A DNA stretch of 64,000 nt from the IMG/VR virus record IMGVR_UViG_3300028833_000110, positions 1-64,000 of that record; one strand, written 5' to 3'. This document shows, one piece after another, positions 1 to 64,000 of this stretch. Made by a program: the position numbers and the translations under genes. A model generated the notes under the pieces. It saw only the letters and a program-made list of their open reading frames with translations, made no database searches and was not told where the DNA came from. The stretch comes from a virus. Lineage: Duplodnaviria; Caudoviricetes. Position 1 is the first letter of the stretch; every line of letters starts with the position of its first letter.

Positions 1-216
1 TAAACCCTCTACATATGATTGGGTTAACTCCTGAGATGCATAAGTATCTAGAAACTCCGACTGACTTGTAATGAGAGTAGGAGTAGAAGGACCTGCATCC
101 GATATAAAAGCGACACCAATAATCAAACTTTCACCTGCAGTTCTATTAATTGTCGCAGTTCTTATTCTCTCTTTAACTTTTACATAAGGTTCGAGAGTTT
201 CTGTCCATTGTGCCAT
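1..216 (-). CDS. Contractile tail sheath protein, N-terminal fragment (runs off the window)
   Basis: Not in ORF track. ATG at 216 gives MAQWTETLEPYVKVKERIRTATINRTAGESLIIGVAFISDAGPSTPTLITSQSEFLDTY, matching the sheath N-terminal pattern (P-x-V-x-V-x-E...GP...P..ITS..EF..TF/Y). Confidence 0.7.
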   Translation of the reverse strand, partial: MAQWTETLEPYVKVKERIRTATINRTAGESLIIGVAFISDAGPSTPTLITSQSEFLDTYASQELTQSYVEGL

Positions 217-234
217 ATATTATTTTTTTTAATA

Positions 235-888
235 TTAACCTACTTCAACTATATAAACCGGAAAACCAGAATGAATAAATTTCTCGGCAATTCCACAAAT
301 AAGTCCAGCATCCACATGAGAATCTGAAATCGTCGATACAATAATATCATTATATCTATCAGACTCTCTTGTAACAACATTAGAACTATTCGGGATGTTT
401 TTTACAACATTAGTAGCTAGTTGTATAAGCTTTGGATCCTTGACAGTATTTATTAATAATCTAAGTTCGTCACTATACTTAGATATTACTATACATACTT
501 TAGTCTTCATTTTATTGGCTTTATTTGGATCTAATACATAATCAATACCCTCTTTATAGCCTTTGTGGTTAAGATCCAAAAGAACTTTTTCCAGAAGTCT
601 CTTATCTACAGTAGTTGATCTATTTACTCTCTTACTAATTTCTTTTGCAGTTCCAACCAAAGCTCCTAACGCAGCACCAACAATTAAACCAATAGCAACT
701 CCCTTGGTTTGCGACATGTCAGGTTCTTTATAGGTCTCTACCCATTCCTTATTATCCTTCTTAACTACTCTCGTTGCATCATGTTTTTTTCCGAACCTAG
801 GAATAAAACTACCAAGAGAACCCCCTATACCAGCCCCAGTTATAGTAGAAGAAAGAATGCTAAAATCTTTTTGTCTAAATTTTATCAT
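235..888 (-). CDS. Leader-bearing glycine-zipper protein (MIKFRQKDFS)
   Basis: Shared leader; GAGIGGSLG and GLIVGAALGALVG GxxxG segments. Confidence 0.6.
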   Translation of the reverse strand: MIKFRQKDFSILSSTITGAGIGGSLGSFIPRFGKKHDATRVVKKDNKEWVETYKEPDMSQTKGVAIGLIVGAALGALVGTAKEISKRVNRSTTVDKRLLEKVLLDLNHKGYKEGIDYVLDPNKANKMKTKVCIVISKYSDELRLLINTVKDPKLIQLATNVVKNIPNSSNVVTRESDRYNDIIVSTISDSHVDAGLICGIAEKFIHSGFPVYIVEVG

Positions 889-1258
889 TATTTTGTTGTT
901 TTTTAGGTACTATATTATTTTTTATGTCTTCTATTGGTTTTACTGAAGATCTATCTTGTACGTAAGGTTTCTGGGATTTTTTTATTAAACGTCTCTTTTT
1001 TTTTAAAAGTTCCTTTGTTTCAGAATTAGTGGAGTTAATTGCATCAGTTAGTTTGTTTGTAGCCTCTATTTGCTCTTTTTGGAATTTTTTTTCATTATTT
1101 CCTCGATGTAAATTAGTTGCTAAGTTTACAGCACTTATACCGGTACCAACAACTCCAATTTCTGCTTTATGATTATCCCAAATGTCTTTTCCCTTATCGA
1201 TAGTTTTTTTTACACCAGTTCTAAATTTACTGAAGGTTTTCAATCTAAATTTTATCAT
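875..1258 (-). CDS. Leader-bearing basic protein (MIKFRLKTFS)
   Basis: Shared leader, short hydrophobic helix, Lys-rich. Confidence 0.6.
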   Translation of the reverse strand: MIKFRLKTFSKFRTGVKKTIDKGKDIWDNHKAEIGVVGTGISAVNLATNLHRGNNEKKFQKEQIEATNKLTDAINSTNSETKELLKKKRRLIKKSQKPYVQDRSSVKPIEDIKNNIVPKKQQNNDKI

Positions 1259-1272
1259 TTTAAACCCTTCTT

Positions 1273-1791
1273 TTAATAACTATAACCCTCTCTTTGGGTC
1301 ATATTTTGTTTCCAATCTGCTCTTTCTCTACGTAATGCCTGTCGTTGTGCATAACCAAGTCGCTTATTGTAGAAATTAACATCTTGCTTTTTTTCTCTAT
1401 ATTTCTTGAGTCCTTTACTTAACCCAATAGCAGTTCCAATAGCTGCTCCAGCAATTCCAGTATGTTTAATCCCTCTAAGCACAGATCTCGTGAGGGCTGG
1501 ATTAGCAACCCCTGATCTAACCGTATTTGTTATGGCACTTCTATTTCCAATCCCCTTTAATATTCCTCCAGTAACGGCTCCGGCTCCAGCACCTATAACA
1601 GCACCTTGAGCAGCAGAAGTTAATGGACCACCAATTCCAGGACCACGCTTCTTTTCCTCAGCTAATATATCAGAGTCTTTAGCTCTCTTTAAGTTATCAG
1701 TATCATCCCATCGTGTAAATTCTTTTTGGGCATACTCATAACCATCATAAAAAGCCTGATTTATTAGCTCTTCGTATGTTTTATTATTCAT
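1273..1791 (-). CDS. Glycine-zipper protein with AFYDGYEYAQKEF and WDDTDNLKRAKDSDILAEE modules
   Basis: Paralog of 15962..16414; leader module shared with 13987, 14685, 15240 and 59826. Confidence 0.65.
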   Translation of the reverse strand: MNNKTYEELINQAFYDGYEYAQKEFTRWDDTDNLKRAKDSDILAEEKKRGPGIGGPLTSAAQGAVIGAGAGAVTGGILKGIGNRSAITNTVRSGVANPALTRSVLRGIKHTGIAGAAIGTAIGLSKGLKKYREKKQDVNFYNKRLGYAQRQALRRERADWKQNMTQREGYSY

Positions 1792-1804
1792 ATTTTTCTA
1801 TTTT

Positions 1805-2974
1805 TTATTGTTGTACTGGTTGATTTTGGGACTTTTCGTAGGCAAATGCTTTCTTATCTACAGCCTCGAGGGGTTTTCTTACAGCTTTGTCTCCCCACTC
1901 AAATGGTTTCCATTTAGCAGCAGCCAAACCAACTCCAGCCAAGATTCCGACAGGACCTGTTTTTCGTACAACCTTAGCAGCCTTATTCATCCAAACCCCT
2001 CGTCCTGGTTTTGTCATTTGATCGGCTAATTTCCCCCTACTTGTTTTTCCCATATAAAATCCCCAGTTTTCATACCAGGGAGTTTTTTCAGCAGGGGTTG
2101 CATACTGTCTTTCCTCAGATTGTGATTGTTTTATCTGATCCTTAAGTTGTTGTCTTTGGGATAGATAACCAACAGCAGGGAAAGCAGCACCGAATCCAAC
2201 AGCCGCAAGAGCTTTTCCAGGAGATCCGGCAGCATCCTTAAATGCTTCCTTACCCATAGTCTTAGCTTTACCCCAGGCGGAATTCATAGTAGCTTTATTC
2301 AGTTTTCCTTTTCTAGCTAACATAAGAGTTCCTGCGGTAGCTCCTAATGTTCCAGCACCTATCAAAACTCCATTCTTTATTTTCTTTCCTAAACTTTTCT
2401 TCTCTTTTTCTGGGGTATCTACGGGAGCTCCAAGTTTCTTACGATCAGCCTGTATTATTTTATCTGTCAAATACCCAGATCCGGCCATAATAGCACCAGA
2501 AGCCATCATGTTAGCCATCTTTTGACCTGATCCCCTTTCTTTACCTATTTCTATGAGATCACGACCAAAATCTCTGGCATTATTAACTGTTTTAGATTGC
2601 TTTAACCGATTGACTACATTATCCATAGTCTTACTGTTTGCAACCTTTCTAATACCCTTTGCTACAGGAGAGAAGATAGAATAAGTTTTCGTTTTTCTTT
2701 TTAGAGTTATTGAATAGGTGGTTTGTTGCATTACGGCGGGAGATTGTACTAGTGAACCATTTTTAGCCGCAGTTTTAGCAGCTTCTTCATAAGCTTTCGT
2801 CTGTTTTGCCATAAGATTTGTTTGTCTTTTTAGCTCTCTTTCTTGGGCTTCATTAGCTTCTCTTTGATCTTTATTTGCCTTTACAGATAGGGGGACTCCA
2901 GCTACCATAGCTGCATTTCCTAATCCCGCTATAATTGCAGGAAGAGCATATATCTTCTCTCTAAACTGTATCAT
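1805..2974 (-). CDS. Leader-bearing putative polyprotein with several amphipathic segments
   Basis: MIQFREKIYA leader; internal QTTYS, TLKRKTKTYS and ERQYA sites. Confidence 0.6.
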   Translation of the reverse strand: MIQFREKIYALPAIIAGLGNAAMVAGVPLSVKANKDQREANEAQERELKRQTNLMAKQTKAYEEAAKTAAKNGSLVQSPAVMQQTTYSITLKRKTKTYSIFSPVAKGIRKVANSKTMDNVVNRLKQSKTVNNARDFGRDLIEIGKERGSGQKMANMMASGAIMAGSGYLTDKIIQADRKKLGAPVDTPEKEKKSLGKKIKNGVLIGAGTLGATAGTLMLARKGKLNKATMNSAWGKAKTMGKEAFKDAAGSPGKALAAVGFGAAFPAVGYLSQRQQLKDQIKQSQSEERQYATPAEKTPWYENWGFYMGKTSRGKLADQMTKPGRGVWMNKAAKVVRKTGPVGILAGVGLAAAKWKPFEWGDKAVRKPLEAVDKKAFAYEKSQNQPVQQ

Positions 2975-2976
2975 AA

Positions 2977-3285
2977 TTAAACACTCCTATCTTGTAAGCT
3001 TTGGCCTGCGTCTTTGAGTCCCTTTCCTATTCCTCCAGTGATATTCTTACCGGCAACATATCCAGCAATACCACCAACTAGTCCAGCTCCAAGTCCGCCA
3101 CCTAGTCCATATTTAATAGCACTTCCGAGAACTTTTGCTCCGGCTAATCCTCCTACAAAACGTCCTGCATTAGAGTCGAGAACACTACCTGCCCCCTTCA
3201 TGACTCCTCCAGCTGTATTTCCTAGAACATTACCAGCAGCTTCGAGAGCACCAAATGTTTTTCTTTTTAATCTGTATCTTGCCAT
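2977..3285 (-). CDS. Leader-bearing Gly-rich glycine-zipper protein
   Basis: MARYRLKRKTFG followed by continuous GxxxG repeats. Confidence 0.65.
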   Translation of the reverse strand: MARYRLKRKTFGALEAAGNVLGNTAGGVMKGAGSVLDSNAGRFVGGLAGAKVLGSAIKYGLGGGLGAGLVGGIAGYVAGKNITGGIGKGLKDAGQSLQDRSV

Positions 3286-3482
3286 TTTCCTAATCTCCCA
3301 TTATTTAATTCTGTATTTAGTTTTCTCATTTCTCTATTTAATTCAATTTCAGCTCCAACTATTTGTCTTTTGGTATCTAATCGTTCAAGTCTATTAAAAT
3401 CTTGATCATATTTTCTACCACGTTTAAATCCAGGAACTCCAAAAGTATTAAGAGTCTTTGAAAACTTACGTAATATAATCAT
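3267..3482 (-). CDS. Small leader-bearing protein (MIILRKFS)
   Basis: ORF track; shared leader. Confidence 0.55.
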   Translation of the reverse strand: MIILRKFSKTLNTFGVPGFKRGRKYDQDFNRLERLDTKRQIVGAEIELNREMRKLNTELNNGRLGKWQDTD

Positions 3483-4072
3483 AATTCTAAGAGATATATT
3501 TGATATTTTAGACCAAATGGTAGAATATTTATAGCTTTAATGGCATCCTGTATACTACTAAATTCAAGAACTAAAGAACGACTTGTTTTATCATATTTTA
3601 AAGCTTCCCCTAGTAATTCTCTTACAGGAATGGATAGATCAAATGGAAGATCACTACTGAAAGATGCTCCTCCACCATTATCTCCACCACCTCCATTTCC
3701 GTTTCTGTTTCTGTTTCTGTTGTTATTAAATAATTTGTACTTAAGAACCTCTTCTTCAGAAAATAGCTTGTTTTTGAGGCTTATCTTGATATTTAATAGT
3801 CGCTTATCGTATACATGTTCCGGAAGCCTAATTTCATCAGGCATCTTAGCTTTAGCTCCCACCTTAATATACATTCTATATCTATCTCTATGTCCAAATG
3901 CTGTAGAAATAACAAATCTTTCTATTACAACACTATTACCTTTTAGCGTAGGTAATAACTGTGATGAGTTTATGAGCTTAAATTTATTCCGATCAGAATA
4001 TTTCATAAGCTCGACATAAAGACTTCTCATAGCATCGTACTCAGAGAATAGTTTTTGTCTGAATTCTATCAT
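3479..4072 (-). CDS. Leader-bearing hypothetical virion protein (MIEFRQKLFS)
   Basis: Leader plus internal NKLFS; Asn/Gly linker. Confidence 0.55.
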   Translation of the reverse strand: MIEFRQKLFSEYDAMRSLYVELMKYSDRNKFKLINSSQLLPTLKGNSVVIERFVISTAFGHRDRYRMYIKVGAKAKMPDEIRLPEHVYDKRLLNIKISLKNKLFSEEEVLKYKLFNNNRNRNRNGNGGGGDNGGGASFSSDLPFDLSIPVRELLGEALKYDKTSRSLVLEFSSIQDAIKAINILPFGLKYQIYLLEL

Positions 4073-4073
4073 A

Positions 4074-4442
4074 TTATCTTACTATTGAGAGATTATATTT
4101 CACTCCTAGGATCTCTATAATATCTAAAACTATGCCCTTCTCTGGTCTTTCTGCAGTTATGACTCTTGTTTTAGTATCTACATCTGTAATCCTCATTTGG
4201 AATATATCTCGAACTAATTTTTGTGTATATTTATATAACTCCTTGTCTTGGAGTTTAATTTCATATTGACCTTCTTCATTCTTTATAAACGAACGAAGAA
4301 CCATGGCTTTTGAATTAACCCTTGAAACTTGATCCGCCTGGTCTTCAGAAATAGTATTAAATCGGACTCCTTGTTTTTTTAGGTATTCAATTGCTTCTGG
4401 CATAAGATCTTGAATAATTGATTTTTTTCTAAATGAAACCAT
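4074..4442 (-). CDS. Hypothetical protein, structural operon
   Basis: ORF track; tight operon packing. Confidence 0.5.
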   Translation of the reverse strand: MVSFRKKSIIQDLMPEAIEYLKKQGVRFNTISEDQADQVSRVNSKAMVLRSFIKNEEGQYEIKLQDKELYKYTQKLVRDIFQMRITDVDTKTRVITAERPEKGIVLDIIEILGVKYNLSIVR

Positions 4443-4455
4443 AATATGCGGATTC

Positions 4456-5556
4456 TTAGTTTATTAATATTTTATCCAATTCACTATCAGAACTAAACAA
4501 TTCTGCCTGTATTTCCTCTAAAAACTGATATCTTCCATCTAGAACTTCATAAAAATAAAGTTCACACCTAAATTGACATTGATATGAGAAATTAGAGTTG
4601 TCATCCTGTTGATATATATGGTTAAAGTCCTCTGTTATTTGCCCCCACTTTACTGCAGCTGTCCACCTTTCTCCATACTTATCTGTAGTCTTAAACTCAC
4701 AGAAATTAGTTAGGATATCTAAGTTATTATATTTATTTTTAAAATCAAAAAACATAACCATATCTGGGGTTCGCAAAGTAAATTCTATGGGAACTCTATG
4801 GGACATTAAATAATCAGTCTCATCAGTACGCTTAGGATGACTATATTTAGAGGGAGTCTGATTGAACATGTAAACTATATAAGAAGTTTTTTTCAATGTC
4901 TCTTCCTTATTCCACCGGACAAGCTCAATTCCATAGTCATTTAATATTCTCCTAAGTTCTAGTATAAATTGATTTTGGTAGTCTATAGCTCGTATAATAT
5001 AATCATCATATCTTCTTCGTAATACATAAACAGTATCAGAATCAGACTCGAGCTCTATACTCTTACTACCTAGAGATATCTTTGGGAAATTCTTAACTGT
5101 CCAGCATTTAGGTCTAGGTCCGACAGGCTTAAGATATAAAAGATTCCCAGAGTAAAAAAGAAAGTTAATAAATTCTTGATTATTAACATCCTCTTGTGAG
5201 ACTACTATTGTTGTGTGATTATAATCTTGAACTACTCTAGACTCACAATCCCCTACTATTATCAAATTTATTATGTGGGGAGAAGAGGTAAGTTTTCGTA
5301 GTTTTAATCCATTAAGAGATACATAAACATCTGAAAACCTGATTGCTTTATTTGTTGGTTCTAGTACTTGTGAAGATCCTACTTTATCTATTCCAAGGAA
5401 CCCAGCAACCGAGTCAGATGTACTTCCAGGAGTATAAGTCAAGGTAATAGTAGAGGTGTTTTTATCTTCAACCAGAGAAATAGTATTTCCTTCTATTACC
5501 TTATAATACCTACACCCAGAATTAATTTTTATTCCTTGGTAGATAAGTTCATTCAT
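4456..5556 (-). CDS. Hypothetical structural protein (possible neck or tail completion)
   Basis: Lies between capsid and sheath genes; beta-rich C-terminus. Function inferred from position only. Confidence 0.35.
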   Translation of the reverse strand: MNELIYQGIKINSGCRYYKVIEGNTISLVEDKNTSTITLTYTPGSTSDSVAGFLGIDKVGSSQVLEPTNKAIRFSDVYVSLNGLKLRKLTSSPHIINLIIVGDCESRVVQDYNHTTIVVSQEDVNNQEFINFLFYSGNLLYLKPVGPRPKCWTVKNFPKISLGSKSIELESDSDTVYVLRRRYDDYIIRAIDYQNQFILELRRILNDYGIELVRWNKEETLKKTSYIVYMFNQTPSKYSHPKRTDETDYLMSHRVPIEFTLRTPDMVMFFDFKNKYNNLDILTNFCEFKTTDKYGERWTAAVKWGQITEDFNHIYQQDDNSNFSYQCQFRCELYFYEVLDGRYQFLEEIQAELFSSDSELDKILIN

Positions 5557-6413
5557 TAGTCTCCGTATATTCCGTCGTTTTTAAATACATTATCTGGATC
5601 TAAAACAGATTTGGGTTCTGGTTTTTGACTAGGATTAGGACCACTTGTCTTTGGTTTTTTTCCACCCAGATTATATCTATTTAAGAATGCTTCTTTAGCT
5701 TTGTTTCCACGATTGGTGGCTTTCTGGTTAATTTCTTTTTGGAGACTATCAGATATGGTTTTCTTATTTCCCGCAAGTCTATTGGATGTAATATTTTCAA
5801 CTGCCTTCCCGTATTTGTCTGCGGCACTATTAACCATACCCTGACTTCCTAATTTTTTACCAGCAGAAGCCCACAATTTATTTGCGTTCATTGCAGTTTG
5901 TCCACCGAACAAACCACGTCTAGCTCCAGCGAATGCAAGGGCCGTTGTTGCAGCAGTTGCTCCTACACCGAGAGCTATTTTTCCACCAGTACTCATCCTG
6001 GATTTTTTACCATCTTCTTCAGAATAGGTTTTTCTTTTTAATGTATAAGTAGTAGCCATGTCATTCTTTTTTACTTGAGAAAACATTTTACTTCCATCAC
6101 TTTGTTCCGAAGCTTTACTTACAACACCTTTAGCAGCAAGCCCAGTACCGACAGCAAGAGTTCCAGCAAGAGCAAGAGGTTTTCCAATTCCCTTAGCTAT
6201 ATTTCCAGCTACACTACCAACGGCTCGATTAGTTGCAGGATTTATATTAACTGTTTTTTTTGTGGCTAGATTAACGGCCTGGTTTACATTACCAGTAGCC
6301 ATATGCCCTAAGTTACTCCAATTATTAACTCCAAGCATTCTTCCAAATGTAGAACCAGCAAATCCACCCCCTGCAAACAGTTTTCTCTTTAAAGTGAAAG
6401 TTGTTTTACTCAT
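5556..6413 (-). CDS. Tandem two-unit leader-bearing basic protein
   Basis: MSKTTFTLKRKLFA and a second internal MATTYTLKRKTYS, each followed by an Ala/Gly hydrophobic helix. Confidence 0.6.
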   Translation of the reverse strand: MSKTTFTLKRKLFAGGGFAGSTFGRMLGVNNWSNLGHMATGNVNQAVNLATKKTVNINPATNRAVGSVAGNIAKGIGKPLALAGTLAVGTGLAAKGVVSKASEQSDGSKMFSQVKKNDMATTYTLKRKTYSEEDGKKSRMSTGGKIALGVGATAATTALAFAGARRGLFGGQTAMNANKLWASAGKKLGSQGMVNSAADKYGKAVENITSNRLAGNKKTISDSLQKEINQKATNRGNKAKEAFLNRYNLGGKKPKTSGPNPSQKPEPKSVLDPDNVFKNDGIYGD

Positions 6414-6436
6414 AATTTTTGTATAATTAATAATAA

Positions 6437-6476
6437 AAACCTCCTATCACAGGTTTAATTGCAATAGGAGGTTTAT
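6437..6476 (-). terminator. Intrinsic terminator after the major capsid gene
   Basis: aaacctcctat...ataggaggttt inverted repeat; T-run follows on the minus strand. Confidence 0.65.
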
Positions 6477-6493
6477 TGTTATGATTAGAGAGA

Positions 6494-7960
6494 TTAATAT
6501 CCAACAGTAAATTCAACTCTCTGGACAAGTTCAGGAGCAAGATACTTAGTACCTTCCTGATAGTAAATACCAGAAGCCATTTGAGTCGGATTGTTATAGT
6601 TACCGATGGTAGGAGTATCGGTTAGAGGCATATAAATACCACGAGCAAGAGGAGCCATCTGACCATCAGCGGTCTTGTGGATAGCATAGAAGACAGCCTT
6701 ATCGTTTCCAGCCTCTGCGATATCATCACTACGGAGAACAGGAATGCCATCATACCAACCCATCAAATCAGAGATGTAAGTCATCTTTTCATTTCTCTTG
6801 AATTTACCAATAATTCCACCTTTCTGGAATTGCGAGGCAGCTCTAGTACCGGCAACATAAGCAGTGGTGGTAACACCCTTGACAGCTTTCTTAGCAAGAG
6901 CGGTTTCAACATTAATCAAGTAAGCGTCAAATAGATCAACTCTCGAACGATAGTCAGTGAAGGTAAGGCTCTGACCATTTAGCTGAGGATTGAAACCAAT
7001 ACCATTCTTAGATAGATCGAGATCAGTCATAGAATTACCATTATAACCCTCCTCAAGAGTAGAAACAAGCTTATAGTTAATCATCTTAGTATAAAGTTCG
7101 CGGAGCTTGGTGAACAAGAATGAAGCCATATCTGAACCGGTGGCTTTCTTCATAGCACCAAGAGCGGCAATGTTATACTCAGCTACCAACATATCAGGAA
7201 CAGTTGATAGACCAAGCTGTTGCATCTTAGCAATAAAACGCTTGTCATTAGCATGAGTACTAGTTGATCCTGTAGTATTGCAGGGAGTACCAGTCACATC
7301 TTCTTTACCAACTAGAGTAATAGCGGTAACACCAGTAACACTAGTAAGTTCAAACTGAACTCTACCATTAAGATAATTAATTGAACCTGAAGTGAGAACA
7401 CCAGGTTTAGCCATGAAATTTCCCTGACCATCGTCAACTAGTTCATAGCTACCAGTAGTTGATGAACTTGAAGTAACTTTAACGCGGACAGTACCGGGAA
7501 TAATTTTACGACCAGTCATAGAAGTCTGATTTGCAGTGGTTGCATCAAGTTCCATTTTGAAGCCACCCATGCTATTAATATCCTGATACTGATCGGGACC
7601 TAGGTTAGGAATAACATTTCTCATGTCAGAGACACCAAGAACATCAAACCAATAAAAGAGACCATTGGGCTGATCAAAATCACGTTCAATGGACATAAAG
7701 CCAGCAAATGAGCTAACATAAGAAGCCACAGAAGCATTAAAATATTGGGTGCTCAGAAGCGGAGTCTCAGCATAACCAGAGAATGTCTTCTGCAAAAGAT
7801 TGCTCTTTGAACCATTATCAAAAATGTCCATCATTTCATCATATCTCGAGAACATTTTAGCATATTCACCAGCACGAATTCTAGCATCATCAACAGATAC
7901 TGAACTATTTTTCAGAGCGGTCATCATTTCATCACTCTGCATGTAATCTAAGTAAGTCAT
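6494..7960 (-). CDS. Major capsid protein (distant T4 gp23-like, HK97 fold)
   Basis: 488 aa; QPNGLFYW-type segment; high-expression codon bias; downstream of scaffold and protease; followed by a terminator. Confidence 0.75.
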   Translation of the reverse strand: MTYLDYMQSDEMMTALKNSSVSVDDARIRAGEYAKMFSRYDEMMDIFDNGSKSNLLQKTFSGYAETPLLSTQYFNASVASYVSSFAGFMSIERDFDQPNGLFYWFDVLGVSDMRNVIPNLGPDQYQDINSMGGFKMELDATTANQTSMTGRKIIPGTVRVKVTSSSSTTGSYELVDDGQGNFMAKPGVLTSGSINYLNGRVQFELTSVTGVTAITLVGKEDVTGTPCNTTGSTSTHANDKRFIAKMQQLGLSTVPDMLVAEYNIAALGAMKKATGSDMASFLFTKLRELYTKMINYKLVSTLEEGYNGNSMTDLDLSKNGIGFNPQLNGQSLTFTDYRSRVDLFDAYLINVETALAKKAVKGVTTTAYVAGTRAASQFQKGGIIGKFKRNEKMTYISDLMGWYDGIPVLRSDDIAEAGNDKAVFYAIHKTADGQMAPLARGIYMPLTDTPTIGNYNNPTQMASGIYYQEGTKYLAPELVQRVEFTVGY

Positions 7961-7982
7961 ATATTCCTTCTTTTTTATTTGT

Positions 7983-10196
7983 TTAATTATTAATAGATTG
8001 ATCTAACCAAGAGACCAATGTATCATTTTTCATTTCTTCGAATTCAGTAGCACTGAACTGAGCCTCCTGAAGTTCTGCTTGTTCACCTTCAGCTGGAGCA
8101 TTCTTAGCTTCCATAATAGCATTGACAGACTCATTTGTAGCATTATTAATAGCTTGGACAGCAGCTAAAGCAGCGTCTTCAATTGATTCAACGCTTGGAG
8201 CTGGATTTTCCTCCTGTAAAGGAACAAGATTACCATTCTCATCATAGACAGCCTGAACAACTTCTGGCTCTGGAGCAGCGGCATTATTAATATCGGCGAA
8301 GAACTTGTCTAGGGGATCAGCAGAGAATTTCTTCTCTTCATCTTCAACCTCGACATCATCTAACATATCCTTAGCCTCATCATCTTCTATTGGAGCTAGA
8401 TCAATATTGTCATCAGTCATTGTAGCCTTAGTATATTCACCACTCTCTTTGTCTTCGATAATAGCAGTACTGTCATCAACCGGAGTAATAATTTCATCCT
8501 CAGTTTCAACTTGCTTATTATCTTCGATAGCCTCCTCAATATCAGATTCATCAGCATCATCGGAGAATACTCTGCACATATAATCAGTCATTTCCTCATT
8601 CTCGCTGAAGAACTTAGTTTCCTCAGCATTTGAATAAGTTTTCTCTTCTGTTAGATCAGCAGCTTCTTCTTCGCTTATCGGTTTAAGGTCAATATCTTCG
8701 TCAGTCATTGTGGCTTTAGTATATTCACCATTTTCTTTATCTTCAATAACGGCAGTCTCATCATCAACTGGAGTAATAATCTCAGAATCAGTCTCAACTT
8801 GCTCATTATTTTCAATGGCTTTCTCAATATCAGCTTCATCGGCTTCCTCAGAAAACAAACGACACATATAATCAGTCATTTCCTCATTCTCGCTGAAGAA
8901 CTTAGTTTCCTCAGTATTTGAATAAGTTTTTTCTCCGGTTAATTCATCAGCCTCTTCCTCACTGATAGGATTGCAGTTCATACTATCGCCATCAACAACA
9001 ACCTTAGTTAATTCACCATTATCTTTATCCTCGACAATAGCAGTATTATCGTCGACGGGAGTTATAATTTCAGTGTCAGTCTCAACTTCTTCACCACCTT
9101 CGATAGCATCTTCAATGGCGGACTGAGATGCATCAATATCATTACAAGCCTCACTAAAGAGACGAGTCATAAAGGCAGTATTATCAATATTATATCTAGT
9201 CACAAAGACATCATGCTCAGAAAACTCAACCTGTTCGGGCTCTTCAATTTCTTCAGTGTCTTCAACTCCAACACTTTCAAGTAGAGAAATAGCATAATCT
9301 CTAGCTTCGGCTTCATCTTCAAAAACCTGAACACCATCAATACCAATCTCCTGAAGTCTAGCCACAAGTTCCTGGGCGCTCTCTTCATCATATTCTGAAG
9401 CATCAACGATTTGATGATTGAATGTATCTATTCCAACCACGTGAAGGGGCATGAATTCCTCTTCATTAGCAGTCTCTTCACCTTCCTCGCTAAAATTCTT
9501 TGAGTCTAGTTCCTGAACATCCATTTCATCGTCATCCATAGTTACCTTTGCTTGATCACCACTATTCTGATCAGTCACAACAACAGCATTATCCTCATCG
9601 GCTACTTTCTCTATCAAAAGATCACCAACTTTAGCTGTCTCCTCACTCTCAATGACTTCAGAAAATAGACGCTCGCAATAAGCCTGATCACTGAATATTC
9701 TCAGAACCACAGTATTATCGGTAGAAACACTGAATTCTTTCTCATCCTCATCACCTTCTGATCCGCACTCACAAGGATCTTGTCCACACTCTGGGCAAAC
9801 ACCATCCTCTGCGTTCTCTTCAACAGTAAGAGCAGGAGTTTCATCAGGATTATGATCTTCAACTTTCTCATCGGGAGCTCCAACTTGATCACCCGGAGTC
9901 ACTCCATCATCTTCCATGTGCAGATAATTCTCCGGTTGGTCTGTAGGGATTTCGACACCCGCAGGATACAGATCATAATTACCATCTTCAGCTTTCTCAG
10001 CAATGGTCTGTTCACCGTTTTCATTATCGGTGATTTCAACCTTGCCTTCACCTAAGTCAACATAAGTCAACTCATCTGTGGTAACTGAACCTTTTCTTTT
10101 TGCTTCTTCAATGTCATTAGCAACCTGTGAAGTTAATTCCTCATCACCTTCAGCAGTAGCACTAAAGACTCTAGTCATAAATCTTGTATTTTCCAT
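7983..10196 (-). CDS. Very acidic prohead scaffold/core protein with internal repeats
   Basis: Extremely Asp/Glu-rich; about three copies of EKTYSNxEETKFFSENEEMTDYMCRxFS...EIITPVDD; immediately upstream of the capsid gene. Confidence 0.65.
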   Translation of the reverse strand: MENTRFMTRVFSATAEGDEELTSQVANDIEEAKRKGSVTTDELTYVDLGEGKVEITDNENGEQTIAEKAEDGNYDLYPAGVEIPTDQPENYLHMEDDGVTPGDQVGAPDEKVEDHNPDETPALTVEENAEDGVCPECGQDPCECGSEGDEDEKEFSVSTDNTVVLRIFSDQAYCERLFSEVIESEETAKVGDLLIEKVADEDNAVVVTDQNSGDQAKVTMDDDEMDVQELDSKNFSEEGEETANEEEFMPLHVVGIDTFNHQIVDASEYDEESAQELVARLQEIGIDGVQVFEDEAEARDYAISLLESVGVEDTEEIEEPEQVEFSEHDVFVTRYNIDNTAFMTRLFSEACNDIDASQSAIEDAIEGGEEVETDTEIITPVDDNTAIVEDKDNGELTKVVVDGDSMNCNPISEEEADELTGEKTYSNTEETKFFSENEEMTDYMCRLFSEEADEADIEKAIENNEQVETDSEIITPVDDETAVIEDKENGEYTKATMTDEDIDLKPISEEEAADLTEEKTYSNAEETKFFSENEEMTDYMCRVFSDDADESDIEEAIEDNKQVETEDEIITPVDDSTAIIEDKESGEYTKATMTDDNIDLAPIEDDEAKDMLDDVEVEDEEKKFSADPLDKFFADINNAAAPEPEVVQAVYDENGNLVPLQEENPAPSVESIEDAALAAVQAINNATNESVNAIMEAKNAPAEGEQAELQEAQFSATEFEEMKNDTLVSWLDQSINN

Positions 10197-10214
10197 ACTA
10201 ATTATTCTTTCTAT

Positions 10215-10982
10215 TTATTTTATTTCTATATTATTATCCTTTTCTCCGATTATACCAAGAGATTTTAATTTCTCTATAATATTCTCGGGAGCATCTGGAT
10301 AACGCTCTTCTATAATACCTTCAAATTCTGGCTTTGACATCGTAGTACCTCCAAATTCGGCTCCTAGATCACCAAGAATACCAGAATCTTCCAGCCAACC
10401 TTCACGATCACCTTCCTTCTTTACTCCATGAACTTTTTTAAGAATGGCAATACATTTAGGGGTCATGCTTAGATTATCAATAAATCCACCAAAATTACCG
10501 TGACTCTGCATAACTTCGGGGACTAATTCATACTCTTTGGTTACTGAAACAACTAACTTTGAAAATAAACGGGATTCTAAGAAAGCTGTACTGGAAATTT
10601 TAATTCCGCCATCTTCAGTAGCTTTTGAAAATCCACGCTCTTCTAGATTAGCTCTTTCTGTTTCACTAAAGTTTTTCTCGTATAGATCCTTACTAATTTC
10701 TCTACCAGAAAATTCCTTTAGTTTTAATTCAAGAGGATCAGAAGTTGTAGAAAACTCCTTTTGAAAATCCTCTTCAAAAATTGAGCGTCTTTGTCTGGTT
10801 TGAACATCGGCTCCACAAACTCTACAATAACCCATGTCCAACTCTTCCTGACTCAATTCATGTCCACAGTCACTACATAGGACTCGAGAAACTTCAACTT
10901 TAGGTTCCTCGCTACTAAATAATTTGCGTCTTGGGGTAGTAGGAGGAACATCACTAAATAATTTACGTCTTTCTTTCTTCAT
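10215..10982 (-). CDS. Putative prohead core protein with Zn ribbon
   Basis: CSDC...CRVC; repeated RKLFS, KEFS, KNFS and RLFS. Confidence 0.5.
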   Translation of the reverse strand: MKKERRKLFSDVPPTTPRRKLFSSEEPKVEVSRVLCSDCGHELSQEELDMGYCRVCGADVQTRQRRSIFEEDFQKEFSTTSDPLELKLKEFSGREISKDLYEKNFSETERANLEERGFSKATEDGGIKISSTAFLESRLFSKLVVSVTKEYELVPEVMQSHGNFGGFIDNLSMTPKCIAILKKVHGVKKEGDREGWLEDSGILGDLGAEFGGTTMSKPEFEGIIEERYPDAPENIIEKLKSLGIIGEKDNNIEIK

Positions 10983-10983
10983 A

Positions 10984-12297
10984 TTACTTTTCCTCCTTTA
11001 ATTCTTCCTCTTCTTCAGGGATATTACTCGAATTGGCTCCAAATACTTCTTCTATGCAGGATCCGACAAACTCATTCCAAGCTGCCTGTAACTTTGTATA
11101 ATAATTTTTTTGAAGAAATCCTGTTTTCTTTGCTTGGATACCACTTAGTCTATAAATCATGTTCAATTTTTCCGCTGAAGTTCTTAGGTTTTTTGAAATA
11201 CTTGAACAACCCAATAAAACATTAATTCTCTTATTGTTAACTATTACATCATTAGATATACGATTCAACAAGAACAATACATCAGATGTAAGCATGGACT
11301 TTAGTATATCTAAGTCCTCAGGTTTAATTTTTTCTACTCCTCCCATGCTTCTTACTACTTGTTTGTAGCTTATAATCATTCTTCTGAAGCACATTCTGGG
11401 AGACATTTTCTTTTCTCTAAGCTGATCTCTGATTCCAGCTTGTGTAAATTCTTTTTGTTCAGGTTGTTCTTTTTCTTCTGACTGTGGCTGTTCAGTAAAT
11501 TCTTTTTCCACAGGCTCTTCGGCATCAACATCAGCTTTAATATCGCTATAAAATGAAAATTCCTTTATCTTAAGCTTAGTAAACTGACCATCAATCTTTG
11601 AAGATTTTGGTAGATCAGATATATCAACACCAGCTTCTGTGGGATTCGAAAAAGTTTTTACTTTTATATTAATTTCGTCTGTTGTAGTTGAGAAAGTTCT
11701 GTCTTTGAATTCAGCTTTCTCTTTATCATCATATATAATTTCAGTAATATGAGATTCAGGACCAAAACTCGGTGAAAGAGTCCAATCCAATCCCTTAATA
11801 AGTTTTATTTTCTTGGCTACATCAGCTCCGCCATTATTTCTATCTGAACCACTCCACCAAGCCACCACGACGAGACTATTTGCTAAGAATACACCGGATT
11901 TTAATAATCCCCGCAATCTCTTTATATTCTCAGCAGCTCTAGAATCAAAATCTTCGGGATCTAAAATGTGTACTTCTGCACTTAGGAAATTCCCTCGTTC
12001 AGTCTCTTCTATATAAAATTTCTTTACATAGTGGGTTGGAGTCGAAATTCCGTCGGCTACAAGAAGTAATTGATCTGAATCCCCAATCTTCTTTTTTATT
12101 ATAGATGCATCACCTGCAGATTCAGGCATACCATCTACTCCCCTACTTTTGTGTGTTAAGCACCCGAGGGTTGATCTTGTGGCTATTGATCTTTTATAAT
12201 CTTCACTCTCAAGATACTCTCTTACAGCAAGTTCGGGGATTATTGAATTATCTGCTGCACGCTGACCTAGAGGGCAACATCTAACTTTTACATCCAT
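10984..12297 (-). CDS. Putative prohead maturation protease
   Basis: LGCLTH...THYVKK...LDWTLSPSF resembles herpes/T4 gp21-type proteases (GELxH...SH...DxVxxPS); portal-protease-scaffold-capsid order; C-terminal KTFS/KEFS/KEFT sites. Confidence 0.65.
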   Translation of the reverse strand: MDVKVRCCPLGQRAADNSIIPELAVREYLESEDYKRSIATRSTLGCLTHKSRGVDGMPESAGDASIIKKKIGDSDQLLLVADGISTPTHYVKKFYIEETERGNFLSAEVHILDPEDFDSRAAENIKRLRGLLKSGVFLANSLVVVAWWSGSDRNNGGADVAKKIKLIKGLDWTLSPSFGPESHITEIIYDDKEKAEFKDRTFSTTTDEINIKVKTFSNPTEAGVDISDLPKSSKIDGQFTKLKIKEFSFYSDIKADVDAEEPVEKEFTEQPQSEEKEQPEQKEFTQAGIRDQLREKKMSPRMCFRRMIISYKQVVRSMGGVEKIKPEDLDILKSMLTSDVLFLLNRISNDVIVNNKRINVLLGCSSISKNLRTSAEKLNMIYRLSGIQAKKTGFLQKNYYTKLQAAWNEFVGSCIEEVFGANSSNIPEEEEELKEEK

Positions 12298-12354
12298 CCT
12301 ATATTTTATTTTAAGGTTAATCTCGAGGACACTTTTAATCCTCTAACTCTTCTA

Positions 12355-13662
12355 TTATGTACTATTATTATTTTCCAATACAAATAGAGATGCATAGTCA
12401 ACTAAAGAATTTGGATTTATTCCCTCAAACAATACTTTATCTAAGAAATCATATACCTCATCTTTTTTGATGATAGTATATGGAACTTCAACTAGAAAAA
12501 TATCATGTTCTTTACAATATTCCCTAACATCTCTATCTCTTGCAATTTGGTCTAATAATCTTTCTTTTGCATATTCTTTATCTCCGAAATTGAAAGTTGC
12601 CTTATAGTGCTGAATTCCATTATACTCTATCCATATTTCCTTGGATTCTAGAAGAATTCTAAAATCAGGTATGACATATTCTCTAACAGATGAAACACCA
12701 TAAATATTCTCTCTTTCCAGGACAAAGATTCCTCTGTCCTTAAGGTAATTTTCTACTAACTCTTCACCTCTTGAAAGCACACACTTAGGACAACCTCGGC
12801 CAGATAAGTGAGAAGCTGCTTCTTGCCAGAATATATTTCTACAATGATTACACCTTATTTTTACTTTTTGGGAGTTTCTTTTTAAATCATAGTTCTCCTC
12901 AAAATCATAAAAATATCTATTATCTGGATGAGCTAGTTCAGCCTTTTGTTTGAATCCCTCGAAACCCATCCGACGTTTTTCACTTGTTCTTTCCCTTGCA
13001 CACTTAGGACAACTGGCTACTCCCCTTAGTATAGAGTTTGGTGGGACATGAAATAGATGTCCACATACTTTACAGATGACAGGAACAGGAGTTACAGCGT
13101 TCTTATATTCTGTGACTTGGCTGAGATCTAGTTTATCTCCAACGATTTTTATACCTTCGGAAAGAAAATCTTCTAGTGTTCTTCTTATGCCATGTAGATT
13201 CTCTTCATTATTTCTGCGAATCATTACCCTTGTTCTCTCCTCACTAGCACATTTGGGACAGGGATTGTTATTTCTTCCTGCCCTATAATGTTCTGAAGCT
13301 ACTTGTTCAAATTCGAGATCATGTTTAGGGCAGACTATAATTATCCTTTCCTGTGCTTTCGTATACACCGTCTTGCTATAATCAAACCTATCACCAAACT
13401 TTCTCAATCCTCTCCTAATAAACTCCTTCGTCTTATCATCCTTCTCACTATATTTTTCGTTTATTATTCGTTCTATTTCTTCCTCACTTAAATTTTCTTT
13501 ATGCTTTTCACACTTACATTCTTCACAACAACAATTTTCTTCATGTGTAGCTTTTAATAATCTTTCTGTCAACAAACTCATAACTTTATTCTTTTTATAT
13601 TTATTCTTAAACTCATTTTTAAAAAGGGAAGGGTGTTTTTTAAGTTGCGCAATATTATACAC
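12355..13662 (-). CDS. Free-standing homing endonuclease-like protein (Zn-finger repeats plus PD-(D/E)xK domain)
   Basis: Repeated FDYSKTVY...CPKH/CKVC...CPKC units; C-terminal PDF...IEYNGIQHY...RD. The true start is probably the ATG near 13581. Confidence 0.75.
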   Translation of the reverse strand: MYNIAQLKKHPSLFKNEFKNKYKKNKVMSLLTERLLKATHEENCCCEECKCEKHKENLSEEEIERIINEKYSEKDDKTKEFIRRGLRKFGDRFDYSKTVYTKAQERIIIVCPKHDLEFEQVASEHYRAGRNNNPCPKCASEERTRVMIRRNNEENLHGIRRTLEDFLSEGIKIVGDKLDLSQVTEYKNAVTPVPVICKVCGHLFHVPPNSILRGVASCPKCARERTSEKRRMGFEGFKQKAELAHPDNRYFYDFEENYDLKRNSQKVKIRCNHCRNIFWQEAASHLSGRGCPKCVLSRGEELVENYLKDRGIFVLERENIYGVSSVREYVIPDFRILLESKEIWIEYNGIQHYKATFNFGDKEYAKERLLDQIARDRDVREYCKEHDIFLVEVPYTIIKKDEVYDFLDKVLFEGINPNSLVDYASLFVLENNNST

Positions 13663-13669
13663 CCTCCCC
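13622..13669 (-). terminator. Hairpin plus U-tract upstream of endonuclease 1 (terminator or attenuator)
   Basis: Minus strand GGGAGGGTGT...ACACCCTTCCC followed by TTTTT. Confidence 0.5.
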
Positions 13670-13693
13670 CGAATTAATTATGAGTTTAATTAG

Positions 13694-13737
13694 ATCCGCA
13701 GTGTAATCGAATACTACCTCCCAAAAAGGCTGCGGAT
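13694..13737 (-). ncRNA. Three-way-junction motif A, copy 1
   Basis: AUCCGCAG-CCU..AGG-UAGUAUUCGAUUACA-CUGCGGAU. Confidence 0.6.
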
Positions 13738-13913
13738 TACAAAATAATATTAAAAGATATGAATTAATTGAATGAAGTTCCCTAAGATACCGAGGTTGTT
13801 AAATATATTAGTGATTGAGTGGGTGTAATATAACTGAAACTCTGTATTAATTTTTACCCACGACATCTTAGCTTTATCTATATATTATTTTGTGGTTGTG
13901 GTTTTTACTGTTG

Positions 13914-13964
13914 AACTTGGGGTGTAATCGAATACTACAACCTTTATTTTTGTTGCCCCAAGTT
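13914..13964 (-). ncRNA. Three-way-junction motif A, copy 2
   Basis: AACUUGGGG-CAAC..GUUG-UAGUAUUCGAUUACA-CCCCAAGUU. Confidence 0.6.
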
Positions 13965-13986
13965 AGTTATTAGAAAGGAGATTTTT

Positions 13987-14538
13987 TTAATATTTTCCAC
14001 TATTTGCTGCGTTTGTTATTTTAGTATTGAGGGCTTTGGCATTCTTTCCATTACCGAAGAGTGCGCTATTCATTGCTTTCGCCTCCTTACTTTGCTGTCC
14101 AAGAAGCTGACTCCTCCAACCTGATTTAGCAGTCATTAGTGTTTTAAAGTCGTTAGAACCAAGCTTACCTCCTTTAGGGGCCGTCTTTTGAATACCTTGA
14201 ACTAATAAATTTGCATCCTTCATTACTTCTTTGCCTTCCCCCTTTAGTGAACTAATAAGACTAGTATTGCCACCTAAGTTAGTCACTCTTTTAGCCATTT
14301 CAGGACCCTGCATATATTGTCCAGCCTTTCTTAATTGGCGAGCAGTTTTTGCAGCTTTATTTCTAACAAACTGATTCCTTAGTGATCCTAGACTGGGAAA
14401 AGCAAATTCTCTCTGGGCATATTCGTATCCTTCACAAAATGCACGTTCCAAGAGTTCATCCAAGTCTTCATTTCCCGTACTATAAAGCTTCTCATCATAG
14501 TACTCATCATAATCACTGTACAATTTAGTTATTTTCAT
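13987..14538 (-). CDS. Acidic-leader/cationic-core protein (LYSTGNxxLDELLERAFCEGYEYAQREF family)
   Basis: About 45-aa conserved leader followed by a unique basic core. Confidence 0.7.
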   Translation of the reverse strand: MKITKLYSDYDEYYDEKLYSTGNEDLDELLERAFCEGYEYAQREFAFPSLGSLRNQFVRNKAAKTARQLRKAGQYMQGPEMAKRVTNLGGNTSLISSLKGEGKEVMKDANLLVQGIQKTAPKGGKLGSNDFKTLMTAKSGWRSQLLGQQSKEAKAMNSALFGNGKNAKALNTKITNAANSGKY

Positions 14539-14550
14539 TATTTATCATTC

Positions 14551-14595
14551 AACATACAGGGAAAATTTAACTTACTACCCCCCCCCCTGTATGTT
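14551..14595 (-). repeat. 5'-leader hairpin element C with poly-G tract
   Basis: aacatacaggg...ccctgtatgtt, 12 nt upstream of the ATG; near-identical copies at 53017 and 57355. Confidence 0.65.
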
Positions 14596-14632
14596 ATTTT
14601 TTTTTATAAAGGGAGAGATAATATTGTTTTAG

Positions 14633-14678
14633 ATCTAGGAATCCACATTGAAGGGTAGACCTAAAGTCATTCCTAGAT
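14633..14678 (-). repeat. Structured intergenic motif B, copy 1 (copy 2 at 15181..15233)
   Basis: atctaggaat...attcctagat stem enclosing conserved atccacat..aagggtagacc.aaagtc. Confidence 0.55.
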
Positions 14679-14684
14679 ATTAGT

Positions 14685-15095
14685 TTAATTATTGCTATTA
14701 TTCTTTTTATTCTTTTTGTGTTTTTTAATAGCAGCCGTAGTACCAACAGCAGCAGCAACAGGGAGAGCAATCATAGCACCTTTACCAGCCATATTGATTC
14801 TTTTGGCTCTTTTGGCATTTTTCTCAACGAGTTCCCTTATCTTATCCAGGTTTTCATATTTTTCGGGATTTTTAGTGACATCCTTCATTGTTCTCTTTAT
14901 GGTTCTTGCACCAACTCGTTCTATGTCACCTAAGGTTTCTCCTCTAAACCAATCTCCAATCTTACCAAACTCTCTTTGTGCATATTCATATCCATCACAA
15001 AAAGCTCTTTCCATCAATTCATCTAATTCATCATTACCAGTACTATATAATCTCTCTTCTTCCTGATAATTACTGTACAATCTTTCTATTTTCAT
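14685..15095 (-). CDS. Acidic-leader/cationic-core protein
   Basis: MKIERLYSNYQEEERLYSTGNDELDELMERAFCDGYEYAQREF leader; C-terminal hydrophobic helix and Lys tail. Confidence 0.7.
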   Translation of the reverse strand: MKIERLYSNYQEEERLYSTGNDELDELMERAFCDGYEYAQREFGKIGDWFRGETLGDIERVGARTIKRTMKDVTKNPEKYENLDKIRELVEKNAKRAKRINMAGKGAMIALPVAAAVGTTAAIKKHKKNKKNNSNN

Positions 15096-15106
15096 TATTT
15101 CTTGTT

Positions 15107-15155
15107 GCTATAGGGAGAAATTGTTTCTTTTATCTTATCACCTCCCCCCTATAGC
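15107..15155 (-). repeat. 5'-leader hairpin element C2 (copy at 60447..60491)
   Basis: gctatagg...cctatagc hairpin just upstream of the ATG. Confidence 0.6.
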
Positions 15156-15239
15156 TCTGTTTTTATAAAGGAGGAATAGTATCTAAGAACCAGAAATCCA
15201 CATCAAAGGGTAGACCCAAAGTCATTCCTAGATATTTTT

Positions 15240-15935
15240 TTATTCACTTTTCTTCTTCTTTCCTGTTTTAGCAGCAATAGTAGCACCAGCAGCAACTACA
15301 GGAGCTGCAGCAGCAGTATATCTTAGGGCTTTACCACCAACCTTAGCACGGTTCAGGGCTTTTTCAGCTGCCTTAGTTGCTTTCTTTGCAGCCTCAATTG
15401 CCTTAGTTGGATCATTCATTGTACCACCTTCAGTAGCAAATTTCATAGCATTATTAGCCTTTTCTAAGTTTTCTTTGGATCTTTTAATACTACGTTGGAA
15501 TGGTTTTTCTGAAGCATCAACTATTTTTCTATAAGCATTTTTTATTTTACTTTCCTGACCCTCTAATTTATCAGCTCTCATTAGAACTTTCTCAGGGTTT
15601 GCCATTGTTCCACCCTCTCCTGCAAAATTAGCTTCATTTCTAGCTTTTTCTGCACGGGATCTCAAAACTTTCTTCCCAAGTTTCTTTCCACCATAAGCGG
15701 CACCTACACCAGCACCTGCACCTACGGTACCACCAATACCAGCTCTAAGTCCTGTACGTCCTTTCTTCTCTTCTTCTTCCTCTTCGGCAAATTCTCTTTG
15801 TGCATATTCATAACCTTCACAAAAAGCTCTTTCCAGAAGTTCATCTAATTCATCATTACCAGTGCTATAAAGTTTTTCCTCTTCATAATCACTTTCGCTG
15901 TAAAATCTTTCAGCAAATTCTCTTCCGTTAATCAT
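15240..15935 (-). CDS. Acidic-leader/cationic-core protein with glycine zipper
   Basis: Same leader; internal duplication FAxEGGTMxxP. Confidence 0.7.
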   Translation of the reverse strand: MINGREFAERFYSESDYEEEKLYSTGNDELDELLERAFCEGYEYAQREFAEEEEEEKKGRTGLRAGIGGTVGAGAGVGAAYGGKKLGKKVLRSRAEKARNEANFAGEGGTMANPEKVLMRADKLEGQESKIKNAYRKIVDASEKPFQRSIKRSKENLEKANNAMKFATEGGTMNDPTKAIEAAKKATKAAEKALNRAKVGGKALRYTAAAAPVVAAGATIAAKTGKKKKSE

Positions 15936-15961
15936 AATTCTCTTATTGTTTATTTTTTTTA

Positions 15962-16414
15962 TTAGGAGGTATATTCTTCTCTCCCATTTGTCATATTATT
16001 AGCCCAATCTTTCTTTTCACGTCTTAGGGCCTGTTTCTTTGCATATCGTAGACGTTCATTGTAGTGGTTTACTTCTTCAACCTCTTTTTGTCGTTTATTA
16101 GTAGCTCCGATAGCAAGAGTACCAGCAGTAAGAGCAGCGGCCAGTTTTATATTTTTCTTTCCACCACGCCTTACTAATTTCTCAGCAATACGTTTAGCTT
16201 CACCCTTTCCAACCCGTTTTGTGATTCTAGCGGCGAGATGACCAACAGCACCACCCGCAGCGCCTGTTATAGCCCCCGCACCAGCAGCACTCACAATCTT
16301 TCCTATTCCCGGTTTTTTCTTTTCTTCTTCAGCCAGGATATCAGAGTCTTTAGCTCTCTTTAGGTTGTCAGTATCATCCCACTTAGTAAAATTCTTAGTT
16401 CTTAGGATTAACAT
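15962..16414 (-). CDS. Leader-bearing glycine-zipper protein (MLILRTKNFT)
   Basis: Paralog of 1273..1791. Confidence 0.65.
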   Translation of the reverse strand: MLILRTKNFTKWDDTDNLKRAKDSDILAEEEKKKPGIGKIVSAAGAGAITGAAGGAVGHLAARITKRVGKGEAKRIAEKLVRRGGKKNIKLAAALTAGTLAIGATNKRQKEVEEVNHYNERLRYAKKQALRREKKDWANNMTNGREEYTS

Positions 16415-16518
16415 GATTTTAATGGGTTATACGTACTATTCTCAGAGTCTAATTCTTGTTTTGAATTTTCTACCCCTTCAGTAAACGTTTTTTCTTTAAT
16501 TTTTTCTTCGTCGTACAT
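16408..16518 (-). CDS. 36-aa small acidic ORF (MYDEEKIKEKTFT...)
   Basis: Read by hand; fills the intergenic gap and contains KTFT. Confidence 0.35.
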   Translation of the reverse strand: MYDEEKIKEKTFTEGVENSKQELDSENSTYNPLKSC

Positions 16519-16526
16519 AATAAAAG

Positions 16527-16850
16527 CTATTTTGGCATAGCTACAGGATCTACACCTTTTGATCTAGTTTTATATAATCCAACGTTTTTAGGAGAATCAT
16601 CAAGGTTCTGCATTTTTTGGGTCTGAAGCATTGCCTTGTTTTCTTGCATATCCTTTTGCATCTCCATTTTCTGTAGTTGTTGGATTCTTTTCATTCTATT
16701 TTTAGCCGCATCTGCCTCTAATTTTTGTTTTGTTCGTTGGTTAATCATGATCTGTCTTTGCATTCTCATATTTTCCAACTGTATATCTCTAGGGGTTAAT
16801 TGCTGTGGTTCTTCTACGGCTGCAAATTTTTTCTGTCGTATTATTTTCAT
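16527..16850 (-). CDS. Leader-bearing Gln/Met-rich coiled-coil protein
   Basis: MKIIRQKKFA. Confidence 0.6.
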   Translation of the reverse strand: MKIIRQKKFAAVEEPQQLTPRDIQLENMRMQRQIMINQRTKQKLEADAAKNRMKRIQQLQKMEMQKDMQENKAMLQTQKMQNLDDSPKNVGLYKTRSKGVDPVAMPK

Positions 16851-16864
16851 TCTATTTTATATTT

Positions 16865-17389
16865 TTAAACAGAACTTTTTTCTTTATATCTGGCTTGTGA
16901 TTCTTTTCTTCTCTTGTCAGTTACCTTTTTCGCATATTTTTCATGCTTCTTTCCTTTAGATTGACCAACAAGAAGTCCCAAAGAAGCTCCACCAGCACCT
17001 GCACCGATTAATGCCCCAACACCTGCTTTTTTGTTTTTCATAGCATTAATACCAGCCCCTAAAGTTCCACCTAAAAGACTTCCGGTTACTCCACCAACTA
17101 TTCTTCCTTCTTTGGTTCCTCGTCTTTTAGAATTTTTTATAATTTTTTCATCGACTCCCTTTTCATCCTCTCGAGTTATGTCATCGAGGTTCATTTTTTC
17201 CATCTCTGCTTTTGATACGTCTGGATACAATACATTATCATCGTGATATGCTCTTAATGGAGTTCTTTTCTCACGATCTGCTTCTTCCGTATCATATTTT
17301 CTTTGGTTAGGAGATAGTCTATTTTTCTTATATCTATCCCATATAGGAGTCTTTGATTCTGAATAGGTTTTCTGTCTTAGGATTTTCAT
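16865..17389 (-). CDS. Leader-bearing glycine-zipper protein
   Basis: MKILRQKTYS; GGVTGSLLGGTLGAG. Confidence 0.65.
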   Translation of the reverse strand: MKILRQKTYSESKTPIWDRYKKNRLSPNQRKYDTEEADREKRTPLRAYHDDNVLYPDVSKAEMEKMNLDDITREDEKGVDEKIIKNSKRRGTKEGRIVGGVTGSLLGGTLGAGINAMKNKKAGVGALIGAGAGGASLGLLVGQSKGKKHEKYAKKVTDKRRKESQARYKEKSSV

Positions 17390-19116
17390 ATACCAAGCCC
17401 TCCATTCTTTTGTTCTGGGGTTTGCTGCTGAAGAATAGACGGATCAATACCAAGTTGTTCAAGCTGACTATTAACTTTAGCTTTGGCAACTTGTATATAT
17501 TGTTGTAGAGTCTCTTCATTTATCAGATTCTCGGTATTTGGGTCTATGTCTTTAAGCAGATTATGTACGTAAGTTAAGTATGCCTCAGGATCTATTAGAG
17601 GAGAAGCAAGATCTAATGTTTGGAGTGAAGTTTGTATTATATTTGAAATTCCTTGTACCAAACCATTAATACTCTCACTTTGATTAATCTGATTATTATA
17701 CTCTACACTAGTCTTTTCTGATATATGTAATTTAATGAGACTTGGATCTAATTCTTTTCCATATAAAGTTGAATATATAGAACAAACCAAATTAGTTACT
17801 GAATCTTTTATACCAGCCATAAAAGCAGCGACTCTAGAATTGGCTCGTTCTGATTGTTGGAGAACCTGCCATTTCGAGCCAGAAGTTGAGTCGATAATAG
17901 TGGCTGGAAGACCTAAAGGATTTAATACATTACTTTTACATTGATCTAAGGTTTGCATTATTTCCAGAAGTTTATCACTTAACTTATCTAGGGGAAGCAT
18001 ACTATTTTTTCCGCCAAGTGTTGAGTTATAGTCTGGAATAAATTTAGCTGATTGTGTGAGAGTGTTTTCTATGAAACTTACAACATCAAATTGAGATGTT
18101 AAGAAAGAACTAATCTCATTTGTATTATTAGCTAGTTTTGTAGCTCTAGCACACAATTCATTAGCAGTTTCGAGGGGCACTGATTTATCGAATTGTAAGA
18201 GGAATAATTGAACGGAAGTAAGATCACGTAAAGAAATAAGAGAAACTAATAACTCTTTAATCACTAATTCCTTTACTTTTATAATCAAACTATAAAATAA
18301 CGGTTCTGATGCCATATATGACTCTTTTCTCGTTACTTTCTCCCGTGTTCCTTTCTGTCCTTTTCCATCTTTTGGTCTTTCTAACCACTTCTTATTTTTA
18401 TCTTTCCAATCCGGTGAGAGATCATTTACTAGACGAAGATTAGAAGAAGCTAAGTAAATCATTTCTTTCTTTGGGATTTCATAAATTACATTATCTTCTC
18501 CTCTAGCTAAAAATACTTCTTCCGTCTCCATATCTTCTTCTCCCCGCTTTCTCTTAATTACTACAGATAGTGGGTCAAATAATTCTTCTATTCTAAATCT
18601 ATAGTGTCCTAGCTCATCCTTCGTTGATCTAAGCATGCTATAATAACCACCATAAAAGACATAATCCTGTACATGATCTCGTATAAAATCAAATACTTTT
18701 ATATCCTTAACTAAAACATCATTAATTCTCTGTGTCCTCGTTTCATCTTTATTTCCCTCTTCATCTAAAATTGTAACTAGTTGAGCTCCATTAGAATCAT
18801 CAGCTAAAAAATTTATTATATAATCTGCAAAAAAATTAGTCGCAAGTTTTGAGATATCTAAAAGCTGATAACCCTTTAGCTCTGACATCTTTTCATAATA
18901 AGAGGATAGTCTAGAGGAAGGCATATAATTTCCTAATAGCGGTGACTTTCTATCCATATTATCAAAAATTCTGGATTGAGTTGTGCCACCTATAGGAAAA
19001 TATCCGGATGTACCATTAGAACCATAAACATTAGACCTTAGTGCAAAACGTCCTGATCCTAAAGCGAATGACCCGAATATTTTTTGTACTAGGGTTTCGT
19101 TGTTTTCTCTTTTCAT
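17386..19116 (-). CDS. Portal protein (putative)
   Basis: 576 aa; first gene of the head operon; helical, with DYVFYGGYY and LGLP motifs typical of portals. Confidence 0.6.
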   Translation of the reverse strand: MKRENNETLVQKIFGSFALGSGRFALRSNVYGSNGTSGYFPIGGTTQSRIFDNMDRKSPLLGNYMPSSRLSSYYEKMSELKGYQLLDISKLATNFFADYIINFLADDSNGAQLVTILDEEGNKDETRTQRINDVLVKDIKVFDFIRDHVQDYVFYGGYYSMLRSTKDELGHYRFRIEELFDPLSVVIKRKRGEEDMETEEVFLARGEDNVIYEIPKKEMIYLASSNLRLVNDLSPDWKDKNKKWLERPKDGKGQKGTREKVTRKESYMASEPLFYSLIIKVKELVIKELLVSLISLRDLTSVQLFLLQFDKSVPLETANELCARATKLANNTNEISSFLTSQFDVVSFIENTLTQSAKFIPDYNSTLGGKNSMLPLDKLSDKLLEIMQTLDQCKSNVLNPLGLPATIIDSTSGSKWQVLQQSERANSRVAAFMAGIKDSVTNLVCSIYSTLYGKELDPSLIKLHISEKTSVEYNNQINQSESINGLVQGISNIIQTSLQTLDLASPLIDPEAYLTYVHNLLKDIDPNTENLINEETLQQYIQVAKAKVNSQLEQLGIDPSILQQQTPEQKNGGLGI

Positions 19117-19805
19117 ATGTTATTTTTTATTATCATATCTTAGGACAATAATACAGAGTCCGGTTAATAAAAAATGTAAAGATCAATAAAATCTCTTTAC
19201 ATATATAAGGGTTTGATTAAAAATATGGCTAAAATAGTGGTCGGAAGTGATTTGTTATTTTAAAAATCTATAAAAATTTCAAAAAATACCCCAAAAATTA
19301 ACAAAATAAGTGGTCGTAAAAAATTGAGGGTCTGGAATGGGAGTGGAATGGGAATAATAAAATTGCTCTAAGATAAAGTTTAGCGAAGCGATCTAAACTT
19401 AAAAAATAAGAGCTAATAAAGGAGTGAGAGAAGGCCTTCCCGGGGCCACAATTCTAACGAATTGAACCCCTTCTCTCACTCTCTTTCTATCTTCTCCTAA
19501 AAAATCCTAAACCTCGAGTGTCTCTCGGTTCTTAACGGATTTTTCTTAACGGAGAAGGAAAGAAAGGATTTTAGAATGAGACCCCTATTTGATTTATTGG
19601 AAAAAAGAAAAGTACTATTTTTTATTCATGAATTAAGTTAGGAATTACATAATAGATGACGTAGATATTTCGAGGATTAAATTAGTATTTCACACTAAAA
19701 TTCCCTCATAATCCTAATAAATGAAAGTAATAATTATCCATTCCAGACCACTCCAAAACAGGTCTGGAATGGGAATAAAATAAGTAAACAAAAAAAATAA
19801 AAGAT
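19117..19805. other. Divergent intergenic region with repeats and hairpins; candidate replication origin
   Basis: About 690 bp non-coding at the strand switch; GGTCTGGAATGG direct and inverted copies; several hairpins. Confidence 0.45.
19200..19210 (-). promoter_or_regulatory. Promoter core CCTTATATATG driving the head operon
   Basis: Same motif recurs about 14 times upstream of genes and tRNAs, in the coding orientation. Confidence 0.55.
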
Positions 19806-21890
19806 ATGAATGATAGTAATTTAAATGAAACGGATAATAAAATGAATGTTATCCCAATTAATGTTCCTAAGGAGATTGAATATATAAGTGAATGGAAAGA
19901 ATTTAATTATCCTTTGGGACATCTTATTTTAGATAAAACTATTTGTGGATGTGGTTTTACTGAATACTGTTTAAATAATGATTACCCAACTATTTTATGT
20001 TCTCCTAGAAAAAAACTTCTTGAAAATAAAGAGGAACAACATAATAGTGAGGAGGGTAAAAAGAAGGGATTAAAGTGGATTTATTATTTTAGAAATGACT
20101 ATGAAAATAATATTGATTTTGATAAAGAAGTAGAAATCAATACTCCTTTCGGTAAATCTTCCTCTAACTTTCTATCTTCTATTCAAACCCAAGAGAATGT
20201 AGGAGATATAGAAAAGAGTGAAAGAGAAAAATACCTAAGTAAAATAAAAGATAATTTAAGAGAATATATATTATTCTGTAAAAATAATAATCAACCATTT
20301 AAAATTATTGTTACTTATGATTCTCTCTATCATGTTCTTAGTGTATTATCTCCTTTTTATTCCTCTAATGAATTTTATTGTGTTATTGATGAATTTCAGA
20401 GTATTTTTATTGACTCCTCATTCAAGGCTACAGTAGAATTAGATTTTGTAGAAGATCTAAAATTATGTGAGAATGTATTATATCTTTCTGCTACACCAAT
20501 GTTAGAGAAATATTTAGTACAATTAGAATATTTTAAAGATCTTCCAATGTACAAACTAATGTGGGATGATAGTAGAATAGAAAGAGTTAGAGCAGAGTTT
20601 AGAGTAGTTAGAAGTATAAATAATGAAGTAAAAGAATTAGTAGAAGATTATAGAAACGGAAAAGGAAGAGAAAAAGTATTATCAGATGGTACAGTAAAAT
20701 ATTCAAAGGAGTTAGTTATTTTTGTCAATTCAATTAAATCCATTTGTGATATAATAAAGAAATGCAATCTCACTCCGGAAGAAACTAATATTGTCTGTGC
20801 TGATACGTCTAGAAATATTAAAGCTCTAAAAAAAGTTAGACAACAAATCGGAAAAATACCTACTCAAAATCAGACTCACAAGATGTTTACTCTTTGCACT
20901 AGAACTACTTATCTAGGTGCAGACTTTTACTCTACAAATGCTTTCACTGTAGTTTGTTCTGACTGTAATATTCAAACAATGACAGTAGATATTTCATTAG
21001 ACCTACCACAAATTCTCGGAAGGCAAAGATTAAAAGAGAATGTATTTAGGAATGAGGTATTAATATTATACAAAGCTGAGACAAAGAAAATGGCAGTTAT
21101 TAATGAGAGTAAACTAGCCAATGATAATAAAGTAAGGGAAAAAGAAGCAAAAACATTAGAATTACTTAAGGGATATGCTAAGATGTCTGATAAAGAAAAA
21201 GAGTTGTGGGCAGAGATATGTAAAAGAGATCGTGAATTGTATCAGAATAATTATCTCGGTGTTTCTTCAAGGACAGGAAAAGCTACTTTTAATTATCTTG
21301 TTAAAATAGCTGATCAAAGAGCTTATGATGTTAGTAGAAGGGAATATATAGATGAAATAACAATTAAAAGGGGTATAGAGAGTATAGATAATGTGAATAT
21401 AGAAGTAAGAAGTGATAATGTAGAGAATGTAATCAAAAATTTTAAATCAGAATTTAATAGTGATAATAATTTTGAAAGAAGAATGAAAATGTTATGTGAT
21501 TGCTATTTTGAGTGTCCGGAATTTTTCATTGACTATACTAAGATTCTCCAAACGATTATACCATTAGATTATCAAAATTACATTAATACTCTTGGTTTTG
21601 AAAAGATTAAAGCATTGGGTTATAGGGAAGCCGATATAATCAAACAAATCAAAACAATATCTTATCTTAATAATATTTCACCAACATCTCTTTTTTCTAT
21701 TGGATCTAAATATTCTACAAAACAAATAAAAGAGATGTTAAGAAAATTTTATGAAGAAAATAATATAATAAAAACTCCTAAAGCATCCGATCTTGAGGAA
21801 TATTTTAATCTTCGTCCTTGTCAATTCATAGACAAAGAATTAGGAAAGAAGGTTAATGGGTTTCTAATTTTAAGTAAAAAAGGAGATTGA
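19806..21890 (+). CDS. Divergent SF2 helicase-like protein (possible origin-binding protein)
   Basis: Degenerate Walker A (KTICGCGFT), SPR, TYDS, DEFQ (motif II), SAT (motif III), GADF, QILGRQR (motif VI). Confidence 0.7.
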   Translation: MNDSNLNETDNKMNVIPINVPKEIEYISEWKEFNYPLGHLILDKTICGCGFTEYCLNNDYPTILCSPRKKLLENKEEQHNSEEGKKKGLKWIYYFRNDYENNIDFDKEVEINTPFGKSSSNFLSSIQTQENVGDIEKSEREKYLSKIKDNLREYILFCKNNNQPFKIIVTYDSLYHVLSVLSPFYSSNEFYCVIDEFQSIFIDSSFKATVELDFVEDLKLCENVLYLSATPMLEKYLVQLEYFKDLPMYKLMWDDSRIERVRAEFRVVRSINNEVKELVEDYRNGKGREKVLSDGTVKYSKELVIFVNSIKSICDIIKKCNLTPEETNIVCADTSRNIKALKKVRQQIGKIPTQNQTHKMFTLCTRTTYLGADFYSTNAFTVVCSDCNIQTMTVDISLDLPQILGRQRLKENVFRNEVLILYKAETKKMAVINESKLANDNKVREKEAKTLELLKGYAKMSDKEKELWAEICKRDRELYQNNYLGVSSRTGKATFNYLVKIADQRAYDVSRREYIDEITIKRGIESIDNVNIEVRSDNVENVIKNFKSEFNSDNNFERRMKMLCDCYFECPEFFIDYTKILQTIIPLDYQNYINTLGFEKIKALGYREADIIKQIKTISYLNNISPTSLFSIGSKYSTKQIKEMLRKFYEENNIIKTPKASDLEEYFNLRPCQFIDKELGKKVNGFLILSKKGD

Positions 21891-21956
21891 TTATGATTTA
21901 TGTGATGGGTCGATTTTAAAAGTAAAACCCTTATAAATAAATGAAGTTAATTTAAT

Positions 21957-22307
21957 ATGAATAAACAACAAAATATTAATTTTACTATGGACAAAAAAAT
22001 AATATCAAAGATTGACGAAACAAAATCCGTCGAGATTGCGCAAGAAATTATTTCAAGAGTTGAAAACACTAAACTTGAAGACATCGCAACAGTACTCAAT
22101 GGCATTACAATAGCTCTTGTATCCATTTGTTCTGATGTGAAAAAATATGTTGATGGAGATAAGACAGAAGAGCTTATTATGACCTGGTTTGCGGCATGTG
22201 ATGGATTAAAGAAAACCAACTTCTCAAAATTCATCAAATTACCAGAAGAGAAACAACACTCTGGCGATATCCGCGATGAAACAGATGTAATGCCGACCAG
22301 AGAATAA
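21957..22307 (+). CDS. Hypothetical protein
   Basis: ORF track; follows the promoter motif at 21929. Confidence 0.5.
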   Translation: MNKQQNINFTMDKKIISKIDETKSVEIAQEIISRVENTKLEDIATVLNGITIALVSICSDVKKYVDGDKTEELIMTWFAACDGLKKTNFSKFIKLPEEKQHSGDIRDETDVMPTRE

Positions 22308-22704
22308 CAAAATTGAGGATTAAAATAAAAAAATTATGGATGCCAACGAATTGAGAGAAAGATGGGCAGAGTTTTATGACGACAAGTTCCCAAATAATAA
22401 TGTAGTAGATTTCAATGAGGAGACTGGAGAATATTATCTTCTTACAGTAGAAGAAAGAAAAGAGAGATTGCTTATGAACTCCCAAAGGTACAAAAATCTC
22501 TAAAACAAAGAAACTTTGGAATATGGACATTAGAGATCTTACTACTCTAGCGATGTTAGGAGGTGACAGTAATTATTTTATGCCACAACGTAATTCTAGC
22601 GAAACGATTGCCTATGATCCTGTAAAACTCACCGGTTTCACCCAAGTCAAGGGGCGTAGGCGGTTGAGCAAGAAAAAACGTAAACAACTAAAAACCAAAA
22701 AGCA

Positions 22705-22935
22705 ATGAGTAAATACAGAATCAGCCCCGTATTCGGCATACTTACAGACCCAGAAGAAATTGCCAAATTTGACCGCCAACAAGCGGAAGAAGACATGGAA
22801 AGGGCTTATATGGAAGCCCAACAGCAAGCAGAATATGAAGCAGAAATGCGAGCCTATGAAGAAGCATATCATCAAGCAGAATATGAATATTACTGGATGC
22901 TTTTCATGCAAGAGAACGAAATGATAACCGATTAA
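22705..22935 (+). CDS. Small acidic hypothetical protein
   Basis: ORF track; internal QAEYE repeat. Confidence 0.5.
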   Translation: MSKYRISPVFGILTDPEEIAKFDRQQAEEDMERAYMEAQQQAEYEAEMRAYEEAYHQAEYEYYWMLFMQENEMITD

Positions 22936-23124
22936 AACCAAAAAGCAATGACAGAACTTGAAAGAGAAGAATTAATTGCTAAAGTCGGCAAAGAAATCTA
23001 TGATAAAATATATTATGAAGGTTTTAATGCTGGATATAAAAAGGGGTATGATGATGGTTATTATATAGGCGAAGATATGGGCGAAGACTTATAAAACAAA
23101 AAAAAACAACTAAATAACAAGATA

Positions 23125-23541
23125 ATGACAATAACAGATAAAGAACTTTTATTGAAAGCCATAGAGCAGAAGCGGCAAGAAGTTCGGCTGACTGACACAG
23201 GCGAAATGAAACCAGCAACTGTTCCAAATAATCTGGAATTAGGTTGGTTAAATGCATTGGCGTGGATGAAGAAATACATCGACTCCCTCCCTGCCGAAGA
23301 AGAGCAGTCGAGCAATGACTCTAAGGACCCAAGGAATGACTCTTACCATTCCGAAACTCTCTATACATACGAACAAATAAATATCCTTGCTAATAACCGT
23401 GCACAATGGCAGAAAGAGCAGACTATCAACAAAGCTTGCGAGTGGCTCCAGCATAACGCGGAAAAATATGACGCTAGCTACAGCTTCCCTGACTGTCCTC
23501 TATTAAAGGACTTTAAACACGCAATGGAGGAGGAACATTAA
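23125..23541 (+). CDS. Hypothetical protein, family WQKExxINKACxWL...DFKxAMEE
   Basis: C-terminal module shared with 24273 and 27777. Confidence 0.6.
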   Translation: MTITDKELLLKAIEQKRQEVRLTDTGEMKPATVPNNLELGWLNALAWMKKYIDSLPAEEEQSSNDSKDPRNDSYHSETLYTYEQINILANNRAQWQKEQTINKACEWLQHNAEKYDASYSFPDCPLLKDFKHAMEEEH

Positions 23542-24038
23542 TGGGATTAGTTGATTTTATTATAAATGCAGGTGAAGCATGGTCTGGACCCTACAGGAAT
23601 TTTTCTTGTAGAAGTAGAACACTAGATGGGTTCAAACGATGTTATGACTATGTATCTGGAAATACCCATTACTACGATAATGGATATGATTATAAAAGTA
23701 TACAGATAAAAACAGTCTCCCCACTACAGGCGACAGATAAAACCATAACGAAAGTATATGAAACAGAATACATTCGTTATTATAAGAAGAGAATGAGGAG
23801 ACTGAAAATTTGGGAGAGTATAACATCTTTTGTTTCTATAATAGGGACACTAGGAATTGTACCTTCCATACTATACGTGTTAATATCTTTTAATACAGCA
23901 TCTTTCATTGTATTCGGTGTAGTGCTAAGTGCGACTATAATATCGCTTATAGTCTGGAAAGATTTAACAAACAAAATATTTATAGAGTCTGATTCAGTTC
24001 TTGACGCTTGGTTAAGGCAGCATCAAGATTTTAAATAA
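23541..24038 (+). CDS. Membrane protein with two TM helices
   Basis: Two hydrophobic stretches near the C-terminus. Confidence 0.55.
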   Translation: MGLVDFIINAGEAWSGPYRNFSCRSRTLDGFKRCYDYVSGNTHYYDNGYDYKSIQIKTVSPLQATDKTITKVYETEYIRYYKKRMRRLKIWESITSFVSIIGTLGIVPSILYVLISFNTASFIVFGVVLSATIISLIVWKDLTNKIFIESDSVLDAWLRQHQDFK

Positions 24039-24272
24039 TAAGTTCTATGAGTAGGAAAAATGCTAAACTGGCAAGAATCACAGACCTACAATGTCATCAA
24101 CCTGACATAATATTAACAAAAAAAGCTTGTGATACGATTGCCGAAGCCTTATGGACATTACATAAAGACAACCCTAAAGAAATACTAGACTTATATTGGT
24201 ATTTTAGAGACCTTAGTAAGATAAGAAAAGGTAAGTCTGTAGGTAGAGAATTAAGACTTTATTATAAACACA

Positions 24273-24680
24273 ATGACAAATAATGAAAAAATAAAGGCCG
24301 AGATTGAACGGCTAAAAGAAATTGGATGTCCACTACAAAAAGGTAGTGATTACCAACATGGGTATGATGAATTTTATACCCAAATAAAAAAATTCATTAA
24401 CACCCTCGCCGCTGAATATCAGAGTGAGGAATTTAAAGAAGAATTTGATAACTTTTTAGTCCACGGAAATATAAGAAACCCGAATTTTGAAGGGCCATTC
24501 GGATATGATGACATAAGAAAGACAGCCATGCACTTTGCCAACTGGAAGAAAGAACAAATTATCAACAAAGCCTCTAAATGGCTTGCGGGTAATATTATCC
24601 ACTATATTTGGAGTAGTAAAAGGGAGATCGGCATAAGTGATGACTTTTTTATTGATTTTGAAAAAGCAATGGAGGAATAA
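24273..24680 (+). CDS. Hypothetical protein, WKKEQIINKASKWL family
   Basis: Paralogous module. Confidence 0.6.
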   Translation: MTNNEKIKAEIERLKEIGCPLQKGSDYQHGYDEFYTQIKKFINTLAAEYQSEEFKEEFDNFLVHGNIRNPNFEGPFGYDDIRKTAMHFANWKKEQIINKASKWLAGNIIHYIWSSKREIGISDDFFIDFEKAMEE

Positions 24681-25244
24681 AAATGAGTAATAAGATGAAA
24701 AAGTGGATTGATAGAATGATATGGAAGTCCCATTGTCTGTTATTCGGGCATAAATGGGCAAATGATAATTTGGGCGATAAAGACGGATGGGTACCGCAGA
24801 GTTGTGAATGCGGCGCAAAGCGAATCTATAACACAATAACAAAGGAAGAAAAGAAATGACTTGGGCCCTTGGATATTTGATATCCTATTAGACGAAAGGG
24901 GATGAATAATGGCACGGTATCAAATCGAATATAATGGAAACTTTTACAGGGCAATTCCATTTGTTCAAGCACAAGAAGGATTGCAGTGTAACCGTTGCGA
25001 CATAAAGGATTTCGGAATCTGTGATGCAGCTTGGTGTAGCAGTGAAGACAGAAGTGACCATCAAAACGTTGTGTTTAAATTAATCAAGGAGAATAACAAT
25101 GAAAATACAAAGAATTAACGAAGGATTTACTTTCCTTCCAAGCATTAGTTTGAATTGGTGTACTTGGAAAGGAAAAAGATATTATTACCTTAGTTTTGCG
25201 TGGCTGTTTTGGATCACAGACACATTAAAAAAATTTCCGTGGGA

Positions 25245-25637
25245 ATGACACAAGAAAAGAAACAGTTATTACTTAAAGATCTCTGTTCTAGATTACCGTA
25301 TGGAGTTATCATTAACACTCCCTCAAATATTTTTGATCCAGATAGTAGGGAAGATGTTAAATTAGATAGTATTTTTGAAATTGATGGTAATTTTTATATT
25401 ACAGAAGAAGGTGGGTGGCCAATAGAAGAGTGTAAGCCATATCTCCGCCCAATGTCAAGTATGACGAAGATTGAAAAAGAGATTTACAAATCACTTAAAG
25501 AAGATATAGATGAAGATTATAGTGAAATTACACAACTTCCTTTAATTGATTGGCTCAATAAAAGTATGTTTGATTATCGCGGCTTAATTCCTAGAGGTTT
25601 CGCATTAGAAGCCATTAAAGGTATGTATAATATTTAA
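25245..25637 (+). CDS. Hypothetical protein, LLLKDLCSRLPYG...PYLRP...FDYRGLI family
   Basis: Start at ATG 25245 from N-terminal identity with 26193; four paralogs in the window. Confidence 0.65.
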   Translation: MTQEKKQLLLKDLCSRLPYGVIINTPSNIFDPDSREDVKLDSIFEIDGNFYITEEGGWPIEECKPYLRPMSSMTKIEKEIYKSLKEDIDEDYSEITQLPLIDWLNKSMFDYRGLIPRGFALEAIKGMYNI

Positions 25638-25639
25638 AT

Positions 25640-26191
25640 ATGAAAAAATTGCTTATTATTGCTGATTATAATGACGCAGATTATGTAAAAGATGTTGTCA
25701 AGGTTGAAGATTCTGTCTTTGAGAAGTTTCTTCCGTTTATGAAGGCAATCAATAATTTTGAACCTTATGTTCGCCGTAGTAGTTTTGGCGGTATTTGTGA
25801 ACATAATTGGATTAGTCCGAGAGAAGACCTTGGTGAGAAAAACATCTATGAAACTTATCCTCAGTTTACTCACGATTATATTGACGAGTTTATAGATATC
25901 TTTACGAGTGGCTTGAATGTTCCTTATGATGATGGTCATTGTCATACAATTATTGAAATAAGTGATGTGGTTACTGATGAAAAATATGTTGACTGGAATC
26001 AAGGATGGGAAGCTTGTAAGGAGAGATATAGTCCTAAAGTAAAGGAATATCTTAAGAAAATAGAAGAGCTTTATTCTTATAAACGACCTTCTGATGGAAA
26101 ACCTTTAAATTGCATTCCCTTTGCAGAAATGAATGATTATGAGAGTGAACTTATGAATAAGTTAGGTACGCTTTGGAAAGATTATCAATAA
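25640..26191 (+). CDS. Hypothetical protein
   Basis: ORF track. Confidence 0.55.
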   Translation: MKKLLIIADYNDADYVKDVVKVEDSVFEKFLPFMKAINNFEPYVRRSSFGGICEHNWISPREDLGEKNIYETYPQFTHDYIDEFIDIFTSGLNVPYDDGHCHTIIEISDVVTDEKYVDWNQGWEACKERYSPKVKEYLKKIEELYSYKRPSDGKPLNCIPFAEMNDYESELMNKLGTLWKDYQ

Positions 26192-26192
26192 T

Positions 26193-26624
26193 ATGACACA
26201 AGAAAAGAAACAGTTATTACTTAAAGATCTCTGTTCTAGATTGCCTTATGGAGTTGTTGGTTTATACACTTGGAAGTGTAAAGAATCTTACAATAGGGAA
26301 TTAACAGGAAGTTTATATGATGAATTAGAGCTTTCTTGGAGTAATACCGATGATAGTCAATTCTTACCATATCTTCGTCCGTTATCTTCAATGACAGAGA
26401 ATGAGTTTCAAAACCTTAAAAGATACAGTGGTCTGATATATTACCAATTAGAATTACAAGAATTTTATGACAATTCTAAATGTTTGGAGTTTTATCTGTC
26501 GGAAATACCTTCATATGTTGTAATTTTAGTTTTTGATTGGCTTAATAAATATCACTTCGACTATCGGGGTTTGATTCCTATGGGTCTTGCACTTGAAGCC
26601 ACTAAAGATATGTATAATAGCTAA
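26193..26624 (+). CDS. Hypothetical protein, PYLRP family
   Basis: Paralog of 25245, 33337 and 33869. Confidence 0.65.
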   Translation: MTQEKKQLLLKDLCSRLPYGVVGLYTWKCKESYNRELTGSLYDELELSWSNTDDSQFLPYLRPLSSMTENEFQNLKRYSGLIYYQLELQEFYDNSKCLEFYLSEIPSYVVILVFDWLNKYHFDYRGLIPMGLALEATKDMYNS

Positions 26625-26724
26625 TTTAAGTATGTTGACGTTATGCTGTATCATTTACTTACTGGTGCAGCCTTCAAAACATAAAAAAGATACTCGAAGT
26701 ACAATTTGATAATTATTAAAATAT

Positions 26725-27717
26725 TTGATTATGGAAAATTATGAACAAAAGTACAAAGAAGCTTTAGAAAAAGCAAAAATGGAGTTAAAAACTTGTGACT
26801 CTTTGGATTTGTGTGCTACAAGACAATTGATATTAAAACTCTTTCCTGATCTTAAGAAAAGTGAAGACGAACTTATAAGAGAAGAAATCCTTAATTGTTT
26901 TGTTGAGATGAAAAAACAAGGTTGCTTTCCATCAAAACATGAAGCACAATACGATTCTTGGGTTTCTTGGCTTGAAAAGCAAGGCAAGAAAGAACTTGTG
27001 AACTTCGATGAAGCAGAGAAAGAAAAACGAGAATTTGTAGGTGATGGGTTTATTGAATGTCATGCAGACTTTCTTGATTTCAAAGAAGGGCATACTTATT
27101 GGTTTGAATATATTGGTGATGATAATTATAATGTAAGAAGCGATAATCTTCTTGGGAAAACATATCATATAACACCATGCCAACTTTATACAATTTTTAA
27201 GAAACTAACTTGGCTTGAAAAACAAAGTGTACCAGCTTCCAGTTACGACATTCCAAAACACAAATTTAATGTTGGAGATTGGATTGTAAATAAGAAAGGT
27301 GTAATTGGAAACATAAACGAAATAAAGATTGATGGTCATGGAATGCTCAGATATTGTATTAATTGGGTAGATGGCAATCAGTCAATTCCTATCCCTTGTT
27401 TTGTTGATGATGACTACCACCTTTGGACAATTAAAGATGTAAAGAAAGGTGATATACTACAAGCTAATAAATGTATATTGATTTTTGATTCTTTGACTAA
27501 AGACCTAGATGTAGATGGTAACACAGTAATAAGTAGTTGGTATTTTTGTGATAGCGAAAAGTTCTATGGAATGGGTATATCCAAACCAGATTTATGGAGT
27601 ATCGAAGGAGTTACCCCAGCCACTAAGGAACAGCGAGACTTCTTATTTCAAAAAATGTATGAAGCAGGGTATAAATGGGATAGTAATAAATTGGAATTGC
27701 AAGATATCCGATATTAG
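26725..27717 (+). CDS. Modular hypothetical protein
   Basis: TYWFEY...RSDN.LGK module shared with 48819..49256; FNVGDW SH3-like start. Confidence 0.55.
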   Translation: MIMENYEQKYKEALEKAKMELKTCDSLDLCATRQLILKLFPDLKKSEDELIREEILNCFVEMKKQGCFPSKHEAQYDSWVSWLEKQGKKELVNFDEAEKEKREFVGDGFIECHADFLDFKEGHTYWFEYIGDDNYNVRSDNLLGKTYHITPCQLYTIFKKLTWLEKQSVPASSYDIPKHKFNVGDWIVNKKGVIGNINEIKIDGHGMLRYCINWVDGNQSIPIPCFVDDDYHLWTIKDVKKGDILQANKCILIFDSLTKDLDVDGNTVISSWYFCDSEKFYGMGISKPDLWSIEGVTPATKEQRDFLFQKMYEAGYKWDSNKLELQDIRY

Positions 27718-27776
27718 TTTGTGCAAGCTTTTAGAATTATTATCAAATAGAAATAAATTAAAAAAAACATAATTAT

Positions 27777-28154
27777 TTGGAAATAATGACGGATCAAGAA
27801 ATAATTTATAAAGCTATCAGAGAAGTGGTAAACACGGATAAACCAAGTGAATTTGCTGCTCACAATAGTACCGCATACACTATAGCAAAATATGTATGTG
27901 AAGCGGTTAGAGAACAACTTGGTAATAAGCCTACTGAGGAATTAGATGTAGAAATTAATCTAGAATACAAAAGCAACTATAAACTAAGAGAACTATCACC
28001 TGAAGAATTTAGGGAAATAGTTCATCACTTCACACAGTGGCAGAAAGATAATACCATTAATAAGGCCTGTCAATGGATACAACAAAACGCTGAAAAATAC
28101 ACTACAGCCTATGATCATCTTTCGCAGGACTTTAAAAAAGCAATGGAGGAATAA
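27777..28154 (+). CDS. Hypothetical protein, WQKDNTINKACQW family
   Basis: Paralogous module. Confidence 0.55.
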   Translation: MEIMTDQEIIYKAIREVVNTDKPSEFAAHNSTAYTIAKYVCEAVREQLGNKPTEELDVEINLEYKSNYKLRELSPEEFREIVHHFTQWQKDNTINKACQWIQQNAEKYTTAYDHLSQDFKKAMEE

Positions 28155-28421
28155 AAAAAATGACTGACAAGATAGAAGAATTACAGGATATACTTTTAAA
28201 TGATTTCGAAAGAGACCTCAAAGAAGTAATGAAGAGATACGAGGAACCATGCAAAGCATTGCACTGTCAATTACGAATAACCAGTGGTGGTGTATCAGTA
28301 ACTGATTATACAGGATCACGTGATAAGCATAAAGTAATATGTGCTGAATCTTCTGTAGGACTCGAGTTAATCAGGAATATTGATATATGGCATGATTAGC
28401 TTTTAAATAAACTTCAAGATA

Positions 28422-28799
28422 ATGGATAGACAAATAATTTTCCGAGGCAAACGATTAGATAATGGACAGTGGGTGTATGGCGATTTATACCATAGAAAAA
28501 TATGTGGCGTAGTTTCACCAACAATTCATAATATAGAGTATACAGGTGGTAGTGTTGACCCCGCTACTATTGGACAGTACACAGGGCTGACCGACAAAAA
28601 TGGTAATAAGATCTTTGAAGGTGATATTTTAATCTCGGAAACTATAATGCACGAAATTGTTTGGAATAATGAATGGGCAAAGTTCCAAGCTATTAGTGAG
28701 TCAATATACAGCCCATCATCATTAAACCAGGAGTGGATTAATATGTATGGGAAAGTGGTCATTGGTAACATTCATGACAACCCCGAACTGCTCCCATAA
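28422..28799 (+). CDS. YopX family protein
   Basis: FRGKRLDNGQWVYG...GQYTGLTDKNGNKIFEGDI...VIGNIHDNPELL. Confidence 0.9.
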   Translation: MDRQIIFRGKRLDNGQWVYGDLYHRKICGVVSPTIHNIEYTGGSVDPATIGQYTGLTDKNGNKIFEGDILISETIMHEIVWNNEWAKFQAISESIYSPSSLNQEWINMYGKVVIGNIHDNPELLP

Positions 28800-28932
28800 A
28801 TCTGCTGCCAATAATCTTATGGATTGTGATGATTCCAATGAATGAAAAATTTATGGGCAATTCATCGCTAATTCCGTTAAGAGTTCGTGGTAGTAGAAAA
28901 AAAAATTAAAACTTGATAATTGAAGGATAATC

Positions 28933-29121
28933 ATGATTATTATTAAACATGGAAAGAACTGGAAGATGTGGCGAAAAAAATGTCCATCTTGTAATTCTAT
29001 ATTTTTATACTCTCAAGATGACATAAAGGAGTCTTATGAGAGGATTAATGCATATGAATCGGAATTTGAGTATAATTATGTGAAGTGTCCAGAGTGTGGT
29101 AAAATCATAAAATTAAATTAG
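28933..29121 (+). CDS. Small Zn-ribbon protein
   Basis: CPSC...CPEC. Confidence 0.6.
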   Translation: MIIIKHGKNWKMWRKKCPSCNSIFLYSQDDIKESYERINAYESEFEYNYVKCPECGKIIKLN

Positions 29122-29277
29122 AATAAAAAAAGTTATTAATCTTAAGATTATTAGGGATTTGCAATAATTAAGAAAAATAACATACTGTAATCGTAATCCC
29201 CTTAAATCCTTATATATGTGAAGAAATTAAGTATATTCTTTGCATTAAAGAATAAGAAAATGACATTCAATTGTGAT

Positions 29278-29360
29278 GCTCTGGTGATGGAATGGTAGAC
29301 ATGAGGGACTTAAAATCCCTTGCCTGTAAAGGCGTGTGGGTTCAACTCCCACCCAGAGTA
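29278..29360 (+). tRNA. tRNA-Leu(TAA)
   Basis: gctctgg/ccagagt acceptor; aggga-ct-TAA-aa-tccct; long variable arm; GTTCAA T-loop. Confidence 0.92.
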
Positions 29361-29371
29361 CTTTTATATAG

Positions 29372-29400
29372 AATACTACTTTAATAGTAGTATTTTTTTT
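29372..29400 (+). terminator. Intrinsic terminator after tRNA-Leu
   Basis: aatactact-ttaat-agtagtatt plus T-run. Confidence 0.65.
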
Positions 29401-29951
29401 ATTTCCTTATATATGTTATGAAAAAATTAATGAAATTTGTAATTAATACTTGGAATGGTATACCAGAAAATTTAAAAGATTCCAACGATGGAAAAAACTG
29501 GTGGGTAACTCAAATTCATTTTCTGCCATTCATTATGTATCAATTATGTGATGAACATAAAATAATCTTTGGATGGTTGTTTTGGTCTGTATCAATAAGG
29601 TGGCCTCGTAAACAAGATTAAAAGTAATGAGTAATATGAAATTTTCAGAAGGGGATAAAATAGTTCTTAAATCAACACGGGAAGAATTTCAGGTTCTTAG
29701 TATTGAGGAAGATTGGCTATTTGGAAGATGTACTGGGTATAAATATGTTTTATTGAATAAATATGGAAAAACCCTGGCATATGAACAACTTTATGCTGAG
29801 AGAATATTTGAATCCTCCACAAACAATTCAAATGCAATGGTTGGGGAAAAAGAATATGATTTCACTGATTTGTTAATTGGATATTCTATTTAGGGTTGTT
29901 TTCTTTTCGCCTCTTTTCCTTATAATTGAATAAAAAAAACATTAATAAAAA

Positions 29952-32069
29952 ATGAAAAGTATATCACCAAAAATTCAGGCACAGTTTGATAAAATGTGTG
30001 CAACAGGTAAATTATTTCAAAGTAGTATCTCAGGGCATGAATTAGCGGATACATATTTGCTCGGTTTTATCTCGGATCCTGTTTTTAGAGATCCTGAGAG
30101 TTCTGTGCATAATTGTAATTCCTGCAAAAACTTCATACATCGCTATGGTACTATTTTGGCCATTGATTCTGACCTTAACATCATGACTTTGTTTGATATT
30201 CCTGATATTGATGAGGAATATAAAGAGTCATTTAGATTAATGTCAGAAGAGCTTAAAGAGGCTCCTATCAAGGGAGTCTTTGTTGAGACCTATGACAACC
30301 TCTCTCATGAATTATGTTATGAGAGGCCTATAAAGAAAGATCAAGAGAAATACTGGTTAGGACTTCAGAAGAATGTGAAGTGCTATACAGAAGAAGAGGC
30401 TAAGAAATTTGGTGTAGTAAAGCCAAATGAAATCAGAGAGTTTTATCATCTCTCGGTTCAGATTCCTCGACAGTTCATAGATTTCAGTGGAAGCAGTGTA
30501 GAAGCATTACGCGGAAGACACTATGACAACTTCACAGTCTTTCGTAGAACCATGGAAGAAATACCGATTGATACAGTTCTTCTAGTGAGGGACCTTATTA
30601 ACCAAGGATCTCTTCTCGACGGGGATGCACACCTTCATAAGGTTGAGGGTATTCTCCCTATGCTAACTGAATATCAGAAAGTACCGGTAGATAAGCGAGA
30701 AATCTGGTGTTGGGTAAAGTCTGTCGGATTTAAGTATGCCAAGTTTAAGAACGAGCTTATTGGTAAGTTATGTACTGAGTTGGCCGAAGGGAGGGAATTG
30801 AATGAAGCATGTCAAGACTGGAACTTTAGAGTTGATCCGGCTAATTATATGAAAGCCACTGCCCCGATCACTAAAAAACAGATTGAGGAGGCTAAGAAGT
30901 TTGTTGAAGAAAATGGTTATGAGGCATCTTTTTCTCGGAGATGTGCTACTATCGAGGACATCAAAGCTTCGGACATTCTTCACATCAACTCTGGAGATGG
31001 CGCTATTAAAAAAGTGTCTATTTTTGATGACGTGAAGCCAACCCACACTCGCCATAAAAGAAGCGAATTTGATAAGGTTGAGACAGTTGGAATAGAGAAG
31101 TTTATGTCTGATATTCTTCCGACTTGTACTTCGGTCGAGGTATTTCTTCTCAACCAGCACAAGAGAAATATGGTAACTCTTACAACTTCAGAGGATCCAG
31201 ATAGTAAACCAATTTTCAAGTGGCCGAACAATTACTCTTGGACATACGCCGGAAATCTCGCTGGCAAATCTCAAATTAAGGAGGCTGTAAAGGCTGCTGG
31301 TGGTGTCGTAGATGCCCCATTCCGCTTCTCGATAATGTGGAATGAGGATGGTAGGGATATTGTAGATCTTGACGCCCACTGTATAGAAGACGGGGGAGGA
31401 AAAAATCATTATGAGATCTATTTCGGAAACAAAACACGGCTTAGTCCACAAGGAGGAACTTTGGATGTAGATATGATTCGGCCGAAAACAAATGGAGTAG
31501 AAAATATCTACTATAAATCTATACCAACGAATGGGTCGTTTAAGTTCTTCATTCAGAATTATGACGGTGGGAAACATAAGGATTGCCGAGCAGAACTGTA
31601 TATAAATGGTAGTAGCTATAGTTACTACATTGACCATAAAATTGGCGATAACGAAACCATTGCCATTGTGACTATTAATGATGGTGTGGTGAACATAGAA
31701 CAATCTCGATATCTCACCGATAGTAACGAAATGAGCACTGAGATTTATGGTCTAGAGACGAATCAGTTCCACAAAGTAAATCTTATTTGCCTTTCTCCTA
31801 ATCATTGGGAAGGAAAGGTAGGAAATAAGCATTACTTCTTCATGTTGGAGGGTTGTAAGTCTCCGACACAAATACGAGGTTTTCATAACGAGAATTTGAT
31901 CCCGGAATTATTTGCTCACCGAAAAGTCATGGAGGTTTTAGCAAATACCACGATGGTAGAGTCAACAGATGGACAATTATCGGGCCTTGGGTTTGATGCC
32001 ACTGTTCGAGATGAGTTGATTGTGAGACTTAAAGGATCACACAGTAGAGTATTAAAGATTCAATTTTAA
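29952..32069 (+). CDS. Conserved phage protein with YfaP/DUF2135-like C-terminal domain
   Basis: SIMWN...DLDAH...GGTLDVD...VENIY motif; HNCNSC; higher GC than neighbours. Confidence 0.55.
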   Translation: MKSISPKIQAQFDKMCATGKLFQSSISGHELADTYLLGFISDPVFRDPESSVHNCNSCKNFIHRYGTILAIDSDLNIMTLFDIPDIDEEYKESFRLMSEELKEAPIKGVFVETYDNLSHELCYERPIKKDQEKYWLGLQKNVKCYTEEEAKKFGVVKPNEIREFYHLSVQIPRQFIDFSGSSVEALRGRHYDNFTVFRRTMEEIPIDTVLLVRDLINQGSLLDGDAHLHKVEGILPMLTEYQKVPVDKREIWCWVKSVGFKYAKFKNELIGKLCTELAEGRELNEACQDWNFRVDPANYMKATAPITKKQIEEAKKFVEENGYEASFSRRCATIEDIKASDILHINSGDGAIKKVSIFDDVKPTHTRHKRSEFDKVETVGIEKFMSDILPTCTSVEVFLLNQHKRNMVTLTTSEDPDSKPIFKWPNNYSWTYAGNLAGKSQIKEAVKAAGGVVDAPFRFSIMWNEDGRDIVDLDAHCIEDGGGKNHYEIYFGNKTRLSPQGGTLDVDMIRPKTNGVENIYYKSIPTNGSFKFFIQNYDGGKHKDCRAELYINGSSYSYYIDHKIGDNETIAIVTINDGVVNIEQSRYLTDSNEMSTEIYGLETNQFHKVNLICLSPNHWEGKVGNKHYFFMLEGCKSPTQIRGFHNENLIPELFAHRKVMEVLANTTMVESTDGQLSGLGFDATVRDELIVRLKGSHSRVLKIQF

Positions 32070-32085
32070 CCAAAAAAATAATATT

Positions 32086-32472
32086 ATGTACAAAAAAGCT
32101 GCACGTTTAAAATTAAGATTTGATACCCCTAAGGGTGCACTCTCAGTCGAACAACTCTTCGACTTGACTATGACAGAATTATCTTCCCTGATTAAGAAGA
32201 CTAATGCCATTGTAAAAAAAGAAAAGTCGGCTGCTGAGGATGACGACCTGGCATTCCTCGAAGGCAAGGATAATGTGGAATCCTTGAACTCCCTCAGATT
32301 TGGAATTCTGAAGGATATATATCTAACCAAGAAACAAGAGAGGGATGATGCCGCAATCGATCTGGACAAGAAGCAAAAAAGACAACGAATTGCAGAGATC
32401 ATTCAGAAGAAAGAGAATGAAGCATTAGAGAACCTGTCAATCGAAGAGCTTAAGAAAAAGCTAGAAGAATAA
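32086..32472 (+). CDS. Coiled-coil partner protein (A.RLKLRF...G.LSVEQLFDL)
   Basis: Directly follows the 705-aa gene; terminator at about 32491-32530. Confidence 0.55.
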   Translation: MYKKAARLKLRFDTPKGALSVEQLFDLTMTELSSLIKKTNAIVKKEKSAAEDDDLAFLEGKDNVESLNSLRFGILKDIYLTKKQERDDAAIDLDKKQKRQRIAEIIQKKENEALENLSIEELKKKLEE

Positions 32473-32871
32473 GGAGAGGTTCTTTAGACAATATTAGAGA
32501 GAAATTAAATCTCTCTAATATTTTTTTTTGCTCTTTTCCTTATATATGACGTTAATTAAAAATAAAACACTAAATAAAAGAAATTCATATGGAGGATATA
32601 CAGATATTAGAAAAATTAAAACGAATATATGAAAGTTCTGACACTTCTGTACGAAAGAAACTTGAAAAAGAATTTCCTAATTTTTTTTAGTGATAATAGG
32701 GAGTGGAGTATTAATGACGTAAGAACCTGGAAGTATATTATTAGTGATGTATTAACTTATGAGTCTGGTATTGGACAGTATCTTGATACATCTGAGGAAT
32801 TAGCTATTCTTCTTAAGAATAAGTGGTCCAAAAGAATTTCTACTAATAAGATTGTGTCTTAGGAAGCATTT

Positions 32872-33306
32872 ATGGAAAAATATTTTATAGCATATTCTAC
32901 CAATATTTGCATTAATTTTGAGGAATTACCTCTTATTGTAGGAGAGTTTAGTTCAATAAATGATGCTAAATCATTTATTGCTGACTGTGGTAGTAATATG
33001 ATGCGCAATCCGGCTATTTTTAGTACTCCTGATAATTTAATGGAGGAGGAATTAACTTGGGAGTATGTATATGCTCACTTATCCTGTGAAGATTTATGTA
33101 AAAGCTGTAGTCACTACTATCGTCGTGATGTGGCAGTATACTATGAAGCACACTGTGATATACTAGATAGAATGGGAAAATTGTTATCACAATCCGCTGT
33201 TCCATATCCTTGTTTAAAATGCCCATTTGATAGTTATATTCCGAAGACAAACTTGAAAGAAATAAAATATCAAGATAATTTTTTTGGAGGATCGTGGGTT
33301 TTTTAA
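32872..33306 (+). CDS. Cys-rich hypothetical protein
   Basis: Paralog of 34405..34773 (EDLCKSC..H...HC...PCLKCPFDSY). Confidence 0.6.
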   Translation: MEKYFIAYSTNICINFEELPLIVGEFSSINDAKSFIADCGSNMMRNPAIFSTPDNLMEEELTWEYVYAHLSCEDLCKSCSHYYRRDVAVYYEAHCDILDRMGKLLSQSAVPYPCLKCPFDSYIPKTNLKEIKYQDNFFGGSWVF

Positions 33307-33336
33307 TGAAAAACATAATTAATAAGATTTAATAAA

Positions 33337-33864
33337 ATGACAAAAGAAGAAAAATCATTATTAAATATTGTACTTCTAGAATTATTACCTTATAATACTA
33401 AGGTTGCAATAGATTTTAAAGAGTACCTAGAGTGGTTACCTAATGAACCATACAAAGAGAAACTAGAGTTTTGCCTTAAATACAAAGGAAAAACCATAGA
33501 AGATATATCAAAGGAGCCCCATATATTATATTCATATCCGTGTGAAGGGAGATTTGGAATGCTTTGGGGATATGAAAACGATGAATATGGGGTACCGGTA
33601 GAGTTTATTAGACCATACCTTCGTTCAGTATCTTCAATGACTGATAAAGAAATGTGCAAATTATTTGATATCCTTAAGATAGATAAAGACGGTAATGATG
33701 AAGATTGGATAAAAATAAATGATGCTTTAGGTATTGAGTTTTTCTTTCCTACTGGAAGATGGGTTGAGGATGTAATAGAGGCATATGATTACCTTAATTC
33801 AATTCATATTAACTATAGGGGCCTTAAACTAGCTTTAGAGGCTCCAAAAGATATGTATAAATAA
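33337..33864 (+). CDS. Hypothetical protein, PYLRP family
   Basis: LLPY...RPYLRSVSSMT...NYRGL.LALEAPKDMY. Confidence 0.6.
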   Translation: MTKEEKSLLNIVLLELLPYNTKVAIDFKEYLEWLPNEPYKEKLEFCLKYKGKTIEDISKEPHILYSYPCEGRFGMLWGYENDEYGVPVEFIRPYLRSVSSMTDKEMCKLFDILKIDKDGNDEDWIKINDALGIEFFFPTGRWVEDVIEAYDYLNSIHINYRGLKLALEAPKDMYK

Positions 33865-33868
33865 AAAA

Positions 33869-34315
33869 ATGATAGAAGAAAAGAAACAGGCCTTAATAAA
33901 AGTTCTTTATTCGGATTTACTAAATACTGACAATCACCTATTAGTTCGATGGGATTCTGAGGATTATAATATTATTGCAATTGGTTGTGGCCGAGTAAGT
34001 TTAGTTAAACCATTTATGTCGGGTACAAACGGTTCTCCACAGATTGAGGAGGTCAAACCTTACCTTCGACCACTATCATATATGACAGAGAAAGAGGAGG
34101 AGGAACTTGGTAAAAAATACAACTTTAATATTAATTCTGATAGTATTTCCATTAAGTATCATAGTGATGGGTGTTGGGATGATGATTGTCAACCTGGATT
34201 TGAAGATTACCGGTGGCTAGAAACCTGGTTAATTATTCATAAATTCGATTACTTGGGTTTAATTAAAGATGGATTGGCATTAGTGGCTAAAAAAGGAATG
34301 TATAAATTTAATTAA
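33869..34315 (+). CDS. Hypothetical protein, PYLRP family
   Basis: KPYLRPLSYMT...FDYLGLI..GLAL. Confidence 0.6.
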   Translation: MIEEKKQALIKVLYSDLLNTDNHLLVRWDSEDYNIIAIGCGRVSLVKPFMSGTNGSPQIEEVKPYLRPLSYMTEKEEEELGKKYNFNINSDSISIKYHSDGCWDDDCQPGFEDYRWLETWLIIHKFDYLGLIKDGLALVAKKGMYKFN

Positions 34316-34404
34316 TCCATGCAATTAGTTAGTATAGTTCTTATAATATTATTTATTGGAGGACTTTCTAGTTATTTTTATATAATTAATAAGATTAAGA
34401 AAAA

Positions 34405-34773
34405 ATGAAATATTTTATAGCATATAACAATGATGGTAAGGATTTTCAAGAATTACCTTGGATTGAGGGATCTTTTGACTCGGTAGATGATGTTAATTCA
34501 TTTTATATGTGTGACGGTAATAAGATGAACGATCCGGTTATTTTTAGTACCCCTGACATAATAGAGGAGCAAATAACATGGGATTATGTGCGTGAACATA
34601 TGCCTGAGGATTTATGCAAGAGCTGCATTCATTTTTGGGAGGATTTTCCAATGCCATTAGATCATTTTGAACCTCACTGTGAAATATTGGATAGAAAAGG
34701 GAAATTATTAACAAAGGATAACGTTCCTTTTCCATGTTTAAAATGTCCATTTGATAGTTATAAGAAAAATTAA
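34405..34773 (+). CDS. Cys-rich hypothetical protein
   Basis: Paralog of 32872. Confidence 0.6.
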   Translation: MKYFIAYNNDGKDFQELPWIEGSFDSVDDVNSFYMCDGNKMNDPVIFSTPDIIEEQITWDYVREHMPEDLCKSCIHFWEDFPMPLDHFEPHCEILDRKGKLLTKDNVPFPCLKCPFDSYKKN

Positions 34774-34778
34774 TTAAT

Positions 34779-35324
34779 ATGATTGTAGATATTAAGTTAC
34801 AAGAAAATGCCTTAGATAGACTTAGGCAAGTATATATAGAATGTTTTCCAGAAGAGACTAAAGAAGATAGGGAGAAGTATCTGAAGAATGCTGTACCTAT
34901 TCTTTATGACTACGATAGTGCCCGAGTTGATGAGGGAATTTTTAGTTCATCTCAGGATATACACTTCCCCGAGATTATCGAAGGACTCGAAAATAAAGAA
35001 CAAGTAGATTATGATGTCTTATTCTTTGATAATTGGTTGGAGGATAAAGAACCTTATGGTCTTGCAGATAACATTGAGCAAATAAAAGAATATTTATCTC
35101 CATACTATGAAGATAAAGAACATAATTATTTTATCAGTGTATATAGAATTGATTGGCACCCGGAGGAGAATAAGGGTAAGACTGGGGGATTTAGACCATA
35201 TAAGTGGGGACCTTATTTGGGAACCTATAATCAAATAAATGAATGTGAATACTATGATGATTGTGAGTTTCCGGAGGATTATCAAGGATATGTTATATGC
35301 TTTCATGTTTATATGATTAATTAA
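34779..35324 (+). CDS. Hypothetical phage protein
   Basis: YGLADN..Q...GGFR.YKWGPYLG motif. Confidence 0.55.
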   Translation: MIVDIKLQENALDRLRQVYIECFPEETKEDREKYLKNAVPILYDYDSARVDEGIFSSSQDIHFPEIIEGLENKEQVDYDVLFFDNWLEDKEPYGLADNIEQIKEYLSPYYEDKEHNYFISVYRIDWHPEENKGKTGGFRPYKWGPYLGTYNQINECEYYDDCEFPEDYQGYVICFHVYMIN

Positions 35325-35337
35325 TATAAAAAAAACA

Positions 35338-35784
35338 ATGGAACAAATAATTAATAATTTACTTGGTTGGACAACTTATAATAACGCAAAGAAATTAGTT
35401 GAAGCCGGTCTACCTAAAGAAACCGCTGATATGTGGTATGATTTAATGGACGGAGATGAGCCAGAGGAAAAAATAGCTTGGGTAGAAGTAGATAAGTGGG
35501 CAGTGGAAAATTATGAAATCTACCCGTGTTGGTCATTAGGTAGTTTAATTAAGTTATTACCAAATAAAATTCTTGAGAATGATGAACTTGATATAAGAAG
35601 CTATCTAGTGGAAGATGGGACTAGATTCTATCAAATAGCCTATAGTAAGAGAGGACATGATTCACTTAGTACGAGTGAGAGGGAATCGCTTATTGAAGTG
35701 TGTATAGAAATGATTCTTCATCTTTTAATTAACAAAATGTTAACTCAATTCCCCTCAAATCCTTATAATTGTGAAAAAAATTGA
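35338..35784 (+). CDS. Hypothetical protein
   Basis: TADMWY...PCWSLGSLIKLLP. Confidence 0.55.
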   Translation: MEQIINNLLGWTTYNNAKKLVEAGLPKETADMWYDLMDGDEPEEKIAWVEVDKWAVENYEIYPCWSLGSLIKLLPNKILENDELDIRSYLVEDGTRFYQIAYSKRGHDSLSTSERESLIEVCIEMILHLLINKMLTQFPSNPYNCEKN

Positions 35785-35816
35785 AACTAAATTAAATATT
35801 TAATTAGAAATAATAT

Positions 35817-35890
35817 CGCGGGGTGGACAGGAGAGGCTCCTGCTCGGTCTCATAAGCCGAATGACGCTGGTTCGAATCCAGCCCCCGCTA
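35817..35890 (+). tRNA. tRNA-Met(CAT), initiator-like
   Basis: cgcgggg acceptor with C1:U72 mismatch; tcggt-ct-CAT-aa-gccga; GTTCGAATC. Confidence 0.85.
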
Positions 35891-35907
35891 CTAATAAAAT
35901 AACAAAT

Positions 35908-36123
35908 ATGAAAAAATTGTTATTAATTTTAACGTTATTCGTTTGTTGTGGATGTAGTAGTAATACAGAACAACAGCAGAGTGAAAAAGTAATTGACATT
36001 TCCAACGACCAGCGGTTTGAGGTTGTCAGAATAGGCAATCATCAATATATCTTATATCGAACTGGATATAAGGGTGGAATATGTCACTATCAAGACTGTG
36101 ATTATTGTCATGGTCGACGTTAA
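35908..36123 (+). CDS. Small putative lipoprotein
   Basis: MKKLLLILTLFVCCGC signal peptide and lipobox. Confidence 0.55.
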   Translation: MKKLLLILTLFVCCGCSSNTEQQQSEKVIDISNDQRFEVVRIGNHQYILYRTGYKGGICHYQDCDYCHGRR

Positions 36124-36199
36124 AAAAAGTGCATCCCTCATCAATAGGGAAGGCAATCGAGGGTCCTATAGGCAAGATCTTATGGGTCCCTTGCTATTC

Positions 36200-36284
36200 G
36201 GAAAGATGGCAGAGCGGTTGAATGCGGCGCTCTTGAAAAGCGTTGACCTGCGAGGGTCCGGGGGTTCGAATCCCTCTCTTTCCG
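36200..36284 (+). tRNA. tRNA-Ser(TGA)
   Basis: ggaaaga/tctttcc acceptor; gcgct-ct-TGA-aa-agcgt; long variable arm. Confidence 0.92.
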
Positions 36285-36295
36285 CAAATATAAAT

Positions 36296-36369
36296 TGTTC
36301 TGTAGGCCAGTTGGATAGACCGTCAGATTTTGGTTCTGAATGTCGCTGGTTCGAGTCCAGCCAGAACAA
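36296..36369 (+). tRNA. tRNA-Gln(TTG)
   Basis: tgttctg/cagaaca acceptor; tcaga-tt-TTG-gt-tctga. Confidence 0.9.
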
Positions 36370-36376
36370 CAACTAT

Positions 36377-36459
36377 GACTATGTGCGCGAGTGGCTGAAA
36401 CGGGCGGTCTGCAAAACCGTTAGGGAAACCTCACGTTGGTTCGAATCCAACCATAGTCA
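36377..36459 (+). tRNA. tRNA with GCA (Cys) anticodon, class II body
   Basis: gactatg/catagtc acceptor; gcggt-ct-GCA-aa-accgt; long variable arm agggaaacct; A73. Confidence 0.8.
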
Positions 36460-36468
36460 CAGAAAGTT

Positions 36469-36594
36469 GGTGGCGTGAAGCAGATAGGATGTGCTACCAG
36501 AAGAATTAGTAGTCGTTTGAAGGTTGCTTGAGGATAAGTTTCAACCAAGACGAAAAGGATCTGGACTACGGTAGTTCGAATCTACCCACCACCA
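36469..36594 (+). ncRNA. tRNA-like RNA with 58-nt insert replacing the anticodon loop
   Basis: ggtggcg/caccacc acceptor, agca/tgct D-stem, ccaga/tctgg stem, ggtag-ttcgaat-ctacc T-arm. Confidence 0.7.
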
Positions 36595-36604
36595 CAACAA
36601 TTAT

Positions 36605-36678
36605 CGGGTATTAGCGAAGTTGGTATCGCGCTTGGTTTGGGACCAAGAGATCGCAGGTTCGAGTCTCTGCATACCCGA
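36605..36678 (+). tRNA. tRNA-Pro(TGG)
   Basis: cgggtat/atacccg acceptor; cttgg-tt-TGG-ga-ccaag; one extra base in the T-arm. Confidence 0.85.
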
Positions 36679-36859
36679 CAATCTTCAACAAATCATGTTT
36701 TTTGTTTTAATAAATCCTTTCATACTTTGGTCATAATTTGTTTGTATTTGGAAGGTTATTAAAGCATATGTACATTGTTTTCTTCAGACACTGGGATAGT
36801 CTTCGGGCTATTCTGGTGTTTTTTTTACCGTCTCAAAAACCCTTTAAAACTTTATATAT

Positions 36860-36956
36860 GACATAGTTTTCAAGAAACCGGCCCACACACCTAAACACTT
36901 GATAGCCCTGAGGTGTAGAAACCTGAGTAAAAAGGAGGGCCGGTTTATTTTTTTTT
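36860..36956 (+). ncRNA. Candidate small structured RNA
   Basis: Follows the TTTATATATG promoter core; aaaccggccc/gggccggttt closing stem; ends in a T-run. Confidence 0.4.
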
Positions 36957-37135
36957 CGTTCTAAAAGCATATTAAATCTCTATATATAGAGATTCATTCA
37001 TTATTTGGGTTTTTATGTTAATAATGAAAAGCGTCGTGATGACGCTTTTTTTATTATTTTTCTCTTCTAAACCCCTAAAATCCTTATATATGAAATAAAA
37101 AAAAATCATAACACAAATAGAAAAACTGATGAGAT

Positions 37136-37210
37136 GGTCCGTTCGTCTAGTTGGCCTAGGACGTAAGATTTTCATTCTTAAAATCGCGGGTTCGAATCCC
37201 GCACGGACTA
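37136..37210 (+). tRNA. tRNA-Glu(TTC)
   Basis: ggtccgt/acggact acceptor; taaga-tt-TTC-at-tctta. Confidence 0.9.
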
Positions 37211-37214
37211 CAAC

Positions 37215-37286
37215 GCTTTGGTAGCTCAAAGGCAGAGCGATTGACTGTTAATCAATAGGTTGGGATATCGTAATTCCCCCAAAGCG
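37215..37286 (+). tRNA. tRNA-Asn(GTT), atypical T-loop
   Basis: gctttgg/ccaaagc acceptor; attga-ct-GTT-aa-tcaat; T-loop ATCGTAA. Confidence 0.8.
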
Positions 37287-38402
37287 CAAGTAAAATAGAC
37301 TTAATCACTAGTTGTCTATTTTTTTTCTTTACTTCCTTATATATATGTTGAATAAAAATTATATTGTTTTTAAAGAAAAGGGCTCTAGTTTTGGTCAGAT
37401 AATCAACATCAAAGCTGGAAGACGTTATGTTTTAGTGAGAATTCCTAAAAAATATCTAACATCAAACGCTTTTAATTATATAGATAACGTGTTTTTGTTT
37501 TCGAATTTCGCAATGGTACCTTGGAATATATTACAAACATTAGAATTATATGTATCCAATGGTGATATGGTTAATTTAGCTCAATATTTAAAACAAACTT
37601 ACCTGTCTTTTAAAGAAGAGATAGGTTGGATTTACGTTAAGTGAATCCTCTTTTTTTTTCTTCGAGCAAAAAAAAATAAATAGAGCTCGTTATTACAACG
37701 GGCCCTTAGAGAGTGTATTATTGTTTAGGTATTTAATTTCGATCTCCTTAGGTTCAGATTTCCACGTTAATGATGCTAATCCTGGGAAATCTTTTCTGAG
37801 GGATCCAAGTTCCACACCAATCCAATACCCAAACTGTTCATCTCTTTTTGGTTTTTCTTTGAATATTGTTATGTCCTCTTCTGCTCTATCAACAGCTATC
37901 CAATATTTCATAGTTTTATTATTTTTATACCTGCGTTCTTTAATATATACTCTCTTTTAGCTTGCTGGAGAAGTTTTTTTGCCTTTTTCCAGTCTTTTGT
38001 TTTATAGATATTTTTGGAGTAGATTCCTCCTAATTCGACTATTTTTTCTTTAATAAGGTACTCTGATGTAGAGATATCTTTAATTAGGTATATACTAAAT
38101 TCAGCGTCTTGTCTAAGCCTTTTTAGAAGTTTTGCTTTCATTTTTTTACTATTTTTTTTACGACCTCTATTGATTCTTTTTTTAATTCTTCTAAATCGTC
38201 ATCTATCCCATAATCTTTTTTAAGATTAATACTAGTCCAGGATGCACAAATAAAATCTAAGTCCGTTTGATAGTCTCCAAAAAATCTAATAAGGGTAACA
38301 CTCCAAGGATCCTTATGTCTCCAACGTAGATAAATACAATAAGCTACGTTATCCTCTTTAAAATAGTAATAACATTGTGCAGGACAGTAATGAGCAATTT
38401 CG

Positions 38403-38915
38403 TCATACCATATATTGAGCTCTATTATTCCCGCCATTGTATAATAATTCAGATCTTATGACACCTAAACATTTTCCCAGAAGATTTTTTCCTTTCCAGT
38501 TTTTTGGGTCTTCAATTCCAGGACTATTTTCTTCAAGTCCAATCCCCCAGATTCTATCATATGGGCTAGCTTCTACAAATGTCTGTGAGGTGTTTGTGAG
38601 AATGTCTTTAAATTCAGGCCAACACTCTGCTTTCATTCTTAGGGCTACTAACATTAAATCCTCTCTAACTACTTCCCAACTTTTTTCATTAAATCCACTT
38701 ACTCTTCTTCCTATTTGTTTTGCTTCCTTAGGGGTTTTTGCATTCTCTATATCATTCATTGCAATTAAATCTCCAAAGACATGTGCTTTTAACCACATAA
38801 ATAAGTGTTCAGAGGTTGGGAATGTTTTCTTTTGATATTTTATTCCACCAGGAACATTGGCCCAATTACTTAAAATTCCTCCCCAGAAAAATAGATAATC
38901 TTTTGTTTTCTTCAT
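38403..38915 (-). CDS. NADAR (YbiA-like) family protein
   Basis: FPTSEHLFMWLKA...P.EAK.IGR...EASPYDRIWGIG...WKGKNLLG. Confidence 0.9.
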   Translation of the reverse strand: MKKTKDYLFFWGGILSNWANVPGGIKYQKKTFPTSEHLFMWLKAHVFGDLIAMNDIENAKTPKEAKQIGRRVSGFNEKSWEVVREDLMLVALRMKAECWPEFKDILTNTSQTFVEASPYDRIWGIGLEENSPGIEDPKNWKGKNLLGKCLGVIRSELLYNGGNNRAQYMV

Positions 38916-39385
38916 AATATTCTCCTATCTATTAACATTTCTTCAAGTCTTATCCAATCTACACAATAAGTATAGTAATTTCTAACTATTTCCCCATCGT
39001 AGTATCTTATATAGTCAATTTCGCTTTCTATTCTAGGAATTCCAACACTTATATCATCTATAAGTAAATCCCCATGTAGTTTTCTAGTTGTTCCTAGAAA
39101 TTGTTCTTCTCCATAATATCCATTAACTCCAGACAGTAATATATTTCGTTCTCTGTACCATCTTATAGCTTCTTCCAAGGAGGACTCATCTCTTAGTCTT
39201 CCTGGTTCATAGTAATTAAATGGATTATCTTGGGAATTATTTCTAGAAGTCCAAAGAACCAATTTATGACCATTTCTAATTAATCTATTTAGTACTTCGC
39301 AAACTCTAGGTGGATCTTCTAATGGACATCCGGGTTCTGGAAGTTGCCAATTACATGTTCCATCAAAATCTATAAGTATTATCAT
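38912..39385 (-). CDS. HAD-superfamily hydrolase (BT0820-like)
   Basis: IDFDGT...LWTSR...K...DLLIDD. Confidence 0.8.
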   Translation of the reverse strand: MIILIDFDGTCNWQLPEPGCPLEDPPRVCEVLNRLIRNGHKLVLWTSRNNSQDNPFNYYEPGRLRDESSLEEAIRWYRERNILLSGVNGYYGEEQFLGTTRKLHGDLLIDDISVGIPRIESEIDYIRYYDGEIVRNYYTYCVDWIRLEEMLIDRRIL

Positions 39386-39611
39386 AATTAATATTCAATT
39401 TATCTCCTGGTCTTAATTTATAAGTAAACATACCCTCATTTATCGAAATAATAGAATCAACTATAGAATATTCATAGACACTTTCCCAATAGTCTATTAA
39501 ATACCCGTTTTTGTCCACTATTTCGATATAATAATTTCTAGAACAAGATGATAGTAAGTTTATAATAATTAATATTACTAATGTTACTGTTAATTTAATA
39601 TGTTTCCTCAT
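39363..39611 (-). CDS. Small putative lipoprotein
   Basis: Hydrophobic N-terminus ending LLSSC. Confidence 0.5.
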   Translation of the reverse strand: MRKHIKLTVTLVILIIINLLSSCSRNYYIEIVDKNGYLIDYWESVYEYSIVDSIISINEGMFTYKLRPGDKLNINYDNTYRF

Positions 39612-39660
39612 AAAAACAGAATAATATAGAGTCCGGTTGTATTTAGGATATTAAAAGGTC

Positions 39661-40713
39661 TTATTCAACCCTTCCAAATCTTATATTATTTTTAAATTCT
39701 TCCCAGTTTCTACTTCCTGACATTGTAAAACCATAATTAAAAACATCATATAATCCCATTAGCCAAGATTCTAATGTACTGTTTATTTCTATCCACTCAG
39801 ATTTAGCATCTACATAAGTGGTATTCTTGTCTCTACCCATTTTTTCTAAAGCCGAGTCTGTTGTATTTCCCATGTAGAATCTTTTCAACTTTAATTCCTT
39901 GAGTGGAGTGTCTTTTACTATATCTGGGGAAACGCTTTCTAGAATTTCTCCTCCTTCGGGTGTTTTTATTTTTCTATAAACTGTTCCCGAAGCTTCTAAT
40001 ATTTTTACAAAGATTCTTCCACACATTACGTAGTCAGCACCAAGAGCTAGTGCTTTTAGAATGTCGGCATGTGAATAAATACCTCCATCTGCTATAATTT
40101 TAGTTTGATTTAGACCAATACATGCAGTGTTTTTTATTCCCACGACATCCATTAAAAGAGAGGCTAATGGAATATGAAATCCATATTTATCTTGAGAAAT
40201 ACATAATGACCCACTAGTCATCCCAACTCTAACATAATCTATTCCGACTTTACAATATTCTGGATAGATCTTAGCATTTCCAATATTTCCAGCCATAATA
40301 TTTATTTGCCTACCATATAATTGTCTTAATCTTGCACAAAGATCTAGTAGTTTAACGTCATGACCATTTCCACAGTCAATACAAACATGGAATTGGAATT
40401 GAGATAATCTTTTTCCTAATTTAATAAAATTATCCTCAATTTCATTAATTCCAAATGCTGCAAATAAATATTGACATCCATCCAATCTTATATTTATTGG
40501 AATTGTTCTGGGCAATATGGGTTTTATGCCAGACTTTTCCCAGACTTTCCAGTTTGACATATTAATAATAGAATCCACTGGACTTGTAAAGATAGGAAGA
40601 GATACAGAGTTATCATTCTTATCTACAACTCCAAAATCAAATTTATCTTCTCTTCCATTGTTTATAGCACTTGGTAATAGTGCTATATCATTTAATTCTA
40701 AAAGTCTTTCCAT
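39661..40713 (-). CDS. IMP dehydrogenase/GMP reductase family protein
   Basis: IDCGNGH, AGNI, RVGMTSGSLC (catalytic Cys), IIADGGI, KALALGADYVMCG. Confidence 0.85.
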   Translation of the reverse strand: MERLLELNDIALLPSAINNGREDKFDFGVVDKNDNSVSLPIFTSPVDSIINMSNWKVWEKSGIKPILPRTIPINIRLDGCQYLFAAFGINEIEDNFIKLGKRLSQFQFHVCIDCGNGHDVKLLDLCARLRQLYGRQINIMAGNIGNAKIYPEYCKVGIDYVRVGMTSGSLCISQDKYGFHIPLASLLMDVVGIKNTACIGLNQTKIIADGGIYSHADILKALALGADYVMCGRIFVKILEASGTVYRKIKTPEGGEILESVSPDIVKDTPLKELKLKRFYMGNTTDSALEKMGRDKNTTYVDAKSEWIEINSTLESWLMGLYDVFNYGFTMSGSRNWEEFKNNIRFGRVE

Positions 40714-41639
40714 ATGTCAAATATATCGTTGTATTCTGTTAATAATTTTGATAATTCATTAATTTGGTAGGTATTGTCATTTTTAATTGACTTTAGTTTA
40801 GCTATATTATATTTATGCATATCAATTTCTTGGTTTATCTGTTGGGTGATGTTCCCCTTTATGTACTCTATCCTTTCTCTTAAATGCTCCTCATTTAATG
40901 AAAACACCCACCCCCTATCTCTCCTGCTGTGTTCTATTATTGGAATTATCTTCTTTGTTTTTGTATTCATGACTTTAAAGATATTACTTTCCGGTAAGTC
41001 TGATCTAGGATAATACCCACTAATAGGACTAGGTTGTGTAGTAGTACTAAAGTCACATATTGTACGTATTTTAGTATTTTTTATACAGTCTATAAAATTA
41101 TCTTTAGTTATTATAAATTTATAAACATTTATTGGTGGTTTTAATGATTTTATTCTGAAAAATCGTCCTATTGGATAGTAAAATCCATAGATCTCATTAT
41201 TATTTAGAATAAGATCTCTAGTTTCCTTTAATATACTATCAACACTTGTATTTTCTGTAGTAGAATTAAACAATTGGGTGTAATCCGATATGTTATATTT
41301 TTTTTTCAGTAATTCTATAATAATTATAGGCAAAACTGTTCCTCTAACTGGATACATACTAAATATATCATAAGGACCACAATATCCATACTCACTATAC
41401 TTTATATTTAACACATTAGATAGCATATGAAAATACGGAGAATCATAACTAGCATCAATATATCTTTGTATAATAGTATTAATGACTCCCAACAAATCTA
41501 ATTCAGTTTTTATTGTTGCATCTACTTCTAGTGATTTCAATAGAGGTGGATAAAAATTACGATAAGGAGAATAATAACGAGAGACATTGCTATTATAATC
41601 AATTCTACTTTGCTTTAATATTTCATAATAAGTCATCAT
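40698..41639 (-). CDS. Hypothetical protein
   Basis: ORF track; weakly similar to 41636..42532. Confidence 0.5.
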   Translation of the reverse strand: MMTYYEILKQSRIDYNSNVSRYYSPYRNFYPPLLKSLEVDATIKTELDLLGVINTIIQRYIDASYDSPYFHMLSNVLNIKYSEYGYCGPYDIFSMYPVRGTVLPIIIIELLKKKYNISDYTQLFNSTTENTSVDSILKETRDLILNNNEIYGFYYPIGRFFRIKSLKPPINVYKFIITKDNFIDCIKNTKIRTICDFSTTTQPSPISGYYPRSDLPESNIFKVMNTKTKKIIPIIEHSRRDRGWVFSLNEEHLRERIEYIKGNITQQINQEIDMHKYNIAKLKSIKNDNTYQINELSKLLTEYNDIFDIWKDF

Positions 41640-42532
41640 GTTATTATTTTAAATAAACCATCATTCTCTATTAATAATCTCTTTTCTTTCGTTTTTTTTA
41701 ATTCATTCAACTCTTTTTCTATATCTTGATTATTTTTCAAGTTTTCTTCTAGTTTCCACCTTATTCTCCTACCAGCGTCTAGATGAACAGCATCAAATAC
41801 ATGCTCTAAATAGGGTATTAAGTGTTGTTTCGTTAAAAAAAACTTCCAATAAAAACTATTGCTAGGAATTTCTTTTCCCTTTTCATCTACTAAGATCAAA
41901 AGTGGGTTACTTCTTAGATTAGTATAAGAAGAACTATAAAATTTACCATCTAATATTGATCTCTTTATATTATCTTCTTTTATTCTAAGTTGATGAATCA
42001 CCAATTTTTTATCGAAGTCTTTTAATATTCTTTCAGGATAAAGGGCATTACCAGTGAAAATCCCCAGAAAAGTTCCTCCGTTACTATACAATAAATCTGA
42101 TATTATATTTATTATTTCACTACAATCTTGTTTCCAATCCAATTGTAATAGTTTCATTGGATTATCTTGTATTTCGTACTTATCAAGAAGTATGGTTAGT
42201 AGAGCGTATGATAATGAACTACTCCCGTCGAGGATAAATATATCTCCAAACCTTTGAAATAAACAATACCAATCTCCTATTCTACATATACCACTAGACT
42301 CGTCATAATAAGAATAGTTAGCTTTTCTTATTAATTGACTGAGAAGATAAGATATATATTGTTTTTCTTTGGGCCAATTACTACTGTTTTTATTAAAATT
42401 AAAATCTAGATACTTAGCTGTATCTTCTTTTGTAGTATTCAACAGCGTAGTTTTTTCGTCTTCTGTTAAATCTGCGGTAATTCTTTTAATAATATCAAAA
42501 TAAGTAGTTACCATAATATCATTTTTGTACAT
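41636..42532 (-). CDS. Hypothetical protein
   Basis: ORF track. Confidence 0.5.
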   Translation of the reverse strand: MYKNDIMVTTYFDIIKRITADLTEDEKTTLLNTTKEDTAKYLDFNFNKNSSNWPKEKQYISYLLSQLIRKANYSYYDESSGICRIGDWYCLFQRFGDIFILDGSSSLSYALLTILLDKYEIQDNPMKLLQLDWKQDCSEIINIISDLLYSNGGTFLGIFTGNALYPERILKDFDKKLVIHQLRIKEDNIKRSILDGKFYSSSYTNLRSNPLLILVDEKGKEIPSNSFYWKFFLTKQHLIPYLEHVFDAVHLDAGRRIRWKLEENLKNNQDIEKELNELKKTKEKRLLIENDGLFKIIT

Positions 42533-42566
42533 TTATAAGGGAATAAGGAAAAAAGAGCAGGATTAT

Positions 42567-43373
42567 TTATTTCCCGCTCTTATTTTTAAATTCATAGTAA
42601 GATTTTTTTAGTTTAGTATCATAAGAATTTTCCTTGTATCCGCTTCCATTATATCTTCTAGCGAATTCAGCCCAGTTTTTTGCCTGAAGATATGGAATGA
42701 GGCCTGTATTTTTCATAAATCTAATACCCAATACAAACTGAGAATATTCAGATTGTTCCATTAGTTTCACAAATTCATTAATACTAGAACAACCGCACTT
42801 AGAAAAATTAACTCCCATAATTTGAAACATTCCCCAGCTTGTACTTTGGTCTGCTATTTCTTTGTCTATATATTTTCGGGCGGCTTCTAATCTGTTCCAT
42901 TCTCTTTCTCCGCCCTTATATAGACTTTTATTCCAGACCTTAGATAATAAAGCTGGATATTTTTTTAGTAGTTCTTCTATATTCCCTTTTCCAGCCTTTT
43001 TTAGTAGATTATATGCATAGTGAGCCTCATATAGAACTTTAGGATGACCAGATGCGAGAAAACCAGAGCTTCCCCCAGTTTCTACTTTAACCACTGCCAT
43101 AAGTACTTCGGGTTCTACTCCTAACATTTTTCCGAAAGTGATATAATCTTCTTTTAATACCTTTCCTGAGTCAGACTTTTTTTTATCAATAATAAGAGAT
43201 GTCCAAGTATTAAATCCAACTACACCATCAGGATCCAAACCGTTTGTTTTTTGATATCCTCTAATAGTATTATCTAGATCCGAATCAAAGACATTTCTTT
43301 CTTTAACTCCCAAGAGATTACATAATATTTTTACGTCATCTCCATTACTACCTAATTTTATAGTACTATACAT
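42567..43373 (-). CDS. Endolysin: peptidoglycan-binding domain plus N-acetylmuramidase (DUF3380-type)
   Basis: GSNGDDVK...YQ...GLDPDGVVG..TW; AVVKVETGG, LYEAH, STSWGMFQIMG, FARRYNG..Y...YDTKL. Confidence 0.9.
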   Translation of the reverse strand: MYSTIKLGSNGDDVKILCNLLGVKERNVFDSDLDNTIRGYQKTNGLDPDGVVGFNTWTSLIIDKKKSDSGKVLKEDYITFGKMLGVEPEVLMAVVKVETGGSSGFLASGHPKVLYEAHYAYNLLKKAGKGNIEELLKKYPALLSKVWNKSLYKGGEREWNRLEAARKYIDKEIADQSTSWGMFQIMGVNFSKCGCSSINEFVKLMEQSEYSQFVLGIRFMKNTGLIPYLQAKNWAEFARRYNGSGYKENSYDTKLKKSYYEFKNKSGK

Positions 43374-43388
43374 TAAAATTCCTTTCTT

Positions 43389-43529
43389 TTATTTACCTAT
43401 AAGACCCTGAATACTATCCCCCATTATTTTTTTATATTCATTACCAACCTTTTTCATCCCATCTATAAATTGTTGTTGGTGATCTTTTTCTTTCTCTTTT
43501 TCTTTAGATTTTTTACGTAGTATCTTCAT
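43389..43529 (-). CDS. 46-aa leader-bearing peptide (MKILRKKSK...)
   Basis: Read by hand; start overlaps the stop of the upstream gene. Confidence 0.5.
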   Translation of the reverse strand: MKILRKKSKEKEKEKDHQQQFIDGMKKVGNEYKKIMGDSIQGLIGK

Positions 43530-44854
43530 TTGTTACCTCCAAATTTGTTTTTTATTAGCTTAGCTCCACCTCTAGTTAATTTTCCATAAGTAGCCCACTT
43601 TGATTTGTTTATAGTGCCACTTAGATAGGTTCCCCATGCAGTCCTAAACATTTCCTTTGCTTCCTTCAAATCATTTTCACTAACTCCACAATCTGTTAAT
43701 ACTTGATAACCATTGTAAGAGGCTAAAAATTCAATATAGAGGAGAGGAGAACGAAGGAGGAAGTTAGATACTATTCCAACTAATTCTCCAGTATTTCCTG
43801 CTAGCCCGCAACAAAATGCAACAAAGGATATAAATTTTGAATTAAACATATTTCTTTTTCCATTACTTTGTAGCCAAGCTTTAGTGCCACCAGCTTTATC
43901 AATCAAGTAGTGTCCAATTTCATGAGCCAAAGCAATGGGAGTATCGAGTTCTGAATAACATATAACGTGTTTATTATTGTTATATGCCCAAAGAATCCAA
44001 TCTAATATTGTTCTTTTTCTTTCAGGATCTCCATGTTTTTTTATTTTATCTATCTGTTCTTTATTCCAATTTGCAGGGTTGGTATAGAATGATCCAGTAC
44101 CGAGATTCACTATTATTAAATCTTGGTAATTTTTCTTTACATAATTTATAATTTTTTTATAAACAGACTCATTAAATTTCCCTTTATATGAAGTTGTTAG
44201 TTTAATAGATAATCTTTTTCCCTCTTCTTTCATTATTTTTGCTAATCCTAAATTTAATATAGAGGGAACTAAAGTAGCAACTATGGAAAATTGTTTTTGA
44301 TATAGGGCTGGTGTTTTCTCTGGATCTAAGAAAATTTTAAACTCTGATCCATAAAACAACCGTAAGAAAATTAAGAACTCAAGAAAAGCTTTATATAAAC
44401 TTACCCAACCCTCTTTTCGTAGTGGGACAGTAATTATAGGCTTTGGGGGATAATTACCTATTCTAACAAACTTATATTCCCAACCACAATCCTTTTTATG
44501 ATATTTAGGGAGAATTGAGGCAAGTGGTCTATATATACTACCCTCAGGGAAAGTTATTATTCCATCATTTATATAAAGAGGAATATCAAGCTGTCTATCA
44601 AACTTCATTTTGTGATCCCAAACAGATATAAGAGATCCAGACTTATAATTTCGGTTATTTGCAGGAAAGTTAATCTCTACTTCTTTTGGGAGATCAGAAA
44701 CTTTAAATGATCCCCTTTTTATGTTATTTAGTTTATCTGTAGTTGATCGCATTTCATATTTATCATATAAATCCTTTCCTGCATATAAGTAAAATTTATA
44801 TATGTCTTCCTGATCAAAATCCTTGAGGCTTATTTGTTGTCGTAGTATTTTCAT
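43526..44854 (-). CDS. Leader-bearing protein with C-terminal HExxH zinc metallopeptidase
   Basis: MKILRQQ; internal QKQFS; ALAHEIGH...IEFLAS...AWGTYL. Confidence 0.7.
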   Translation of the reverse strand: MKILRQQISLKDFDQEDIYKFYLYAGKDLYDKYEMRSTTDKLNNIKRGSFKVSDLPKEVEINFPANNRNYKSGSLISVWDHKMKFDRQLDIPLYINDGIITFPEGSIYRPLASILPKYHKKDCGWEYKFVRIGNYPPKPIITVPLRKEGWVSLYKAFLEFLIFLRLFYGSEFKIFLDPEKTPALYQKQFSIVATLVPSILNLGLAKIMKEEGKRLSIKLTTSYKGKFNESVYKKIINYVKKNYQDLIIVNLGTGSFYTNPANWNKEQIDKIKKHGDPERKRTILDWILWAYNNNKHVICYSELDTPIALAHEIGHYLIDKAGGTKAWLQSNGKRNMFNSKFISFVAFCCGLAGNTGELVGIVSNFLLRSPLLYIEFLASYNGYQVLTDCGVSENDLKEAKEMFRTAWGTYLSGTINKSKWATYGKLTRGGAKLIKNKFGGNK

Positions 44855-44860
44855 GATAAT

Positions 44861-45094
44861 TTAGTGTTTATTAGCATGGTAGGCAGCTAATATTTCCTCA
44901 CACTTTTCTTTAGAATCTTCTTCACATGTCCACCATCTAGGGGGATTAGCTTTATAGGAAATTATACTCCATTTTCCATTAGGTTTTTTCTGGATGACAC
45001 CTTCTTTTCTTCCACGTTCGGCTGTTTCTTTATCTACAATTTCTCTGTCATCCTTTTTAGAGAATTGTTTCTGTTTATTTCTTAGTATAATCAT
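44861..45094 (-). CDS. Small leader-bearing protein
   Basis: MIILRNKQKQFS. Confidence 0.6.
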   Translation of the reverse strand: MIILRNKQKQFSKKDDREIVDKETAERGRKEGVIQKKPNGKWSIISYKANPPRWWTCEEDSKEKCEEILAAYHANKH

Positions 45095-45483
45095 GTTTAC
45101 TTAAAATTAATGAAAATAAATAGAAAGATATTTCTATCTCTCTATCATTTTATTAGAATTTCTCCAAATTCATTATCCCAACTCCCTTTATATACAGCAA
45201 TTTTAGGGGAGTTAATACCAAATCCAACGTAATATATAATACCAGTTCCTTTTGGACAAAACCAATTTGAGCTATTTTGTAGTCCTTTTATAGCCTCCTT
45301 AAGACTTGGATAATATGAAGTAGGCTTTGATCTTCTTTCATCTACTGTATTTTCAATGTACCAGACTCCCTTACCCTCCTTCTCTAATTTAGCTATCTTT
45401 TCATTTTTAATTAATTCAATATAAATCTCTTCAGTTGTCATAATATTACATATGTTTATTAATTACATATATAAGGGATTAGA

Positions 45484-46017
45484 TTACTTTTCCTCAGATT
45501 CATTTTTTCTCTTTCTTCTTCTGGATATATAAGTAGTTCCTCCGGCTATAACAGCGGGAGTAGCAATAAGAGCTGCTTTTCCACCTTTAGTTTTAGCAAA
45601 ATCAGAAATCTTTTTACCAGCTTTTTCTACTTTATCCGCTACTTTCTGGTATTTTTCTCCTCTAACTTCTATGTCGGTTATTCCAGGTTTATTTGTTTTT
45701 CCAGATTTCTTATTTCTAATTTTATCAGCTATATTCTCTGACCCCTTATCGGAATTTCTAGCTCCACGATAACCAAGATAACCAGCTCCCGCACCAAGTC
45801 CTGTGGCAGCAACACCAGCACCTATTTCTTCGGCAGAGTCACTAAAATCTCTTTCGGAATCATAGGATTTATTTTCATACATTTTCTTCTCTATAATTTC
45901 TCCGGTTATGTCATTTTTTGCAGATATTATAGCAAACTTACCTTCATTATCCTCTCCTATTTCCTTAATCTCAAAAGTCATGGGAATATCGGAATAAAGT
46001 TTTCTTTTTATTTTCAT
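45484..46017 (-). CDS. Leader-bearing glycine-zipper protein
   Basis: MKIKRKLYS; internal ERDFS; two hydrophobic helices. Confidence 0.6.
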   Translation of the reverse strand: MKIKRKLYSDIPMTFEIKEIGEDNEGKFAIISAKNDITGEIIEKKMYENKSYDSERDFSDSAEEIGAGVAATGLGAGAGYLGYRGARNSDKGSENIADKIRNKKSGKTNKPGITDIEVRGEKYQKVADKVEKAGKKISDFAKTKGGKAALIATPAVIAGGTTYISRRRKRKNESEEK

Positions 46018-46331
46018 ATTAAATCCTTTCTTTTATTTTAACCATGGCCACACTAAAATCCCAAAAATAGTATATAATATTTTTTCTTTTGTAGATCTTG
46101 GCCATTCTAAATCTGTATCTTTTGTTCTCTTTTCTTCATATCTAAGGTAATTATAAAGAAAACTATGAACAGCCCATTCAAGGCACATACCAGCAATACT
46201 CCTATTCTTTACTATATCTTTATCTGGATGATCTTTTTTTATCTTTTCGAGTATTGGTCTATACTCTTTTTTAGGTATTAGATATGAATCATAGAGAATA
46301 ATGCATTTGTTAGTAATTTTATAGTTTGGTT

Positions 46332-47015
46332 TCATATCTTTTTATTCCTTTCTTTATTATAGGCGGTTATTTCATCTACATACTTATATAACATTCTTTT
46401 ATCACTAGTCTCCGCATCTGATATCAGAAAGTGGTCAGTGAATAAGAAAATATTGAACCCTGTAATATCCATGTATAATCCCACCCCATCTATATCTTTC
46501 CACCGACATGTTTTAATCTTCTCTACGAACTTTCCTTTCGATTCTATGTCTTGTGGCAGCTTATATTCTTTTGGGATCATTAGTGCTATTTGATAACAAC
46601 TACTAATATCAATGGAGGGAGGATAATCAGAGGGGTGTCGGATAGGTTTTCTTACTATTACTACCTCTCCATATTCTTTGTTATAGGCTATTATTCTATC
46701 CACATACTCATATATTATGGATTCTTCTATTGATGATATTCTGGAGAGTATCGTAAAATATCCATATAGCTTATATAGAGTATACTTGGTTATGTCTATA
46801 TTCTTTACCTCAATCTCCTCATCTAGTTCTGTCCACTTGTCATCTAATACGGTAGAGTCAACAATTCTTCCTACCTTATTAAGGTCTTCCGGTATTTTAT
46901 AGGCCTTCGGAATTAATAACATTATCATATAGTCATAGCAGAAAGTATCTATAAACGAAAATAAAGGAAGGATCTCTATGTGGTGCTTTAGTATAATTAT
47001 TTTGTTATTTTCCAT
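46332..47015 (-). CDS. Hypothetical protein with internal duplication
   Basis: LxIPKxYKxPxD...DIT...YxYVDxIxAYNKE occurs twice. Confidence 0.55.
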   Translation of the reverse strand: MENNKIIILKHHIEILPLFSFIDTFCYDYMIMLLIPKAYKIPEDLNKVGRIVDSTVLDDKWTELDEEIEVKNIDITKYTLYKLYGYFTILSRISSIEESIIYEYVDRIIAYNKEYGEVVIVRKPIRHPSDYPPSIDISSCYQIALMIPKEYKLPQDIESKGKFVEKIKTCRWKDIDGVGLYMDITGFNIFLFTDHFLISDAETSDKRMLYKYVDEITAYNKERNKKI

Positions 47016-47025
47016 ATCTGTTTTG

Positions 47026-47854
47026 TTAATTTTTAGGTTGGATTGTATTTCTTATAGTAGTTTTTATGTTAGCTAATCCTTTATTTTTGTAAGAATCCAG
47101 GGCTAGTTTATAATTTTTCTTGGCAGTTTCTATGTCTTTTTTAGTAGCACCTGATTTTCTCAATACCCTTAATCCTTGCTTAGACGCTCTCCCTTCCTCA
47201 GCTATAATACTACCTTCATTTATAATGTCCTGTATTACATTCTTTATCCCAGACCTCCTATGTGTTCCCATCAAACTTTTAACCATTCCATAGTTTTCAT
47301 TAGAGACTGGTATTGATTCCCCGGCTTTTTTGTGTATTAACTTTATTATGGGATTTTTACTTTGGTCATTAGAAACATGGCCAATTTCATGTGAGATTTG
47401 GTCAATTCCCTGTAATCTTGGTGGAATTATTATCTGATACTTCATCTTTCCCCTCTCTGTCGATCTTCTTAGGCCATTAACTCTCCTTCGCTTATTTTTA
47501 AATTTTTCAGTTATATCTTCTGCATTTGAAAATCTATTTGCCACCTCATTTGTCATAACTTGTGGAAACTGTGGTTTTTTGCTAGTTTTAATATCTAGGC
47601 GGGAAATTCTAGCTCCTCTTTTTTGAGCCTCTTTATATACATTTGTTCTAACGGCTTTACTACTTGGGAGTTTTATTATCCCTTCGTTTTTCAAATTTCC
47701 TATATTATATTCTCTCGCGATTATATTCCCTTCAATCGATTTTGTCAGTTTATTTGCAAGTTTTTTTTCTTAGCTTATTTACAGAATCACCTACAATACC
47801 AAACTCTTTCTGTTGATATTCTTCTAATGTAATTCCCTTTCGTAATATTATCAT
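47026..47854 (-). pseudogene. Leader-bearing HExxH metallopeptidase, frameshifted in an A8 run
   Basis: ATG 47854 (MIILRKG...QKEFG) joins the 47026..47694 frame (SHEIGH...EEGRAS) if one A is removed at 47761-47768. Confidence 0.65.
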
Positions 47855-48818
47855 AATTAATAAGTTTTAAATGAATAAAATAAAATAGAAAACCTAAGTC
47901 TTCTATTTCATTTTTATTTTATTCTTAACGTAAAGTCTTCATTTGCTTAAAAATTCCCAAATCAAAATTGCCTTAAGAATTTAGCCTTATCTCAGCTTTC
48001 ACCCCCATAAGTTTCTTACAGGCTGAGAGAAGTTCGGTTTCAACTCTATCACCACTTACTTTTTCTATATTAACTGTTTTTCCGTCCTTATATAGTATTG
48101 AATACCAGTCTATAGTCTCAATTTTTATTCTCCCAGATCTTATAATATGCATTCCTATACCAGAAAATACAGTACGGGTGTTATCCTGTTCTATTCCTGA
48201 TACTGTAAAAATAATTCTATAAGGAAGTTTATCCTCATCTTTCCCTGTGATTAGAATAGTATCACCAACTACTACTTCTTTAGGTTTCATAATTTATTCT
48301 CGGTTTAAAATATCTGCATTTCTTTCTAGCCAGTTTTCCAGGAGTTCATCAAATTCTTGTCTTGGTACAATACTATACTCTCCATTATCCCAATCTTCCC
48401 AGTCTATGATGTGGTAATGGTTTGTCTCTATATTTATCCTTTTATTTCCTTTATCTTCTGTGATGGTTATAAAAATCCCATAAAATCCAGTGTATCCCCA
48501 ATCTATTTGTTCTGCATCCCCTATTATCCTAAACCAGGAAATACCAGTTAGAGTAATAGTAGATACACTCCTTTTTATTATTTTTCCTTTCAAATCTGGG
48601 AGAGGATTTTTGTATGTCCCTAGTTCAATTTCTAATTCTTTTATTTCATCTTTTAAGTCCCTAAGTTGCTTTTTCTTTTTCTCTAACTCTTTTTTTAACT
48701 TTCCCATAATTTTGTATTTTATTATTTGTTCCCATGTTCTGAATTAACAGATACATACTCCGAGGATAGGAATATACATGGGAAATGAACACTAATCTTA
48801 ACTCCTCCTTTTTAATTT

Positions 48819-49256
48819 TTATCGATTAGGTTCATTATATTCTTCATAAAATTTTATTATATCATATATATTTGTTTCATGAACACGTAACTGACCTAAC
48901 TTATAAAAATATCCCATAGTATAGTTCATATTAGTTTCACATTCTATAGGAACAAAACATGTTAAAAGCTGATAAGTCGTCATACTAAATTTTTTCCCTA
49001 ACTCATTATCGCTTCTAATCTCAAAATTACCGTCATTATGGTACTCAAACCAATACGTTTCTCCTTTTTTTAACCAAGATAGAAATGGTTTTATACATCT
49101 AAAAAATCTCCCACTTACAAACTCGGAGATTGCTTTTTCATTTAGTAAAAAATCACTGGTTGGAATCATAAGTTTTTCTTCTGGATATAATGTTTTTTTA
49201 ATAAATTCTCCATTAATTATAAAATAGTCTCCTACATCAAAAGTTTTTCCCATCAT
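48819..49256 (-). CDS. Hypothetical protein
   Basis: Module shared with 26725..27717. Confidence 0.55.
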   Translation of the reverse strand: MMGKTFDVGDYFIINGEFIKKTLYPEEKLMIPTSDFLLNEKAISEFVSGRFFRCIKPFLSWLKKGETYWFEYHNDGNFEIRSDNELGKKFSMTTYQLLTCFVPIECETNMNYTMGYFYKLGQLRVHETNIYDIIKFYEEYNEPNR

Positions 49257-49277
49257 TTATAAGGTTATCGAGTTAGG

Positions 49278-49682
49278 TTATCGGAGTTCTATCATTGCTC
49301 TTCCTGTTAGAACTTTTCCATCCTTGCAAATGATACTAACAGCCATAGTTTCCTTATCCTTACAAGTACCTGTTATTAAAAAAGATTTCCACTCTCTAGG
49401 ACATGCAGAAGTAGGCTCAAACTCATTGCTTAAACTCCAATATATAAAACTTTTAGAATCCGCATTTCCTTCAACTTCAAAACTTCCAGACTCTACTTTG
49501 AATGTACAGTTCTTTCCCAGGAATCGACTTTTATCTACAAAACGATCAATAGGTAAAACCCCAAAAATAGTCTCACCACCAATCTCATCTTCATATTCCT
49601 TTCCCAATTCTTTTATAGCACCCCTAAACATTGTTTTTAGTGTATCTTTAAGAGAATAACTTTTTGTTCTTAGTATTTTCAT
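49278..49682 (-). CDS. Leader-bearing protein
   Basis: MKILRTKSYS. Confidence 0.6.
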   Translation of the reverse strand: MKILRTKSYSLKDTLKTMFRGAIKELGKEYEDEIGGETIFGVLPIDRFVDKSRFLGKNCTFKVESGSFEVEGNADSKSFIYWSLSNEFEPTSACPREWKSFLITGTCKDKETMAVSIICKDGKVLTGRAMIELR

Positions 49683-49748
49683 TTTTTATATTATTTAAAG
49701 AAAAAATGACTAAGCTTTTATACTTAATCATTCTTTTTTTTGTTTGTT

Positions 49749-51917
49749 TTATATCAAATCATGCCATAAAGTATGATACTCATATTCACTTATCTCTGTG
49801 ACTTTATTGAAAAATTCCTCTTCATTATCGAACATCAATCGAATAAGATTTAATTCATCATCATTACAAGAGTGATGATTAATCCGATTATTGATAATTG
49901 TAATTCCACTGGCTATTACACAGAATTTTTCTTGTTCAAGTATATTCTTTGTCTCATACTTGGGGTCATGAAGATAATATACCTCATTATCCTTAACATA
50001 CTTTAGATAGCAACATTTCTTCAGTTTTTCTTCTGATTTCGTCTCTAGTAAACTAAGGTCTCGTAATATACCCCTATTTTCTAAATTAAGGCAATGAGTT
50101 ACTTCTTTTCTTACTACATCTATATCTCTTCTTTCAAAATCCCACCGACGACTGTCTTTTGTTTCCCAACAAAAGAAGGTTCCATCAGCATTTTTGTGAA
50201 AATTCTCTATCAACCAGGGTTTTTCATCAATCTCTAACGGGAGGTCTACATCTGGGTTTTCTACTTCTGGGCTTTTTATTACGTTCACTTCCTTAAACCA
50301 TATTTTATCAGGATTAACTGTTTCTGCTCTGAAGAATCGTCTCTCCATACCTTTGGATTCTTCACAAACCTGAAGCATTTCAAACCAATCTCCAACTTTT
50401 ATGCCAAGATCTTTTGCTGTATTAGGTTTGTTTTCGGGAGTAGTTGATTTTATGGAAGATGAGTTTTGAAGGTTGACTTCATTTCTAAGAGTCATGAATT
50501 CTTCTTCTGAGATGACCTCAATCAAACTATGTGTATCATAAAGCAGCTCTTTTCCCGCCGGATAGTCTTTTTCTGTACGGTAATGACAGCTATTTTTGCT
50601 ATCAATGGGAATCTCAAATGCTATTTCTGGATAAAATACTATTGAACTATGTGCTACGTTCATATACACCTTATCCCCTCTTTTTGCCCTGTTAACTTTT
50701 ATACAGGCTGCTACTCCGCTAGTAAGAGGTTTAACTATTATACATTTCCCACTAAAGTCTATACCTTTTTCTAAGAAATTCTCTATTGTCATCAACTTCT
50801 TATTAGGGTTGGGTATCAACATTAGTCGTTTAAATGTCCAATCGATAGTAGTACTCCAACTTCTTAGTGTTTCAAGTACCTCTTCTTTAGATATTTTCTT
50901 AAACTCTATAAAGAGATCTTCTGATTTAAAGTAAATTTTCCCTTCCTCTCTAAAAAAGCTTTCTTTATTCCAGGGTTCACTCTCTATTGATTGGTCAAGT
51001 CTTATATTTCTAGGTCTTACATTTTCCAAGAAAATAGAATCAGTTTCTATTTTACTTACGAAAAAGATACTCTCTAAATCTAGACTACAACAAGTATAGT
51101 ATTCAGTACCCCTCAACCAATCACCAACTTTCAAGTTTAATTCCTCTTTCGGTTCCTCTATTCTTTTCTTTGAAAGAGAATCAGTAGTTGGTTTAGTTTC
51201 AGGTTGTAGTTGATGTTCAATTTCTCTTAGTTTTTCATCATACTCTTCCTTCGTTATTTTCTGACCTCCTATAATACTACCGTCTTTTATTTGAAATTTC
51301 CATTTTATTGCTATTTCTTCTTTTAATTTTTTAGGTATTCCGTTATCTAGTGTGTAATTAAACCCATCACCAGAAATTAGATATCTATCAAATCTAGTTC
51401 CCATATCTAAGCGAGATACAGAAGTTATCTTTACATAATATTCTCTACTTGAATTAAAAGAAGCATTGAAAGGGGAACTATAATGATAATAATCACCAAC
51501 TTTAGGTTCATCCTTAGAAGTAGTTGATTGTTTGGAAGATGATTTTTTCTTACCAACTTCAAAGCACTCTAATATTAGTGAAACACCATTAACCTTCTTA
51601 AGTCGATTCTTTGCCTCATCTTCTCCTATCTTTTTTAGTTTTAGATGATCGTATTTTAGAATATCCTTTACTTTTTTGAAGTTCTTAATTTTATAGTCCC
51701 AACATAATACTTCCGATAGTTCTCCATCATCTATGCCAATCTCCACAAGTATTACGCTTGCCTGATTCAAGGATTTTACCATATAGAAATACTCAAATCC
51801 ATGTTTAGAACCACCAATATCTTCAAACCAATCTCCAACTTTTATGCCAAGGTTAAGAGTTGGTTCTTTCTTCTTATTGTTTTTTCCTCTTCTAAAGTTT
51901 TTATTCTCTTTTTTCAT
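49749..51917 (-). CDS. Multi-module protein with repeated (L)xxKVGD(W/Y) SH3-like domains
   Basis: Four KVGD(W/Y) starts separated by SSxKxTT linkers. Confidence 0.55.
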   Translation of the reverse strand: MKKENKNFRRGKNNKKKEPTLNLGIKVGDWFEDIGGSKHGFEYFYMVKSLNQASVILVEIGIDDGELSEVLCWDYKIKNFKKVKDILKYDHLKLKKIGEDEAKNRLKKVNGVSLILECFEVGKKKSSSKQSTTSKDEPKVGDYYHYSSPFNASFNSSREYYVKITSVSRLDMGTRFDRYLISGDGFNYTLDNGIPKKLKEEIAIKWKFQIKDGSIIGGQKITKEEYDEKLREIEHQLQPETKPTTDSLSKKRIEEPKEELNLKVGDWLRGTEYYTCCSLDLESIFFVSKIETDSIFLENVRPRNIRLDQSIESEPWNKESFFREEGKIYFKSEDLFIEFKKISKEEVLETLRSWSTTIDWTFKRLMLIPNPNKKLMTIENFLEKGIDFSGKCIIVKPLTSGVAACIKVNRAKRGDKVYMNVAHSSIVFYPEIAFEIPIDSKNSCHYRTEKDYPAGKELLYDTHSLIEVISEEEFMTLRNEVNLQNSSSIKSTTPENKPNTAKDLGIKVGDWFEMLQVCEESKGMERRFFRAETVNPDKIWFKEVNVIKSPEVENPDVDLPLEIDEKPWLIENFHKNADGTFFCWETKDSRRWDFERRDIDVVRKEVTHCLNLENRGILRDLSLLETKSEEKLKKCCYLKYVKDNEVYYLHDPKYETKNILEQEKFCVIASGITIINNRINHHSCNDDELNLIRLMFDNEEEFFNKVTEISEYEYHTLWHDLI

Positions 51918-51994
51918 AATATATATAATTTTATAATATATTATATATAAGGAAATAATAACTACTAGAATCGGAACAATTATAACTAATTTTT

Positions 51995-52996
51995 TTATTG
52001 AATTGGATGTATACGACTTTCATATTTACTCCAAACGGGAGTGGCAGATTTGTATGCACTTACACTCTCTGTTGGTACATAAATTGGACAACTACCTGTA
52101 TTAGTAAACACATCTTCACCGAGCCCATCATCTTCTATTGTGGGTGGATTTATTGCTTCACATACTATTGATTCTAGATTAGTACAACCAGTGAATGCAC
52201 AATATCCTATTTCTGTGACTAAACTAGGTATTCTTATTGAAGTTAAACTAGTACACCCATAACACATACTCGATGGTATTGAAGTAACAGAATTAGGGAT
52301 ATTAATAGAGGTTAAGTTAGTACACCCCATAAATACATCCTCCCCAAAACTAGTAACAGAATTAGGAATATTAATAGAGGTTAAACTAACACAATCCTTG
52401 AATACATCCTCCCCAAAACTAGTAACAGAATTAGGAATATTAATAGAAGTTAAATTGGTGCACCCATGAAAAGTCTCATCATCTATTTTTGTATTAGTAA
52501 TGGAATCTGGAATATTAATAGAAGTTAGTTTTTTGCAGAATCGAAAAACTCCAAAACCAATTGAAGTAACAGAATTAGGAATATTAATAGAGGTTAAATT
52601 CGAACAATATTCAAACGAACAATCACCAATACTAGTAACAGAACTTGGAATATTAATAGAAGTTAATCTAGTACACTGAGAGAATACACTGCCTCCAATA
52701 CTAGTAATGGAATCTGGAATGACAACTGAAACTAATTCTTCATTCCAAGAAAATATTTCTGGTATTGATGTTAAAGCTTCTTTAAACTTAATAATACCTT
52801 TACCGTTATTATAGGTATTACTTTTTATTATCTCTGATAGATCAGTAAAGTTTATTGCATTTCCACTAACACTAGTATACCAAATTTCATCATTAGGAGG
52901 TAGTATTATTTGGTTTTTTTTTGTTTTATTTAATATACTCCTAATTCTTAATAGCCAATCTTTTTCGCTATTGTTTAAATAAAGATTCTTATTCAT
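51995..52996 (-). CDS. BspA-type leucine-rich repeat (LRR_5) protein
   Basis: About 8 repeats of CxxLTSINIPNSVTSIGxxxF. Confidence 0.9.
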   Translation of the reverse strand: MNKNLYLNNSEKDWLLRIRSILNKTKKNQIILPPNDEIWYTSVSGNAINFTDLSEIIKSNTYNNGKGIIKFKEALTSIPEIFSWNEELVSVVIPDSITSIGGSVFSQCTRLTSINIPSSVTSIGDCSFEYCSNLTSINIPNSVTSIGFGVFRFCKKLTSINIPDSITNTKIDDETFHGCTNLTSINIPNSVTSFGEDVFKDCVSLTSINIPNSVTSFGEDVFMGCTNLTSINIPNSVTSIPSSMCYGCTSLTSIRIPSLVTEIGYCAFTGCTNLESIVCEAINPPTIEDDGLGEDVFTNTGSCPIYVPTESVSAYKSATPVWSKYESRIHPIQ

Positions 52997-53016
52997 ATTT
53001 ATTTTATTATACGTTT

Positions 53017-53059
53017 AACATACAGGGAAAGTTTACTTACTATCCCCCTCCTGTATGTT
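53017..53059 (-). repeat. 5'-leader hairpin element C
   Basis: Copy of 14551..14595, upstream of the LRR gene. Confidence 0.6.
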
Positions 53060-53174
53060 ATTTTTTTTAATGGGAGATAGATTTTTATTTATGCGTGGTG
53101 AGACTTGGTGCAAAAATTCTAGTCTTGGGTTATGGTTCTAAGACTAAAACTCCTGCACCAAATATTCCCCGCGC

Positions 53175-55368
53175 TTAGAACAGATTATTTAACATGCCCT
53201 GGAATATTTTTTGGGTTTCTTCTAGGGCGGATGATGTTTGAGAGGAGAATGATTGAATAGTTTTGCTTACTCCACCATTCATTCCTAGTTCTTGATATTT
53301 AGAATAGTGATAGTAGCAATTGAAGAGAGCACCAGAAACAGCATCAGCAAGGTCTTTACTCCCCTCTAGCTTATTCCCTTCCATTCCCGCATGATCAAAC
53401 TCATAACAACTTGAAACTAAGGGGTGATCTATTTTACAATGCTCTCCGTTAACTCCATTATAAGTCACTAATAGCTCACTACATTCTCGTAAAAGTATGT
53501 TGATATAAGGAAGCTCTAATCTTTCTGAATTTACTATATTCTTAAAGACGTTATAAGCCTCCATAGTTTTATCTACGGAAAGGGGTCTGTAGGGAATTCC
53601 ATCTCTTTCAGCATTTTGTAAGATTCCGGCACTAGCAAAAGAGTCAGCACTAAACTCGACGATATATCCATTTTTCACTAAGTCTTGTAAAAATTGATAG
53701 AGGTGGTCTAGTGATGTAGCCTGTCCCTTCTTTCTGGAAACAACAAATGCTAATGGAACTTTGAATTTGGGAAGTGTATATTCTCCTACTTGTTTTTCCC
53801 CATCATAATAACATAAAGCTATCCCAGTTTTATCCTTCTTCAATCCTATATCATAATGTACATATAGTGAAGTGCCTCGTGGAATTCTGTAGATCATATT
53901 TTCGACATGAGAATATATACTATCTTCCTTATCATAAAAATCGACTATAATTTCCTCGGGACTGTAATTCTTTAGGGTTGAGCAGTTTATGAGATGAGAT
54001 ATATTACCGTTGAAGAATCTCTCATCGCCGCTATAAGATACTCCCGCTAAGTCTCTAAGATTTCGGATTGGGTCGGCCAGGAATTTAAATTTGGCAGAGA
54101 TGGGAACATTAATCACTCTGTCAGGATCTAATCCAGATTTCTCCAGATCTTCGGAGTCTTCGATCACGCGGGGACCTGTAATATTATCTCCTTTATAGAA
54201 CCTAAAAGTCTTACCATTAGACTCAAGGTATAGTGGATCATAACGTATATCCCATTGTGCAAATCTACAGCGGTATAATTCCTCTGGGGGAACGAGAGAT
54301 TCAAACTTAGTAACAGCAATATTATCCGGGTCCCTCGCTGAGCTGTCACAAACTACATGTCCATAAACAAATCTTTTATCAGCAAAACGAGAATCATAAC
54401 GAGTCACAACTTCTGAAGCTCGAGCAGCCCCCTCCGAGGACCTCCAGAAGCCCAGCTCTGATAAACAGGCATATATCAAATTTCTTATTTTATAATAATT
54501 TTTTATTATATTAGACTATATCTTGTATTAAAACAGTATATACATAGTCTTTGAACTACTTTAAATTAAAGTAGCTGCTGATTTAATATATTAATTATTT
54601 CCAGCAATTCTTATACTATGAGCAAACTTTTTACTCCGATGACATGACTCCCGCTAGAAGGACCCGAGGGGATAAAACGAATGGGTGGTTTATGATAAGG
54701 ACTTCTAAAATAAGGACTTGTATCAAACACTAAGTCAACATAATTTTTGAAGTCTCTTTTGGCAGTCTCGAAAGAATTGTGAAAGAAAGCCATTCCTAGT
54801 TTACTGTTCGCAATCCCAAGAGACTTAAATACATTTGTACAGCAATCCAATCTATGGTAAGTATAGAGTGCTAGGATCTTACTGATAGTTGATTTTCCAA
54901 GTCCACAGTTTTATAATATTTCTATTATGATAAGACTATATCTTCTTTCGTATATACACATAGTCGTTGAATAAGATACATAATTATCTTACTGCTAGTT
55001 TAAATCGGAATTTGTTTCTAGCAATTCTTATATAGGCCGCTGGACTTTCTGTTAACGGCACCCCCAAGAGAAATCCAGGGGTATTTTGTAGTAATTGAAT
55101 TTGGATAAATCTTTTCTAATTCAGCATACCATGGATCAAATAATGCTTTTCCATGATTAAATAAGTTATCATCTCCCATAAAATAATCATCACATATAAA
55201 TCTTCTTATAGTCACTGGTTTATGATCCATCCCCAGTAATTTACACGCTGCTAATATTTTCTCCTCATTAGAAAGTTTATTATATTCAGATTCAAGTATG
55301 TTTTGGTTTATATCTGATGAAATAGAAAGAGTAGGATCATCACCTATATTTATATTACTGTTTTTCAT
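53175..55368 (-). CDS. terL: Terminase large subunit, three exons (55368-55055, 54905-54633, 54483-53175; 631 aa spliced)
   Basis: Splicing restores Walker A GGAVGLGKST and Walker B-like LIYACLSE; nuclease motifs HYDIGLKKDKTG and SKDLADA. Confidence 0.85.
54484..54632 (-). mobile_element. Miniature group I intron 2 (149 nt)
   Basis: Exon GAGU pairs with IGS GCUC; P10 AAGUUU/AAAUUU; P AAUUGCUGGAAA, Q AAUCAGCAG, R UUCAAAGACUA, S AAGAUAUAGUC; terminal G. Confidence 0.88.
54906..55054 (-). mobile_element. Miniature group I intron 1 (149 nt)
   Basis: Exon GCCGU pairs with IGS GCGGC; P10 AAGUCCA/UGGACUU; P AAUUGCUAGAAA, Q AACUAGCAG, R UUCAACGACUA, S AAGAUAUAGUC; P9 GAAA loop; terminal G. Confidence 0.9.
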
Positions 55369-56662
55369 ATTCTTCTACTTTTTTAGGTTCTATTATGGGA
55401 ATGATGGAGCTAATGTCTTCCCCATATATCAATATCTTTTGTATTATGTCGAAAATATCATTAAATTCTTTTATATTGTATGGTATAACGATTAATTTTA
55501 TCGATTTCCTCTCACAATACTCTTTTATAGCATCGTCTCGTAATAATTGTTTAGAATAGTCTTCAATAGACCTTTGAAAGTCGTGATCCCAGAAATAATG
55601 TTGAGATCCATTATATTCAATTATATAAGTAGATCCTTTATAGTTTTCTAAGTAAAAATCAACATAAACCCTTTTTTGAACATTAACTAATTCAAACATT
55701 TCCTCACTATCAATCCGAAACTGAGGTGTATATTCAATTCCTAAATTATCTAATACATGAGCTACATGTTTCTCTCCTCTAGACTTAACTCGATCGAAGT
55801 TAAATATGCCTCGTAATAAATTTCCTGCTGGTACAGAGTATTCCTTACCTGTTCTACGATCTATTACTATTACATTAGTATCTCTTCCAACACGACTATT
55901 GGATCTTAAATAAACCGCCTTTGATAAATCTATTATATCTCCGTAAATTTCCCTAACCCTTTCTTCAAACTCTTCTTGCGATATAGCATTCTGTCTTCCT
56001 ACGGATAATCTAGCACAATTTGGGCATTGTCCAGTTCCATAATAATGCTCTCCGGGCATCTGTTCAAAAAACTCTCCACAAGTAAGACACTGAAGACGTA
56101 CTTTAGTATGATTATTAACATACTTTGTTTCACTATATCCAAATCTACCTGGAAACTTCTCCTTTGATCTTCTTATGAATTCTTCAGTGTCTACATATTG
56201 TTCTGTTTTTTCTTTAGATAACATTCCCGCACATTGCCTGTTTTCATCTAATACTACTACAAGATCATGATAACTTGTTTCCCACTCTCCTATTACTTTA
56301 TTTGTTTTAGTAGATACCTCATCTACATAAATAGGTACATTAGTCTTTTTGTTTCTTATAATATCTGGAACATTACTGAAGTCATAATTAAAAATTCTTT
56401 TATTCTCAATTTCCCTAGAGTTATAATATCCTTCTATAAAATCCTCTTTCAGGATTATACCTTTTCCAATAGACCATCTTAATCCATCTTCTTTTATGTG
56501 TTTGAGAACAAATTGTTTAGTATGTCTGTGTTTATCAGTGGCATTAGAAAACCACCTTAATCTCTTCTCTACTCTCTCCACACTAACTCCTAATTCTTTA
56601 GCTACACCTTCGACCGTGTACTTTTCTTCAAATGGAAATTCTTCTCTTTTACCGTTTTGCAT
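55355..56662 (-). CDS. Free-standing homing endonuclease-like protein, paralog of 12355..13662
   Basis: FIRRSKEKF..RFGYS..KY...CLTC...CPNC; SRGE...DFYL...IEYNGSQHY...RD. Confidence 0.75.
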   Translation of the reverse strand: MQNGKREEFPFEEKYTVEGVAKELGVSVERVEKRLRWFSNATDKHRHTKQFVLKHIKEDGLRWSIGKGIILKEDFIEGYYNSREIENKRIFNYDFSNVPDIIRNKKTNVPIYVDEVSTKTNKVIGEWETSYHDLVVVLDENRQCAGMLSKEKTEQYVDTEEFIRRSKEKFPGRFGYSETKYVNNHTKVRLQCLTCGEFFEQMPGEHYYGTGQCPNCARLSVGRQNAISQEEFEERVREIYGDIIDLSKAVYLRSNSRVGRDTNVIVIDRRTGKEYSVPAGNLLRGIFNFDRVKSRGEKHVAHVLDNLGIEYTPQFRIDSEEMFELVNVQKRVYVDFYLENYKGSTYIIEYNGSQHYFWDHDFQRSIEDYSKQLLRDDAIKEYCERKSIKLIVIPYNIKEFNDIFDIIQKILIYGEDISSIIPIIEPKKVEEYEKQ

Positions 56663-56828
56663 AATCTTACTTTAACTGCTTCCCGAGATATGTTATTATT
56701 CTTATCTTATTCATTTTATTTCTAGCATGTTTAAAAATGTGAGGAGTACTTAAGGTAGCTATTCTTGTTCCTCCTCACCCTTAAGATTATGCTAGAACGG
56801 GTTTTATCTCTTCGTCAGTTTTCCTTAG

Positions 56829-56879
56829 ATCTCGCAGTGTAATCGAATACTACATCCCCTACCTATGATGCTGCGAGAT
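56829..56879 (-). ncRNA. Three-way-junction motif A, copy 3
   Basis: AUCUCGCAG-CAUC..GAUG-UAGUAUUCGAUUACA-CUGCGAGAU. Confidence 0.6.
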
Positions 56880-56898
56880 TATAACCGCGCATATTCTT

Positions 56899-57342
56899 TT
56901 ACGCTTTTATTCCTTTCTTGATTAGACTTTTTGGATTAAGCTTTTTTTTCAATTTCCATTTTCTATCTTCATTCAATAGTCTTAAACCGTTATAATCATT
57001 AGAACTCTTTAGTTTATTGTACCTAGCATCATAATTATAAGTGTTTTTTTTCACGTAATCTTTATCAAATCTTTCCTGTCTTACTCCTCTTTCTGGTGTA
57101 AACTCTATATCTCCACGATCTCGTGATCTAGCATTATGTATAGCAAGATCTTGCATATTACGCAAATCACCTCTTTTCGTCTTATTATCAATAGGCTCTC
57201 TTAGTTTATCTAAAAAACTTGAATCCACCGGCATACCCGCATTTTCGTGTTCTTTTATATCATCCTCTATAAATTCTTTAAGGTAATCTATGTTTTTCTT
57301 ACCCTTCTTACGAGCAAATTCTTTTTGTCTTAGTATTATCAT
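56899..57342 (-). CDS. Leader-bearing basic protein
   Basis: MIILRQKEFA; preceded by hairpin element C (57355..57398). Confidence 0.6.
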   Translation of the reverse strand: MIILRQKEFARKKGKKNIDYLKEFIEDDIKEHENAGMPVDSSFLDKLREPIDNKTKRGDLRNMQDLAIHNARSRDRGDIEFTPERGVRQERFDKDYVKKNTYNYDARYNKLKSSNDYNGLRLLNEDRKWKLKKKLNPKSLIKKGIKA

Positions 57343-57512
57343 TATTTATCATTCAACATACAGGGAAAATTTAACTTACTACCCCCCCCCTATATGTTAT
57401 TTTTTTTACAAATGGAAGGTAGTTGATTTATTATTTATTATTAATCCCACAACAAACTAGGGATGAAAATTAAGTGATAATCATTTCAATATTACTTTCT
57501 ACTCTGATTATT

Positions 57513-58010
57513 TCATAGCCTCTCAATTTCTTTACATATTTTTTTAGCTAAGTCTCTTTGGTTTCCAGGTTCAAAATCTTCTGGGGAAAAATATCCCTTC
57601 ATTATTTCTTTAGGGTCTACTTTTTCAAACTTCTTTATAAATAATCCCTTCTTCACATACCACTCTTTTCCTGATACATCACACCATAATTTAGCGGCGA
57701 TCTCAGAATATCCAAATTCCTCTGCTGTATCTAAGTTATCATAGAAAAGGCACACATATTCTTTCCCATCCTTTTCTTCTGTATATGGTCCCTCAGGAAA
57801 CTTTTCTGGTTCGAATACAATGGCAGCATGTATTAATTCTTCTTCTTCCGTAAGTTCTGAAAATTCTTTGATAAGGGGATTAATTTTATCTAGGAACTCA
57901 ACATAAAGGGAAGGGTAATTCAAGGCTTTAAGTTTTTTTATCTCATCATTCCCAACTACAATTCCAGTATGATGTCTCCAAGCAAACTCTTTTTGTCGTA
58001 GTATCTTCAT
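57513..58010 (-). CDS. Leader-bearing protein, possible SMI1/KNR4-like domain
   Basis: MKILRQKEFA; LNYPSLYVEFL. Confidence 0.5.
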   Translation of the reverse strand: MKILRQKEFAWRHHTGIVVGNDEIKKLKALNYPSLYVEFLDKINPLIKEFSELTEEEELIHAAIVFEPEKFPEGPYTEEKDGKEYVCLFYDNLDTAEEFGYSEIAAKLWCDVSGKEWYVKKGLFIKKFEKVDPKEIMKGYFSPEDFEPGNQRDLAKKICKEIERL

Positions 58011-58315
58011 AGCTTTAATTTTTTAGTTTGTCTCTTTATCATCTCTTCTTCCTGCCGGTTGAAGGTGTCTGTATTCGCTAGTCTTTGTTCTGGAGTTAGT
58101 TTTTCTGTATTCTTTCCTGCCCCTAATATATTAACTCTTGCCTTTCCCACATTTTTAGCTCTTCTCGCCTGTCTTCTTCTTTTTCTTTCTATCTTTCCCT
58201 CAAGAGCATCAGTAACCCTAGCTCGTTCAAGATCGCTTAATTCACTTCCCTTTTTATGAATAAACCTGGAAATAGCTTCATGATAAGAGTAATTATTTTG
58301 TCTCAGTATTTTCAT
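58007..58315 (-). CDS. Leader-bearing Arg-rich protein
   Basis: MKILRQNNYS. Confidence 0.6.
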   Translation of the reverse strand: MKILRQNNYSYHEAISRFIHKKGSELSDLERARVTDALEGKIERKRRRQARRAKNVGKARVNILGAGKNTEKLTPEQRLANTDTFNRQEEEMIKRQTKKLKL

Positions 58316-58742
58316 TATCTCTACTCCTTCTTTTTTTCTTAGTTATTTTATCGTAAGCTATTCCTCCAGCTGTGGCTCCAATAACAGTAGCTGGTAAAAT
58401 AAACTTTGATCTATGTTTAAGAACTGCGTTTTTTCCAGCCTCTTTACTTTTACTTATTGCCTCTTTTTCATACATTTTTTTCAGTTGTTCTACTTGAGAA
58501 ATTGAATCTTTATCTGTTAACTCTTGTGCCAACCCTATATTTTTTTTTATTCGTTCTAGTCTATCGTTTAAATCTTTATTGTAGTTCTTATTAAATACTT
58601 CATCTTTTCCTTTCTCAGATAAAGCATAACCACCAACAGCACCAATTCCAGCACCGACAGCCGAAGAACTAGCTATTCCAATTTTATTAGCTAGACCCTT
58701 CTTTTCTTTTTTCTGCTCTTGTTCTTTTCTCTTTATTTTCAT
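58293..58742 (-). CDS. Glycine-zipper protein
   Basis: MKIKRK; AVGAGIGAVGG and VIGATAGG. Confidence 0.6.
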   Translation of the reverse strand: MKIKRKEQEQKKEKKGLANKIGIASSSAVGAGIGAVGGYALSEKGKDEVFNKNYNKDLNDRLERIKKNIGLAQELTDKDSISQVEQLKKMYEKEAISKSKEAGKNAVLKHRSKFILPATVIGATAGGIAYDKITKKKRRSRDNENTETK

Positions 58743-59056
58743 TTTTTTAATATTAATCTGTCTCCTGTAATTCCTTTGTAGTCCTTTGGTATATTTTCTT
58801 CTCCACCAAAAATAGAATAAGCATTAGTTCCTTTACTAATCTTTTCTCCTCCCCCATGATCTCCAAGTGTTAAACCTGGAAAATCTGGATCTATACCCTC
58901 CGAACTATCTAAGAATTCATCATGTATCTTTTTAAGCTGATTTAAAGTACTAAGTGTATATCCTTCTATATTATCAGCTTTTACGAACTTATTTAAATAA
59001 AATTTTAGATCCATCAATTGGGCAATTGTTATAGAGGTCTCGAAAAAAGTCGACAA
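58739..59056 (-). CDS. Possible baseplate hub assembly partner (T4 gp51-like position)
   Basis: Directly follows the gp26-like gene; positional inference. Confidence 0.35.
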   Translation of the reverse strand: MSTFFETSITIAQLMDLKFYLNKFVKADNIEGYTLSTLNQLKKIHDEFLDSSEGIDPDFPGLTLGDHGGGEKISKGTNAYSIFGGEENIPKDYKGITGDRLILKK

Positions 59057-59738
59057 TGAGATTTTCTACACTCACTGCCACTAACCCCCTTTCTCCCTTC
59101 TCTATACATCCTGGACAAGTTAATTCAAGGGGTTCTAGTCTATCATAGTAAATATCACGAAGAGCCATAAGAAGGGTTATATCTTCGTGAACAGCCCCTA
59201 ATACATCCTGCTCAATCTGGTTTCCATCAAGATCAAAATTCTTCATCAATGCTATAGTTTTGATCATTTTAAGGTCTGTAATTTTTCTATATTTTAAGTA
59301 TTTTTCAAAGACCTTAAGAAAATCAGAAACCGTAGGAATAGTGACATCATATTTATGCCCCGACAACTCTATAACAGCCCCATTCATTATTTTATCATCA
59401 ATTTGCTTAAAATGTATGTCGGTTTCTAGATTAATTTTCTTTCTTATCTTAGTACCACATTCAGGACAAGTTATGGAAAGATCATAAGTTAGGTCCCCGG
59501 AAACAGTACAAAGCTTCTTATAAAAAATTAAGAAGTCAACATCCATTACATAACAGTTAAGAACATTTTTATCTTCCTTAATTAATAATTTTATATCAAA
59601 TAAGTATTTTTCTAGGGGATCTTTGGGTACATTCTCTAGGTATTGTGTTAGCTCTAAAAACGTCATAGGGCTAACAGATAAAGAGGGAAAATCATAACCA
59701 TATCCCCCACTAGGTAATTGCGAAGTTAATACTATCAT
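58989..59738 (-). CDS. Baseplate hub assembly protein (T4 gp26-like)
   Basis: LPSGG..Y...PMT..E...D.DFL...CPECG...PTV.D...CPGC pattern. Confidence 0.6.
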   Translation of the reverse strand: MIVLTSQLPSGGYGYDFPSLSVSPMTFLELTQYLENVPKDPLEKYLFDIKLLIKEDKNVLNCYVMDVDFLIFYKKLCTVSGDLTYDLSITCPECGTKIRKKINLETDIHFKQIDDKIMNGAVIELSGHKYDVTIPTVSDFLKVFEKYLKYRKITDLKMIKTIALMKNFDLDGNQIEQDVLGAVHEDITLLMALRDIYYDRLEPLELTCPGCIEKGERGLVAVSVENLIVDFFRDLYNNCPIDGSKILFK

Positions 59739-59767
59739 ATTTTTATTCCATTTTTAAGTTATATTAG

Positions 59768-59812
59768 TTCCCAGAGTGTAATTGAATACTACCTCAGTTT
59801 AGGCTCTGGGAA
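59768..59812 (-). ncRNA. Three-way-junction motif A, copy 4
   Basis: UUCCCAGAG-CCU..AGG-UAGUAUUCAAUUACA-CUCUGGGAA. Confidence 0.6.
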
Positions 59813-59825
59813 ATTATAGGGTTAT

Positions 59826-60434
59826 TTATTTCTTTTTACCATATTTTTTAGCATACTCTTCTTCAGACATATCACCCTCAACAACTTTAATCATGTCTCT
59901 ATTCTTTTCAAATCTCTTAGCTGCCTTTGAGTTGGGATGTTTCTCTACATGGTTGCTCTCAAGATGAGCAATACCACCCCCAAGTCCAGCGGCTCCGGCA
60001 CCTATAGCAGTACCAATAGCGGCTGACTTCAATCGGCTATTACTAGGGAATCTTGTCACACCTCCATAAAGCCCCAATGTAGCAGCACTAGCGGGAAGGT
60101 GACGTTTCATTTGTTCGTTGATCCCTTCTTTTCTCACATCAGGATCCTCACTATTACGTTTTTTATAAGAATCGTAGGTAAAATATCCAGTGTGTCCTTT
60201 TTGATGTGATTTATCCCAAGATTTGATTTCCTGTCTATCTCCCCATTTTACTCCCAACTCCTTAAGTCTTTTATCTCTTTCTTTTCTCCTTTTCCTATCT
60301 TCTTTACCAAACTCCTTTTGTGCATATTCATAGCCATCACAAAAAGCTCTTTCAAGTAATTCATCTAATTCATCATTACCAGTACTATATAATCTTTCTT
60401 CCTGATAATTACTGTATAATCTTTCTATTTTCAT
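59826..60434 (-). CDS. Acidic-leader/cationic-core protein with glycine zipper
   Basis: Leader nearly identical to that of 14685..15095, including the upstream DNA. Confidence 0.7.
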   Translation of the reverse strand: MKIERLYSNYQEERLYSTGNDELDELLERAFCDGYEYAQKEFGKEDRKRRKERDKRLKELGVKWGDRQEIKSWDKSHQKGHTGYFTYDSYKKRNSEDPDVRKEGINEQMKRHLPASAATLGLYGGVTRFPSNSRLKSAAIGTAIGAGAAGLGGGIAHLESNHVEKHPNSKAAKRFEKNRDMIKVVEGDMSEEEYAKKYGKKK

Positions 60435-60522
60435 TTATTTCTCGTTGCTATAGGAGAAATTGTTTTTATCTTATCACCCCCCCCCTATAGCTTTGTTTTT
60501 ATAAAGGGGAGATAATATTGTT

Positions 60523-61560
60523 TTAGTTATTTTTATTTTGCTCTTCCATCACTTTTTTCAGAGCTTCATTTTCTCTCTTTTTTCTTTTTGCAGCTAATCT
60601 TTTATAAGCTACCTTTGTTCCTATAGAAGTAGCTGCAAGTGGGATGGCTGCGGCGGCTATTTTTGGACCATTCTTCAGGTGTTTTAGATATTTAATCTCA
60701 GATTTCGGAAGTTCCCCTTCATAATACTTCAGGGCTTCTTTACTCATCTTCTGAGCTTTTTCACTCATCTTATCTCGATAATTCTCGAATTCTTTTGAGG
60801 TCCATTTTTCCATAAGATCTTCAGTACTTATTTTGGGATAACGCTCTTTCAATATCTCTTTTTCTGATTTTATTATATTTCGGACAGGAATAACAGCAGA
60901 ACCTATGGCTCCTATTTTTGTTCCATACGAAATCCCACGTAAAGCCTTTTCCTTTTTTTCTTCCTTATCGTAATTATAATTATTATCTTTCTCTTTTTTC
61001 GAATTTGTTAGCTTCTTAAGACCTCCATAAATAGTACCGGCGGCTAATGAACCTATGGCTAAATTTTTCCTAAACTTTTTATTGGATTTTAATTTATCCT
61101 CTAATTTCTTCTTTTCTTTCTCAACTATTTCTCCAGTTTTTTGTTTCCCAGTTCTGTACTTAGATAAGGCCTCGTCTTTTATTCTTTTTATTTCCTCATT
61201 TTCTACTTTGGTATCACCACCATTAGATTTTATTTTTGAGGACTTTAAAAAATCTGTAACGCTATCTGGTAGATCTCCAGTCATTATTCGTGCCTCTTGA
61301 ATTTTAGCTCTTCGATGTGGTATAAGTTTTTCTTTGACATATTCATCAAAGTTATCTTTCGCTCGTTTTACTTTTTCATTAGAGACTTTTTTGCTCTTAC
61401 GGTCATCTATGCGACTAATTGCTTGAGATGTCCCAATTCCACTAAGAGCTACAACTCCACCACCAATAAGAGCTGATCTGTCTTTCTTATCTTTCTTTTC
61501 TTTATCAGAAAAGCTTTTAGTTCTTAGTATTTTCATAATTTTAATATAATTTTTATGCAC
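60523..61560 (-). CDS. Leader-bearing Lys-rich protein with four hydrophobic helices
   Basis: Likely starts at MKILRTKSFS (9th codon of the called ORF). Confidence 0.6.
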   Translation of the reverse strand: MHKNYIKIMKILRTKSFSDKEKKDKKDRSALIGGGVVALSGIGTSQAISRIDDRKSKKVSNEKVKRAKDNFDEYVKEKLIPHRRAKIQEARIMTGDLPDSVTDFLKSSKIKSNGGDTKVENEEIKRIKDEALSKYRTGKQKTGEIVEKEKKKLEDKLKSNKKFRKNLAIGSLAAGTIYGGLKKLTNSKKEKDNNYNYDKEEKKEKALRGISYGTKIGAIGSAVIPVRNIIKSEKEILKERYPKISTEDLMEKWTSKEFENYRDKMSEKAQKMSKEALKYYEGELPKSEIKYLKHLKNGPKIAAAAIPLAATSIGTKVAYKRLAAKRKKRENEALKKVMEEQNKNN

Positions 61561-62365
61561 CCTGAGTTAAGTGTCTGGTACTAGTTCCTCCGGGAAGGGC
61601 TATTCTTCTGGAAGCTCTTGCTAGTGTATTGGCCCTACTAACATGTTTATAGGAACCCAAAGATGTTTTATAAAATCTTTTCGCATCCCTCAGTTCCTCT
61701 CTACTAGCTCCAGATCTCCTTAATAGTTTGAGACCTTTTCTTGATGCATTACCTTCTTCTAATATTGTTAACAGACTTTTTGGAATAGATCTCTCTCCTA
61801 CTGGAGTCATATTATGATAAAGAGTACCTTCATTCATTGTATTTCTCGATATTCTCCCCGATAAACCAGGACGATTACTCATGGCCCTATTACTATTCAA
61901 AGCATGCCCCGACTCATGAGCAACTACAGCAGCTGGGGGATTCACAGGGACAAGTATAGTATTCTTTCTATTTTTTGAATTAGTAGCTAATTTATTCTTT
62001 ACTTCCTCAGGTATTGTAGGATTATTTTGAAAAAACTCTACAAACGTATTAGCCTGTTTAGGGCTATAAAAGGATCCACCACCAGTTAATTCGGGGGTTT
62101 TAACAATATCTATGTTATTATTTTTTGCGAAATCCTCTAATTTTCCTAGTACTTTAGTATTGGTTGGTGTTTCATTATACCAGGTATTACTTAAATATGT
62201 TTTCTGCATTCCCTTATTGGCCTGATTTTCTGCAGACTTTCTTAGTCGATTAGAAACATTTACTCTAGTTCGACCTATATTTTTCCTTAAAGTCCTCTTT
62301 ATTCCTGAATGTTTAATATCGCTTATAATATTAAACTCTTTCTGTTTTTGTCGTAGTATTTTCAT
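61553..62365 (-). CDS. Leader-bearing HExxH metallopeptidase
   Basis: MKILRQKQKEFN; VAHESGH...EEGNASRKG...SLGSY. Confidence 0.7.
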   Translation of the reverse strand: MKILRQKQKEFNIISDIKHSGIKRTLRKNIGRTRVNVSNRLRKSAENQANKGMQKTYLSNTWYNETPTNTKVLGKLEDFAKNNNIDIVKTPELTGGGSFYSPKQANTFVEFFQNNPTIPEEVKNKLATNSKNRKNTILVPVNPPAAVVAHESGHALNSNRAMSNRPGLSGRISRNTMNEGTLYHNMTPVGERSIPKSLLTILEEGNASRKGLKLLRRSGASREELRDAKRFYKTSLGSYKHVSRANTLARASRRIALPGGTSTRHLTQGA

Positions 62366-63030
62366 TAGTTTATTTTTTGTAGTTCGTATCTTTGTGTTTT
62401 TATTAACAGTTCTACTTCTTTTATCCCCCTTGTATCACCCTCTTTTTGTAAGACATTTATGGTCTCGATGTTCTCTGATTCCATAGTTTTTATAAGTTCG
62501 GGTTTAAGTTGAGACCAGCTATTGAATTTTTTATTTCCCCTTCCAAATATAAAATATTTCTTTTCTAAGTTCCAAGAAACTTCACAATATCCTTGAGGAT
62601 CACTAAATAATGTTACTATATTAGACTCCCTATATTCAACTATATCTTTTGGGGTACTTGGATAAAGAACTACATACTCATCGCCATCGCCCCAAGTAGG
62701 AACCTTTACCTTCTTAAATGCTTCTACCCATTTAAAGTACTGAGGTGGTAATTGTGGTTTAATGTTTTCGAATTCTAATAATATTTCTCCACTCTTTCTA
62801 TTAGCTTCTTTATTCAGGGCTTGTTGTTTTCTATTTTTACTAATTCCATAATATGCTCCTAATCCAGCTCCAGCAACAGCACCAATTCCAGCACCTATTA
62901 ATGCTTTCTTTGGATTACCACCTATAGCACCAGTACCTATTCCTCCAAGAAATCCTCCTACAAGGGCACCATCCCTTACTTCCTTTAATACCTCTTTAGT
63001 ACTATATTCTTTTTGTCGTAATATTTTCAT
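62365..63030 (-). CDS. Leader-bearing glycine-zipper protein with possible SMI1/KNR4-like C-terminus
   Basis: MKILRQKEYS; GALVGGFLGG...GAGIGAVAGAGLG; QLPPQYFKW. Confidence 0.55.
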   Translation of the reverse strand: MKILRQKEYSTKEVLKEVRDGALVGGFLGGIGTGAIGGNPKKALIGAGIGAVAGAGLGAYYGISKNRKQQALNKEANRKSGEILLEFENIKPQLPPQYFKWVEAFKKVKVPTWGDGDEYVVLYPSTPKDIVEYRESNIVTLFSDPQGYCEVSWNLEKKYFIFGRGNKKFNSWSQLKPELIKTMESENIETINVLQKEGDTRGIKEVELLIKTQRYELQKIN

Positions 63031-63569
63031 TTTTCTAGTTTCTTCATTATATCGAGGAATTTTTGTTTGGCTTCTTCTACTATTTTTAACATATCCTCTT
63101 CTGTTTTCTTATTATGTGAAGGCTCTGTTATTATATCTTCAGGGTTTACTACAGGTTTTCCGGAGATAACACACCCCAAAACATAACTACATGCCTCATC
63201 TTTATAATTCCATGCACTTAGACAATCATAGTATCCGGTTATATAAGATTCTCCTAGGTTTTTCTGATAAACTAGGATCTTCTTCGTATAATTTTCTAAC
63301 TCTATTAATAATTTTTCCTCTACTGTAAATTGGTGTTTAATATCTTTAAATGGGGGTATAAAATCATTAAATCCCGGCAAACCTATCTCTTGTCTTTTGT
63401 TATTAATGAGCCTTAGTATTTTTAAGCAGTCATTAAATCCATGTTCATAGAGCTCAGTATTAATTTTAGTTTGGGTGGGGTTTTCTAAAATATCATAAAC
63501 CTCACCACTATTATCAGCGTACTTATCTAGATCACCGTTTAACCAAGATTGTAATATTTTTTGTTCCAT
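63027..63569 (-). CDS. Hypothetical protein
   Basis: ORF track. Confidence 0.5.
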   Translation of the reverse strand: MEQKILQSWLNGDLDKYADNSGEVYDILENPTQTKINTELYEHGFNDCLKILRLINNKRQEIGLPGFNDFIPPFKDIKHQFTVEEKLLIELENYTKKILVYQKNLGESYITGYYDCLSAWNYKDEACSYVLGCVISGKPVVNPEDIITEPSHNKKTEEDMLKIVEEAKQKFLDIMKKLEK

Positions 63570-63596
63570 ATTAATTGTTTGTTTTATTTTTGTTTA

Positions 63597-63803
63597 TTAA
63601 AAGTGTAGTGGTTTTCTTATTAGTTTTGTCGAAGCTCTTTTAATATTTAATTTAGGCATCTTCGACTCTATAAAACTATCTGTTTGCTTGCTAAAATTTA
63701 GTTTAGCCTGTAATTGTTTTTCTGACCAATGCGGATATTTCTTTTTATAGTATTCATAGTCAGATGCGTCAATACTATAGTTTTTTTCTCTAATTATTTT
63801 CAT
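63597..63803 (-). CDS. Small leader-bearing protein
   Basis: MKIIREKNYS. Confidence 0.6.
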   Translation of the reverse strand: MKIIREKNYSIDASDYEYYKKKYPHWSEKQLQAKLNFSKQTDSFIESKMPKLNIKRASTKLIRKPLHF

Positions 63804-63806
63804 AGT

Positions 63807-64000
63807 TTATTTTCTACTTTTTTTATAAATAGGGAATTTATTATACATATCATAATTAATATCTCTAACCCCAGCATTTAGGTAGGTTTGAAAGGCATCA
63901 TTTAAATACCCTTCACCTCTTTCTGCATAAGTTGGTGTTATCTCCCCTTTCTTAACCGCTAAATTATGAATAGCATTGGCCTGTGAACTAGCATAATTTT
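63807..64000 (-). CDS. C-terminal fragment of a probable fourth metallopeptidase paralog
   Basis: Read by hand: xNYASSQANAI...AFQTYLNAG...*, matching the ExxAS...A(W/L)xxY C-termini of 43526, 47026 and 61553. Confidence 0.45.
   Translation of the reverse strand, partial: NYASSQANAIHNLAVKKGEITPTYAERGEGYLNDAFQTYLNAGVRDINYDMYNKFPIYKKSRK

Follow-up and report, generated by a model that had tools for sequence, protein, structure and literature searches.

Cleavage after Glu is common to all characterised prohead proteases of the gp21 type (PMC5694885, PMC9026906). In phage T4, one P3-x-P1 motif, with Glu at P1 and Leu or Ile at P3, is common to the scaffold, the core proteins, the protease, the 60-65-residue propeptide of the capsid protein, and leaders of ~10 residues (PMC9026906, PMC9958956). 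The proteases of T4, phiKZ and SPN3US also remove their own C-termini (PMC9026906, PMC5694885). In the giant phages phiKZ and SPN3US, whose gp175 and gp245 are highly diverged gp21 homologues, this removal takes place at several copies of the motif, and the same enzymes act at repeated sites in long propeptides and on many proteins that are packaged (PMC5694885, PMC10052503). A literature search for a prohead protease with an aromatic P1 residue found none.

The head module described here, from an uncultured giant gut phage, follows the T4 plan with a different motif, [KR]-x-[FY]-[SAT]. It is shared by the same set of proteins, and its P3-x-P1 register is that of [LI]-x-E in T4 and [SAG]-x-E in phiKZ and SPN3US (PMC9026906, PMC5694885). 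The residues differ: the predicted P1 is Phe or Tyr and P3 is Lys or Arg. The phiKZ and SPN3US enzymes cut after Glu; in this lineage the motif is aromatic-Ser. On the evidence of sequence patterns and structural models, it is likely that the protease encoded by the phage itself cleaves at this motif, and the bond cut is probably the one joining Phe/Tyr to Ser. What is new is the predicted aromatic specificity in an otherwise known class of gp21-type proteases.

The head module and its relatives

The window (the whole stretch of DNA analysed, 64,000 nucleotides) holds the head module within a 96-kb record. Since CheckV puts the completeness of this record at about 24%, the full phage would measure roughly 400 kb. 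The gene order is T4-like, running from the portal through small core proteins, the protease, a core protein and an acidic scaffold to the capsid protein, which is the same portal-to-capsid arrangement as the order 20-67-68-21-22-23 of T4. The features are as follows, all on the minus strand:

17386..19116, minus strand: probable portal protein, 576 aa, zero motif copies (protein-atlas feature search and position)
13987..17389, minus strand: six small ORFs between portal and protease, predicted core or cargo proteins (N-terminal leaders)
10984..12297, minus strand: prohead protease, 437 aa (catalytic domain, multi-site linker and helical C-terminal domain)
10215..10982, minus strand: core protein, 255 aa, seven motif copies (motif enrichment)
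7983..10196, minus strand: putative scaffold, 737 aa, 15 motif copies (position and composition)
6494..7960, minus strand: major capsid protein, 488 aa, HK97 fold with a T4 gp23-like insertion domain (model, VIA-align and Foldseek)
235..6413, minus strand: downstream head-module ORFs, six with an N-terminal leader

The protease gene is thus located between the probable portal gene and the scaffold and capsid genes. The portal ORF reaches the T4 Gp20 portal clusters at 0.97 in the protein-atlas feature search, which is a lead only, and its position upstream of the head module agrees with the T4 order. The name scaffold is putative and is taken from position and composition only, Asp and Glu making up 30% of this protein. 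Pfam, PHROG and PDB sequence searches with the four head proteins (scaffold, core protein, protease and capsid protein) gave nothing useful. Neither the scaffold nor the protease has a match in Pfam or PHROG, and in lying outside the reach of these models the protease differs from T4 gp21.

The source phage resembles the Jug (jumbo gut) phages and is a relative of them, although membership itself is only putative. Jug phages have genomes of 360-402 kb and predicted hosts in Bacteroides and Phocaeicola; the paper describing them mentions neither a cleavage motif nor leaders, and 'packaged' and 'proteom' are absent from its text (PMC12880540). Relatives in IMG/VR, with a capsid protein that is 74% identical, are found on contigs that reach about 400 kb, and these loci (L006) bear the same motif code as the window phage. 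Insertions of about 150-210 nt interrupt the protease gene of these relatives, and a group I intron model matches one of the insertions. Split genes of the same kind have been reported in Jug phages (PMC12880540), while the protease gene of the window is intact. An identical protease is also encoded on a 211-kb contig. Among the prokaryote genomes scanned, the sole match was a contig of 1 kb in the bin of an uncultured Clostridium, too slender a basis for assigning a host.

Cultured phages gave weak capsid matches only in a tblastn search, to the E. coli phages IME392 and EP_H11 and to Ralstonia phage RP13, and the head modules of all three have fused protease-scaffold genes. None of them offers a cultured model for the aromatic code. 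RP13, the nearest cultured capsid match, has an I-x-E-S pattern instead and lacks the Phe-Ser pattern, so the Glu code and the Phe-Ser code separate by lineage. Deeper capsid relatives with flanking DNA were obtained by a metagenome scan.

A gp21-type protease with a multi-site linker

The protease can be divided into three parts, again on the minus strand:

11728..12297, minus strand: catalytic domain, aa 1-190, with the candidate triad His49, Ser141 and Asp171 (invariant residues)
11443..11706, minus strand: disordered linker, aa 198-285, with five motif copies, predicted self-cleavage sites (pLDDT and conservation)
10987..11442, minus strand: helical C-terminal domain, aa 286-437, pLDDT about 90, all-helical, zero motif copies

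The AlphaFold model of this protein has a pLDDT of 76. Its residues 1-175 align in VIA-align with T4 gp21 (5jbl_A) at Z 12.7 and an rmsd of 2.7 over 134 aa, followed by the proteases of VZV (Z 9.8) and HCMV (Z 8.1), and unrelated structures score 6.5 or less. The three best Foldseek matches are all chains of 5jbl. A total of 178 homologues of the protease were found, and in 36 of them, at 41-84% identity, His49, Ser141 and Asp171 are unchanged; a remote homologue (L090) retains the equivalents of all three. In the alignment with gp21, His49 pairs with His85 and Asp171 with Asp168, and the order His-Ser-Asp, the triad composition given for this class of proteases (PMC5694885), is the same in both enzymes. 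By the criterion of its structural model, the 437-aa protein is a serine protease of the gp21/assemblin fold with a candidate His49/Ser141/Asp171 triad. The sequence-only reading had suggested structure prediction for a His/Ser assemblin-like site, and the outcome is this gp21/assemblin fold with an invariant His-Ser-Asp set. Profile comparison with T4 gp21 by hhalign gave a weak 30-column match around the catalytic His (probability 0.8%), too weak to stand as evidence by itself.

The herpesvirus assemblins cut at the consensus (V/L/I)-x-A-S, between Ala and Ser, and use a His-Ser-His triad. They thus share with the window protease the fold class and the P3-x-P1 register with Ser following, as predicted here, and differ from it in the third member of the triad, Asp in the candidate set, and in P1, which is Ala rather than the predicted aromatic residue.

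The window protease is twice as long as T4 gp21 and carries a 150-residue helical C-terminal domain behind the multi-site linker. All five of its motif copies fall inside residues 200-285 (RTFS 200, KTFS 214, KEFS 245, KEFT 265 and KEFT 282), a region where pLDDT is below 50 over residues 198-217 and 229-284, and the catalytic domain has none. Four of the five sites are kept in 36 of 36 homologues with a variable residue at P2, and these [KR]-x-F-[ST] sites are the sole conserved islands of the linker. By analogy with the C-terminal propeptides of phiKZ gp175 and SPN3US gp245 (PMC5694885), the C-terminal domain is predicted to keep the enzyme attached to the core for as long as the linker is uncut.

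Distribution of the motif

The sequence-only reading had listed tetrapeptides of this form in the scaffold, core protein, protease and capsid protein, and every one of them is present. Expected counts of [KR]-x-[FY]-[SAT] were obtained for each protein from 1000 residue shuffles. The scaffold has 15 copies against 0.45 expected, the core protein seven against 0.47, and the protease five against 0.85 (P=0.002). The capsid protein, with two copies against 1.14 expected, is not significant by count alone; the significance of the sites at residues 35 and 58 comes solely from position and conservation. Pooled, the four head ORFs have 29 sites against 2.9 expected, while a plus-strand block at 19.8-37.6 kb has six against 9.0 and thus no excess, which bears out the earlier claim that the motif is concentrated in head proteins. 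In an unbiased scan, K.FS (12 against 0.32 expected) and R.FS (nine against 0.19) stood far above all other gapped 3-residue patterns. P3 is Lys or Arg in 27 of 27 internal sites.

Within the scaffold are about three repeats of roughly 95 residues, each with three sites, and for this reason only about 10 of the 15 scaffold sites are independent. In the core protein, the sites are at aa 7, 20, 75, 89, 103, 116 and 138, and a CxxC...CxxC element occupies aa 36-56. The linker of the protease and residues 53-65 of the capsid protein are the segments of predicted disorder in which sites fall; the folded parts (capsid 62-488, the two domains of the protease, the portal and ORF 4456-5556) together have zero sites where about 3.3 would be expected. 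In the four head proteins, the frequency of the Glu-type motifs [LI]-x-E and [SAG]-x-E does not exceed that predicted from composition, and these motifs are too common in such acidic proteins to be dismissed as cut sites.

The same enrichment is seen at 14 diverse related loci, with 11-19 sites in each scaffold, 4-8 in the core protein, 4-5 in the protease and 2-3 in the capsid N-terminus. In relatives, the motif is kept site by site while the surrounding residues drift. In a distant clade, represented by the enzyme at L090:5617-6717, the protease has the same layout of a catalytic domain, a linker with four sites and a helical domain (hhalign probability 90.6%). The motif there is N-F-S, with Asn at P2 in place of Lys/Arg at P3, and its count across scaffold, protease and capsid protein is 82 against 5.4 expected. 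The conserved core is therefore Phe/Tyr-Ser, and Lys/Arg at P3 is a preference of the clade of the window phage. As the clades switch between [KR]xFS and N-F-S alongside the protease lineage, the motif tracks the phage protease lineage.

The 488-aa ORF is, by its model, a capsid protein of the HK97/T4 gp23 type (AlphaFold pLDDT 87, pTM 0.80). VIA-align places it closest to T4 gp23 (Z 18.3, rmsd 3.2 over 250 aa), then gp24 (Z 16.9), S6 (Z 16.1) and P1 (Z 15.4), and Foldseek matches it to the P1 head (2e-19), S6 and T4, at E-values of 2e-19 to 1e-12. Its N-terminal features on the minus strand are:

7781..7960, minus strand: predicted capsid propeptide, aa 1-60 (model and family alignment)
nt 7847-7858, minus strand: capsid site 1, K35-M-F/S38, predicted bond F-S
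nt 7778-7789, minus strand: capsid site 2, K58-T-F/S61, predicted bond F-S

Residues 3-49 are predicted to be helical, so that site 1 sits within a confidently predicted helix, and residues 53-65 are predicted to be disordered. Between the two sites, both the length and the sequence are variable. An aromatic residue occupies position 60 in 50 of 54 members of the capsid family, at identities down to 20%, and position 61 is Ser or Ala in 47 of 54. The mature capsid protein had been proposed to begin near SGYAETP. In favour of this, the predicted start follows directly after the most conserved aromatic residue, Phe60, which lies in the disordered loop preceding the conserved capsid body; against it, structural alignment with T4 gp23 and gp24 maps the T4 mature N-terminus nearer residue 38-41 than 61. 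The final N-terminus would be Ser61 or Ser38.

The motif also closes short N-terminal leaders that are common to unrelated proteins, as in T4. In the 96-kb record, 27 ORFs have it inside their first 12 residues, to be compared with the T4 internal proteins IPI, IPII, IPIII and Alt. Each of the six small ORFs between portal and protease starts with a leader that closes with the motif at residue 5-10, and the leader-bearing ORFs downstream include 235-888, 875-1258, 1805-2974, 3479-4072 and 5556-6413. The last of these has a second complete leader inside, and its two halves are separate genes in a related locus (L065). Most leaders fit M-[KI]-I-[LIF]-R-[QT]-K-x-[FY]-[SAT]; most cargo leaders are a longer 9-residue unit, roughly M-K-I-L-R-Q-K-x-F, followed by Ser. 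Judged by their sequences, the leader-bearing proteins would be packaged in the capsid.

Proposed cleavage by the phage protease and other readings

The protease would recognise [KR]-x-[FY] followed by Ser or, less often, by Ala or Thr, the most likely bond being that between an aromatic P1 and Ser at P1'. After prohead assembly it would cut its own disordered linker at 4-5 sites, whereby the catalytic domain would come free of the helical anchor at its C-terminal side. Both the scaffold and the core protein of 255 aa would be chopped to peptides of 9-144 residues, the range predicted for the scaffold fragments. The capsid protein would lose about 60 residues, giving a new N-terminus at Ser61 (SGYAETP...), and 9-residue leaders would be trimmed from about 27 small proteins, thereby marked as capsid contents. 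We infer the cutting itself, the position of the scissile bond between Phe/Tyr and Ser rather than after Ser, and the order of events.

A different role for the motif would be that of a docking or targeting peptide bound to the inner capsid surface or the scaffold, like the cargo-loading peptides of encapsulins. The repeats would then provide multivalent binding in the scaffold, core protein and protease linker, and the N-terminal copy would serve on cargo. A short docking motif would produce much the same distribution, and its spread over the scaffold, the protease tether and the cargo N-termini also suits a packaging signal. Because the T4 capsid-targeting sequence merges targeting and cleavage in one 10-residue unit (PMC9958956), the two are inseparable by sequence alone. 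Nevertheless, docking seems improbable. Constraint is limited to three positions, with P2 free; protease sites are typically like this, whereas a binding peptide would usually be longer. In the capsid protein the motif lies where the variable propeptide meets the conserved body, a place at which a maturation cut is expected and a self-docking signal makes little sense; it also occurs directly after the catalytic domain, where the phiKZ and SPN3US proteases cut themselves (PMC5694885).

It is very unlikely that the protease retains the ancestral Glu specificity at [LIASG]-x-E, with the Phe-Ser motif acting, for example, as a kinase site (R/K-x-x-S) or a structural contact. The pattern [KR]-x-x-S is formally that of a basophilic kinase and is fitted by the motif, and A/G/S-x-E-Y is retained just ahead of capsid site 1 in close relatives. 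In addition, all studied relatives of the enzyme cut after Glu (PMC5694885, PMC9026906). However, the Glu motifs show no enrichment, the wider capsid family retains Phe60-Ser61 but not the Glu ahead of site 1, conservation in the linker is confined to the [KR]-x-F-[ST] sites, and RP13 has its I-x-E-S without Phe-Ser. Autoproteolysis at His-Phe-Ser of the Nup98/ZU5 type is a chemistry that requires a folded domain, and it was set aside, as the sites here are in disordered acidic linkers.

Cutting by a host enzyme such as the Prp cysteine protease is also very unlikely. Prp strips nine residues of extension from ribosomal protein L27 and, in the staphylococcal phage 80alpha, trims capsid and scaffold proteins at a bond between Phe and Ala (PMC5744158, PMC9405229). 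It is a precedent for a cut after Phe in a head protein that removes 9-14 N-terminal residues (PMC5744158, PMC9405229), and the leaders here have nine residues and end in Phe; the single prokaryote-genome match in an uncultured Clostridium bin would also suit a host of this kind. Prp recognises, at one site per protein, a longer L-x-L-Q-x-F motif, given in full as MLxx(D/N)LQ(F/L)F'A(S/H)KK (PMC9405229), which is unmatched here: Q-[FL]-F-[AS] occurs zero times in the four head proteins, and P3 is Lys or Arg rather than Gln. The Prp gene (PF04327) is absent from the 96-kb fragment, whereas the phage has its own gp21-like protease with the motif in its linker, and motif and protease lineage change together. 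Furthermore, the predicted Bacteroides/Phocaeicola hosts of the related Jug phages (PMC12880540) are outside the phyla listed with a long L27 (PMC9405229).

On balance, it is somewhat more likely than not that a deep, uncultured branch of T4-like giant phages, including Jug relatives and environmental lineages, swapped Glu at P1 for an aromatic P1 with Ser at P1', with Lys/Arg at P3 or Asn at P2 depending on the subclade. A branch with this specificity would show that the gp21 fold can have its shallow recognition code rewritten under an unchanged assembly logic, in which the protease frees itself, the scaffold is destroyed, the capsid protein loses its propeptide and cargo is trimmed. The lineage is without a cultured member, and its relatives are reported to account for about 1% of human gut metagenome reads (PMC12880540). 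Together, the motif and the 9-residue leader provide a sequence-only rule for candidate packaged proteins, about 27 ORFs in the 96-kb fragment; if the aromatic specificity is real, the set of proteins that these phages package, and probably inject, could be read from sequence alone.

Head genes and their products

The motif finding concerns four consecutive head ORFs:

10984-12297, minus strand: protease ORF, 437 aa
10215-10982, minus strand: core protein ORF, 255 aa
7983-10196, minus strand: putative scaffold ORF, 737 aa, Asp plus Glu 30%
6494-7960, minus strand: capsid protein ORF, 488 aa

None of the four matches Pfam, and PHROG gives only a weak match, to the 488-aa ORF; the gene names of the sequence-only reading therefore needed testing. 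The window is part of a single 95.8-kb virus record (completeness ~24%, CheckV), and IMG/VR relatives with capsid proteins 62-81% identical lie on contigs of up to ~400 kb.

In the AlphaFold model of the protease, based on 36 homologues, the N-terminal domain and the helical C-terminal domain are predicted with confidence, and residues 198-217 and 229-284 are disordered. An all-against-all structural search ranked T4 gp21 highest, at Z 12.7 with an rmsd of 2.7 across 134 aa (model residues 1-175), followed by the Varicella-zoster (Z 9.8) and cytomegalovirus (Z 8.1) proteases, with unrelated rows from 6.5; Foldseek agrees with the gp21 result. His49, Ser141 and Asp171 are invariant among homologues of 41-84% identity, and His49 and Asp171 align with gp21 His85 and Asp168. 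They match the His-Ser-Asp triad described for T4 gp21 and SPN3US gp245 (PMC5694885). The protease identity given in the sequence-only reading thus holds, with these three residues as the candidate triad. The predicted capsid protein model (pLDDT 87) matches T4 gp23 (Z 18.3), and also gp24 and the capsid proteins of phages S6 and P1, which upholds its name. In the nearest cultured capsid matches, Ralstonia phage RP13 and E. coli phage IME392, protease and scaffold are fused in a single gene that lies upstream of the capsid gene. A repeated I-N-E-S pattern, a Glu-type rather than an aromatic code, is present in RP13.

A feature search likens a 576-aa ORF upstream of the head ORFs to T4-type portals, which makes it a candidate portal, as a lead only. 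As in T4 (genes 20-67-68-21-22-23), the genes run from portal through small proteins, protease, core and scaffold to capsid. Free-standing genes for HNH-type homing endonucleases lie at 12355-13662 and 55355-56662 (both minus strand; PHROG 559, E 1.6e-49 and 2e-35), the former wedged between the protease gene and the small core-protein genes.

In a 375-kb IMG/VR contig (L006, 5001-6629), the protease orthologue is spread over three ORFs, separated by insertions of ~150 and ~210 nt that have stop codons in every frame. The second insertion (6208-6414) gives a full-length match to the Rfam group I intron model, at 28 bits and E 8.5e-5, below the gathering score. The relatives of 375-400 kb resemble the published Jug phages in size and in protease genes split by ~200-nt insertions. 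Jug phage genes, prohead protease included, are reported to be fragmented by small group I introns (PMC12880540), with which the split L006 gene agrees. Neither a cleavage motif nor leaders are described in that paper.

Distribution and conservation of the motif

All tetrapeptides listed in the sequence-only reading are present. Compared with residue shuffles of each protein, [KR]-x-[FY]-[SAT] occurs 15 times in the scaffold (0.45 expected), seven times in the core protein (0.47), five times in the protease, all within residues 200-285 (0.85), and twice in the capsid protein (1.14). The head ORFs together hold 29 copies against 2.9 expected, while the plus-strand block at 19.8-37.6 kb holds 6 against 9.0, so the claimed concentration in head proteins holds. 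Because the scaffold contains three internal repeats, only some 10 of the 15 copies there count as independent. The excess is real and well above chance. Among all gapped three-residue patterns in the scaffold, core protein and protease, K.FS (12 against 0.32 expected) and R.FS (9 against 0.19) are far ahead of the rest. No copy falls in the folded regions, namely capsid 62-488, the two protease domains, the portal and ORF 4456-5556, where ~3.3 were expected. Residues 36-56 of the core protein form a zinc-ribbon-like CxxC-13-CxxC between motif copies 2 and 3.

Conservation is the strongest evidence for a functional motif. Across 14 diverse related loci there are 11-19 sites in the scaffold, 4-8 in the core protein, 4-5 in the protease, always behind the catalytic domain, and 2-3 in the capsid N-terminus. 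Four of the five linker sites are kept in all 36 aligned protease sequences, with Lys/Arg at P3, Phe/Tyr at P1, Ser/Thr next and P2 freely variable, in a linker otherwise poorly conserved. In relatives, the scaffold N-terminal site keeps Phe-Ser and loses the Lys/Arg at P3.

In distant JGI metagenome loci (capsid proteins 20-25% identical), N-F-S outranks every other pattern by a wide margin, with 82 copies where 5.4 were expected, some of them at homologous capsid positions. It replaces [KR]-x-F-S in scaffold-like proteins (5-11 copies), the protease linker, the capsid N-terminus (residue ~75) and N-terminal leaders. One such locus encodes a homologue of the protease (hhalign probability 90.6% over 323 columns) that retains His, Ser and Asp and has four N-F-S copies exactly where the window protease has [KR]-x-F-[ST]. 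The Phe-Ser core is thus old and the upstream determinant lineage-specific. The substrate motif co-varies with the phage protease lineage, a pattern that neither a host enzyme nor chance would readily explain.

Predicted cleavage and its alternatives

At one short motif, T4 gp21 processes the scaffold, the core proteins and itself, and takes 65 residues off gp23 and the ~10-residue leaders off the internal proteins (PMC9026906, PMC9958956). The phiKZ and SPN3US proteases likewise trim away their C-termini, at more than one copy of their motif (PMC5694885). By analogy with T4, the window protease would cut after the aromatic residue, releasing itself from its helical anchor domain, cutting the scaffold into pieces of 9-144 residues, removing the capsid propeptide and trimming cargo leaders. 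In [KR]-x-[FY]|S the register is P3-x-P1, as it is in the sites of T4 and phiKZ. Herpesvirus sites have Ser at P1', as these would. A cut after Ser is also possible, although Phe as P1 is favoured because in some capsid homologues the aromatic residue persists and is followed by Asp, Asn or Ile.

In the 54-member capsid family (down to 20% identity), 50 members have an aromatic residue at position 60 and 47 have Ser/Ala at position 61; these are the best-conserved of the first 70 residues and directly precede the conserved body. Residues 53-65 are disordered in the model, site 1 (35-38) lies within a helix, and the stretch between the two sites varies in sequence and length. Ser61 is most likely the mature N-terminus; Ser38 is possible, since the gp23 and gp24 alignments place the T4 mature start near model residue 38-41.

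Proteolysis at Phe/Tyr-Ser by the phage's own protease is the probable reading, and passes all computational tests available. The main alternative is a signal for docking without cutting, since in T4 one leader serves for targeting as well as for cleavage; three constrained positions and the place at the capsid propeptide border point instead to cutting, and docking alone seems improbable. Motif counts carry little weight against retained Glu specificity, but it is less probable again, as none of the Glu sites persists throughout the family. T4-type Glu, phiKZ-type Glu, herpesvirus and Prp-like motifs are not enriched over shuffles in the four head proteins. Cleavage by host Prp, an enzyme that processes the head proteins of 80alpha behind Phe (PMC5744158), is the least probable of these, as the longer Prp motif is absent from the four proteins and a Prp gene from the 96-kb record. 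The predicted hosts of Jug phages, Bacteroides/Phocaeicola (PMC12880540), are outside the phyla listed with the Prp/long-L27 system (PMC9405229).

Leaders and putative cargo

The motif lies in the first 12 residues of 27 ORFs in the 96-kb record, mostly as the 9-residue pattern M-K-I-L-R-Q-K-x-F followed by Ser, which fits cleavage. ORF 5556-6413 (minus strand) has two complete leader units, the second starting at an internal Met near residue 119; in the related locus L065 these are separate genes (11713-12015 and 12036-12437), which looks like gene fusion or fission at a leader boundary.

Other leader variants occur. A paralogue family (13987-14538, 14685-15095, 15240-15935, 59826-60434 on the minus strand, and G000 67198-67662 in the record) has two initial motif copies ~10 residues apart, M-K-I-E-R-L-Y-S ... 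R-L-Y-S-T-G-N-D-E-L, then a conserved Cys/Tyr-rich helix ending R-E-F-A; ORF 1273-1791 has the same domain and no leader. In the minus-strand ORFs 43526-44854 and 61553-62365 the leaders are degenerate (M-K-I-L-R-Q-Q... and M-K-I-L-R-Q-K-Q-K-E-F-N). Both ORFs match Zn_peptidase_2 weakly, below threshold, and may encode packaged enzymes. The muramidase (42567-43373) has no leader.

Taken as predicted, the system would be of a known kind, in which a head protease of T4 type acts on its substrates and on cargo leaders, with a variant cut-site code.

Follow-up and report, generated by a model that had tools for sequence, protein, structure and literature searches.

A covarying three-way-junction RNA between phage genes that may mimic the top half of tRNA

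What is the short motif that recurs between the genes of this rumen phage, and what might it do for the transcripts that carry it? A first-pass annotation of the 64,000-nucleotide stretch analysed here (the window) had described four copies with an invariant core, placed to within 1–2 nt of where we found them: the 15-mer TGTAATYGAATACTA (plus strand) matched exactly at 13702, 13923, 56838 and 59777. Nine more matches to this 15-mer in the window each carried three mismatches; at the three-mismatch level 13 were found versus 9.1 expected, which is the frequency of chance. The annotation had missed a divergent, intact copy (14633-14678), in which the architecture and the UUCAAU loop are unchanged and two of the three P3 pairs are swapped in a compensatory manner, and which reached only 10 bits with model R1. 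Its ‘degenerate copy’ at 13819-13861 proved to be a remnant in decayed form, to which the covariance model gave no significant score, and a decayed sibling of the divergent copy had gone unnoticed. A conserved unpaired CUAA tail had also been left out. The window holds four canonical copies, one divergent intact copy and two decayed ones, each reading on the mRNA (minus) strand (table 1), and a fifth exact canonical copy lies at 67153 in the same virus record, just beyond the window.

Table 1. Copies of the element and homing-endonuclease-like genes in the window.
Feature	Position	Strand	P1	P2	Core	Tail	Score (bits)	Remarks
Canonical copy 1	13690..13737	-	13730-13737 / 13694-13701, 8 bp	13717-13729	UAGUAUUCGAUUACA, 13702-13716	CUAA, 13690-13693	62.8	
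Canonical copy 2	13910..13964	-	13956-13964 / 13914-13922, 9 bp	13938-13955	13923-13937	CAAC, 13910-13913	60.6	
Canonical copy 3	56825..56879	-	9 bp	56853-56870	56838-56852	CUAA, 56825-56828	64.2	
Canonical copy 4	59764..59812	-	9 bp	59792-59803	UAGUAUUCAAUUACA, 59777-59791	CUAA, 59764-59767	63.4	
Divergent intact copy	14629..14678 (motif 14633-14678)	-	10 bp	GAC[UUUAG]GUC	UACCCUUCAAUGUGG	CUAA		UA after P2; P3 CCC[UUCAAU]GUG, then G
Decayed copy	13819..13861	-						6-bp stem GUGGGU/ACCCAC and AUUACA remnant left; UUCRAU loop gone
Decayed sibling of divergent copy	~15181..15233 (approximate)	-						UUCAAU changed to UUUGAU; P1 3' arm disrupted
Homing-endonuclease-like gene	12355..13581	-						PHROG 559/9084, E 2e-49; true start MSLLTERLL at 13581
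Paralogous homing-endonuclease-like gene	55355..56662	-						inserted between copy 3 and terminase start

On the transcribed strand, the element consists of P1, a variable hairpin P2, U-R, a 3-bp P3 with a UUCRAU loop, one or two A, the returning strand P1' and the unpaired tail. It is 37–51 nt long, and P1 can have any sequence over 5–10 bp (mode 7 in the broad family, 8–9 in the window). The outer stem of the canonical window copies (8–9 bp) is flush with the core and the inner hairpin has 3–4 bp; P2 closes with C-G, and its loop ends in G. For canonical copy 3, the MFE fold is the three-way junction. In a nine-sequence seed, 98.6% of cells were paired and 10 of 16 pairs had changed on both sides, which was equalled by 0 of 500 shuffles. 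Among 44 distinct members, 97.6% of cells were paired versus 68.4% after shuffling, with double changes in 14 of 16 pairs. Covariation was present in all three helices of these sequences and P1 covaried at 9/9 pairs, which bears out the earlier claims that outer stems of 8–9 bp differ and still pair and that the inner hairpin covaries. P3 took 18 different complementary triplets under a near-constant loop (UUCAAU, n = 26; UUCGAU, n = 24), an invariance that is partly ascertainment, as two of the search patterns demanded UUCRAU. An alternative 6-bp register, favoured by MFE, was ruled out by compensatory P3 changes in L156, L159, L166 and G007. G.U pairs exceeded A.C pairs (47 versus 7) and the model scored 57–66 bits on the sense strand versus 10–18 bits on the antisense strand, so selection for the fold acts on the transcribed strand. 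The copies all run in the same direction as their flanking genes, in line with the cis-acting RNA proposed at first pass. The repeated motif is a real folded RNA of 40–50 bases that has been maintained in evolution.

We built the covariance model that the first-pass annotation had suggested as a check, and searches with it and with patterns returned ~50 distinct copies in ~45 viral or metagenome contigs, so that the hosts of the element include dozens of unrelated uncultured phages besides this one. Two contigs (G007 and L224) carry 5–7 copies each, one set filling successive junctions of a small-gene array, and one such array carrier is a temperate phage. Rfam 15 had nothing over any copy when searched across the window at gathering score, at four window/genome loci at E<=10, at seven broad-family loci (E<=1) and at 15 further loci (gathering score); the motif had been described as belonging to no named family, and this holds even at permissive thresholds. 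The element is thus well supported as a member of a widespread, uncatalogued RNA family with strong covariation that is not in Rfam.

Where the copies lie was also described correctly at first pass, which had put them close to stop codons. Window copies start 11–22 nt past one: the stop of the leader-family gene 13987-14538 is 22 nt before canonical copy 2, that of gene 56899-57342 is 19 nt before canonical copy 3, and canonical copy 4 lies 13 nt past the stop of 59826-60434 and 29 nt ahead of the ATG of the baseplate gene 58989-59738, a site at which the element is kept in L070, L148 and L170. The divergent copy follows the leader-family gene 14685-15095, and its decayed sibling is in the intergenic stretch upstream of 15095. 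In the broad family, 19/30 copies are 4–11 nt past a stop codon and the next ATG is 3–40 nt downstream in 23/29, with 15–40 nt the typical spacing. An intrinsic (Rho-independent) terminator was rejected: the tails are CUAA followed by A-rich sequence with no U-tract, as had been noted before, and a terminator scan called none of the copies. The same scan did call true terminators such as 6437-6474, and ordinary hairpins with a U-tract are present elsewhere in the late region of the phage.

Several features of the element recall tRNA. The first five bases of the UUCRAU loop match the T-loop consensus U54-U55-C56-R57-A58 in 50/50 copies, with 24 G and 26 A at the R57-type position, and the related phages' own tRNAs have the T-loop UUCGAUU. 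Between the loop and the far end of P1, the 3' strand is most often 12 nt long (22 copies), followed by 13 nt (18 copies) and 11 nt (nine copies), with a range of 10–13 nt. The lengths of P1 and of the junction trade off against each other (7+2, 9+1, 6+3), which suggests a measured distance. P1 resembles an acceptor stem, closed at one end, and as in t-elements an unpaired 3' tail comes after it; this tail is usually C-U-A/C-A, with C first in 35/50 copies and U second in 35/50. It resembles the trailers of phage tRNAs, since in each of the 13 phage tRNA genes examined A or U comes after N73-C74, with no CCA, and five of them have C-UAA. The acceptor/T-arm top half is the part of tRNA recognised by RNase P, RNase Z and the CCA-adding enzyme. 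Like the minihelix substrates of these enzymes, the element has a UUCRA loop cap and a single-stranded tail, and it would form a helix of ~12 layers; in contrast to such minihelices and to the mascRNA of MALAT1, it has an extra hairpin (P2) on the 5' strand, a shorter T-loop and a CUAA rather than NCCA tail. mascRNA illustrates that tRNA mimics of this kind can define mRNA 3' ends.

We tentatively propose, from shape and position, that the element is a mimic of the tRNA top half acting as an intercistronic processing signal, a reading that we hold with less than even confidence. P3, lengthened by the U-A and G.A layers of the junction, would stack on P1 and imitate the 12-bp acceptor/T-arm, with P2 in place of the rest of the tRNA. 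Host tRNA-processing endonucleases could then cut the polycistronic phage transcript at the edges of the element: the 5' foot of P1 would be the RNase P site, and RNase Z or an enzyme like it would act beyond P1, on or beside the conserved C. The products would be single-gene mRNAs with defined ends, as with mitochondrial tRNA punctuation and plant mitochondrial t-elements. The first-pass annotation had left the choice between a tRNA-mimic processing site, a protein-binding element and a small ribozyme; among these we favour the first because the UUCRA loop resembles a T-loop, loop and tail are 12 nt apart and the trailer looks like that of a tRNA, and this preference is inferred from the sequences.

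Among the closest known systems are the t-elements of plant mitochondria (Forner et al. 2007, PMC1920247), in which cleavage by RNase P and RNase Z generates the ends of mRNAs. These, like mitochondrial tRNA punctuation and the present element, are tRNA-like structures without an anticodon in mRNA precursors at gene boundaries; they combine an acceptor-like stem with a T-loop-bearing arm, as is proposed here, and their ends coincide with mRNA ends. However, t-elements retain a GGTTCRANYCC T-arm, with a stem of 5 bp and a loop of 7 nt, and frequently further parts of the cloverleaf, while the phage element has three pairs and a 6-nt loop. They are also organellar and known to be processed, whereas processing of the phage element is a prediction, and its arm is separated from P1 by one or two unpaired bases.

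If the proposal is true, many phages split multi-gene messages into single-gene mRNAs without encoding a nuclease or a ribozyme, by placing 40-nt tRNA look-alikes between genes and borrowing the universal tRNA-trimming enzymes of the host. This would add a new layer to the control of phage gene expression and be the bacterial-virus counterpart of mitochondrial tRNA punctuation; it would account for arrays of small accessory genes as easily shuffled repeats of a gene plus a structured joint, and synthetic operons would gain from it a compact, host-general tag for RNA processing. Even with the mechanism wrong, an RNA family of ~50 members with strong covariation is missing from Rfam.

Not all features fit a tRNA mimic. 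A tRNA T-arm has a 5-bp stem, a 7-nt loop and the G53-C61 pair. The analogue here has a 6-nt loop, usually closed by A-U, and three Watson-Crick pairs, to which no more than two layers (U-A, G.A), neither of them covarying, can be added; G53-C61 is absent. The strand between P3 and P1 is broken by one or two formally unpaired bases and P2 abuts P1 without a spacer, so that junction rules alone would favour stacking of P1 on P2 over P1 on P3. In addition, the Rfam tRNA model gives the element no score, P1 in the window has 8–10 bp rather than 7, the tail is not CCA and varies across the broad family, and a cut at the 5' foot would strip the upstream mRNA of a protective 3' structure.

In a rather unlikely alternative, though the strongest of those considered, the element stays uncut and serves as a protein-binding site or as a compact structure that protects or insulates, with the T-loop docked on the conserved G of the P2 loop. 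It might stop 3'-to-5' exonucleases at the end of the upstream cistron, keep the translation of adjacent genes uncoupled, or be bound by a protein of the phage or its host. Its position directly past stop codons would suit this role, and a related phage without the motif (G004) has a plain GC-rich hairpin plus UAAAC in the same slot, between the leader gene and the baseplate gene. The P2 loop invariably has G at its 3' end, including where this base has no pairing partner, and P2 and P3 are equal in length, which would suit a loop-loop contact. Yet a generic stabiliser needs no hexaloop that is invariant across unrelated phages of different hosts, and the trade-off between P1 and junction points to distance measuring. 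As for a binding site, flanking proteins are unrelated between lineages and no conserved candidate binding protein was found.

We consider it improbable that the element represents a previously undescribed class of small self-cleaving (or ribozyme-like, protein-free) RNA that punctuates polycistronic phage mRNAs, widespread in uncultured phages and overlooked because its stems vary freely. The precedent is the hammerhead ribozymes that flank single genes in prophage arrays and were proposed to cut transcripts into gene-length mRNAs (Perreault et al. 2011, PMC3088659). The element occupies the same slot, as a short structured RNA repeated among small co-directional phage genes, and it also resembles a ribozyme in its three-way junction with variable stems, in its 37–51 nt with ~12 invariant nucleotides (~22 in the broad subfamily, CGGUUNAGCCG among them) and in lacking an Rfam match. 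Unlike hammerheads, it has no CUGANGA...GAAA core, and no Rfam ribozyme matched at the loci searched; on the favoured reading, any cleavage would be by host enzymes. Most of the conserved bases belong to hairpin loops and not to the junction, P2 is free to vary in sequence in the window subfamily, and the same arrays yielded no known ribozyme that would hint at interchange. Mimicry of tRNA is the simpler account of the T-loop and the 12-nt ruler.

Just as improbable is a module that serves primarily in recombination and cassette shuffling, with the RNA fold secondary. Here the model is PeSL of T4-type phages, repeated intergenic stem-loops at indel boundaries that mediate cassette gain and loss (Arbiol 2010, PMC2839356; Comeau 2014, PMC4122927). 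In G005, a 33-bp repeat made of the P1 3' arm and core marks both boundaries of an 830-bp gene cassette that the window lacks; at the same locus, other genes separate two copies in G002 and L166, and a hybrid copy (L224:3304-3344) has mismatched P1 arms and a swapped downstream gene. The copies do serve as crossover points for the gain and loss of gene cassettes, which on the favoured reading is a side effect of a conserved repeat. A module of this type needs sequence identity, however, yet P1, P2 and P3 diverge and still pair, and therefore selection acts on the fold; the G.U pairs and strict co-orientation likewise indicate RNA. A PeSL combines a terminator hairpin with a sigma-70-like early promoter and is conserved in sequence, whereas the element has stems that covary, carries a T-loop arm but no promoter half, lies in structural-gene regions and occurs also in non-T4 phages. 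Although indel boundaries coincide with copies, the element is not followed by a -35/-10 pair; occurrences of the box CTAANTAAA were not enriched in the window (seven found versus 10.8 expected) and the phage promoter-like box TTCCTTATAtatG is not attached to the element.

Slightly less probable still is a factor-dependent or unconventional terminator, or a recognition site of the neighbouring homing endonucleases: copies do lie at gene ends, at times just upstream of the promoter-like box CCTTTATAAAAA, but they have no U-tract, and in arrays the next ATG follows within ~20 nt, leaving no room for a promoter. Both window genes of the endonuclease family are downstream of a copy, as had been pointed out at first pass, and the insertion point of one is ~22 nt past copy 3; most family members, however, have no endonuclease nearby, and the element is intact beside the inserted gene, so on present evidence it is not a target destroyed by insertion. 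The start of the 12355..13581 gene was set by its orthologue in G002 and lies ~112 nt downstream of canonical copy 1, with a hairpin plus five U also upstream of it. Insertion of the paralogue follows from an allele without it (L168), in which the terminase start is ~70 nt downstream of copy 3. Homing-endonuclease genes sit just downstream of copies, again as a side effect of the conserved repeat.

The first-pass annotation had described four copies of a conserved core, each with paired outer stems and an inner hairpin. The 15-mer TGTAATYGAATACTA (plus strand) does have four exact matches in the window (13702, 13923, 56838 and 59777). The remaining matches in the window all carry three mismatches, which is chance level, and a fifth exact copy lies beyond the window, at position 67153 of this 95.8-kb virus record. 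On every exact copy, complementary arms of 8-9 nt sit flush with the core, and the inner hairpin has 3-4 bp. Since the neighbouring genes all lie on the minus strand, the RNA sense of the motif is the reverse complement of the plus strand, and it reads P1 5' arm, P2 hairpin, UAGUAUUCRAUUACA, P1 3' arm. When viral contigs were searched with the bare 15-mer, almost every match was a chance one lacking the flanking stem, so longer or structured patterns were needed for searching.

The stems had also been said to covary, which a covariance-model check supported. In the seed alignment of nine sequences (A4), 98.6% of cells were paired, with double-sided changes at 10 of 16 pairs. A first covariance model (R1) retrieved diverged copies from related virus records and a second (R2) further copies. 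In the final alignment of 44 distinct sequences (A7), which was model-fitted and thereby biased in favour of the structure, 97.6% of 625 cells were paired versus 68.4% in shuffles, double changes were seen at 14 of 16 pairs, and all three helices covaried. Pattern CGGTTNAGCCGTNNNNTTCRAT, derived from the P2 sequence of phage G007, left P3 and P1 unconstrained; still, in 30 of its 34 distinct matches P3 was complementary throughout and P1 was flush, with 5 bp or more. P3 is a 3-bp helix within the core (G3-C14, U4-A13, A5-U12) that encloses the hexaloop UUCRAU. It is proven by compensatory changes among the copies (GAA/UUC, AGA/UCU, GCA/UGC, ACA/UGU, GCG/CGC), and the divergent copy in the window carries CCC/GUG. 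The MFE alternative for the core, a 6-bp stem with an AUUCG loop, was ruled out because only the 3-bp/6-nt register accommodates the compensatory changes. On sequence inspection, the P3 loop does not pair consistently between copies with the P2 loop (GAA/UUC), the tail or the linker, and such pairing was discarded.

In the family stems G.U pairs outnumber A.C pairs by 47 to 7, the model scores the sense strand at 57-66 bits and the antisense strand at 10-18 bits, and all copies point the same way as the ORFs on either side of them. Selection on the motif therefore acts on the transcript. The motif is conserved internally and its arms vary, the reverse of the arrangement in integron attC sites and MITEs, and both readings were rejected on this comparison.

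The first pair of P2 is always C-G, and its loop ends in G even in copies where that G has no pairing partner. The junction U-R preceding P3 is invariant, and one or two A directly follow P3. The hexaloop is UUCAAU in 26 copies and UUCGAU in 24, an invariance that is partly ascertainment because two search patterns required the loop; UUCRAU is also kept in the model-found copies and in the divergent copy found by hand. In the unpaired tail after P1, the first base is C in 35 of 50 copies and the second is U, again in 35 of 50, statistics likewise partly ascertainment-biased in the present set; the window copies read CUAA. Lacking enrichment in the window, the tail CTAANTAAA was rejected as a general late promoter.

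Closeness to stop codons had been remarked upon, and the window copies indeed begin 11-22 nt past one. Three of them come after paralogues of the leader family, small genes whose products share a conserved N-terminus of 45 residues and differ in their lysine-rich tails. Across the broad family, a stop codon on the same strand precedes 19 of 30 copies by 4-11 nt, and the next ATG follows 3-40 nt downstream in 23 of 29. Each junction in the gene arrays of G007 and locus L224 consists of a stop, 5-10 nt, the motif, a conserved 20-nt A/C-rich linker and ATG, which leaves no room for a promoter. The arrays of L224 and L136 hold 5-7 small genes (58-116 aa) with one motif copy at each junction; their conserved linker, CUCAUYAAAACCUCAAAAACAUG, accompanies each copy, and the arms of one copy, a hybrid, do not match. 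A tRNA is found near the motif only in G007-type arrays.

UUCRA is the pentad of the tRNA T-loop, and the G/A alternation of the motif falls at the R57 position; the T-loop in tRNAs of related phages is UUCGAUU. Counted from the loop to the last base of P1, the 3' strand most often measures 12 nt (22 copies), with 13 nt in 18 copies, 11 in nine and 10 in one, which would correspond to the 5+7 layers of T-stem plus acceptor stem. P1 and junction lengths compensate each other (7+2 in 18 copies, 9+1 in 15, 6+2 in eight; 6+3, 5+3 and 9+0 in single copies). Ahead of P3, the invariant U can pair with the final A of the junction, and the G next to it can form a G.A layer; these two non-covarying layers would yield a 5-layer analogue of the T-stem. 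All 13 phage tRNA genes examined (window 29278-37287; relatives L184-L188) encode N73-C74 followed by A or U, and none encodes C75-A76 (CCA); five have C-UAA trailers, which resemble the motif tail. Unlike tRNA, the motif has a Watson-Crick stem of just 3 bp, a loop of 6 nt and no spacer between P2 and P1; the tRNA covariance model gives the element no score.

We tentatively favour the reading that the element imitates the top half of a tRNA and would thereby let the host's RNase P, along with RNase Z or a comparable 3' endonuclease, cut polycistronic phage transcripts at gene boundaries. Precedents are the t-elements of plant mitochondria (PMC1920247) and the hammerhead ribozymes flanking single genes in prophages (PMC3088659). 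An element that stays uncut and serves as a stabiliser, insulator or protein site is rather unlikely. That the motif is a new self-cleaving ribozyme is very doubtful; Rfam searches of the family loci found no known ribozymes co-occurring with it.

The copies are also sites of rearrangement. In G005, a virus record in which the window's subfamily occurs, an 830-bp gene cassette missing from the window is flanked by a 33-bp repeat consisting of the P1 3' arm and the core. G002 and L166 each have two copies at the same locus with different genes between them, and the hybrid copy L224:3304-3344 combines mismatched P1 arms with a different downstream gene. Crossovers therefore take place inside the conserved core, and similar crossovers have been described for PeSLs (PMC4122927). 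Recombination as the primary role of the module is very doubtful.

Copies 1 and 3 precede both endonuclease genes, as had been noted. The 408- and 435-aa products are homing-endonuclease-like (PHROG 559/9084) with 27% mutual identity, and the chance of both following a copy is about 0.002, a rough estimate with the motif in about 4 of 100 intergenic regions. In L168, an endonuclease-less allele, the terminase starts about 70 nt after the homologue of copy 3, which places the insertion of the endonuclease cassette about 22 nt beyond the element. The mechanical ORF 12355-13662 starts at a GTG (13662) inside a hairpin; the actual start is ATG 13581 (MSLLTERLL), as the G002 orthologue shows. A second conserved hairpin, followed by UUUUUAAA, lies upstream of both genes, and its stems covary between relatives and bury GGAGG-like runs; GUAUAAUAUUGCGCAACUUAAAAA lies in the loop of the hairpin before the first gene. 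Its role may lie in translational control, or it may serve the endonuclease cassette as a terminator. On reading the sequence, no loop was seen that could base-pair with the start region of the endonuclease.

The statement that the copies are not simple terminators also held: none has a U-tract, and ordinary hairpin-plus-U terminators are present elsewhere in the late region of the phage. G004, a related phage that has terminal repeats and lacks the motif, carries in these slots a plain GC hairpin with UAAAC after it. That the element is an unconventional terminator or a target of the endonuclease is highly improbable.

Rfam 15 gave no match to the motif copies of the window or of the other family loci searched, consistent with the first-pass annotation, which had not recognised a named RNA family, and no description was found in the searchable literature. 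The window's subfamily, in which P2 varies and P1 has 8-9 bp, is present in close relatives and in contigs from rumen-type metagenomes (G001, G003, G005, G006, Ga0247611, Ga0326512, AUXO01); two diverged copies lie in G002 and five within 1.5 kb of G007. Because it encodes an integrase, G007 is a temperate phage, and it is unrelated to the window's T4-like phage. In IMG/VR, CGGTTNAGCCGTNNNNTTCRAT matched 35 stretches with GC contents of 22-61%, some with Shine-Dalgarno sequences and others without. The single match among 185,579 prokaryote genomes (a Colwellia MAG) had no stem and was attributed to chance, and nothing similar to the element, the G007 array or the window region turned up in cultured phages.

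Positions of the motif copies and of features around them
Feature	Position	Strand
Motif copies 1-4	13690-13737, 13910-13964, 56825-56879, 59764-59812	minus
Divergent intact copy	14633-14678	
Homing-endonuclease-like genes	12355-13581, 55355-56662	minus
Second hairpin upstream of endonuclease genes	13625-13665, 56740-56790	minus
Leader family (paralogous small proteins)	13987-14538, 14685-15095, 56899-57342, 59826-60434	minus
Leader family, genome	67198-67662	
Regions upstream of leader-family genes with conserved promoter-like box CCTTTATAAAAA and G-run hairpin or pseudoknot	14539-14640, 57343-57512, 60435-60522, 52997-53174	minus
Box TTCCTTATA(t/a)(a/t)tG, window regions	19210-37335	mostly plus
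Box TTCCTTATA(t/a)(a/t)tG, genome regions	69168-94443	
Small-gene arrays in other loci	L224:3061-5416, L136:5984-7439	

The N-terminal 45 residues of the leader family (MKIERLYSNYQEEERLYSTGNDELDELLERAFCDGYEYAQREF) are near-identical in four of the five proteins, while 56899-57342 retains only the start and Q.EF. The tails are of low complexity, a motif copy follows each gene, and the proteins resemble capsid-targeted internal proteins. Downstream of CCTTTATAAAAA lies a hairpin or pseudoknot containing 8-10 consecutive G (ACAUACAGGGGGGGGGGUAGUAAG...CCCUGUAUGU), its end about 12 nt upstream of the ATG. The sequence is in keeping with cassettes built in the order pseudoknot, ORF, hairpin. Ten larger proteins of the early-type region (19806-35784, plus strand), searched against Pfam for RNA enzymes, gave no family at E<=0.001. 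Of 131 upstream regions, 22 contain the TTCCTTATA(t/a)(a/t)tG box, mostly 8-35 nt ahead of the start codon; the box looks like the Bacteroidetes-type -7 promoter. This resemblance and the lack of Shine-Dalgarno sequences suggest that the phage host belongs to the Bacteroidota.

Follow-up and report, generated by a model that had tools for sequence, protein, structure and literature searches.

The window analysed here (64,000 nt, positions 1 to 64,000 of IMG/VR record IMGVR_UViG_3300028833_000110) contains five genes, all on the minus strand, whose products share an N-terminal acidic segment that ends in (R/K)EF. In four of them (ORFs 13987-14538, 14685-15095, 15240-15935 and 59826-60434) the segment reads ...LYSTGN(D/E)(E/D)LDEL(L/M)ERAFC(D/E)GYEYAQ(R/K)EF at residues about 15-49, and in ORF 1273-1791 the last 16 leader residues are present within a 25-residue N-terminal segment. 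The near-verbatim copies, and the tail in 1273, had been reported by the first-pass annotation of this DNA and are confirmed here, together with a sixth copy outside the window, in gene 67198-67662 of the same 95.8-kb record. The genes in the window, and a related gene with a different tag, are as follows.

13987..14538 (-): acidic-leader gene 3, in the interval between putative portal and candidate protease, 183 aa
14404-14538 (-): its leader, 45 aa, variant MKITKLYSDYDEYYDEK...REF
13987-14403 (-): its basic core, 138 aa, charge +18
14685..15095 (-): acidic-leader gene 2, 136 aa; leader 14967-15095, 43 aa
15240..15935 (-): acidic-leader gene 1, 231 aa; leader 15789-15935, 49 aa, variant MINGREFAERFYSE...
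59826..60434 (-): acidic-leader gene adjoining baseplate genes, 202 aa; leader 60309-60434, 42 aa
1273..1791 (-): short-leader gene; leader 25 aa, 1717-1791, ends KEF
15962..16414 (-): short-tag paralogue of the 1273 core; the 9-residue tag MLILRTKNF replaces the acidic leader

As had been claimed, similarity between the leader genes of the window stops at the REF/KEF site: the protein alignment ends at EF, and the DNA has the same end point. The cores that follow are Lys/Arg-rich (net charge +12 to +18, pI 9.9-10.7) and unrelated, falling into separate BLAST clusters except for those of 14685-15095 and 59826-60434, which are linked by single-linkage chaining only. The core of gene 14685-15095 (93 aa, charge +13) has at its C-terminus a transmembrane-like stretch with a Lys-rich tail behind it, that of gene 15240-15935 (182 aa, +18) contains Gly/Ala-rich stretches, and that of gene 59826-60434 comprises 160 aa (+14). 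The core of 1273-1791 is a paralogue of ORF 15962-16414, and in these two genes both tags meet the core at the same F|T position. In the AF2 model of the gene 14685-15095 product, the first 21 residues are disordered; they precede the leader helix (residues 22-43), which has F43 as its last residue.

Conservation of the leader and composition of the cores

The leader is laid out in three parts: a short N-terminal tag that resembles the MKILRxKxF tag of about 27 further genes, an acidic spacer with the end (K/R)LY|S, and a near-invariant 22-residue acidic amphipathic helix that ends in (R/K)EF, the next residue being A, G, S, T or N. One of the genes with the short tag, ORF 62365-63030, gave a sub-threshold match to Bacteriocin_IIc, which is explained by its Gly-zipper composition. 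In a collection at 90% identity, a profile of the leader matched 565 proteins, and among metagenomic clusters at 50% identity it matched 329 representatives (178 at E <= 1e-10). In all 329 representatives the leader is N-terminal, inside the first ~95 residues, and in nearly all of the 150 representatives listed it is inside the first ~55; in the two exceptions among these 150 it is located further in (to residue 94), one of them being a likely mis-called start. Over all pairs, the last 28 leader residues are on average 88.5% identical, and proteins whose cores are only 20-40% identical have leaders with 91% identity. Across 17 leader copies pN/pS was 0.115 (pN 0.07, pS 0.61), indicating that the peptide has been kept while synonymous sites diverged. 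This bears on whether the shared segment has been kept alike by gene conversion, or as an expression signal at the mRNA level, without any function of the peptide: the joint duplication of upstream hairpin and leader DNA at 90% identity is what such a process could leave behind, but diverged synonymous sites beside conserved non-synonymous ones are not, and we regard this explanation as having next to no likelihood.

Core statistics were obtained from a sample of 131 cluster representatives, whose cores fall into 81 BLAST families. A pI above 9 was found in 97.7% of the representatives and in 78 of the 81 families, and core length had a median of 117 residues (5th-95th percentile 58-210). About half of the 131 cores display a glycine-zipper-like pattern, 51 contain an uncharged stretch of at least 13 residues, and 22 have a transmembrane-like stretch and then a Lys-rich tail at the C-terminus. 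Median charge was -8 for the leader and +13 for the cores, whereas proteins with the short tag alone have less basic cores (median +7, 67% above pI 9). Both differences would be expected if the acidic helix were mainly a built-in neutraliser, that is, a pro-region antitoxin of membrane-active or nucleic-acid-binding polycationic cores, with targeting left to the short tag alone, and each leader indeed opens with a short-tag-like MKI.R.Y|S. Neutralisation of a membrane-active core had already been proposed in the first-pass annotation. However, ORF 15962-16414 has an equally basic core (+14) despite carrying the short tag only, and ORF 1273-1791 keeps the helix without the short N-terminal tag. 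The near-invariant sequence also exceeds what charge masking needs: an identity of 88.5% lies far above this need and suggests a specific binding partner. Overall, we consider it unlikely that neutralisation is the main role of the helix.

The first-pass annotation had likened these genes to bacteriocin or RiPP precursors, in which a dedicated maturase or transporter recognises the leader and the core is exported as an antimicrobial peptide. The likeness to class II bacteriocin and RiPP precursors consists of a conserved acidic, helical leader, a putative cleavage site and a variable cationic core, in some cases with glycine-zipper stretches; to this may be added the Bacteriocin_IIc match mentioned above and a weak radical-SAM-like ORF at 73003-73992 of the record. 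However, that ORF has no leader gene within 5 kb and is absent from the loci of relatives, the leader has no double-glycine site, no C39/ABC transporter or maturase gene was found among the genes called within 10 kb at five loci (L013-L017), the cores have a median of 117 residues instead of tens, and the genes sit among head and baseplate genes. For the genes of the window, Pfam and PADLOC-type families gave no hits. We therefore regard the analogy as very improbable.

Exchange of cores between conserved flanks

The DNA upstream of the leader genes had been described as duplicated (15040-15175 versus 60380-60510). The duplication is real and longer: positions 14962-15182 and 60304-60518 are 90.1% identical over 222 nt (E 2e-83), and the repeated stretch consists of the leader coding DNA plus 87 nt upstream. 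These 87 nt fold into a stable hairpin that ends about 12 nt 5' of the ATG, with further elements located 3' of the stop codons.

60435..60500 (-): upstream hairpin of 59826-60434; stem CTATAGG..., G-run; about 12 nt before the ATG
15170..15240 (-): conserved element directly 3' of a stop codon; second copy 14625-14690
13915..13990 (-): hairpin directly 3' of a stop codon; invariant GTAGTATTCGATTACAC core; 3' flank of cassettes

Copies of the upstream hairpin are found at 15096-15165, at 14539-14610 (where the stem covaries) and 5' of gene 67198-67662 of the record; the z values of three copies were -5.7, -6.1 and -4.2. The element at 15170-15240, together with its copy, folds weakly (z -1.5 to -1.9), forms a 3' edge of cassettes and is 87-93% identical in the relatives L011 and L015, and the hairpin at 13915-13990 recurs at 59770-59826 and 13695-13740.

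In three close relatives (L011, L015 and L017), and at two loci, the core behind the same leader variant has been swapped. Homology runs through the upstream hairpin, which is conserved in relatives, and through the leader, is lost at the last leader codon and returns just past the stop codon. At locus 13987-14538 the core is replaced in L011 and L015 (breakpoints 14400-14403 and 13994-13996) and at locus 59826-60434 it is replaced in L017 (breakpoints 60307 and 59812), while the flanking head and baseplate genes are 85-97% identical in these relatives. Gene 15240-15935 retains both its position and its core family in L011 and L015, and the short leader form of ORF 1273-1791 is kept in a further relative (L012, 7998-8516). 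In other ruminant gut samples, contigs of both DNA and RNA libraries also match the leader and then diverge, at 14403 or at 14955-14962. Furthermore, 10 of the 12 core families with at least three members occur behind more than one leader variant, and four families occur with either the acidic leader or the 9-residue MKILRxKxF tag, the junction being exactly at F.

These results show that the core genes behave as cassettes, in which the 5' hairpin with the leader and the 3' elements bracket the exchanged cores; the exchange is probably caused by homologous recombination within these flanks. The earlier proposal of a recombining cassette behind a fixed module for expression and putative packaging is borne out by the breakpoints and by the mixing of cores, leader variants and tags. 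Comparison of the cores across phages showed that many of them have orthologs, indicating that they are drawn from a large shuffled pool and are not random hypervariable sequence.

The head module and a candidate cutting motif

The leader genes are located in head and baseplate modules. Three of them sit upstream of a candidate prohead protease gene and downstream of a gene for a 576-aa protein, which would place them like T4 genes 67 and 68, provided that the 576-aa gene encodes the portal. The gp21-type and Gp23-type assignments below are made at the level of fold and features only.

6494..7960 (-): Gp23-like major capsid protein; feature score 0.97-0.99 to Gp23 clusters
7983..10196 (-): scaffold-like protein, 737 aa, net charge -182
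10984..12297 (-): prohead protease candidate; residues 1-197 with T4 gp21/assemblin fold

The top Foldseek match of the protease candidate was 5JBL. The VIA comparison gave 5JBL at Z 12.7 (rmsd 2.3 A, 128 residues aligned), followed by herpesvirus assemblins (Z 7-10), and the Atlas S77/S80 clusters gave 0.91; at the sequence level ORF 10984-12297 had no match to the Pfam profile Peptidase_S77. Its fold domain is followed by a disordered linker (residues 198-285) with five conserved [KR]x[FY][ST] sites and by a basic, helical C-domain. ORF 6494-7960 matches, with a TM score of 0.83, a cluster of which 22% of the members carry Gp23.

The end of the leader conforms to the motif [KR]x[FY] plus a small residue. 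Genome-wide, [KR]x[FY][SATG] occurs 122 times against 78 +/- 9 in shuffles. The scaffold-like protein contains 15 [KR]x[FY][SA] sites where 0.6 are expected, all 15 being conserved in four homologues, ORF 10215-10982 contains 7 (0.7 expected) and the disordered protease linker 5 (0.9 expected), which corresponds to an enrichment of about 5-fold in the linker and of 10- to 25-fold in the scaffold-like and prohead-core proteins; in the linker, the sites are likewise conserved in homologues. The capsid protein has two sites in its first 61 residues, after residues 37 and 60 (KMF|S and KTF|S). Each leader contains three to four sites, of which the last is exactly at the end of conservation, and in all but two of the 131 representatives (129) A, G, S, N or T comes next. 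In the basic cores the motif is depleted (24 versus 56 +/- 7), which was not the case in the bodies of short-tag proteins (20 versus 17.6); since other genes are already at ~0.75 of expectation, we take the depletion as moderate evidence only. From these motif statistics we infer a candidate protease specificity of [KR]-x-[FY]| plus a small residue. Since the leader ends in the very motif that fills the scaffold-like protein, the protease linker and the capsid N-terminus, the prohead protease of the phage is likely to be the processing enzyme. The cysteine protease Prp processes L27-like N-terminal extensions, which phage 80alpha mimics; the Prp family (PF04327) had no match in the 95.8 kb of the record, which is about 24% complete.

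It is also conceivable that the leader is never cut and serves as a permanent docking helix, through which small membrane or cytoplasmic proteins active in the infected cell (e.g. organisers of assembly sites or proteins for superinfection exclusion or lysis control) all bind one conserved partner. The high mean identity and low pN/pS of the leader fit a specific binding surface, the AF2 leader helix (moderate confidence) is part of a helical protein, and the 22 cores with a transmembrane-like end and Lys-rich tail and the 51 with a long uncharged stretch fit such roles too. Indeed, the transmembrane-like anchor of ~1/6 of the cores would, as judged from sequence, equally suit cell-membrane proteins that are never inside a capsid. 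However, conservation stops exactly at a motif that is ~25-fold over-represented in the scaffold-like protein, the genes are located in head and baseplate modules, and the same cores also occur behind a 9-residue tag with its junction at the identical F, which is difficult to reconcile with the helix being the functional element. We consider an uncut docking helix doubtful.

A proposed pro-region for internal head proteins and its known relatives

Overall, we favour, with a probability of about 0.58, the view that the leader is a cleavable N-terminal pro-region that targets exchangeable basic internal head proteins, which are probably ejected, in a T4-like giant phage of ruminant guts; by analogy, it is most likely a longer analogue of the T4 capsid-targeting sequence. 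The pro-region would bring the precursor into a prohead core built on the extremely acidic scaffold, where a gp21-like prohead protease would cut at [KR]-x-[FY]| and free the basic core, which would remain with the DNA. The acidic helix, which is absent from the 10-residue tag of T4, most likely docks on a conserved prohead component, and may also offset the charge of polycationic cargo before assembly; leader and scaffold-like protein have a sequence likeness without significance. More tentatively, we suggest that loading could depend on two signals, a short address and an acidic helix with two roles, docking on the prohead core and masking a polycationic, partly membrane-anchoring cargo, that a gp21 variant with an aromatic residue at P1 would remove the pro-region, and that recombination-prone flanks would open a pool of at least 80 basic families for delivery with the DNA, where they might, for instance, counter host defences or open the envelope. 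On this view the acidic peptide of 26 residues that is set free may have a function of its own.

If the pro-region view is true, the capsid-targeting principle of T4 is extended by a much longer, structured tag, the aromatic residue before the cut would represent a new protease specificity, and the repertoire of exchangeable cargo would reach far beyond the T-even ip loci, in abundant uncultured giant phages of ruminant guts. The leader profile is a simple sequence handle by which candidate injected proteins can be collected, and these are likely to be a reservoir of anti-defence or envelope-active functions. The leader might also be used as a portable tag with which foreign proteins are loaded into capsids of this kind.

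In T4, the mature parts of the internal proteins are diverse and basic, and all that these proteins have in common is a capsid-targeting sequence, which is removed by gp21 (PMC3012670, PMC9026906, PMC12373910). As in IPI, IPII and IPIII and the polymorphic ip loci of T-even phages, a conserved N-terminal tag here precedes small proteins that are otherwise unrelated and mostly basic, their mature parts vary widely and are not the same in close relatives, the head system is of the Gp23/gp21 type, and the tag would end in the motif at which the gp21-type protease of the same phage cuts; packaging and cutting are here predictions for an uncultured phage. The T4 consensus is of the type MKTYQEFIAE and is cut after L/I-x-E (PMC9026906). 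In contrast, the leader described here is 42-50 residues long instead of 10, has a near-invariant acidic helix between two sites, bears no sequence likeness to the T4 signal and no L/I-x-E at its boundary, and would be cut after an aromatic residue ([KR]-x-[FY]). The pool of cargo is also much larger (329 clusters at 50% identity), and many cores have a C-terminal transmembrane-like anchor.

In SPN3US, the phiKZ-like ejection or inner-body proteins gp53 and gp54 have N-terminal propeptides that are removed at A-X-E by the S80 protease gp245 (PMC10052503). SPN3US and, on the view favoured here, the present phage are giant phages that load many head proteins whose N-terminal propeptides hold several protease sites, and cutting of the propeptides into pieces and self-cutting of the protease would occur here as well. 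However, the propeptides of SPN3US are 111-254 residues long and specific to paralogue families instead of one common leader, and the cutting motif and capsid lineage differ.

The flanks resemble the promoter-early stem-loops (PeSL) of T4-type phages, regulatory cassettes for modular shuffling (PMC2839356, PMC4122927), in that a conserved intergenic stem-loop with a G-run and a C-run lies directly before start codons and flanks variable ORFs, and in that replacements between close relatives coincide with the elements. Unlike PeSL, which are found in early hyperplastic regions, the elements described here serve genes of late structural modules, and their conserved 5' module reaches into the coding region. 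Since it covers the leader, recombination yields an in-frame fusion of the tag, and the precise breakpoints show a coding leader that doubles as a recombination linker.

Acidic leaders and their basic cores

A six-frame motif search combined with an ORF listing found an acidic segment ending in (R/K)EF (the acidic leader) in five minus-strand ORFs of the window, and a sixth copy lies further along the same 95.8-kb IMG/VR record, whose bases 1-64000 form the window and which derives from an uncultured phage (completeness 24% by CheckV):

13987-14538, minus: acidic-leader ORF (third cassette)
14685-15095, minus: acidic-leader ORF (second cassette)
15240-15935, minus: acidic-leader ORF (first cassette)
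59826-60434, minus: acidic-leader ORF (baseplate-locus cassette)
1273-1791, minus: ORF with a shortened acidic leader
record 67198-67662: sixth leader copy, outside the window

The first-pass annotation had described an almost verbatim common leader with similarity ending at EF, and this is what we found, the leader of 1273-1791 being a shortened form: past EF the proteins did not align with one another, and their bodies are all strongly basic (net charge +12 to +18, pI 9.9-10.7), the leaders carrying a net charge of -3 to -10. No leader gene was assigned a family in PHROGs or Pfam, and blastn of window 13900-16500 against a phage collection returned no match. A profile built from the six leaders matched 565 proteins in a 90%-identity collection and, among 50%-identity cluster representatives, 329 (178 at E <= 1e-10), always N-terminally and on contigs of up to 399 kb; scanning IMG/VR for the leader yielded just 6 loci, and sequencing runs containing the stretch came from sheep, bovine and goat gut. 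In a set of 17 leader copies, taken from the genome itself and from relatives, pS was 0.61 and pN 0.07, and because the ratio is 0.115, this widespread, conserved N-terminal module is itself under purifying selection as a peptide. Its last 28 residues are 88.5% identical averaged over all pairs, and still 91% identical where the cores share only 20-40% identity. The cores are both basic and diverse: 131 representatives, each of at least 40 residues, fell into 81 BLAST families (67 of them singletons), 78 of which have a median pI above 9, and the median charge was +13 for the core compared to -8 for the leader. The residue directly after (R/K)EF was A in 63 representatives, G in 39, S in 14, N in 8, T in 5, and D and V in one each.

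Exchange of cores and N-terminal tags

The head module is common to the window, a 97.6-kb IMG/VR contig (loci L011/L012) and a 286-kb ENA contig (L015), with 79-97% DNA identity. Against L011, the third cassette matched from the upstream hairpin to the leader end (window 14624-14400, 89%), had a core without homology, and matched again at 13994-13685 (97%); the same pattern was seen against L015, one leader variant thus preceding three unrelated cores in the three phages. At the baseplate locus, window 60528-60307 matched the relative L017 at 80%, the core was unmatched and homology returned from 59812 at 87%. Core families at the second head-module position differ between the window and the two head-module relatives, and the first position is conserved in relatives. 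Contigs from other ruminant samples matched the leaders and then diverged from 14403 and from 14955-14962; one of these, from an RNA library, reads on in frame into a P0020-like core. The proposal of a recombining cassette, in which a fixed 5' module is joined to an exchanged core, is therefore borne out by precise breakpoints at the leader end and past the stop codon in the comparisons with L011, L015 and L017. RNA-library contigs from two studies were identical to parts of leader genes; since contigs cannot show transcription, we did not take these matches as evidence of expression. An in-frame joint in run X4 (16382 to 14404, reading REF-TRWDD) is probably the orthologue of ORF 1273-1791 placed on two paralogous parts, and for this reason is not independent evidence; a joint from 15857 to 15077 may have arisen by chimeric assembly across repeated leaders. 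In L017, the baseplate-side acidic-leader gene is divided between two ORFs (3140-3367 and 3664-3924), which could reflect a frameshift, cassette decay or faulty assembly.

The cassettes are bordered by DNA elements on both sides. Duplication of the upstream DNA, also noted in the first pass, was confirmed at 90.1% identity over 222 nt (window 14962-15182 against 60304-60518), and the 87 non-coding bases upstream form a very stable hairpin (z -4.2 to -6.1) that ends ~12 nt before the ATG. The 3' edges are marked by conserved elements directly past the stop codons, among them hairpins in which covarying stems enclose an invariant GTAGTATTCGATTACAC:

13915-13990, minus: hairpin just past a stop codon
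13695-13740, minus: hairpin just past a stop codon
59770-59826, minus: hairpin just past a stop codon

An Rfam search returned tRNAs only, placing neither the upstream nor the stop-codon hairpins in a described family. Eight tRNA genes (Leu, Met, Ser, Gln, Cys, Pro, Glu and Asn) lie in a plus-strand gene block at window 29278-37287 (plus strand).

A 9-residue short tag, MKILRxKx(F/Y)-(S/T/A), begins ~27 other genes (window 235-63803, record 63807-68578), Zn-peptidase-like and glycine-zipper proteins among them, and is a second, shorter leader class ending in the same motif as the acidic leader. Paralogous cores, both starting from the same F-T, follow the acidic helix in ORF 1273-1791 and the short tag in ORF 15962-16414; for three further core families the tag is the acidic or the short one depending on the phage, the junction again lying at the aromatic residue, and 10 of the 12 core families with at least three members are preceded by more than one N-terminal leader variant. 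A relationship of the short tag to Prp/L27-type N-terminal extensions was also considered and dropped, the 95.8-kb record having no PF04327 match.

The head module and a candidate cutting motif

In gene direction, the head module consists of a 576-aa gene (possibly the portal), three short-tag genes, three acidic-leader genes, an HNH/DUF723 endonuclease, a protease, a 255-aa protein, a 737-aa protein and the capsid protein, an order that resembles T4 20-67-68-21-22-23 (T4 core composition from PMC9026906). Searches of PHROGs, Pfam and PDB sequences left most structural genes without a name; phmmer against PDB sequences found no match for the protease, the capsid protein or the 576-aa portal candidate, and Peptidase_S77 had no sequence-level match anywhere in the record. 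The capsid protein is of T4 type: ORF 6494-7960 has feature matches of 0.97-0.99 to clusters of Gp23, the T4 major capsid protein, and its predicted structure has a TM of 0.83 to a cluster with Gp23 on 22% of members. The ORF 10984-12297 model (24 homologues, mean pLDDT 72, confident N-domain at residues 1-197) has a protease fold, with T4 gp21 (5JBL) as its best match (Foldseek top three; Z 12.7 and rmsd 2.3 A over 128 residues against 5JBL in VIA), followed by herpesvirus assemblins only (Z 7-10); its Atlas features match Peptidase_S77/S80 clusters at 0.91, and its Ser141 and His89 are invariant. Two further features of the module are:

7983-10196, minus: 737-aa scaffold-like protein, charge -182, internal repeats ~96 residues apart, 15 conserved [KR]x[FY]S sites
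10984-12297, residues 286-426, minus: basic, helical protease C-terminal domain (pI 9.3) behind a putatively cleavable linker

Its net charge suits the 737-aa protein to a scaffold role, and it is probably a polyanionic scaffold of unusual size. The C-terminal domain of the protease may serve to target the protease itself to this acidic scaffold. Derivation of the leader from a scaffold repeat was dropped (hmmsearch E 0.48, hhalign probability 0.4%). Two paralogous HNH/DUF723 homing-endonuclease-like genes (window 12355-13662 and 55355-56662, minus) adjoin the protease and the terminase, the latter region being split among several ORFs (53175-55368). The further stretch L018 encodes a ClpB-like double AAA+ chaperone (record 79411-82023, L018 15411-18023, plus; AAA_2 E 2e-38, ClpB_D2-small). 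ORFs with CxxxCxxC-type motifs lie at record 73003-73992 (L018 9003-9992, minus), which has a weak, sub-threshold Radical_SAM match, and 75882-76802 (plus); neither adjoins a leader gene.

In the called proteins we counted 122 occurrences of the motif [KR]-x-[FY]-[SATG], compared to 78 ± 9 in shuffles. The surplus clusters in head proteins, where the sites are invariant in homologues; the capsid protein has two within its first 61 residues.

Motif counts in head-module proteins
Scaffold-like ORF 7983-10196: 15 observed, 0.6 expected
ORF 10215-10982: 7 observed, 0.7 expected
Disordered protease linker: 5 observed, 0.9 expected

Every acidic leader has three or four sites: one within the first 8 residues (MKI.R.Y-S), the next directly ahead of the conserved block ((K/R)LY-S) and the last, (R/K)EF-A/G, exactly at the end of conservation. 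Acidic-leader cores contain fewer motif sites than expected (24 against 56 ± 7), a control motif showing no depletion. All tagged proteins had been expected to show this depletion, yet the bodies of short-tag proteins did not, and ordinary genes have the motif at ~0.75 of expectation; the depletion thus lends moderate support only.

Interpretation and comparison with known phages

On the reading best supported by these results, the exchangeable proteins are internal head proteins and the acidic leader is their cleavable pro-region. The prohead protease would cut at [KR]-x-[FY], the leader proteins would be packaged in the head and the acidic helix would dock on a partner. We favour docking since the helix is conserved far beyond what mere counter-charge would call for, and it is possible that it also masks the polycationic core, as the first-pass annotation had suggested. 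The bacteriocin/RiPP analogy offered there fails: the genomic context and the length of the cores speak against it, and no maturase or transporter gene lies within 10 kb in the five loci examined. The chief alternative, less probable but still possible, is that membrane-anchored proteins acting in the infected cell keep the helix permanently as an interaction module. In the AF2 model of ORF 14685-15095 (10 homologues, pLDDT 76.6, pTM 0.60), residues 1-21 are disordered and the conserved acidic block forms a helix (22-43) whose last residue is F43, followed by a loop and two helices, the last of which takes in a conserved stretch of transmembrane-like character, with a Lys-rich tail after it; this C-terminal arrangement recurs in 22 of the 131 representative cores.

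[quoted passage not shown] The cargo of that sequence, like the cores described here, is diverse, basic and polymorphic (PMC3012670, PMC9026906, PMC12373910). The motif pattern likewise resembles the trace left by proteolytic head maturation in T4 and SPN3US (PMC9026906, PMC10052503), although here the residue before the putative cut is aromatic. Finally, the cassettes recall PeSLs, the G/C-run stem-loops adjoining start codons that mediate modular shuffling in T4-type phages (PMC2839356), with the difference that here the linker extends into the coding region.

What the first reader, a model, noticed from the sequence alone, without database searches (positions are those of the whole stretch)
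54484..55054. Two 149-nt miniature group I introns split the terminase in Walker A and just before Walker B
Seen: removing 55054-54906 and 54632-54484 gives a continuous 631-aa TerL (GGAV|GLGKST; VIGV|NLIYACLSE). Each intron follows an exon U, ends in G, has its own matching guide (P1 with the G-U pair plus P10) and carries canonical P, Q, R and S. P2 is absent, P5 is a tiny hairpin, and P8 is reduced to C-GAAA-G in intron 1 and about 2 bp in intron 2. Both are exactly 149 nt despite divergent sequences. Known: the compact Azoarcus intron is about 200 nt. Inference: these are near-minimal group I ribozymes that must still splice because TerL is essential, perhaps with protein help.
Basis: partly seen in the sequence, partly recalled or inferred. 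Interest (0 to 1): 0.88.

Follow-up and report, generated by a model that had tools for sequence, protein, structure and literature searches.

The report
Two tiny introns split phage terminase
The DNA-packaging (large terminase) gene of an uncultured sheep-gut jumbo phage is interrupted by two real, very small (149-base) group I introns with no protein gene, but such introns are already known in gut and Staphylococcus jumbo phages, so this is a compact new member and not a new kind of element.

Summary
On the minus strand, removing 55054-54906 and 54632-54484 (149 nt each) joins three frames into a stop-free 631-aa TerL. Five intron-less homologues at 35-72% identity align without a break across both junctions. 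Both inserts hit Rfam RF00028 (E 1.9e-8 and 2.3e-6), but below the gathering score. Each follows an exon U, ends in G, and has its own guide sequence forming P1 (with a U·G pair) and a 6-bp P10. Both fold into P3-P4-P5-P6-P7-P9. P2 is absent and P8 is vestigial.

They are not unique. A covariance model built from relatives scores them 96 and 93 bits. Members of the same family interrupt terL and other genes in 360-400 kb gut 'Jug' phages (PMC12880540: 2513 introns, mean about 206 nt, terL splicing seen in metatranscriptomes). They also interrupt genes of MarsHill-like Staphylococcus jumbo phages. P8-less cores occur in more than 113 IMG/VR stretches, and complete introns of 140 and 145 nt exist elsewhere.

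This scan has already reported 127-194-nt introns of this kind on other DNA. Splicing in this phage is inferred, not shown: no RNA contig bridges a junction. Verdict: a real, compact new member of a known kind, of moderate interest.

The parts
55055..55368 (-). terL exon 1 (ATG at 55368-55366; 104 codons plus 2 nt; ends ...GGGGGTGCCGT)
   Evidence: It is colinear with the intron-less L001, L002 and L055.
54906..55054 (-). Intron 1, a 149-nt ORF-less group I intron inside the Walker A codons (GT|T of Val before GLGKST)
   Evidence: RF00028 32.7 bits, E 2.3e-6. Model R1 95.7 bits. nhmmer E 1.9e-24. The MFE fold recovers P4/P5, P6, P7 and P9.
55036..55046 (-). Intron 1 internal guide sequence. 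AGUCCA pairs with the 3' exon UGGACU (P10, 6 bp). GCGGC pairs with the 5' exon GCCGU (P1, ending in U·G).
   Evidence: Read from the sequence.
54934..54965 (-). Intron 1 catalytic centre: P7 5' strand GACUAU, P3 3' strand UAUAUA, the vestigial P8 (C-GAAA-G), J8/7 AAGAU and P7 3' strand AUAGUC
   Evidence: The R and S elements are identical to the RF00028 consensus.
54633..54905 (-). terL exon 2 (273 nt; GLGKST...SHVIG plus 2 nt of Val)
54484..54632 (-). Intron 2, a 149-nt ORF-less group I intron 2 codons upstream of LIYACLSE (the Walker B-like hhhh-SE motif)
   Evidence: RF00028 39.6 bits, E 1.9e-8. R1 93 bits. nhmmer E 6.5e-21. Fold z-score -2.7.
54620..54629 (-). Intron 2 internal guide sequence. 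AAGUUU pairs with the 3' exon AAAUUU (P10, 6 bp with one G·U). GCUC pairs with the 5' exon GAGU (P1, ending in U·G).
   Evidence: Read from the sequence.
53175..54483 (-). terL exon 3 (435 codons plus stop; rest of the ATPase and the nuclease domain)
   Evidence: tblastn finds 246 phage records, most of them annotated as large terminase, with E down to 4e-30.
55355..56662 (-). Free-standing endonuclease gene (zinc finger plus VSR/PD-(D/E)xK-like C-terminal domain). Its last 14 nt overlap the terL start.
   Evidence: phrog_559 'HNH endonuclease', E 2.5e-35. DUF4379 is weak. In Bastillevirinae the same PHROG family sits inside terL introns (PMC11878797).

Best explanation
The two inserts are genuine ORF-less group I introns of a compact family that has spread through jumbo phages. 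terL is transcribed as one pre-mRNA, probably together with the overlapping upstream endonuclease gene. In each intron the internal guide sequence pairs with the last 4-5 exon nucleotides (P1, with the splice-site U opposite G). An exogenous guanosine bound in P7 attacks the 5' splice site. The guide then aligns the 3' exon (P10), the terminal G enters the P7 pocket, and the exons are ligated. The result is a 631-aa TerL with an intact Walker A and an intact hhhh-SE Walker B-like motif. The ribozyme is trimmed to P1/P10, P3, P4, a 4-bp P5, an 8-9-bp P6, P7 and a 6-7-bp P9. P2 is lost and P8 is reduced to a short linker. What is shown here: the anatomy, family membership, covariation, reading-frame restoration, colinearity with intron-less alleles and sporadic presence/absence. 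What is inferred: actual splicing in this phage, whether it happens without a protein helper, and spread by free-standing homing endonucleases such as the phrog_559 gene next door.
For: RF00028 hits both inserts on the coding strand only, with E 1.9e-8 and 2.3e-6. Each intron has a different guide sequence that matches its own exons for both P1 and P10. P3 differs between introns but stays complementary within each: UAUAUA/UAUAUA, AUAGUAUA/UAUACUGU, UUAUAC/GUAUAA, UACCU/AGGUA. Model R1 scores the two introns 95.7 and 93 bits. Across 17 distinct family members 84.6% of cells are paired, against 67% when shuffled (0 of 500 shuffles as high). The covariation score is 0.379, against 0.131 shuffled and at most 0.141 when partners are slid. 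Every pair of P6, P8 and P9 shows changes on both sides. The spliced ORF is 631 aa with no stop. The intron-less homologues L001 (72%), L002 and L055 (69%), and L056 and L057 (about 35%) are colinear across both junctions. Jug-type relatives carry a 171-nt family member at exactly the same nucleotide of Walker A, present in some genomes and absent in others. Both introns are present in contigs from independent studies (X4, X3), and one visible intron 2 difference (C62 to U in P6) turns a C-G pair into U·G. In published work, Jug phage terL introns are spliced in gut metatranscriptomes (PMC12880540).
Against: Both Rfam scores fall below the curated gathering threshold. P8 is normally counted as part of the conserved core and is missing here, so autonomous catalysis is uncertain. 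P1 of intron 2 has only 4 bp. All helices are A/U-rich and weak; intron 1 has a fold z-score of only -1.55. No RNA contig spans a junction in the two metatranscriptomes examined. The covariation alignment was fitted to the model, and P3 is mis-registered in it (51% paired).
Confidence: 0.88

Rival explanations
1. The inserts are group I introns that have lost self-splicing ability because P2 and P8 are gone. They are removed only with help from a phage or host protein (maturase-like or chaperone), or from the other intron on the same transcript.
For: P8 is vestigial in both introns and the helices are short and A/U-rich. In Bastillevirinae some phage introns splice in vivo but not in vitro (PMC11878797). 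Only 37 of 76 Jug introns had RNA support (PMC12880540).
Against: P8-less cores of the same family occur in more than 113 IMG/VR stretches from many samples and in a Staphylococcus phage. That spread across very different hosts argues against dependence on one specific host factor. No maturase-like ORF is associated with them. This is a sub-case of the best explanation, not an alternative identity.
Confidence: 0.35
2. The inserts are dead mobile-element remnants. Either terL is a pseudogene in a defective phage, or TerL is made as three separate polypeptides that assemble.
For: Three separate ORFs are what gene callers see. No junction-spanning RNA was found.
Against: The Walker A P-loop is cut in mid-motif, and exons 2 and 3 have no ATG near their 5' ends. 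Both inserts keep exact exon-specific P1 and P10 guides and a complete P3-P7 core, and removing them restores the frame. The interrupted allele persists with about 2% divergence in independent samples. Homologous Jug terL introns are spliced (PMC12880540).
Confidence: 0.04
3. The inserts are an assembly artefact or chimera in the metagenomic contig.
For: The record is a metagenome-assembled fragment, 24% complete by CheckV.
Against: Independent Logan contigs from other studies carry the same arrangement: X4, 20.5 kb, colinear over 53113-55357, and X3 over 54374-55164. Related phages have the same kind of insert at the same site.
Confidence: 0.01

Closest known systems
Small ORF-less group I introns of gut 'Jug' jumbo phages (Sci Adv 2026, PMC12880540; bioRxiv 10.1101/2025.08.10.669567)
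   Same: Same RNA family: R1 scores 87-129 bits for the Jug copies and 93-96 bits for the window. Same host gene; terL is split into 2-3 pieces. One intron sits at the identical Walker A nucleotide. They are ORF-less, sit among many free-standing endonuclease genes and vary in presence/absence. Splicing of terL is documented there by RNA reads.
   Different: The window phage is not a Jug phage. Its TerL is 38% identical to theirs, and its synteny is with L001. Its source is sheep gut. Its introns are 149 nt against a published mean of about 206 nt, and against 171-191 nt for the Jug copies measured here. P8 is lost. Intron 2 sits at a site 17 nt from one Jug site and 7 nt from another.
Introns of MarsHill-like Staphylococcus jumbo phages (MarsHill, Machias, Madawaska; bioRxiv 10.1101/2020.12.14.422802)
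   Same: These are the only blastn matches in 50,697 phage records, at 71-78% over the core, and they lie in CDSs annotated as joined across introns. R1 scores them 62-78 bits, and one Machias intron (L053:1454-1619) also lacks P8.
   Different: Different phage lineage and host. The host genes seen here are the virion RNA polymerase and the DNA polymerase. The paper predicts exon joins by protein alignment and gives no ribozyme structures.
Azoarcus pre-tRNA-Ile group I intron (205 nt; size cited in PMC2709566)
   Same: A compact, ORF-less bacterial-type group I ribozyme with a short P1 and a GAAA L9.
   Different: Azoarcus keeps P2 and P8, which clamp together through a tetraloop-receptor contact, is G/C-rich and is proven to self-splice. 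The window introns are 56 nt shorter, lack both helices and are about 70-78% A+U.
terL group I introns of Bastillevirinae and Twort-like phages (PMC11878797)
   Same: Group I introns interrupt terL, sometimes two or three per gene. phrog_559 (VSR-like) endonucleases are associated with them.
   Different: Those introns average 802 nt, with about 350 nt of non-coding ribozyme, and carry the endonuclease inside the intron. Here the endonuclease gene is free-standing upstream and the introns have no ORF.
Degenerate 56-81-nt putative group I introns of fungal rDNA (PaSSU, 67 nt; PMC3160393)
   Same: Naturally miniaturised introns reported to use the group I pathway.
   Different: Those keep only P1, P7 and P10 and lack the P3-P6 core. 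The window introns keep the whole core except P8.

Membership tests
Group I intron (Rfam RF00028) | 5' splice site follows a U that forms a U·G pair with the internal guide sequence (P1) | tested here: met
   Intron 1: exon GCCGU with guide GCGGC. Intron 2: exon GAGU with guide GCUC.
Group I intron (Rfam RF00028) | Intron ends in G (omega G) and the guide also pairs with the 3' exon (P10) | tested here: met
   Both introns end in G. P10 is UGGACU/AGUCCA in intron 1 and AAAUUU/AAGUUU in intron 2, 6 bp each.
Group I intron (Rfam RF00028) | Covariance-model match at or above the curated gathering score (50 bits) | tested here: not met
   39.6 and 32.7 bits. Both are significant by E-value (1.9e-8 and 2.3e-6 in 951 nt) but below the cut-off, and both are missed in default scans. 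The shortfall comes from the missing P2 and P8 and the tiny P5, P6 and P9.
Group I intron (Rfam RF00028) | Conserved core P3, P4, P6 and P7 with the P/Q/R/S elements and the P3/P7 pseudoknot | tested here: met
   The P4 strands UGCUAG/CUAGCA and UGCUGG/UCAGCA, the R element UUCAAC(A)GACUA and the S element AAGAUAUAGUC match the consensus. P3 is complementary in every member. Covariation was counted.
Group I intron (Rfam RF00028) | P8 helix in the P3-P9 domain | tested here: not met
   Between P3' and J8/7 there are 6 nt (CGAAAG) in intron 1 and about 10 nt (at most 2 bp) in intron 2. The same loss is seen in L025:3817-4000, in Machias L053:1454-1619 and in more than 113 IMG/VR stretches.
Group I intron (Rfam RF00028) | Guanosine-dependent self-splicing | not testable with these tools
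   Needs an in vitro splicing assay. The RNA contigs did not bridge the junctions.
Jug/MarsHill-type compact phage group I intron family | Significant match to a family covariance model or profile built from relatives, and sequence similarity to annotated members | tested here: met
   R1 scores 95.7 and 93 bits, with the caveat that the two window introns are themselves among the 9 seed sequences of A2, from which R1 and the nhmmer profile were built. nhmmer gives E 1.9e-24 and 6.5e-21. Independent of the seed, blastn finds MarsHill-like phage introns.
Large terminase subunit (TerL) | Walker A P-loop, Walker B-type motif with a catalytic Glu, and a C-terminal nuclease domain homologous to known TerL | tested here: met
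   GLGKST and LIYACLSE are restored after joining. Exon 3 hits 246 phage records, mostly annotated TerL. The intact homologue L001 aligns over 612 aa with Rhizobium phage TM39 TerL, which lies next to the portal gene, at E 9e-41.
Large terminase subunit (TerL) | Match to a curated TerL profile (Pfam or PHROG) or to a solved TerL structure | tested here: not met
   No Pfam, PHROG or PDB sequence hit for the exons or for the intact L001 homologue. The AlphaFold model was too poor to search with (pLDDT 38.8). This is a divergent TerL clade.
Collaborative homing (ORF-less intron plus free-standing endonuclease, as in cyanophage S-PM2 psbA/F-CphI; recalled from knowledge) | An adjacent free-standing endonuclease that cuts intron-less alleles, with the intron disrupting its own site | tested here: inconclusive
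   A phrog_559 endonuclease gene overlaps the terL start. However, the intron-less relative L001 also has a related endonuclease gene in the same slot. Cleavage specificity is not testable here.

The most novel reading that the evidence does not exclude
P2-less and P8-less group I introns of about 140-150 nt form a widespread, structurally undescribed subclass in phages that self-splices without any protein. That would put the lower size limit of a natural ribozyme with the canonical P3-P7 core about 55-65 nt below the Azoarcus intron, and would show that P8 is dispensable.
Probability: 0.4. Interest if true: 0.6.

Novelty: new member of a known kind. Interest (0 to 1): 0.36.

Why it matters
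For annotation, gene callers and default Rfam scans miss these introns. They then report terL, a standard phylogenetic marker and an essential gene, as three fragments. Knowing the junctions restores a 631-aa TerL for this sheep-gut jumbo phage lineage.

For RNA biology, the pair adds two clean examples to a growing set of natural group I ribozymes that are much smaller than the textbook 205-nt Azoarcus intron and have dispensed with P2 and P8. If they self-splice, they are attractive minimal scaffolds for structural work or for circular-RNA engineering.

For phage evolution, three different insertion sites lie within 24 nt just upstream of Walker B, and one shared site lies in Walker A, across TerLs only 38% identical. 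This shows how strongly conserved ATPase codons attract mobile introns.

Tried and rejected
- **RNA evidence.** Two metatranscriptome runs hold small parts of terL. X19 has 100%-identical contigs at 53366-53534 and 55290-55440. No contig reaches either junction, so splicing is neither shown nor refuted.
- **Default Rfam and genome-wide RF00028 scans.** These found nothing. This is a sensitivity problem, not evidence of absence, because a focused scan finds both introns.
- **More copies in the phage's own 95.8-kb record.** nhmmer and R1 find only the two terL introns. The weak R1 hit at 42815-42951 (19.8 bits, E 0.54) lies inside an intact lysozyme-like ORF, has no RF00028 signal, and was rejected as chance.
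- **TerL identity by Pfam, PHROG or PDB sequence search.** No hits.
- **AlphaFold model of the intact L001 homologue from a 5-sequence alignment.** Mean pLDDT was 38.8, too poor for a fold search, so none was run.
- **MAFFT alignment as a basis for covariation.** P3, P5 and P8 were mis-registered. I used a covariance-model realignment instead (A4), where P3 is still partly mis-registered. P3 complementarity was therefore checked intron by intron.
- **Literature on natural group I introns lacking P8, and on 'the smallest group I intron'.** Nothing relevant was found in the held library. The Jug paper's intron tables were not available as text.
- **Metagenome scan with exon 2.** It returned only three loci, all with intron-less terL, so no extra intron-bearing alleles were available for compensatory-change analysis.
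- **Correlation between the upstream endonuclease and intron presence.** It does not hold cleanly. Intron-less L001 also has such a gene, and Jug loci vary.
Full report
**What is there**

The window is the first 64 kb of a 95.8-kb IMG/VR virus record that CheckV rates 24% complete, so the phage is probably a jumbo phage of roughly 400 kb. The record came from a sheep gut metagenome.

On the minus strand, three stop-bounded frames (55018-55374, 54611-54910, 53175-54515) carry pieces of one protein. Reading the DNA gives this layout:

| Part | Coordinates | Notes |
|---|---|---|
| Exon 1 | 55368-55055 | ends ...GCCGT |
| Intron 1 | 55054-54906 | 149 nt |
| Exon 2 | 54905-54633 | starts TGGACTT |
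| Intron 2 | 54632-54484 | 149 nt |
| Exon 3 | 54483-53175 | starts AAATTTG |

Joining the exons gives 1896 nt, a 631-aa protein with no internal stop. It reads ...SLGGAV|GLGKSTIS... and ...SHVIGV|NLIYACLSE... at the joins.

**Is the host gene terL?**

- Exon 3 finds 246 phage records by tblastn, most annotated as large terminase, with E down to 4e-30.
- The intact 628-aa homologue in L001 aligns end to end (612 aa, E 9e-41) with the annotated TerL of Rhizobium phage TM39, which sits next to the portal gene. Its GQGKST aligns with the Walker A and its VFSTILSE with the hhhh-SE motif.
- No Pfam, PHROG or PDB sequence match exists, and a shallow-alignment AlphaFold model was unusable.
- TerL identity therefore rests on homology to annotated terminases, the motifs and the literature on the related Jug phages.

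**Are the inserts introns?**

- Five homologues have an uninterrupted gene that is colinear, without gaps, across both junctions: L001 (72%), L002 and L055 (69%), and L056 and L057 (about 35%). For example, L001 reads SFSGCVGSGKSS and GAVLGTQLVFSTISE.
- A focused Rfam scan hits RF00028 at both inserts, on the coding strand only: 39.6 bits with E 1.9e-8, and 32.7 bits with E 2.3e-6. Both are below the 50-bit gathering score, which is why the default window scan, the permissive whole-window scan and the genome search all missed them.

*Anatomy*

| Element | Intron 1 | Intron 2 |
|---|---|---|
| P1 (exon / guide) | GCCGU / GCGGC, 5 bp ending in U·G | GAGU / GCUC, 4 bp ending in U·G |
| P10 (3' exon / guide) | UGGACU / AGUCCA, 6 bp | AAAUUU / AAGUUU, 6 bp |
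| P3 | UAUAUA / UAUAUA | AUAGUAUA / UAUACUGU |
| P4 | UGCUAG / CUAGCA | UGCUGG / UCAGCA |
| P5 | 4 bp, UCCG loop | 4 bp |
| P6 | 8 bp | 9 bp |
| P7 | GACUAU / AUAGUC | GACUAU / AUAGUC |
| P9 | 6 bp, GAAA loop | 7-8 bp |
| 3' end | G | G |
| P8 region | CGAAAG | about 10 nt, at most 2 bp |

In each intron the P10 part of the guide lies directly upstream of the P1 part. There is no P2 in either intron. MFE folding recovers P4/P5, P6, P7 and P9 by itself, with z-scores of -1.55 and -2.72.

**Family and covariation**

- The 38%-identical terL relatives L003-L050 lie on 200-400 kb gut contigs. They match the published 'Jug' phages in habitat, in genome size (contigs up to about 400 kb) and in having terL split by group I introns. 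They carry inserts at the same places, present in some genomes and absent in others.
- One of these inserts is a 171-nt intron at exactly the same Walker A nucleotide (GCCAU|...G|C), with its own matching guide sequence.
- A profile of nine such introns finds 130 copies in the 50 loci, each at most 9.3 kb, but only the two terL introns in the window's own 95.8 kb.
- A covariance model (R1) scores the window introns 95.7 and 93 bits.
- On a model-guided alignment of 17 distinct members, 84.6% of cells are paired against 67% in shuffles (0 of 500 as high). The covariation score is 0.379 against 0.131 shuffled and at most 0.141 when partners are slid. P4 is 100% paired, every pair of P6, P8 and P9 changes on both sides, and P7 is invariant.
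- That alignment is fitted to the model, and P3 is mis-registered in it. Checked intron by intron, P3 is complementary in each of the six introns the script completed, using five different sequences.
- The two window introns are only about 63% identical to each other. Each is closer to a Jug intron in another gene (65-69%), so they are not recent copies of one another and the identical length is a coincidence.

**How unusual are they?**

- Group I introns in terL are well known (PMC11878797).
- The Jug phage paper (PMC12880540) reports 2513 group I introns in 136 of 139 genomes, with a mean length of about 206 nt. It reports terL split into two or three pieces, many free-standing endonucleases, and metatranscriptome reads that join the terL exons precisely.
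- The window phage is a relative of the Jug phages, not a member. It is syntenic with L001 at 75-96% nucleotide identity and shares little DNA with the Jug loci.
- In 50,697 deposited phage genomes, the only blastn matches to the introns are the intron-split RNA polymerase and DNA polymerase genes of MarsHill-like Staphylococcus jumbo phages.
- Three introns in the Machias beta-prime gene score 67-78 bits with R1, and one of them also lacks P8.
Most are Jug phages, but there are also contigs from many other samples. R1 confirms members among them.
- One contig (L138) has complete 140- and 145-nt introns in a DNA-polymerase-like gene, with correct P1, P10 and frame.
- Earlier follow-ups in this scan reported 127-194-nt introns of this kind in Staphylococcus jumbo phages.
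- So 149 nt is the low end of a known, widespread family and is not a record. It is 56 nt shorter than the natural Azoarcus intron (205 nt, PMC2709566). It keeps far more of the core than the 67-nt fungal intron described as the smallest with group I activity (PMC3160393).
- I found no paper that describes the P8-less architecture as such. That is the one structurally new aspect.

**Mechanism and mobility**

- The most likely mechanism is ordinary group I splicing, as set out under the best explanation.
- Functionality is supported by the exon-specific guides and by the essential, mid-motif position.
- It is also supported by persistence of the interrupted allele in independent samples at about 2% divergence (X4, X3), with a C-to-U change in P6 that keeps pairing.
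- The wide distribution of the P8-less design adds further support.
- Whether a protein helper is needed is open.
- Immediately upstream, overlapping the terL start by 14 nt, lies a 435-aa zinc-finger/VSR-like endonuclease gene of PHROG 559. In Bastillevirinae that family sits inside terL introns.
- This suggests endonuclease-driven spread (collaborative homing), but the intron-less relative L001 has a related gene in the same slot, so the link is unproven.
- Among relatives, three insertion sites lie within 24 nt just upstream of the Walker B-like motif: Jug site 2a, the window site 17 nt downstream of it, and Jug site 2b a further 7 nt downstream. This marks the region as an insertion hot spot.

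**Verdict**

These are new, compact members of a known kind. Interest is moderate, mainly as clean examples of natural P2- and P8-less group I ribozymes. Splicing itself still needs an RNA or biochemical test.

Noticed in passing
window 55355-56662 (-): A free-standing endonuclease gene (phrog_559, with a treble-clef zinc finger and a VSR/PD-(D/E)xK-like C-terminus) overlaps the terL start codon by 14 nt. The intron-less relative L001 has a different 467-aa member of the same kind in the same slot (L001:2004-3407).
   Followed up: partly
window 14403-14615, 14960-15100, 15781-15911, 52996-53092, 57328-57442, 60300-60539: A repeated intergenic element of about 100-240 nt; all copies hit L001:1016-1254 by blastn. 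The copy at 52996-53092 lies just downstream of terL.
   Followed up: no
L005:3772-3991 and L025:3610-3789: The second terL insert of Jug-type phages (about 220 nt in L005) is a divergent group I intron. It follows an exon U, ends in G and scores only 27 bits with R1. It sits 17 nt upstream of the window's intron 2 site. L025-type genomes add a third, 184-nt intron 7 nt downstream of that site.
   Followed up: partly
L138:4754-4893 and L138:4495-4639 (minus strand): Two complete introns of the same family, 140 and 145 nt, interrupt a DNA-polymerase-like gene on an unrelated IMG/VR contig. The 145-nt intron has a compensatory change in P7 (GACUGU/ACAGUC). Both are smaller than the window's introns.
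   Followed up: partly
L005:257-442: A family member sits near the 3' end of a gene upstream of Jug terL. It uses the same GCCGU/GCGGC P1 as window intron 1 and leaves a last exon of only 12 codons.
   Followed up: no
window 35817-37286 and 29278-29360: Eight tRNA genes, seven of them in a cluster, as is usual for jumbo phages.
   Followed up: no
window 51995-53014 (-): The gene downstream of terL encodes a BspA-type leucine-rich-repeat protein with repeated ...LTSINIPNSVTSIG... units.
   Followed up: no
L132 (IMGVR_UViG_GVMAG-M-3300022752-15_000001): The P8-less core pattern also matched a contig labelled as a giant-virus MAG. R1 returned no hit there at E 0.001 or better, so its status is unknown.
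   Followed up: partly
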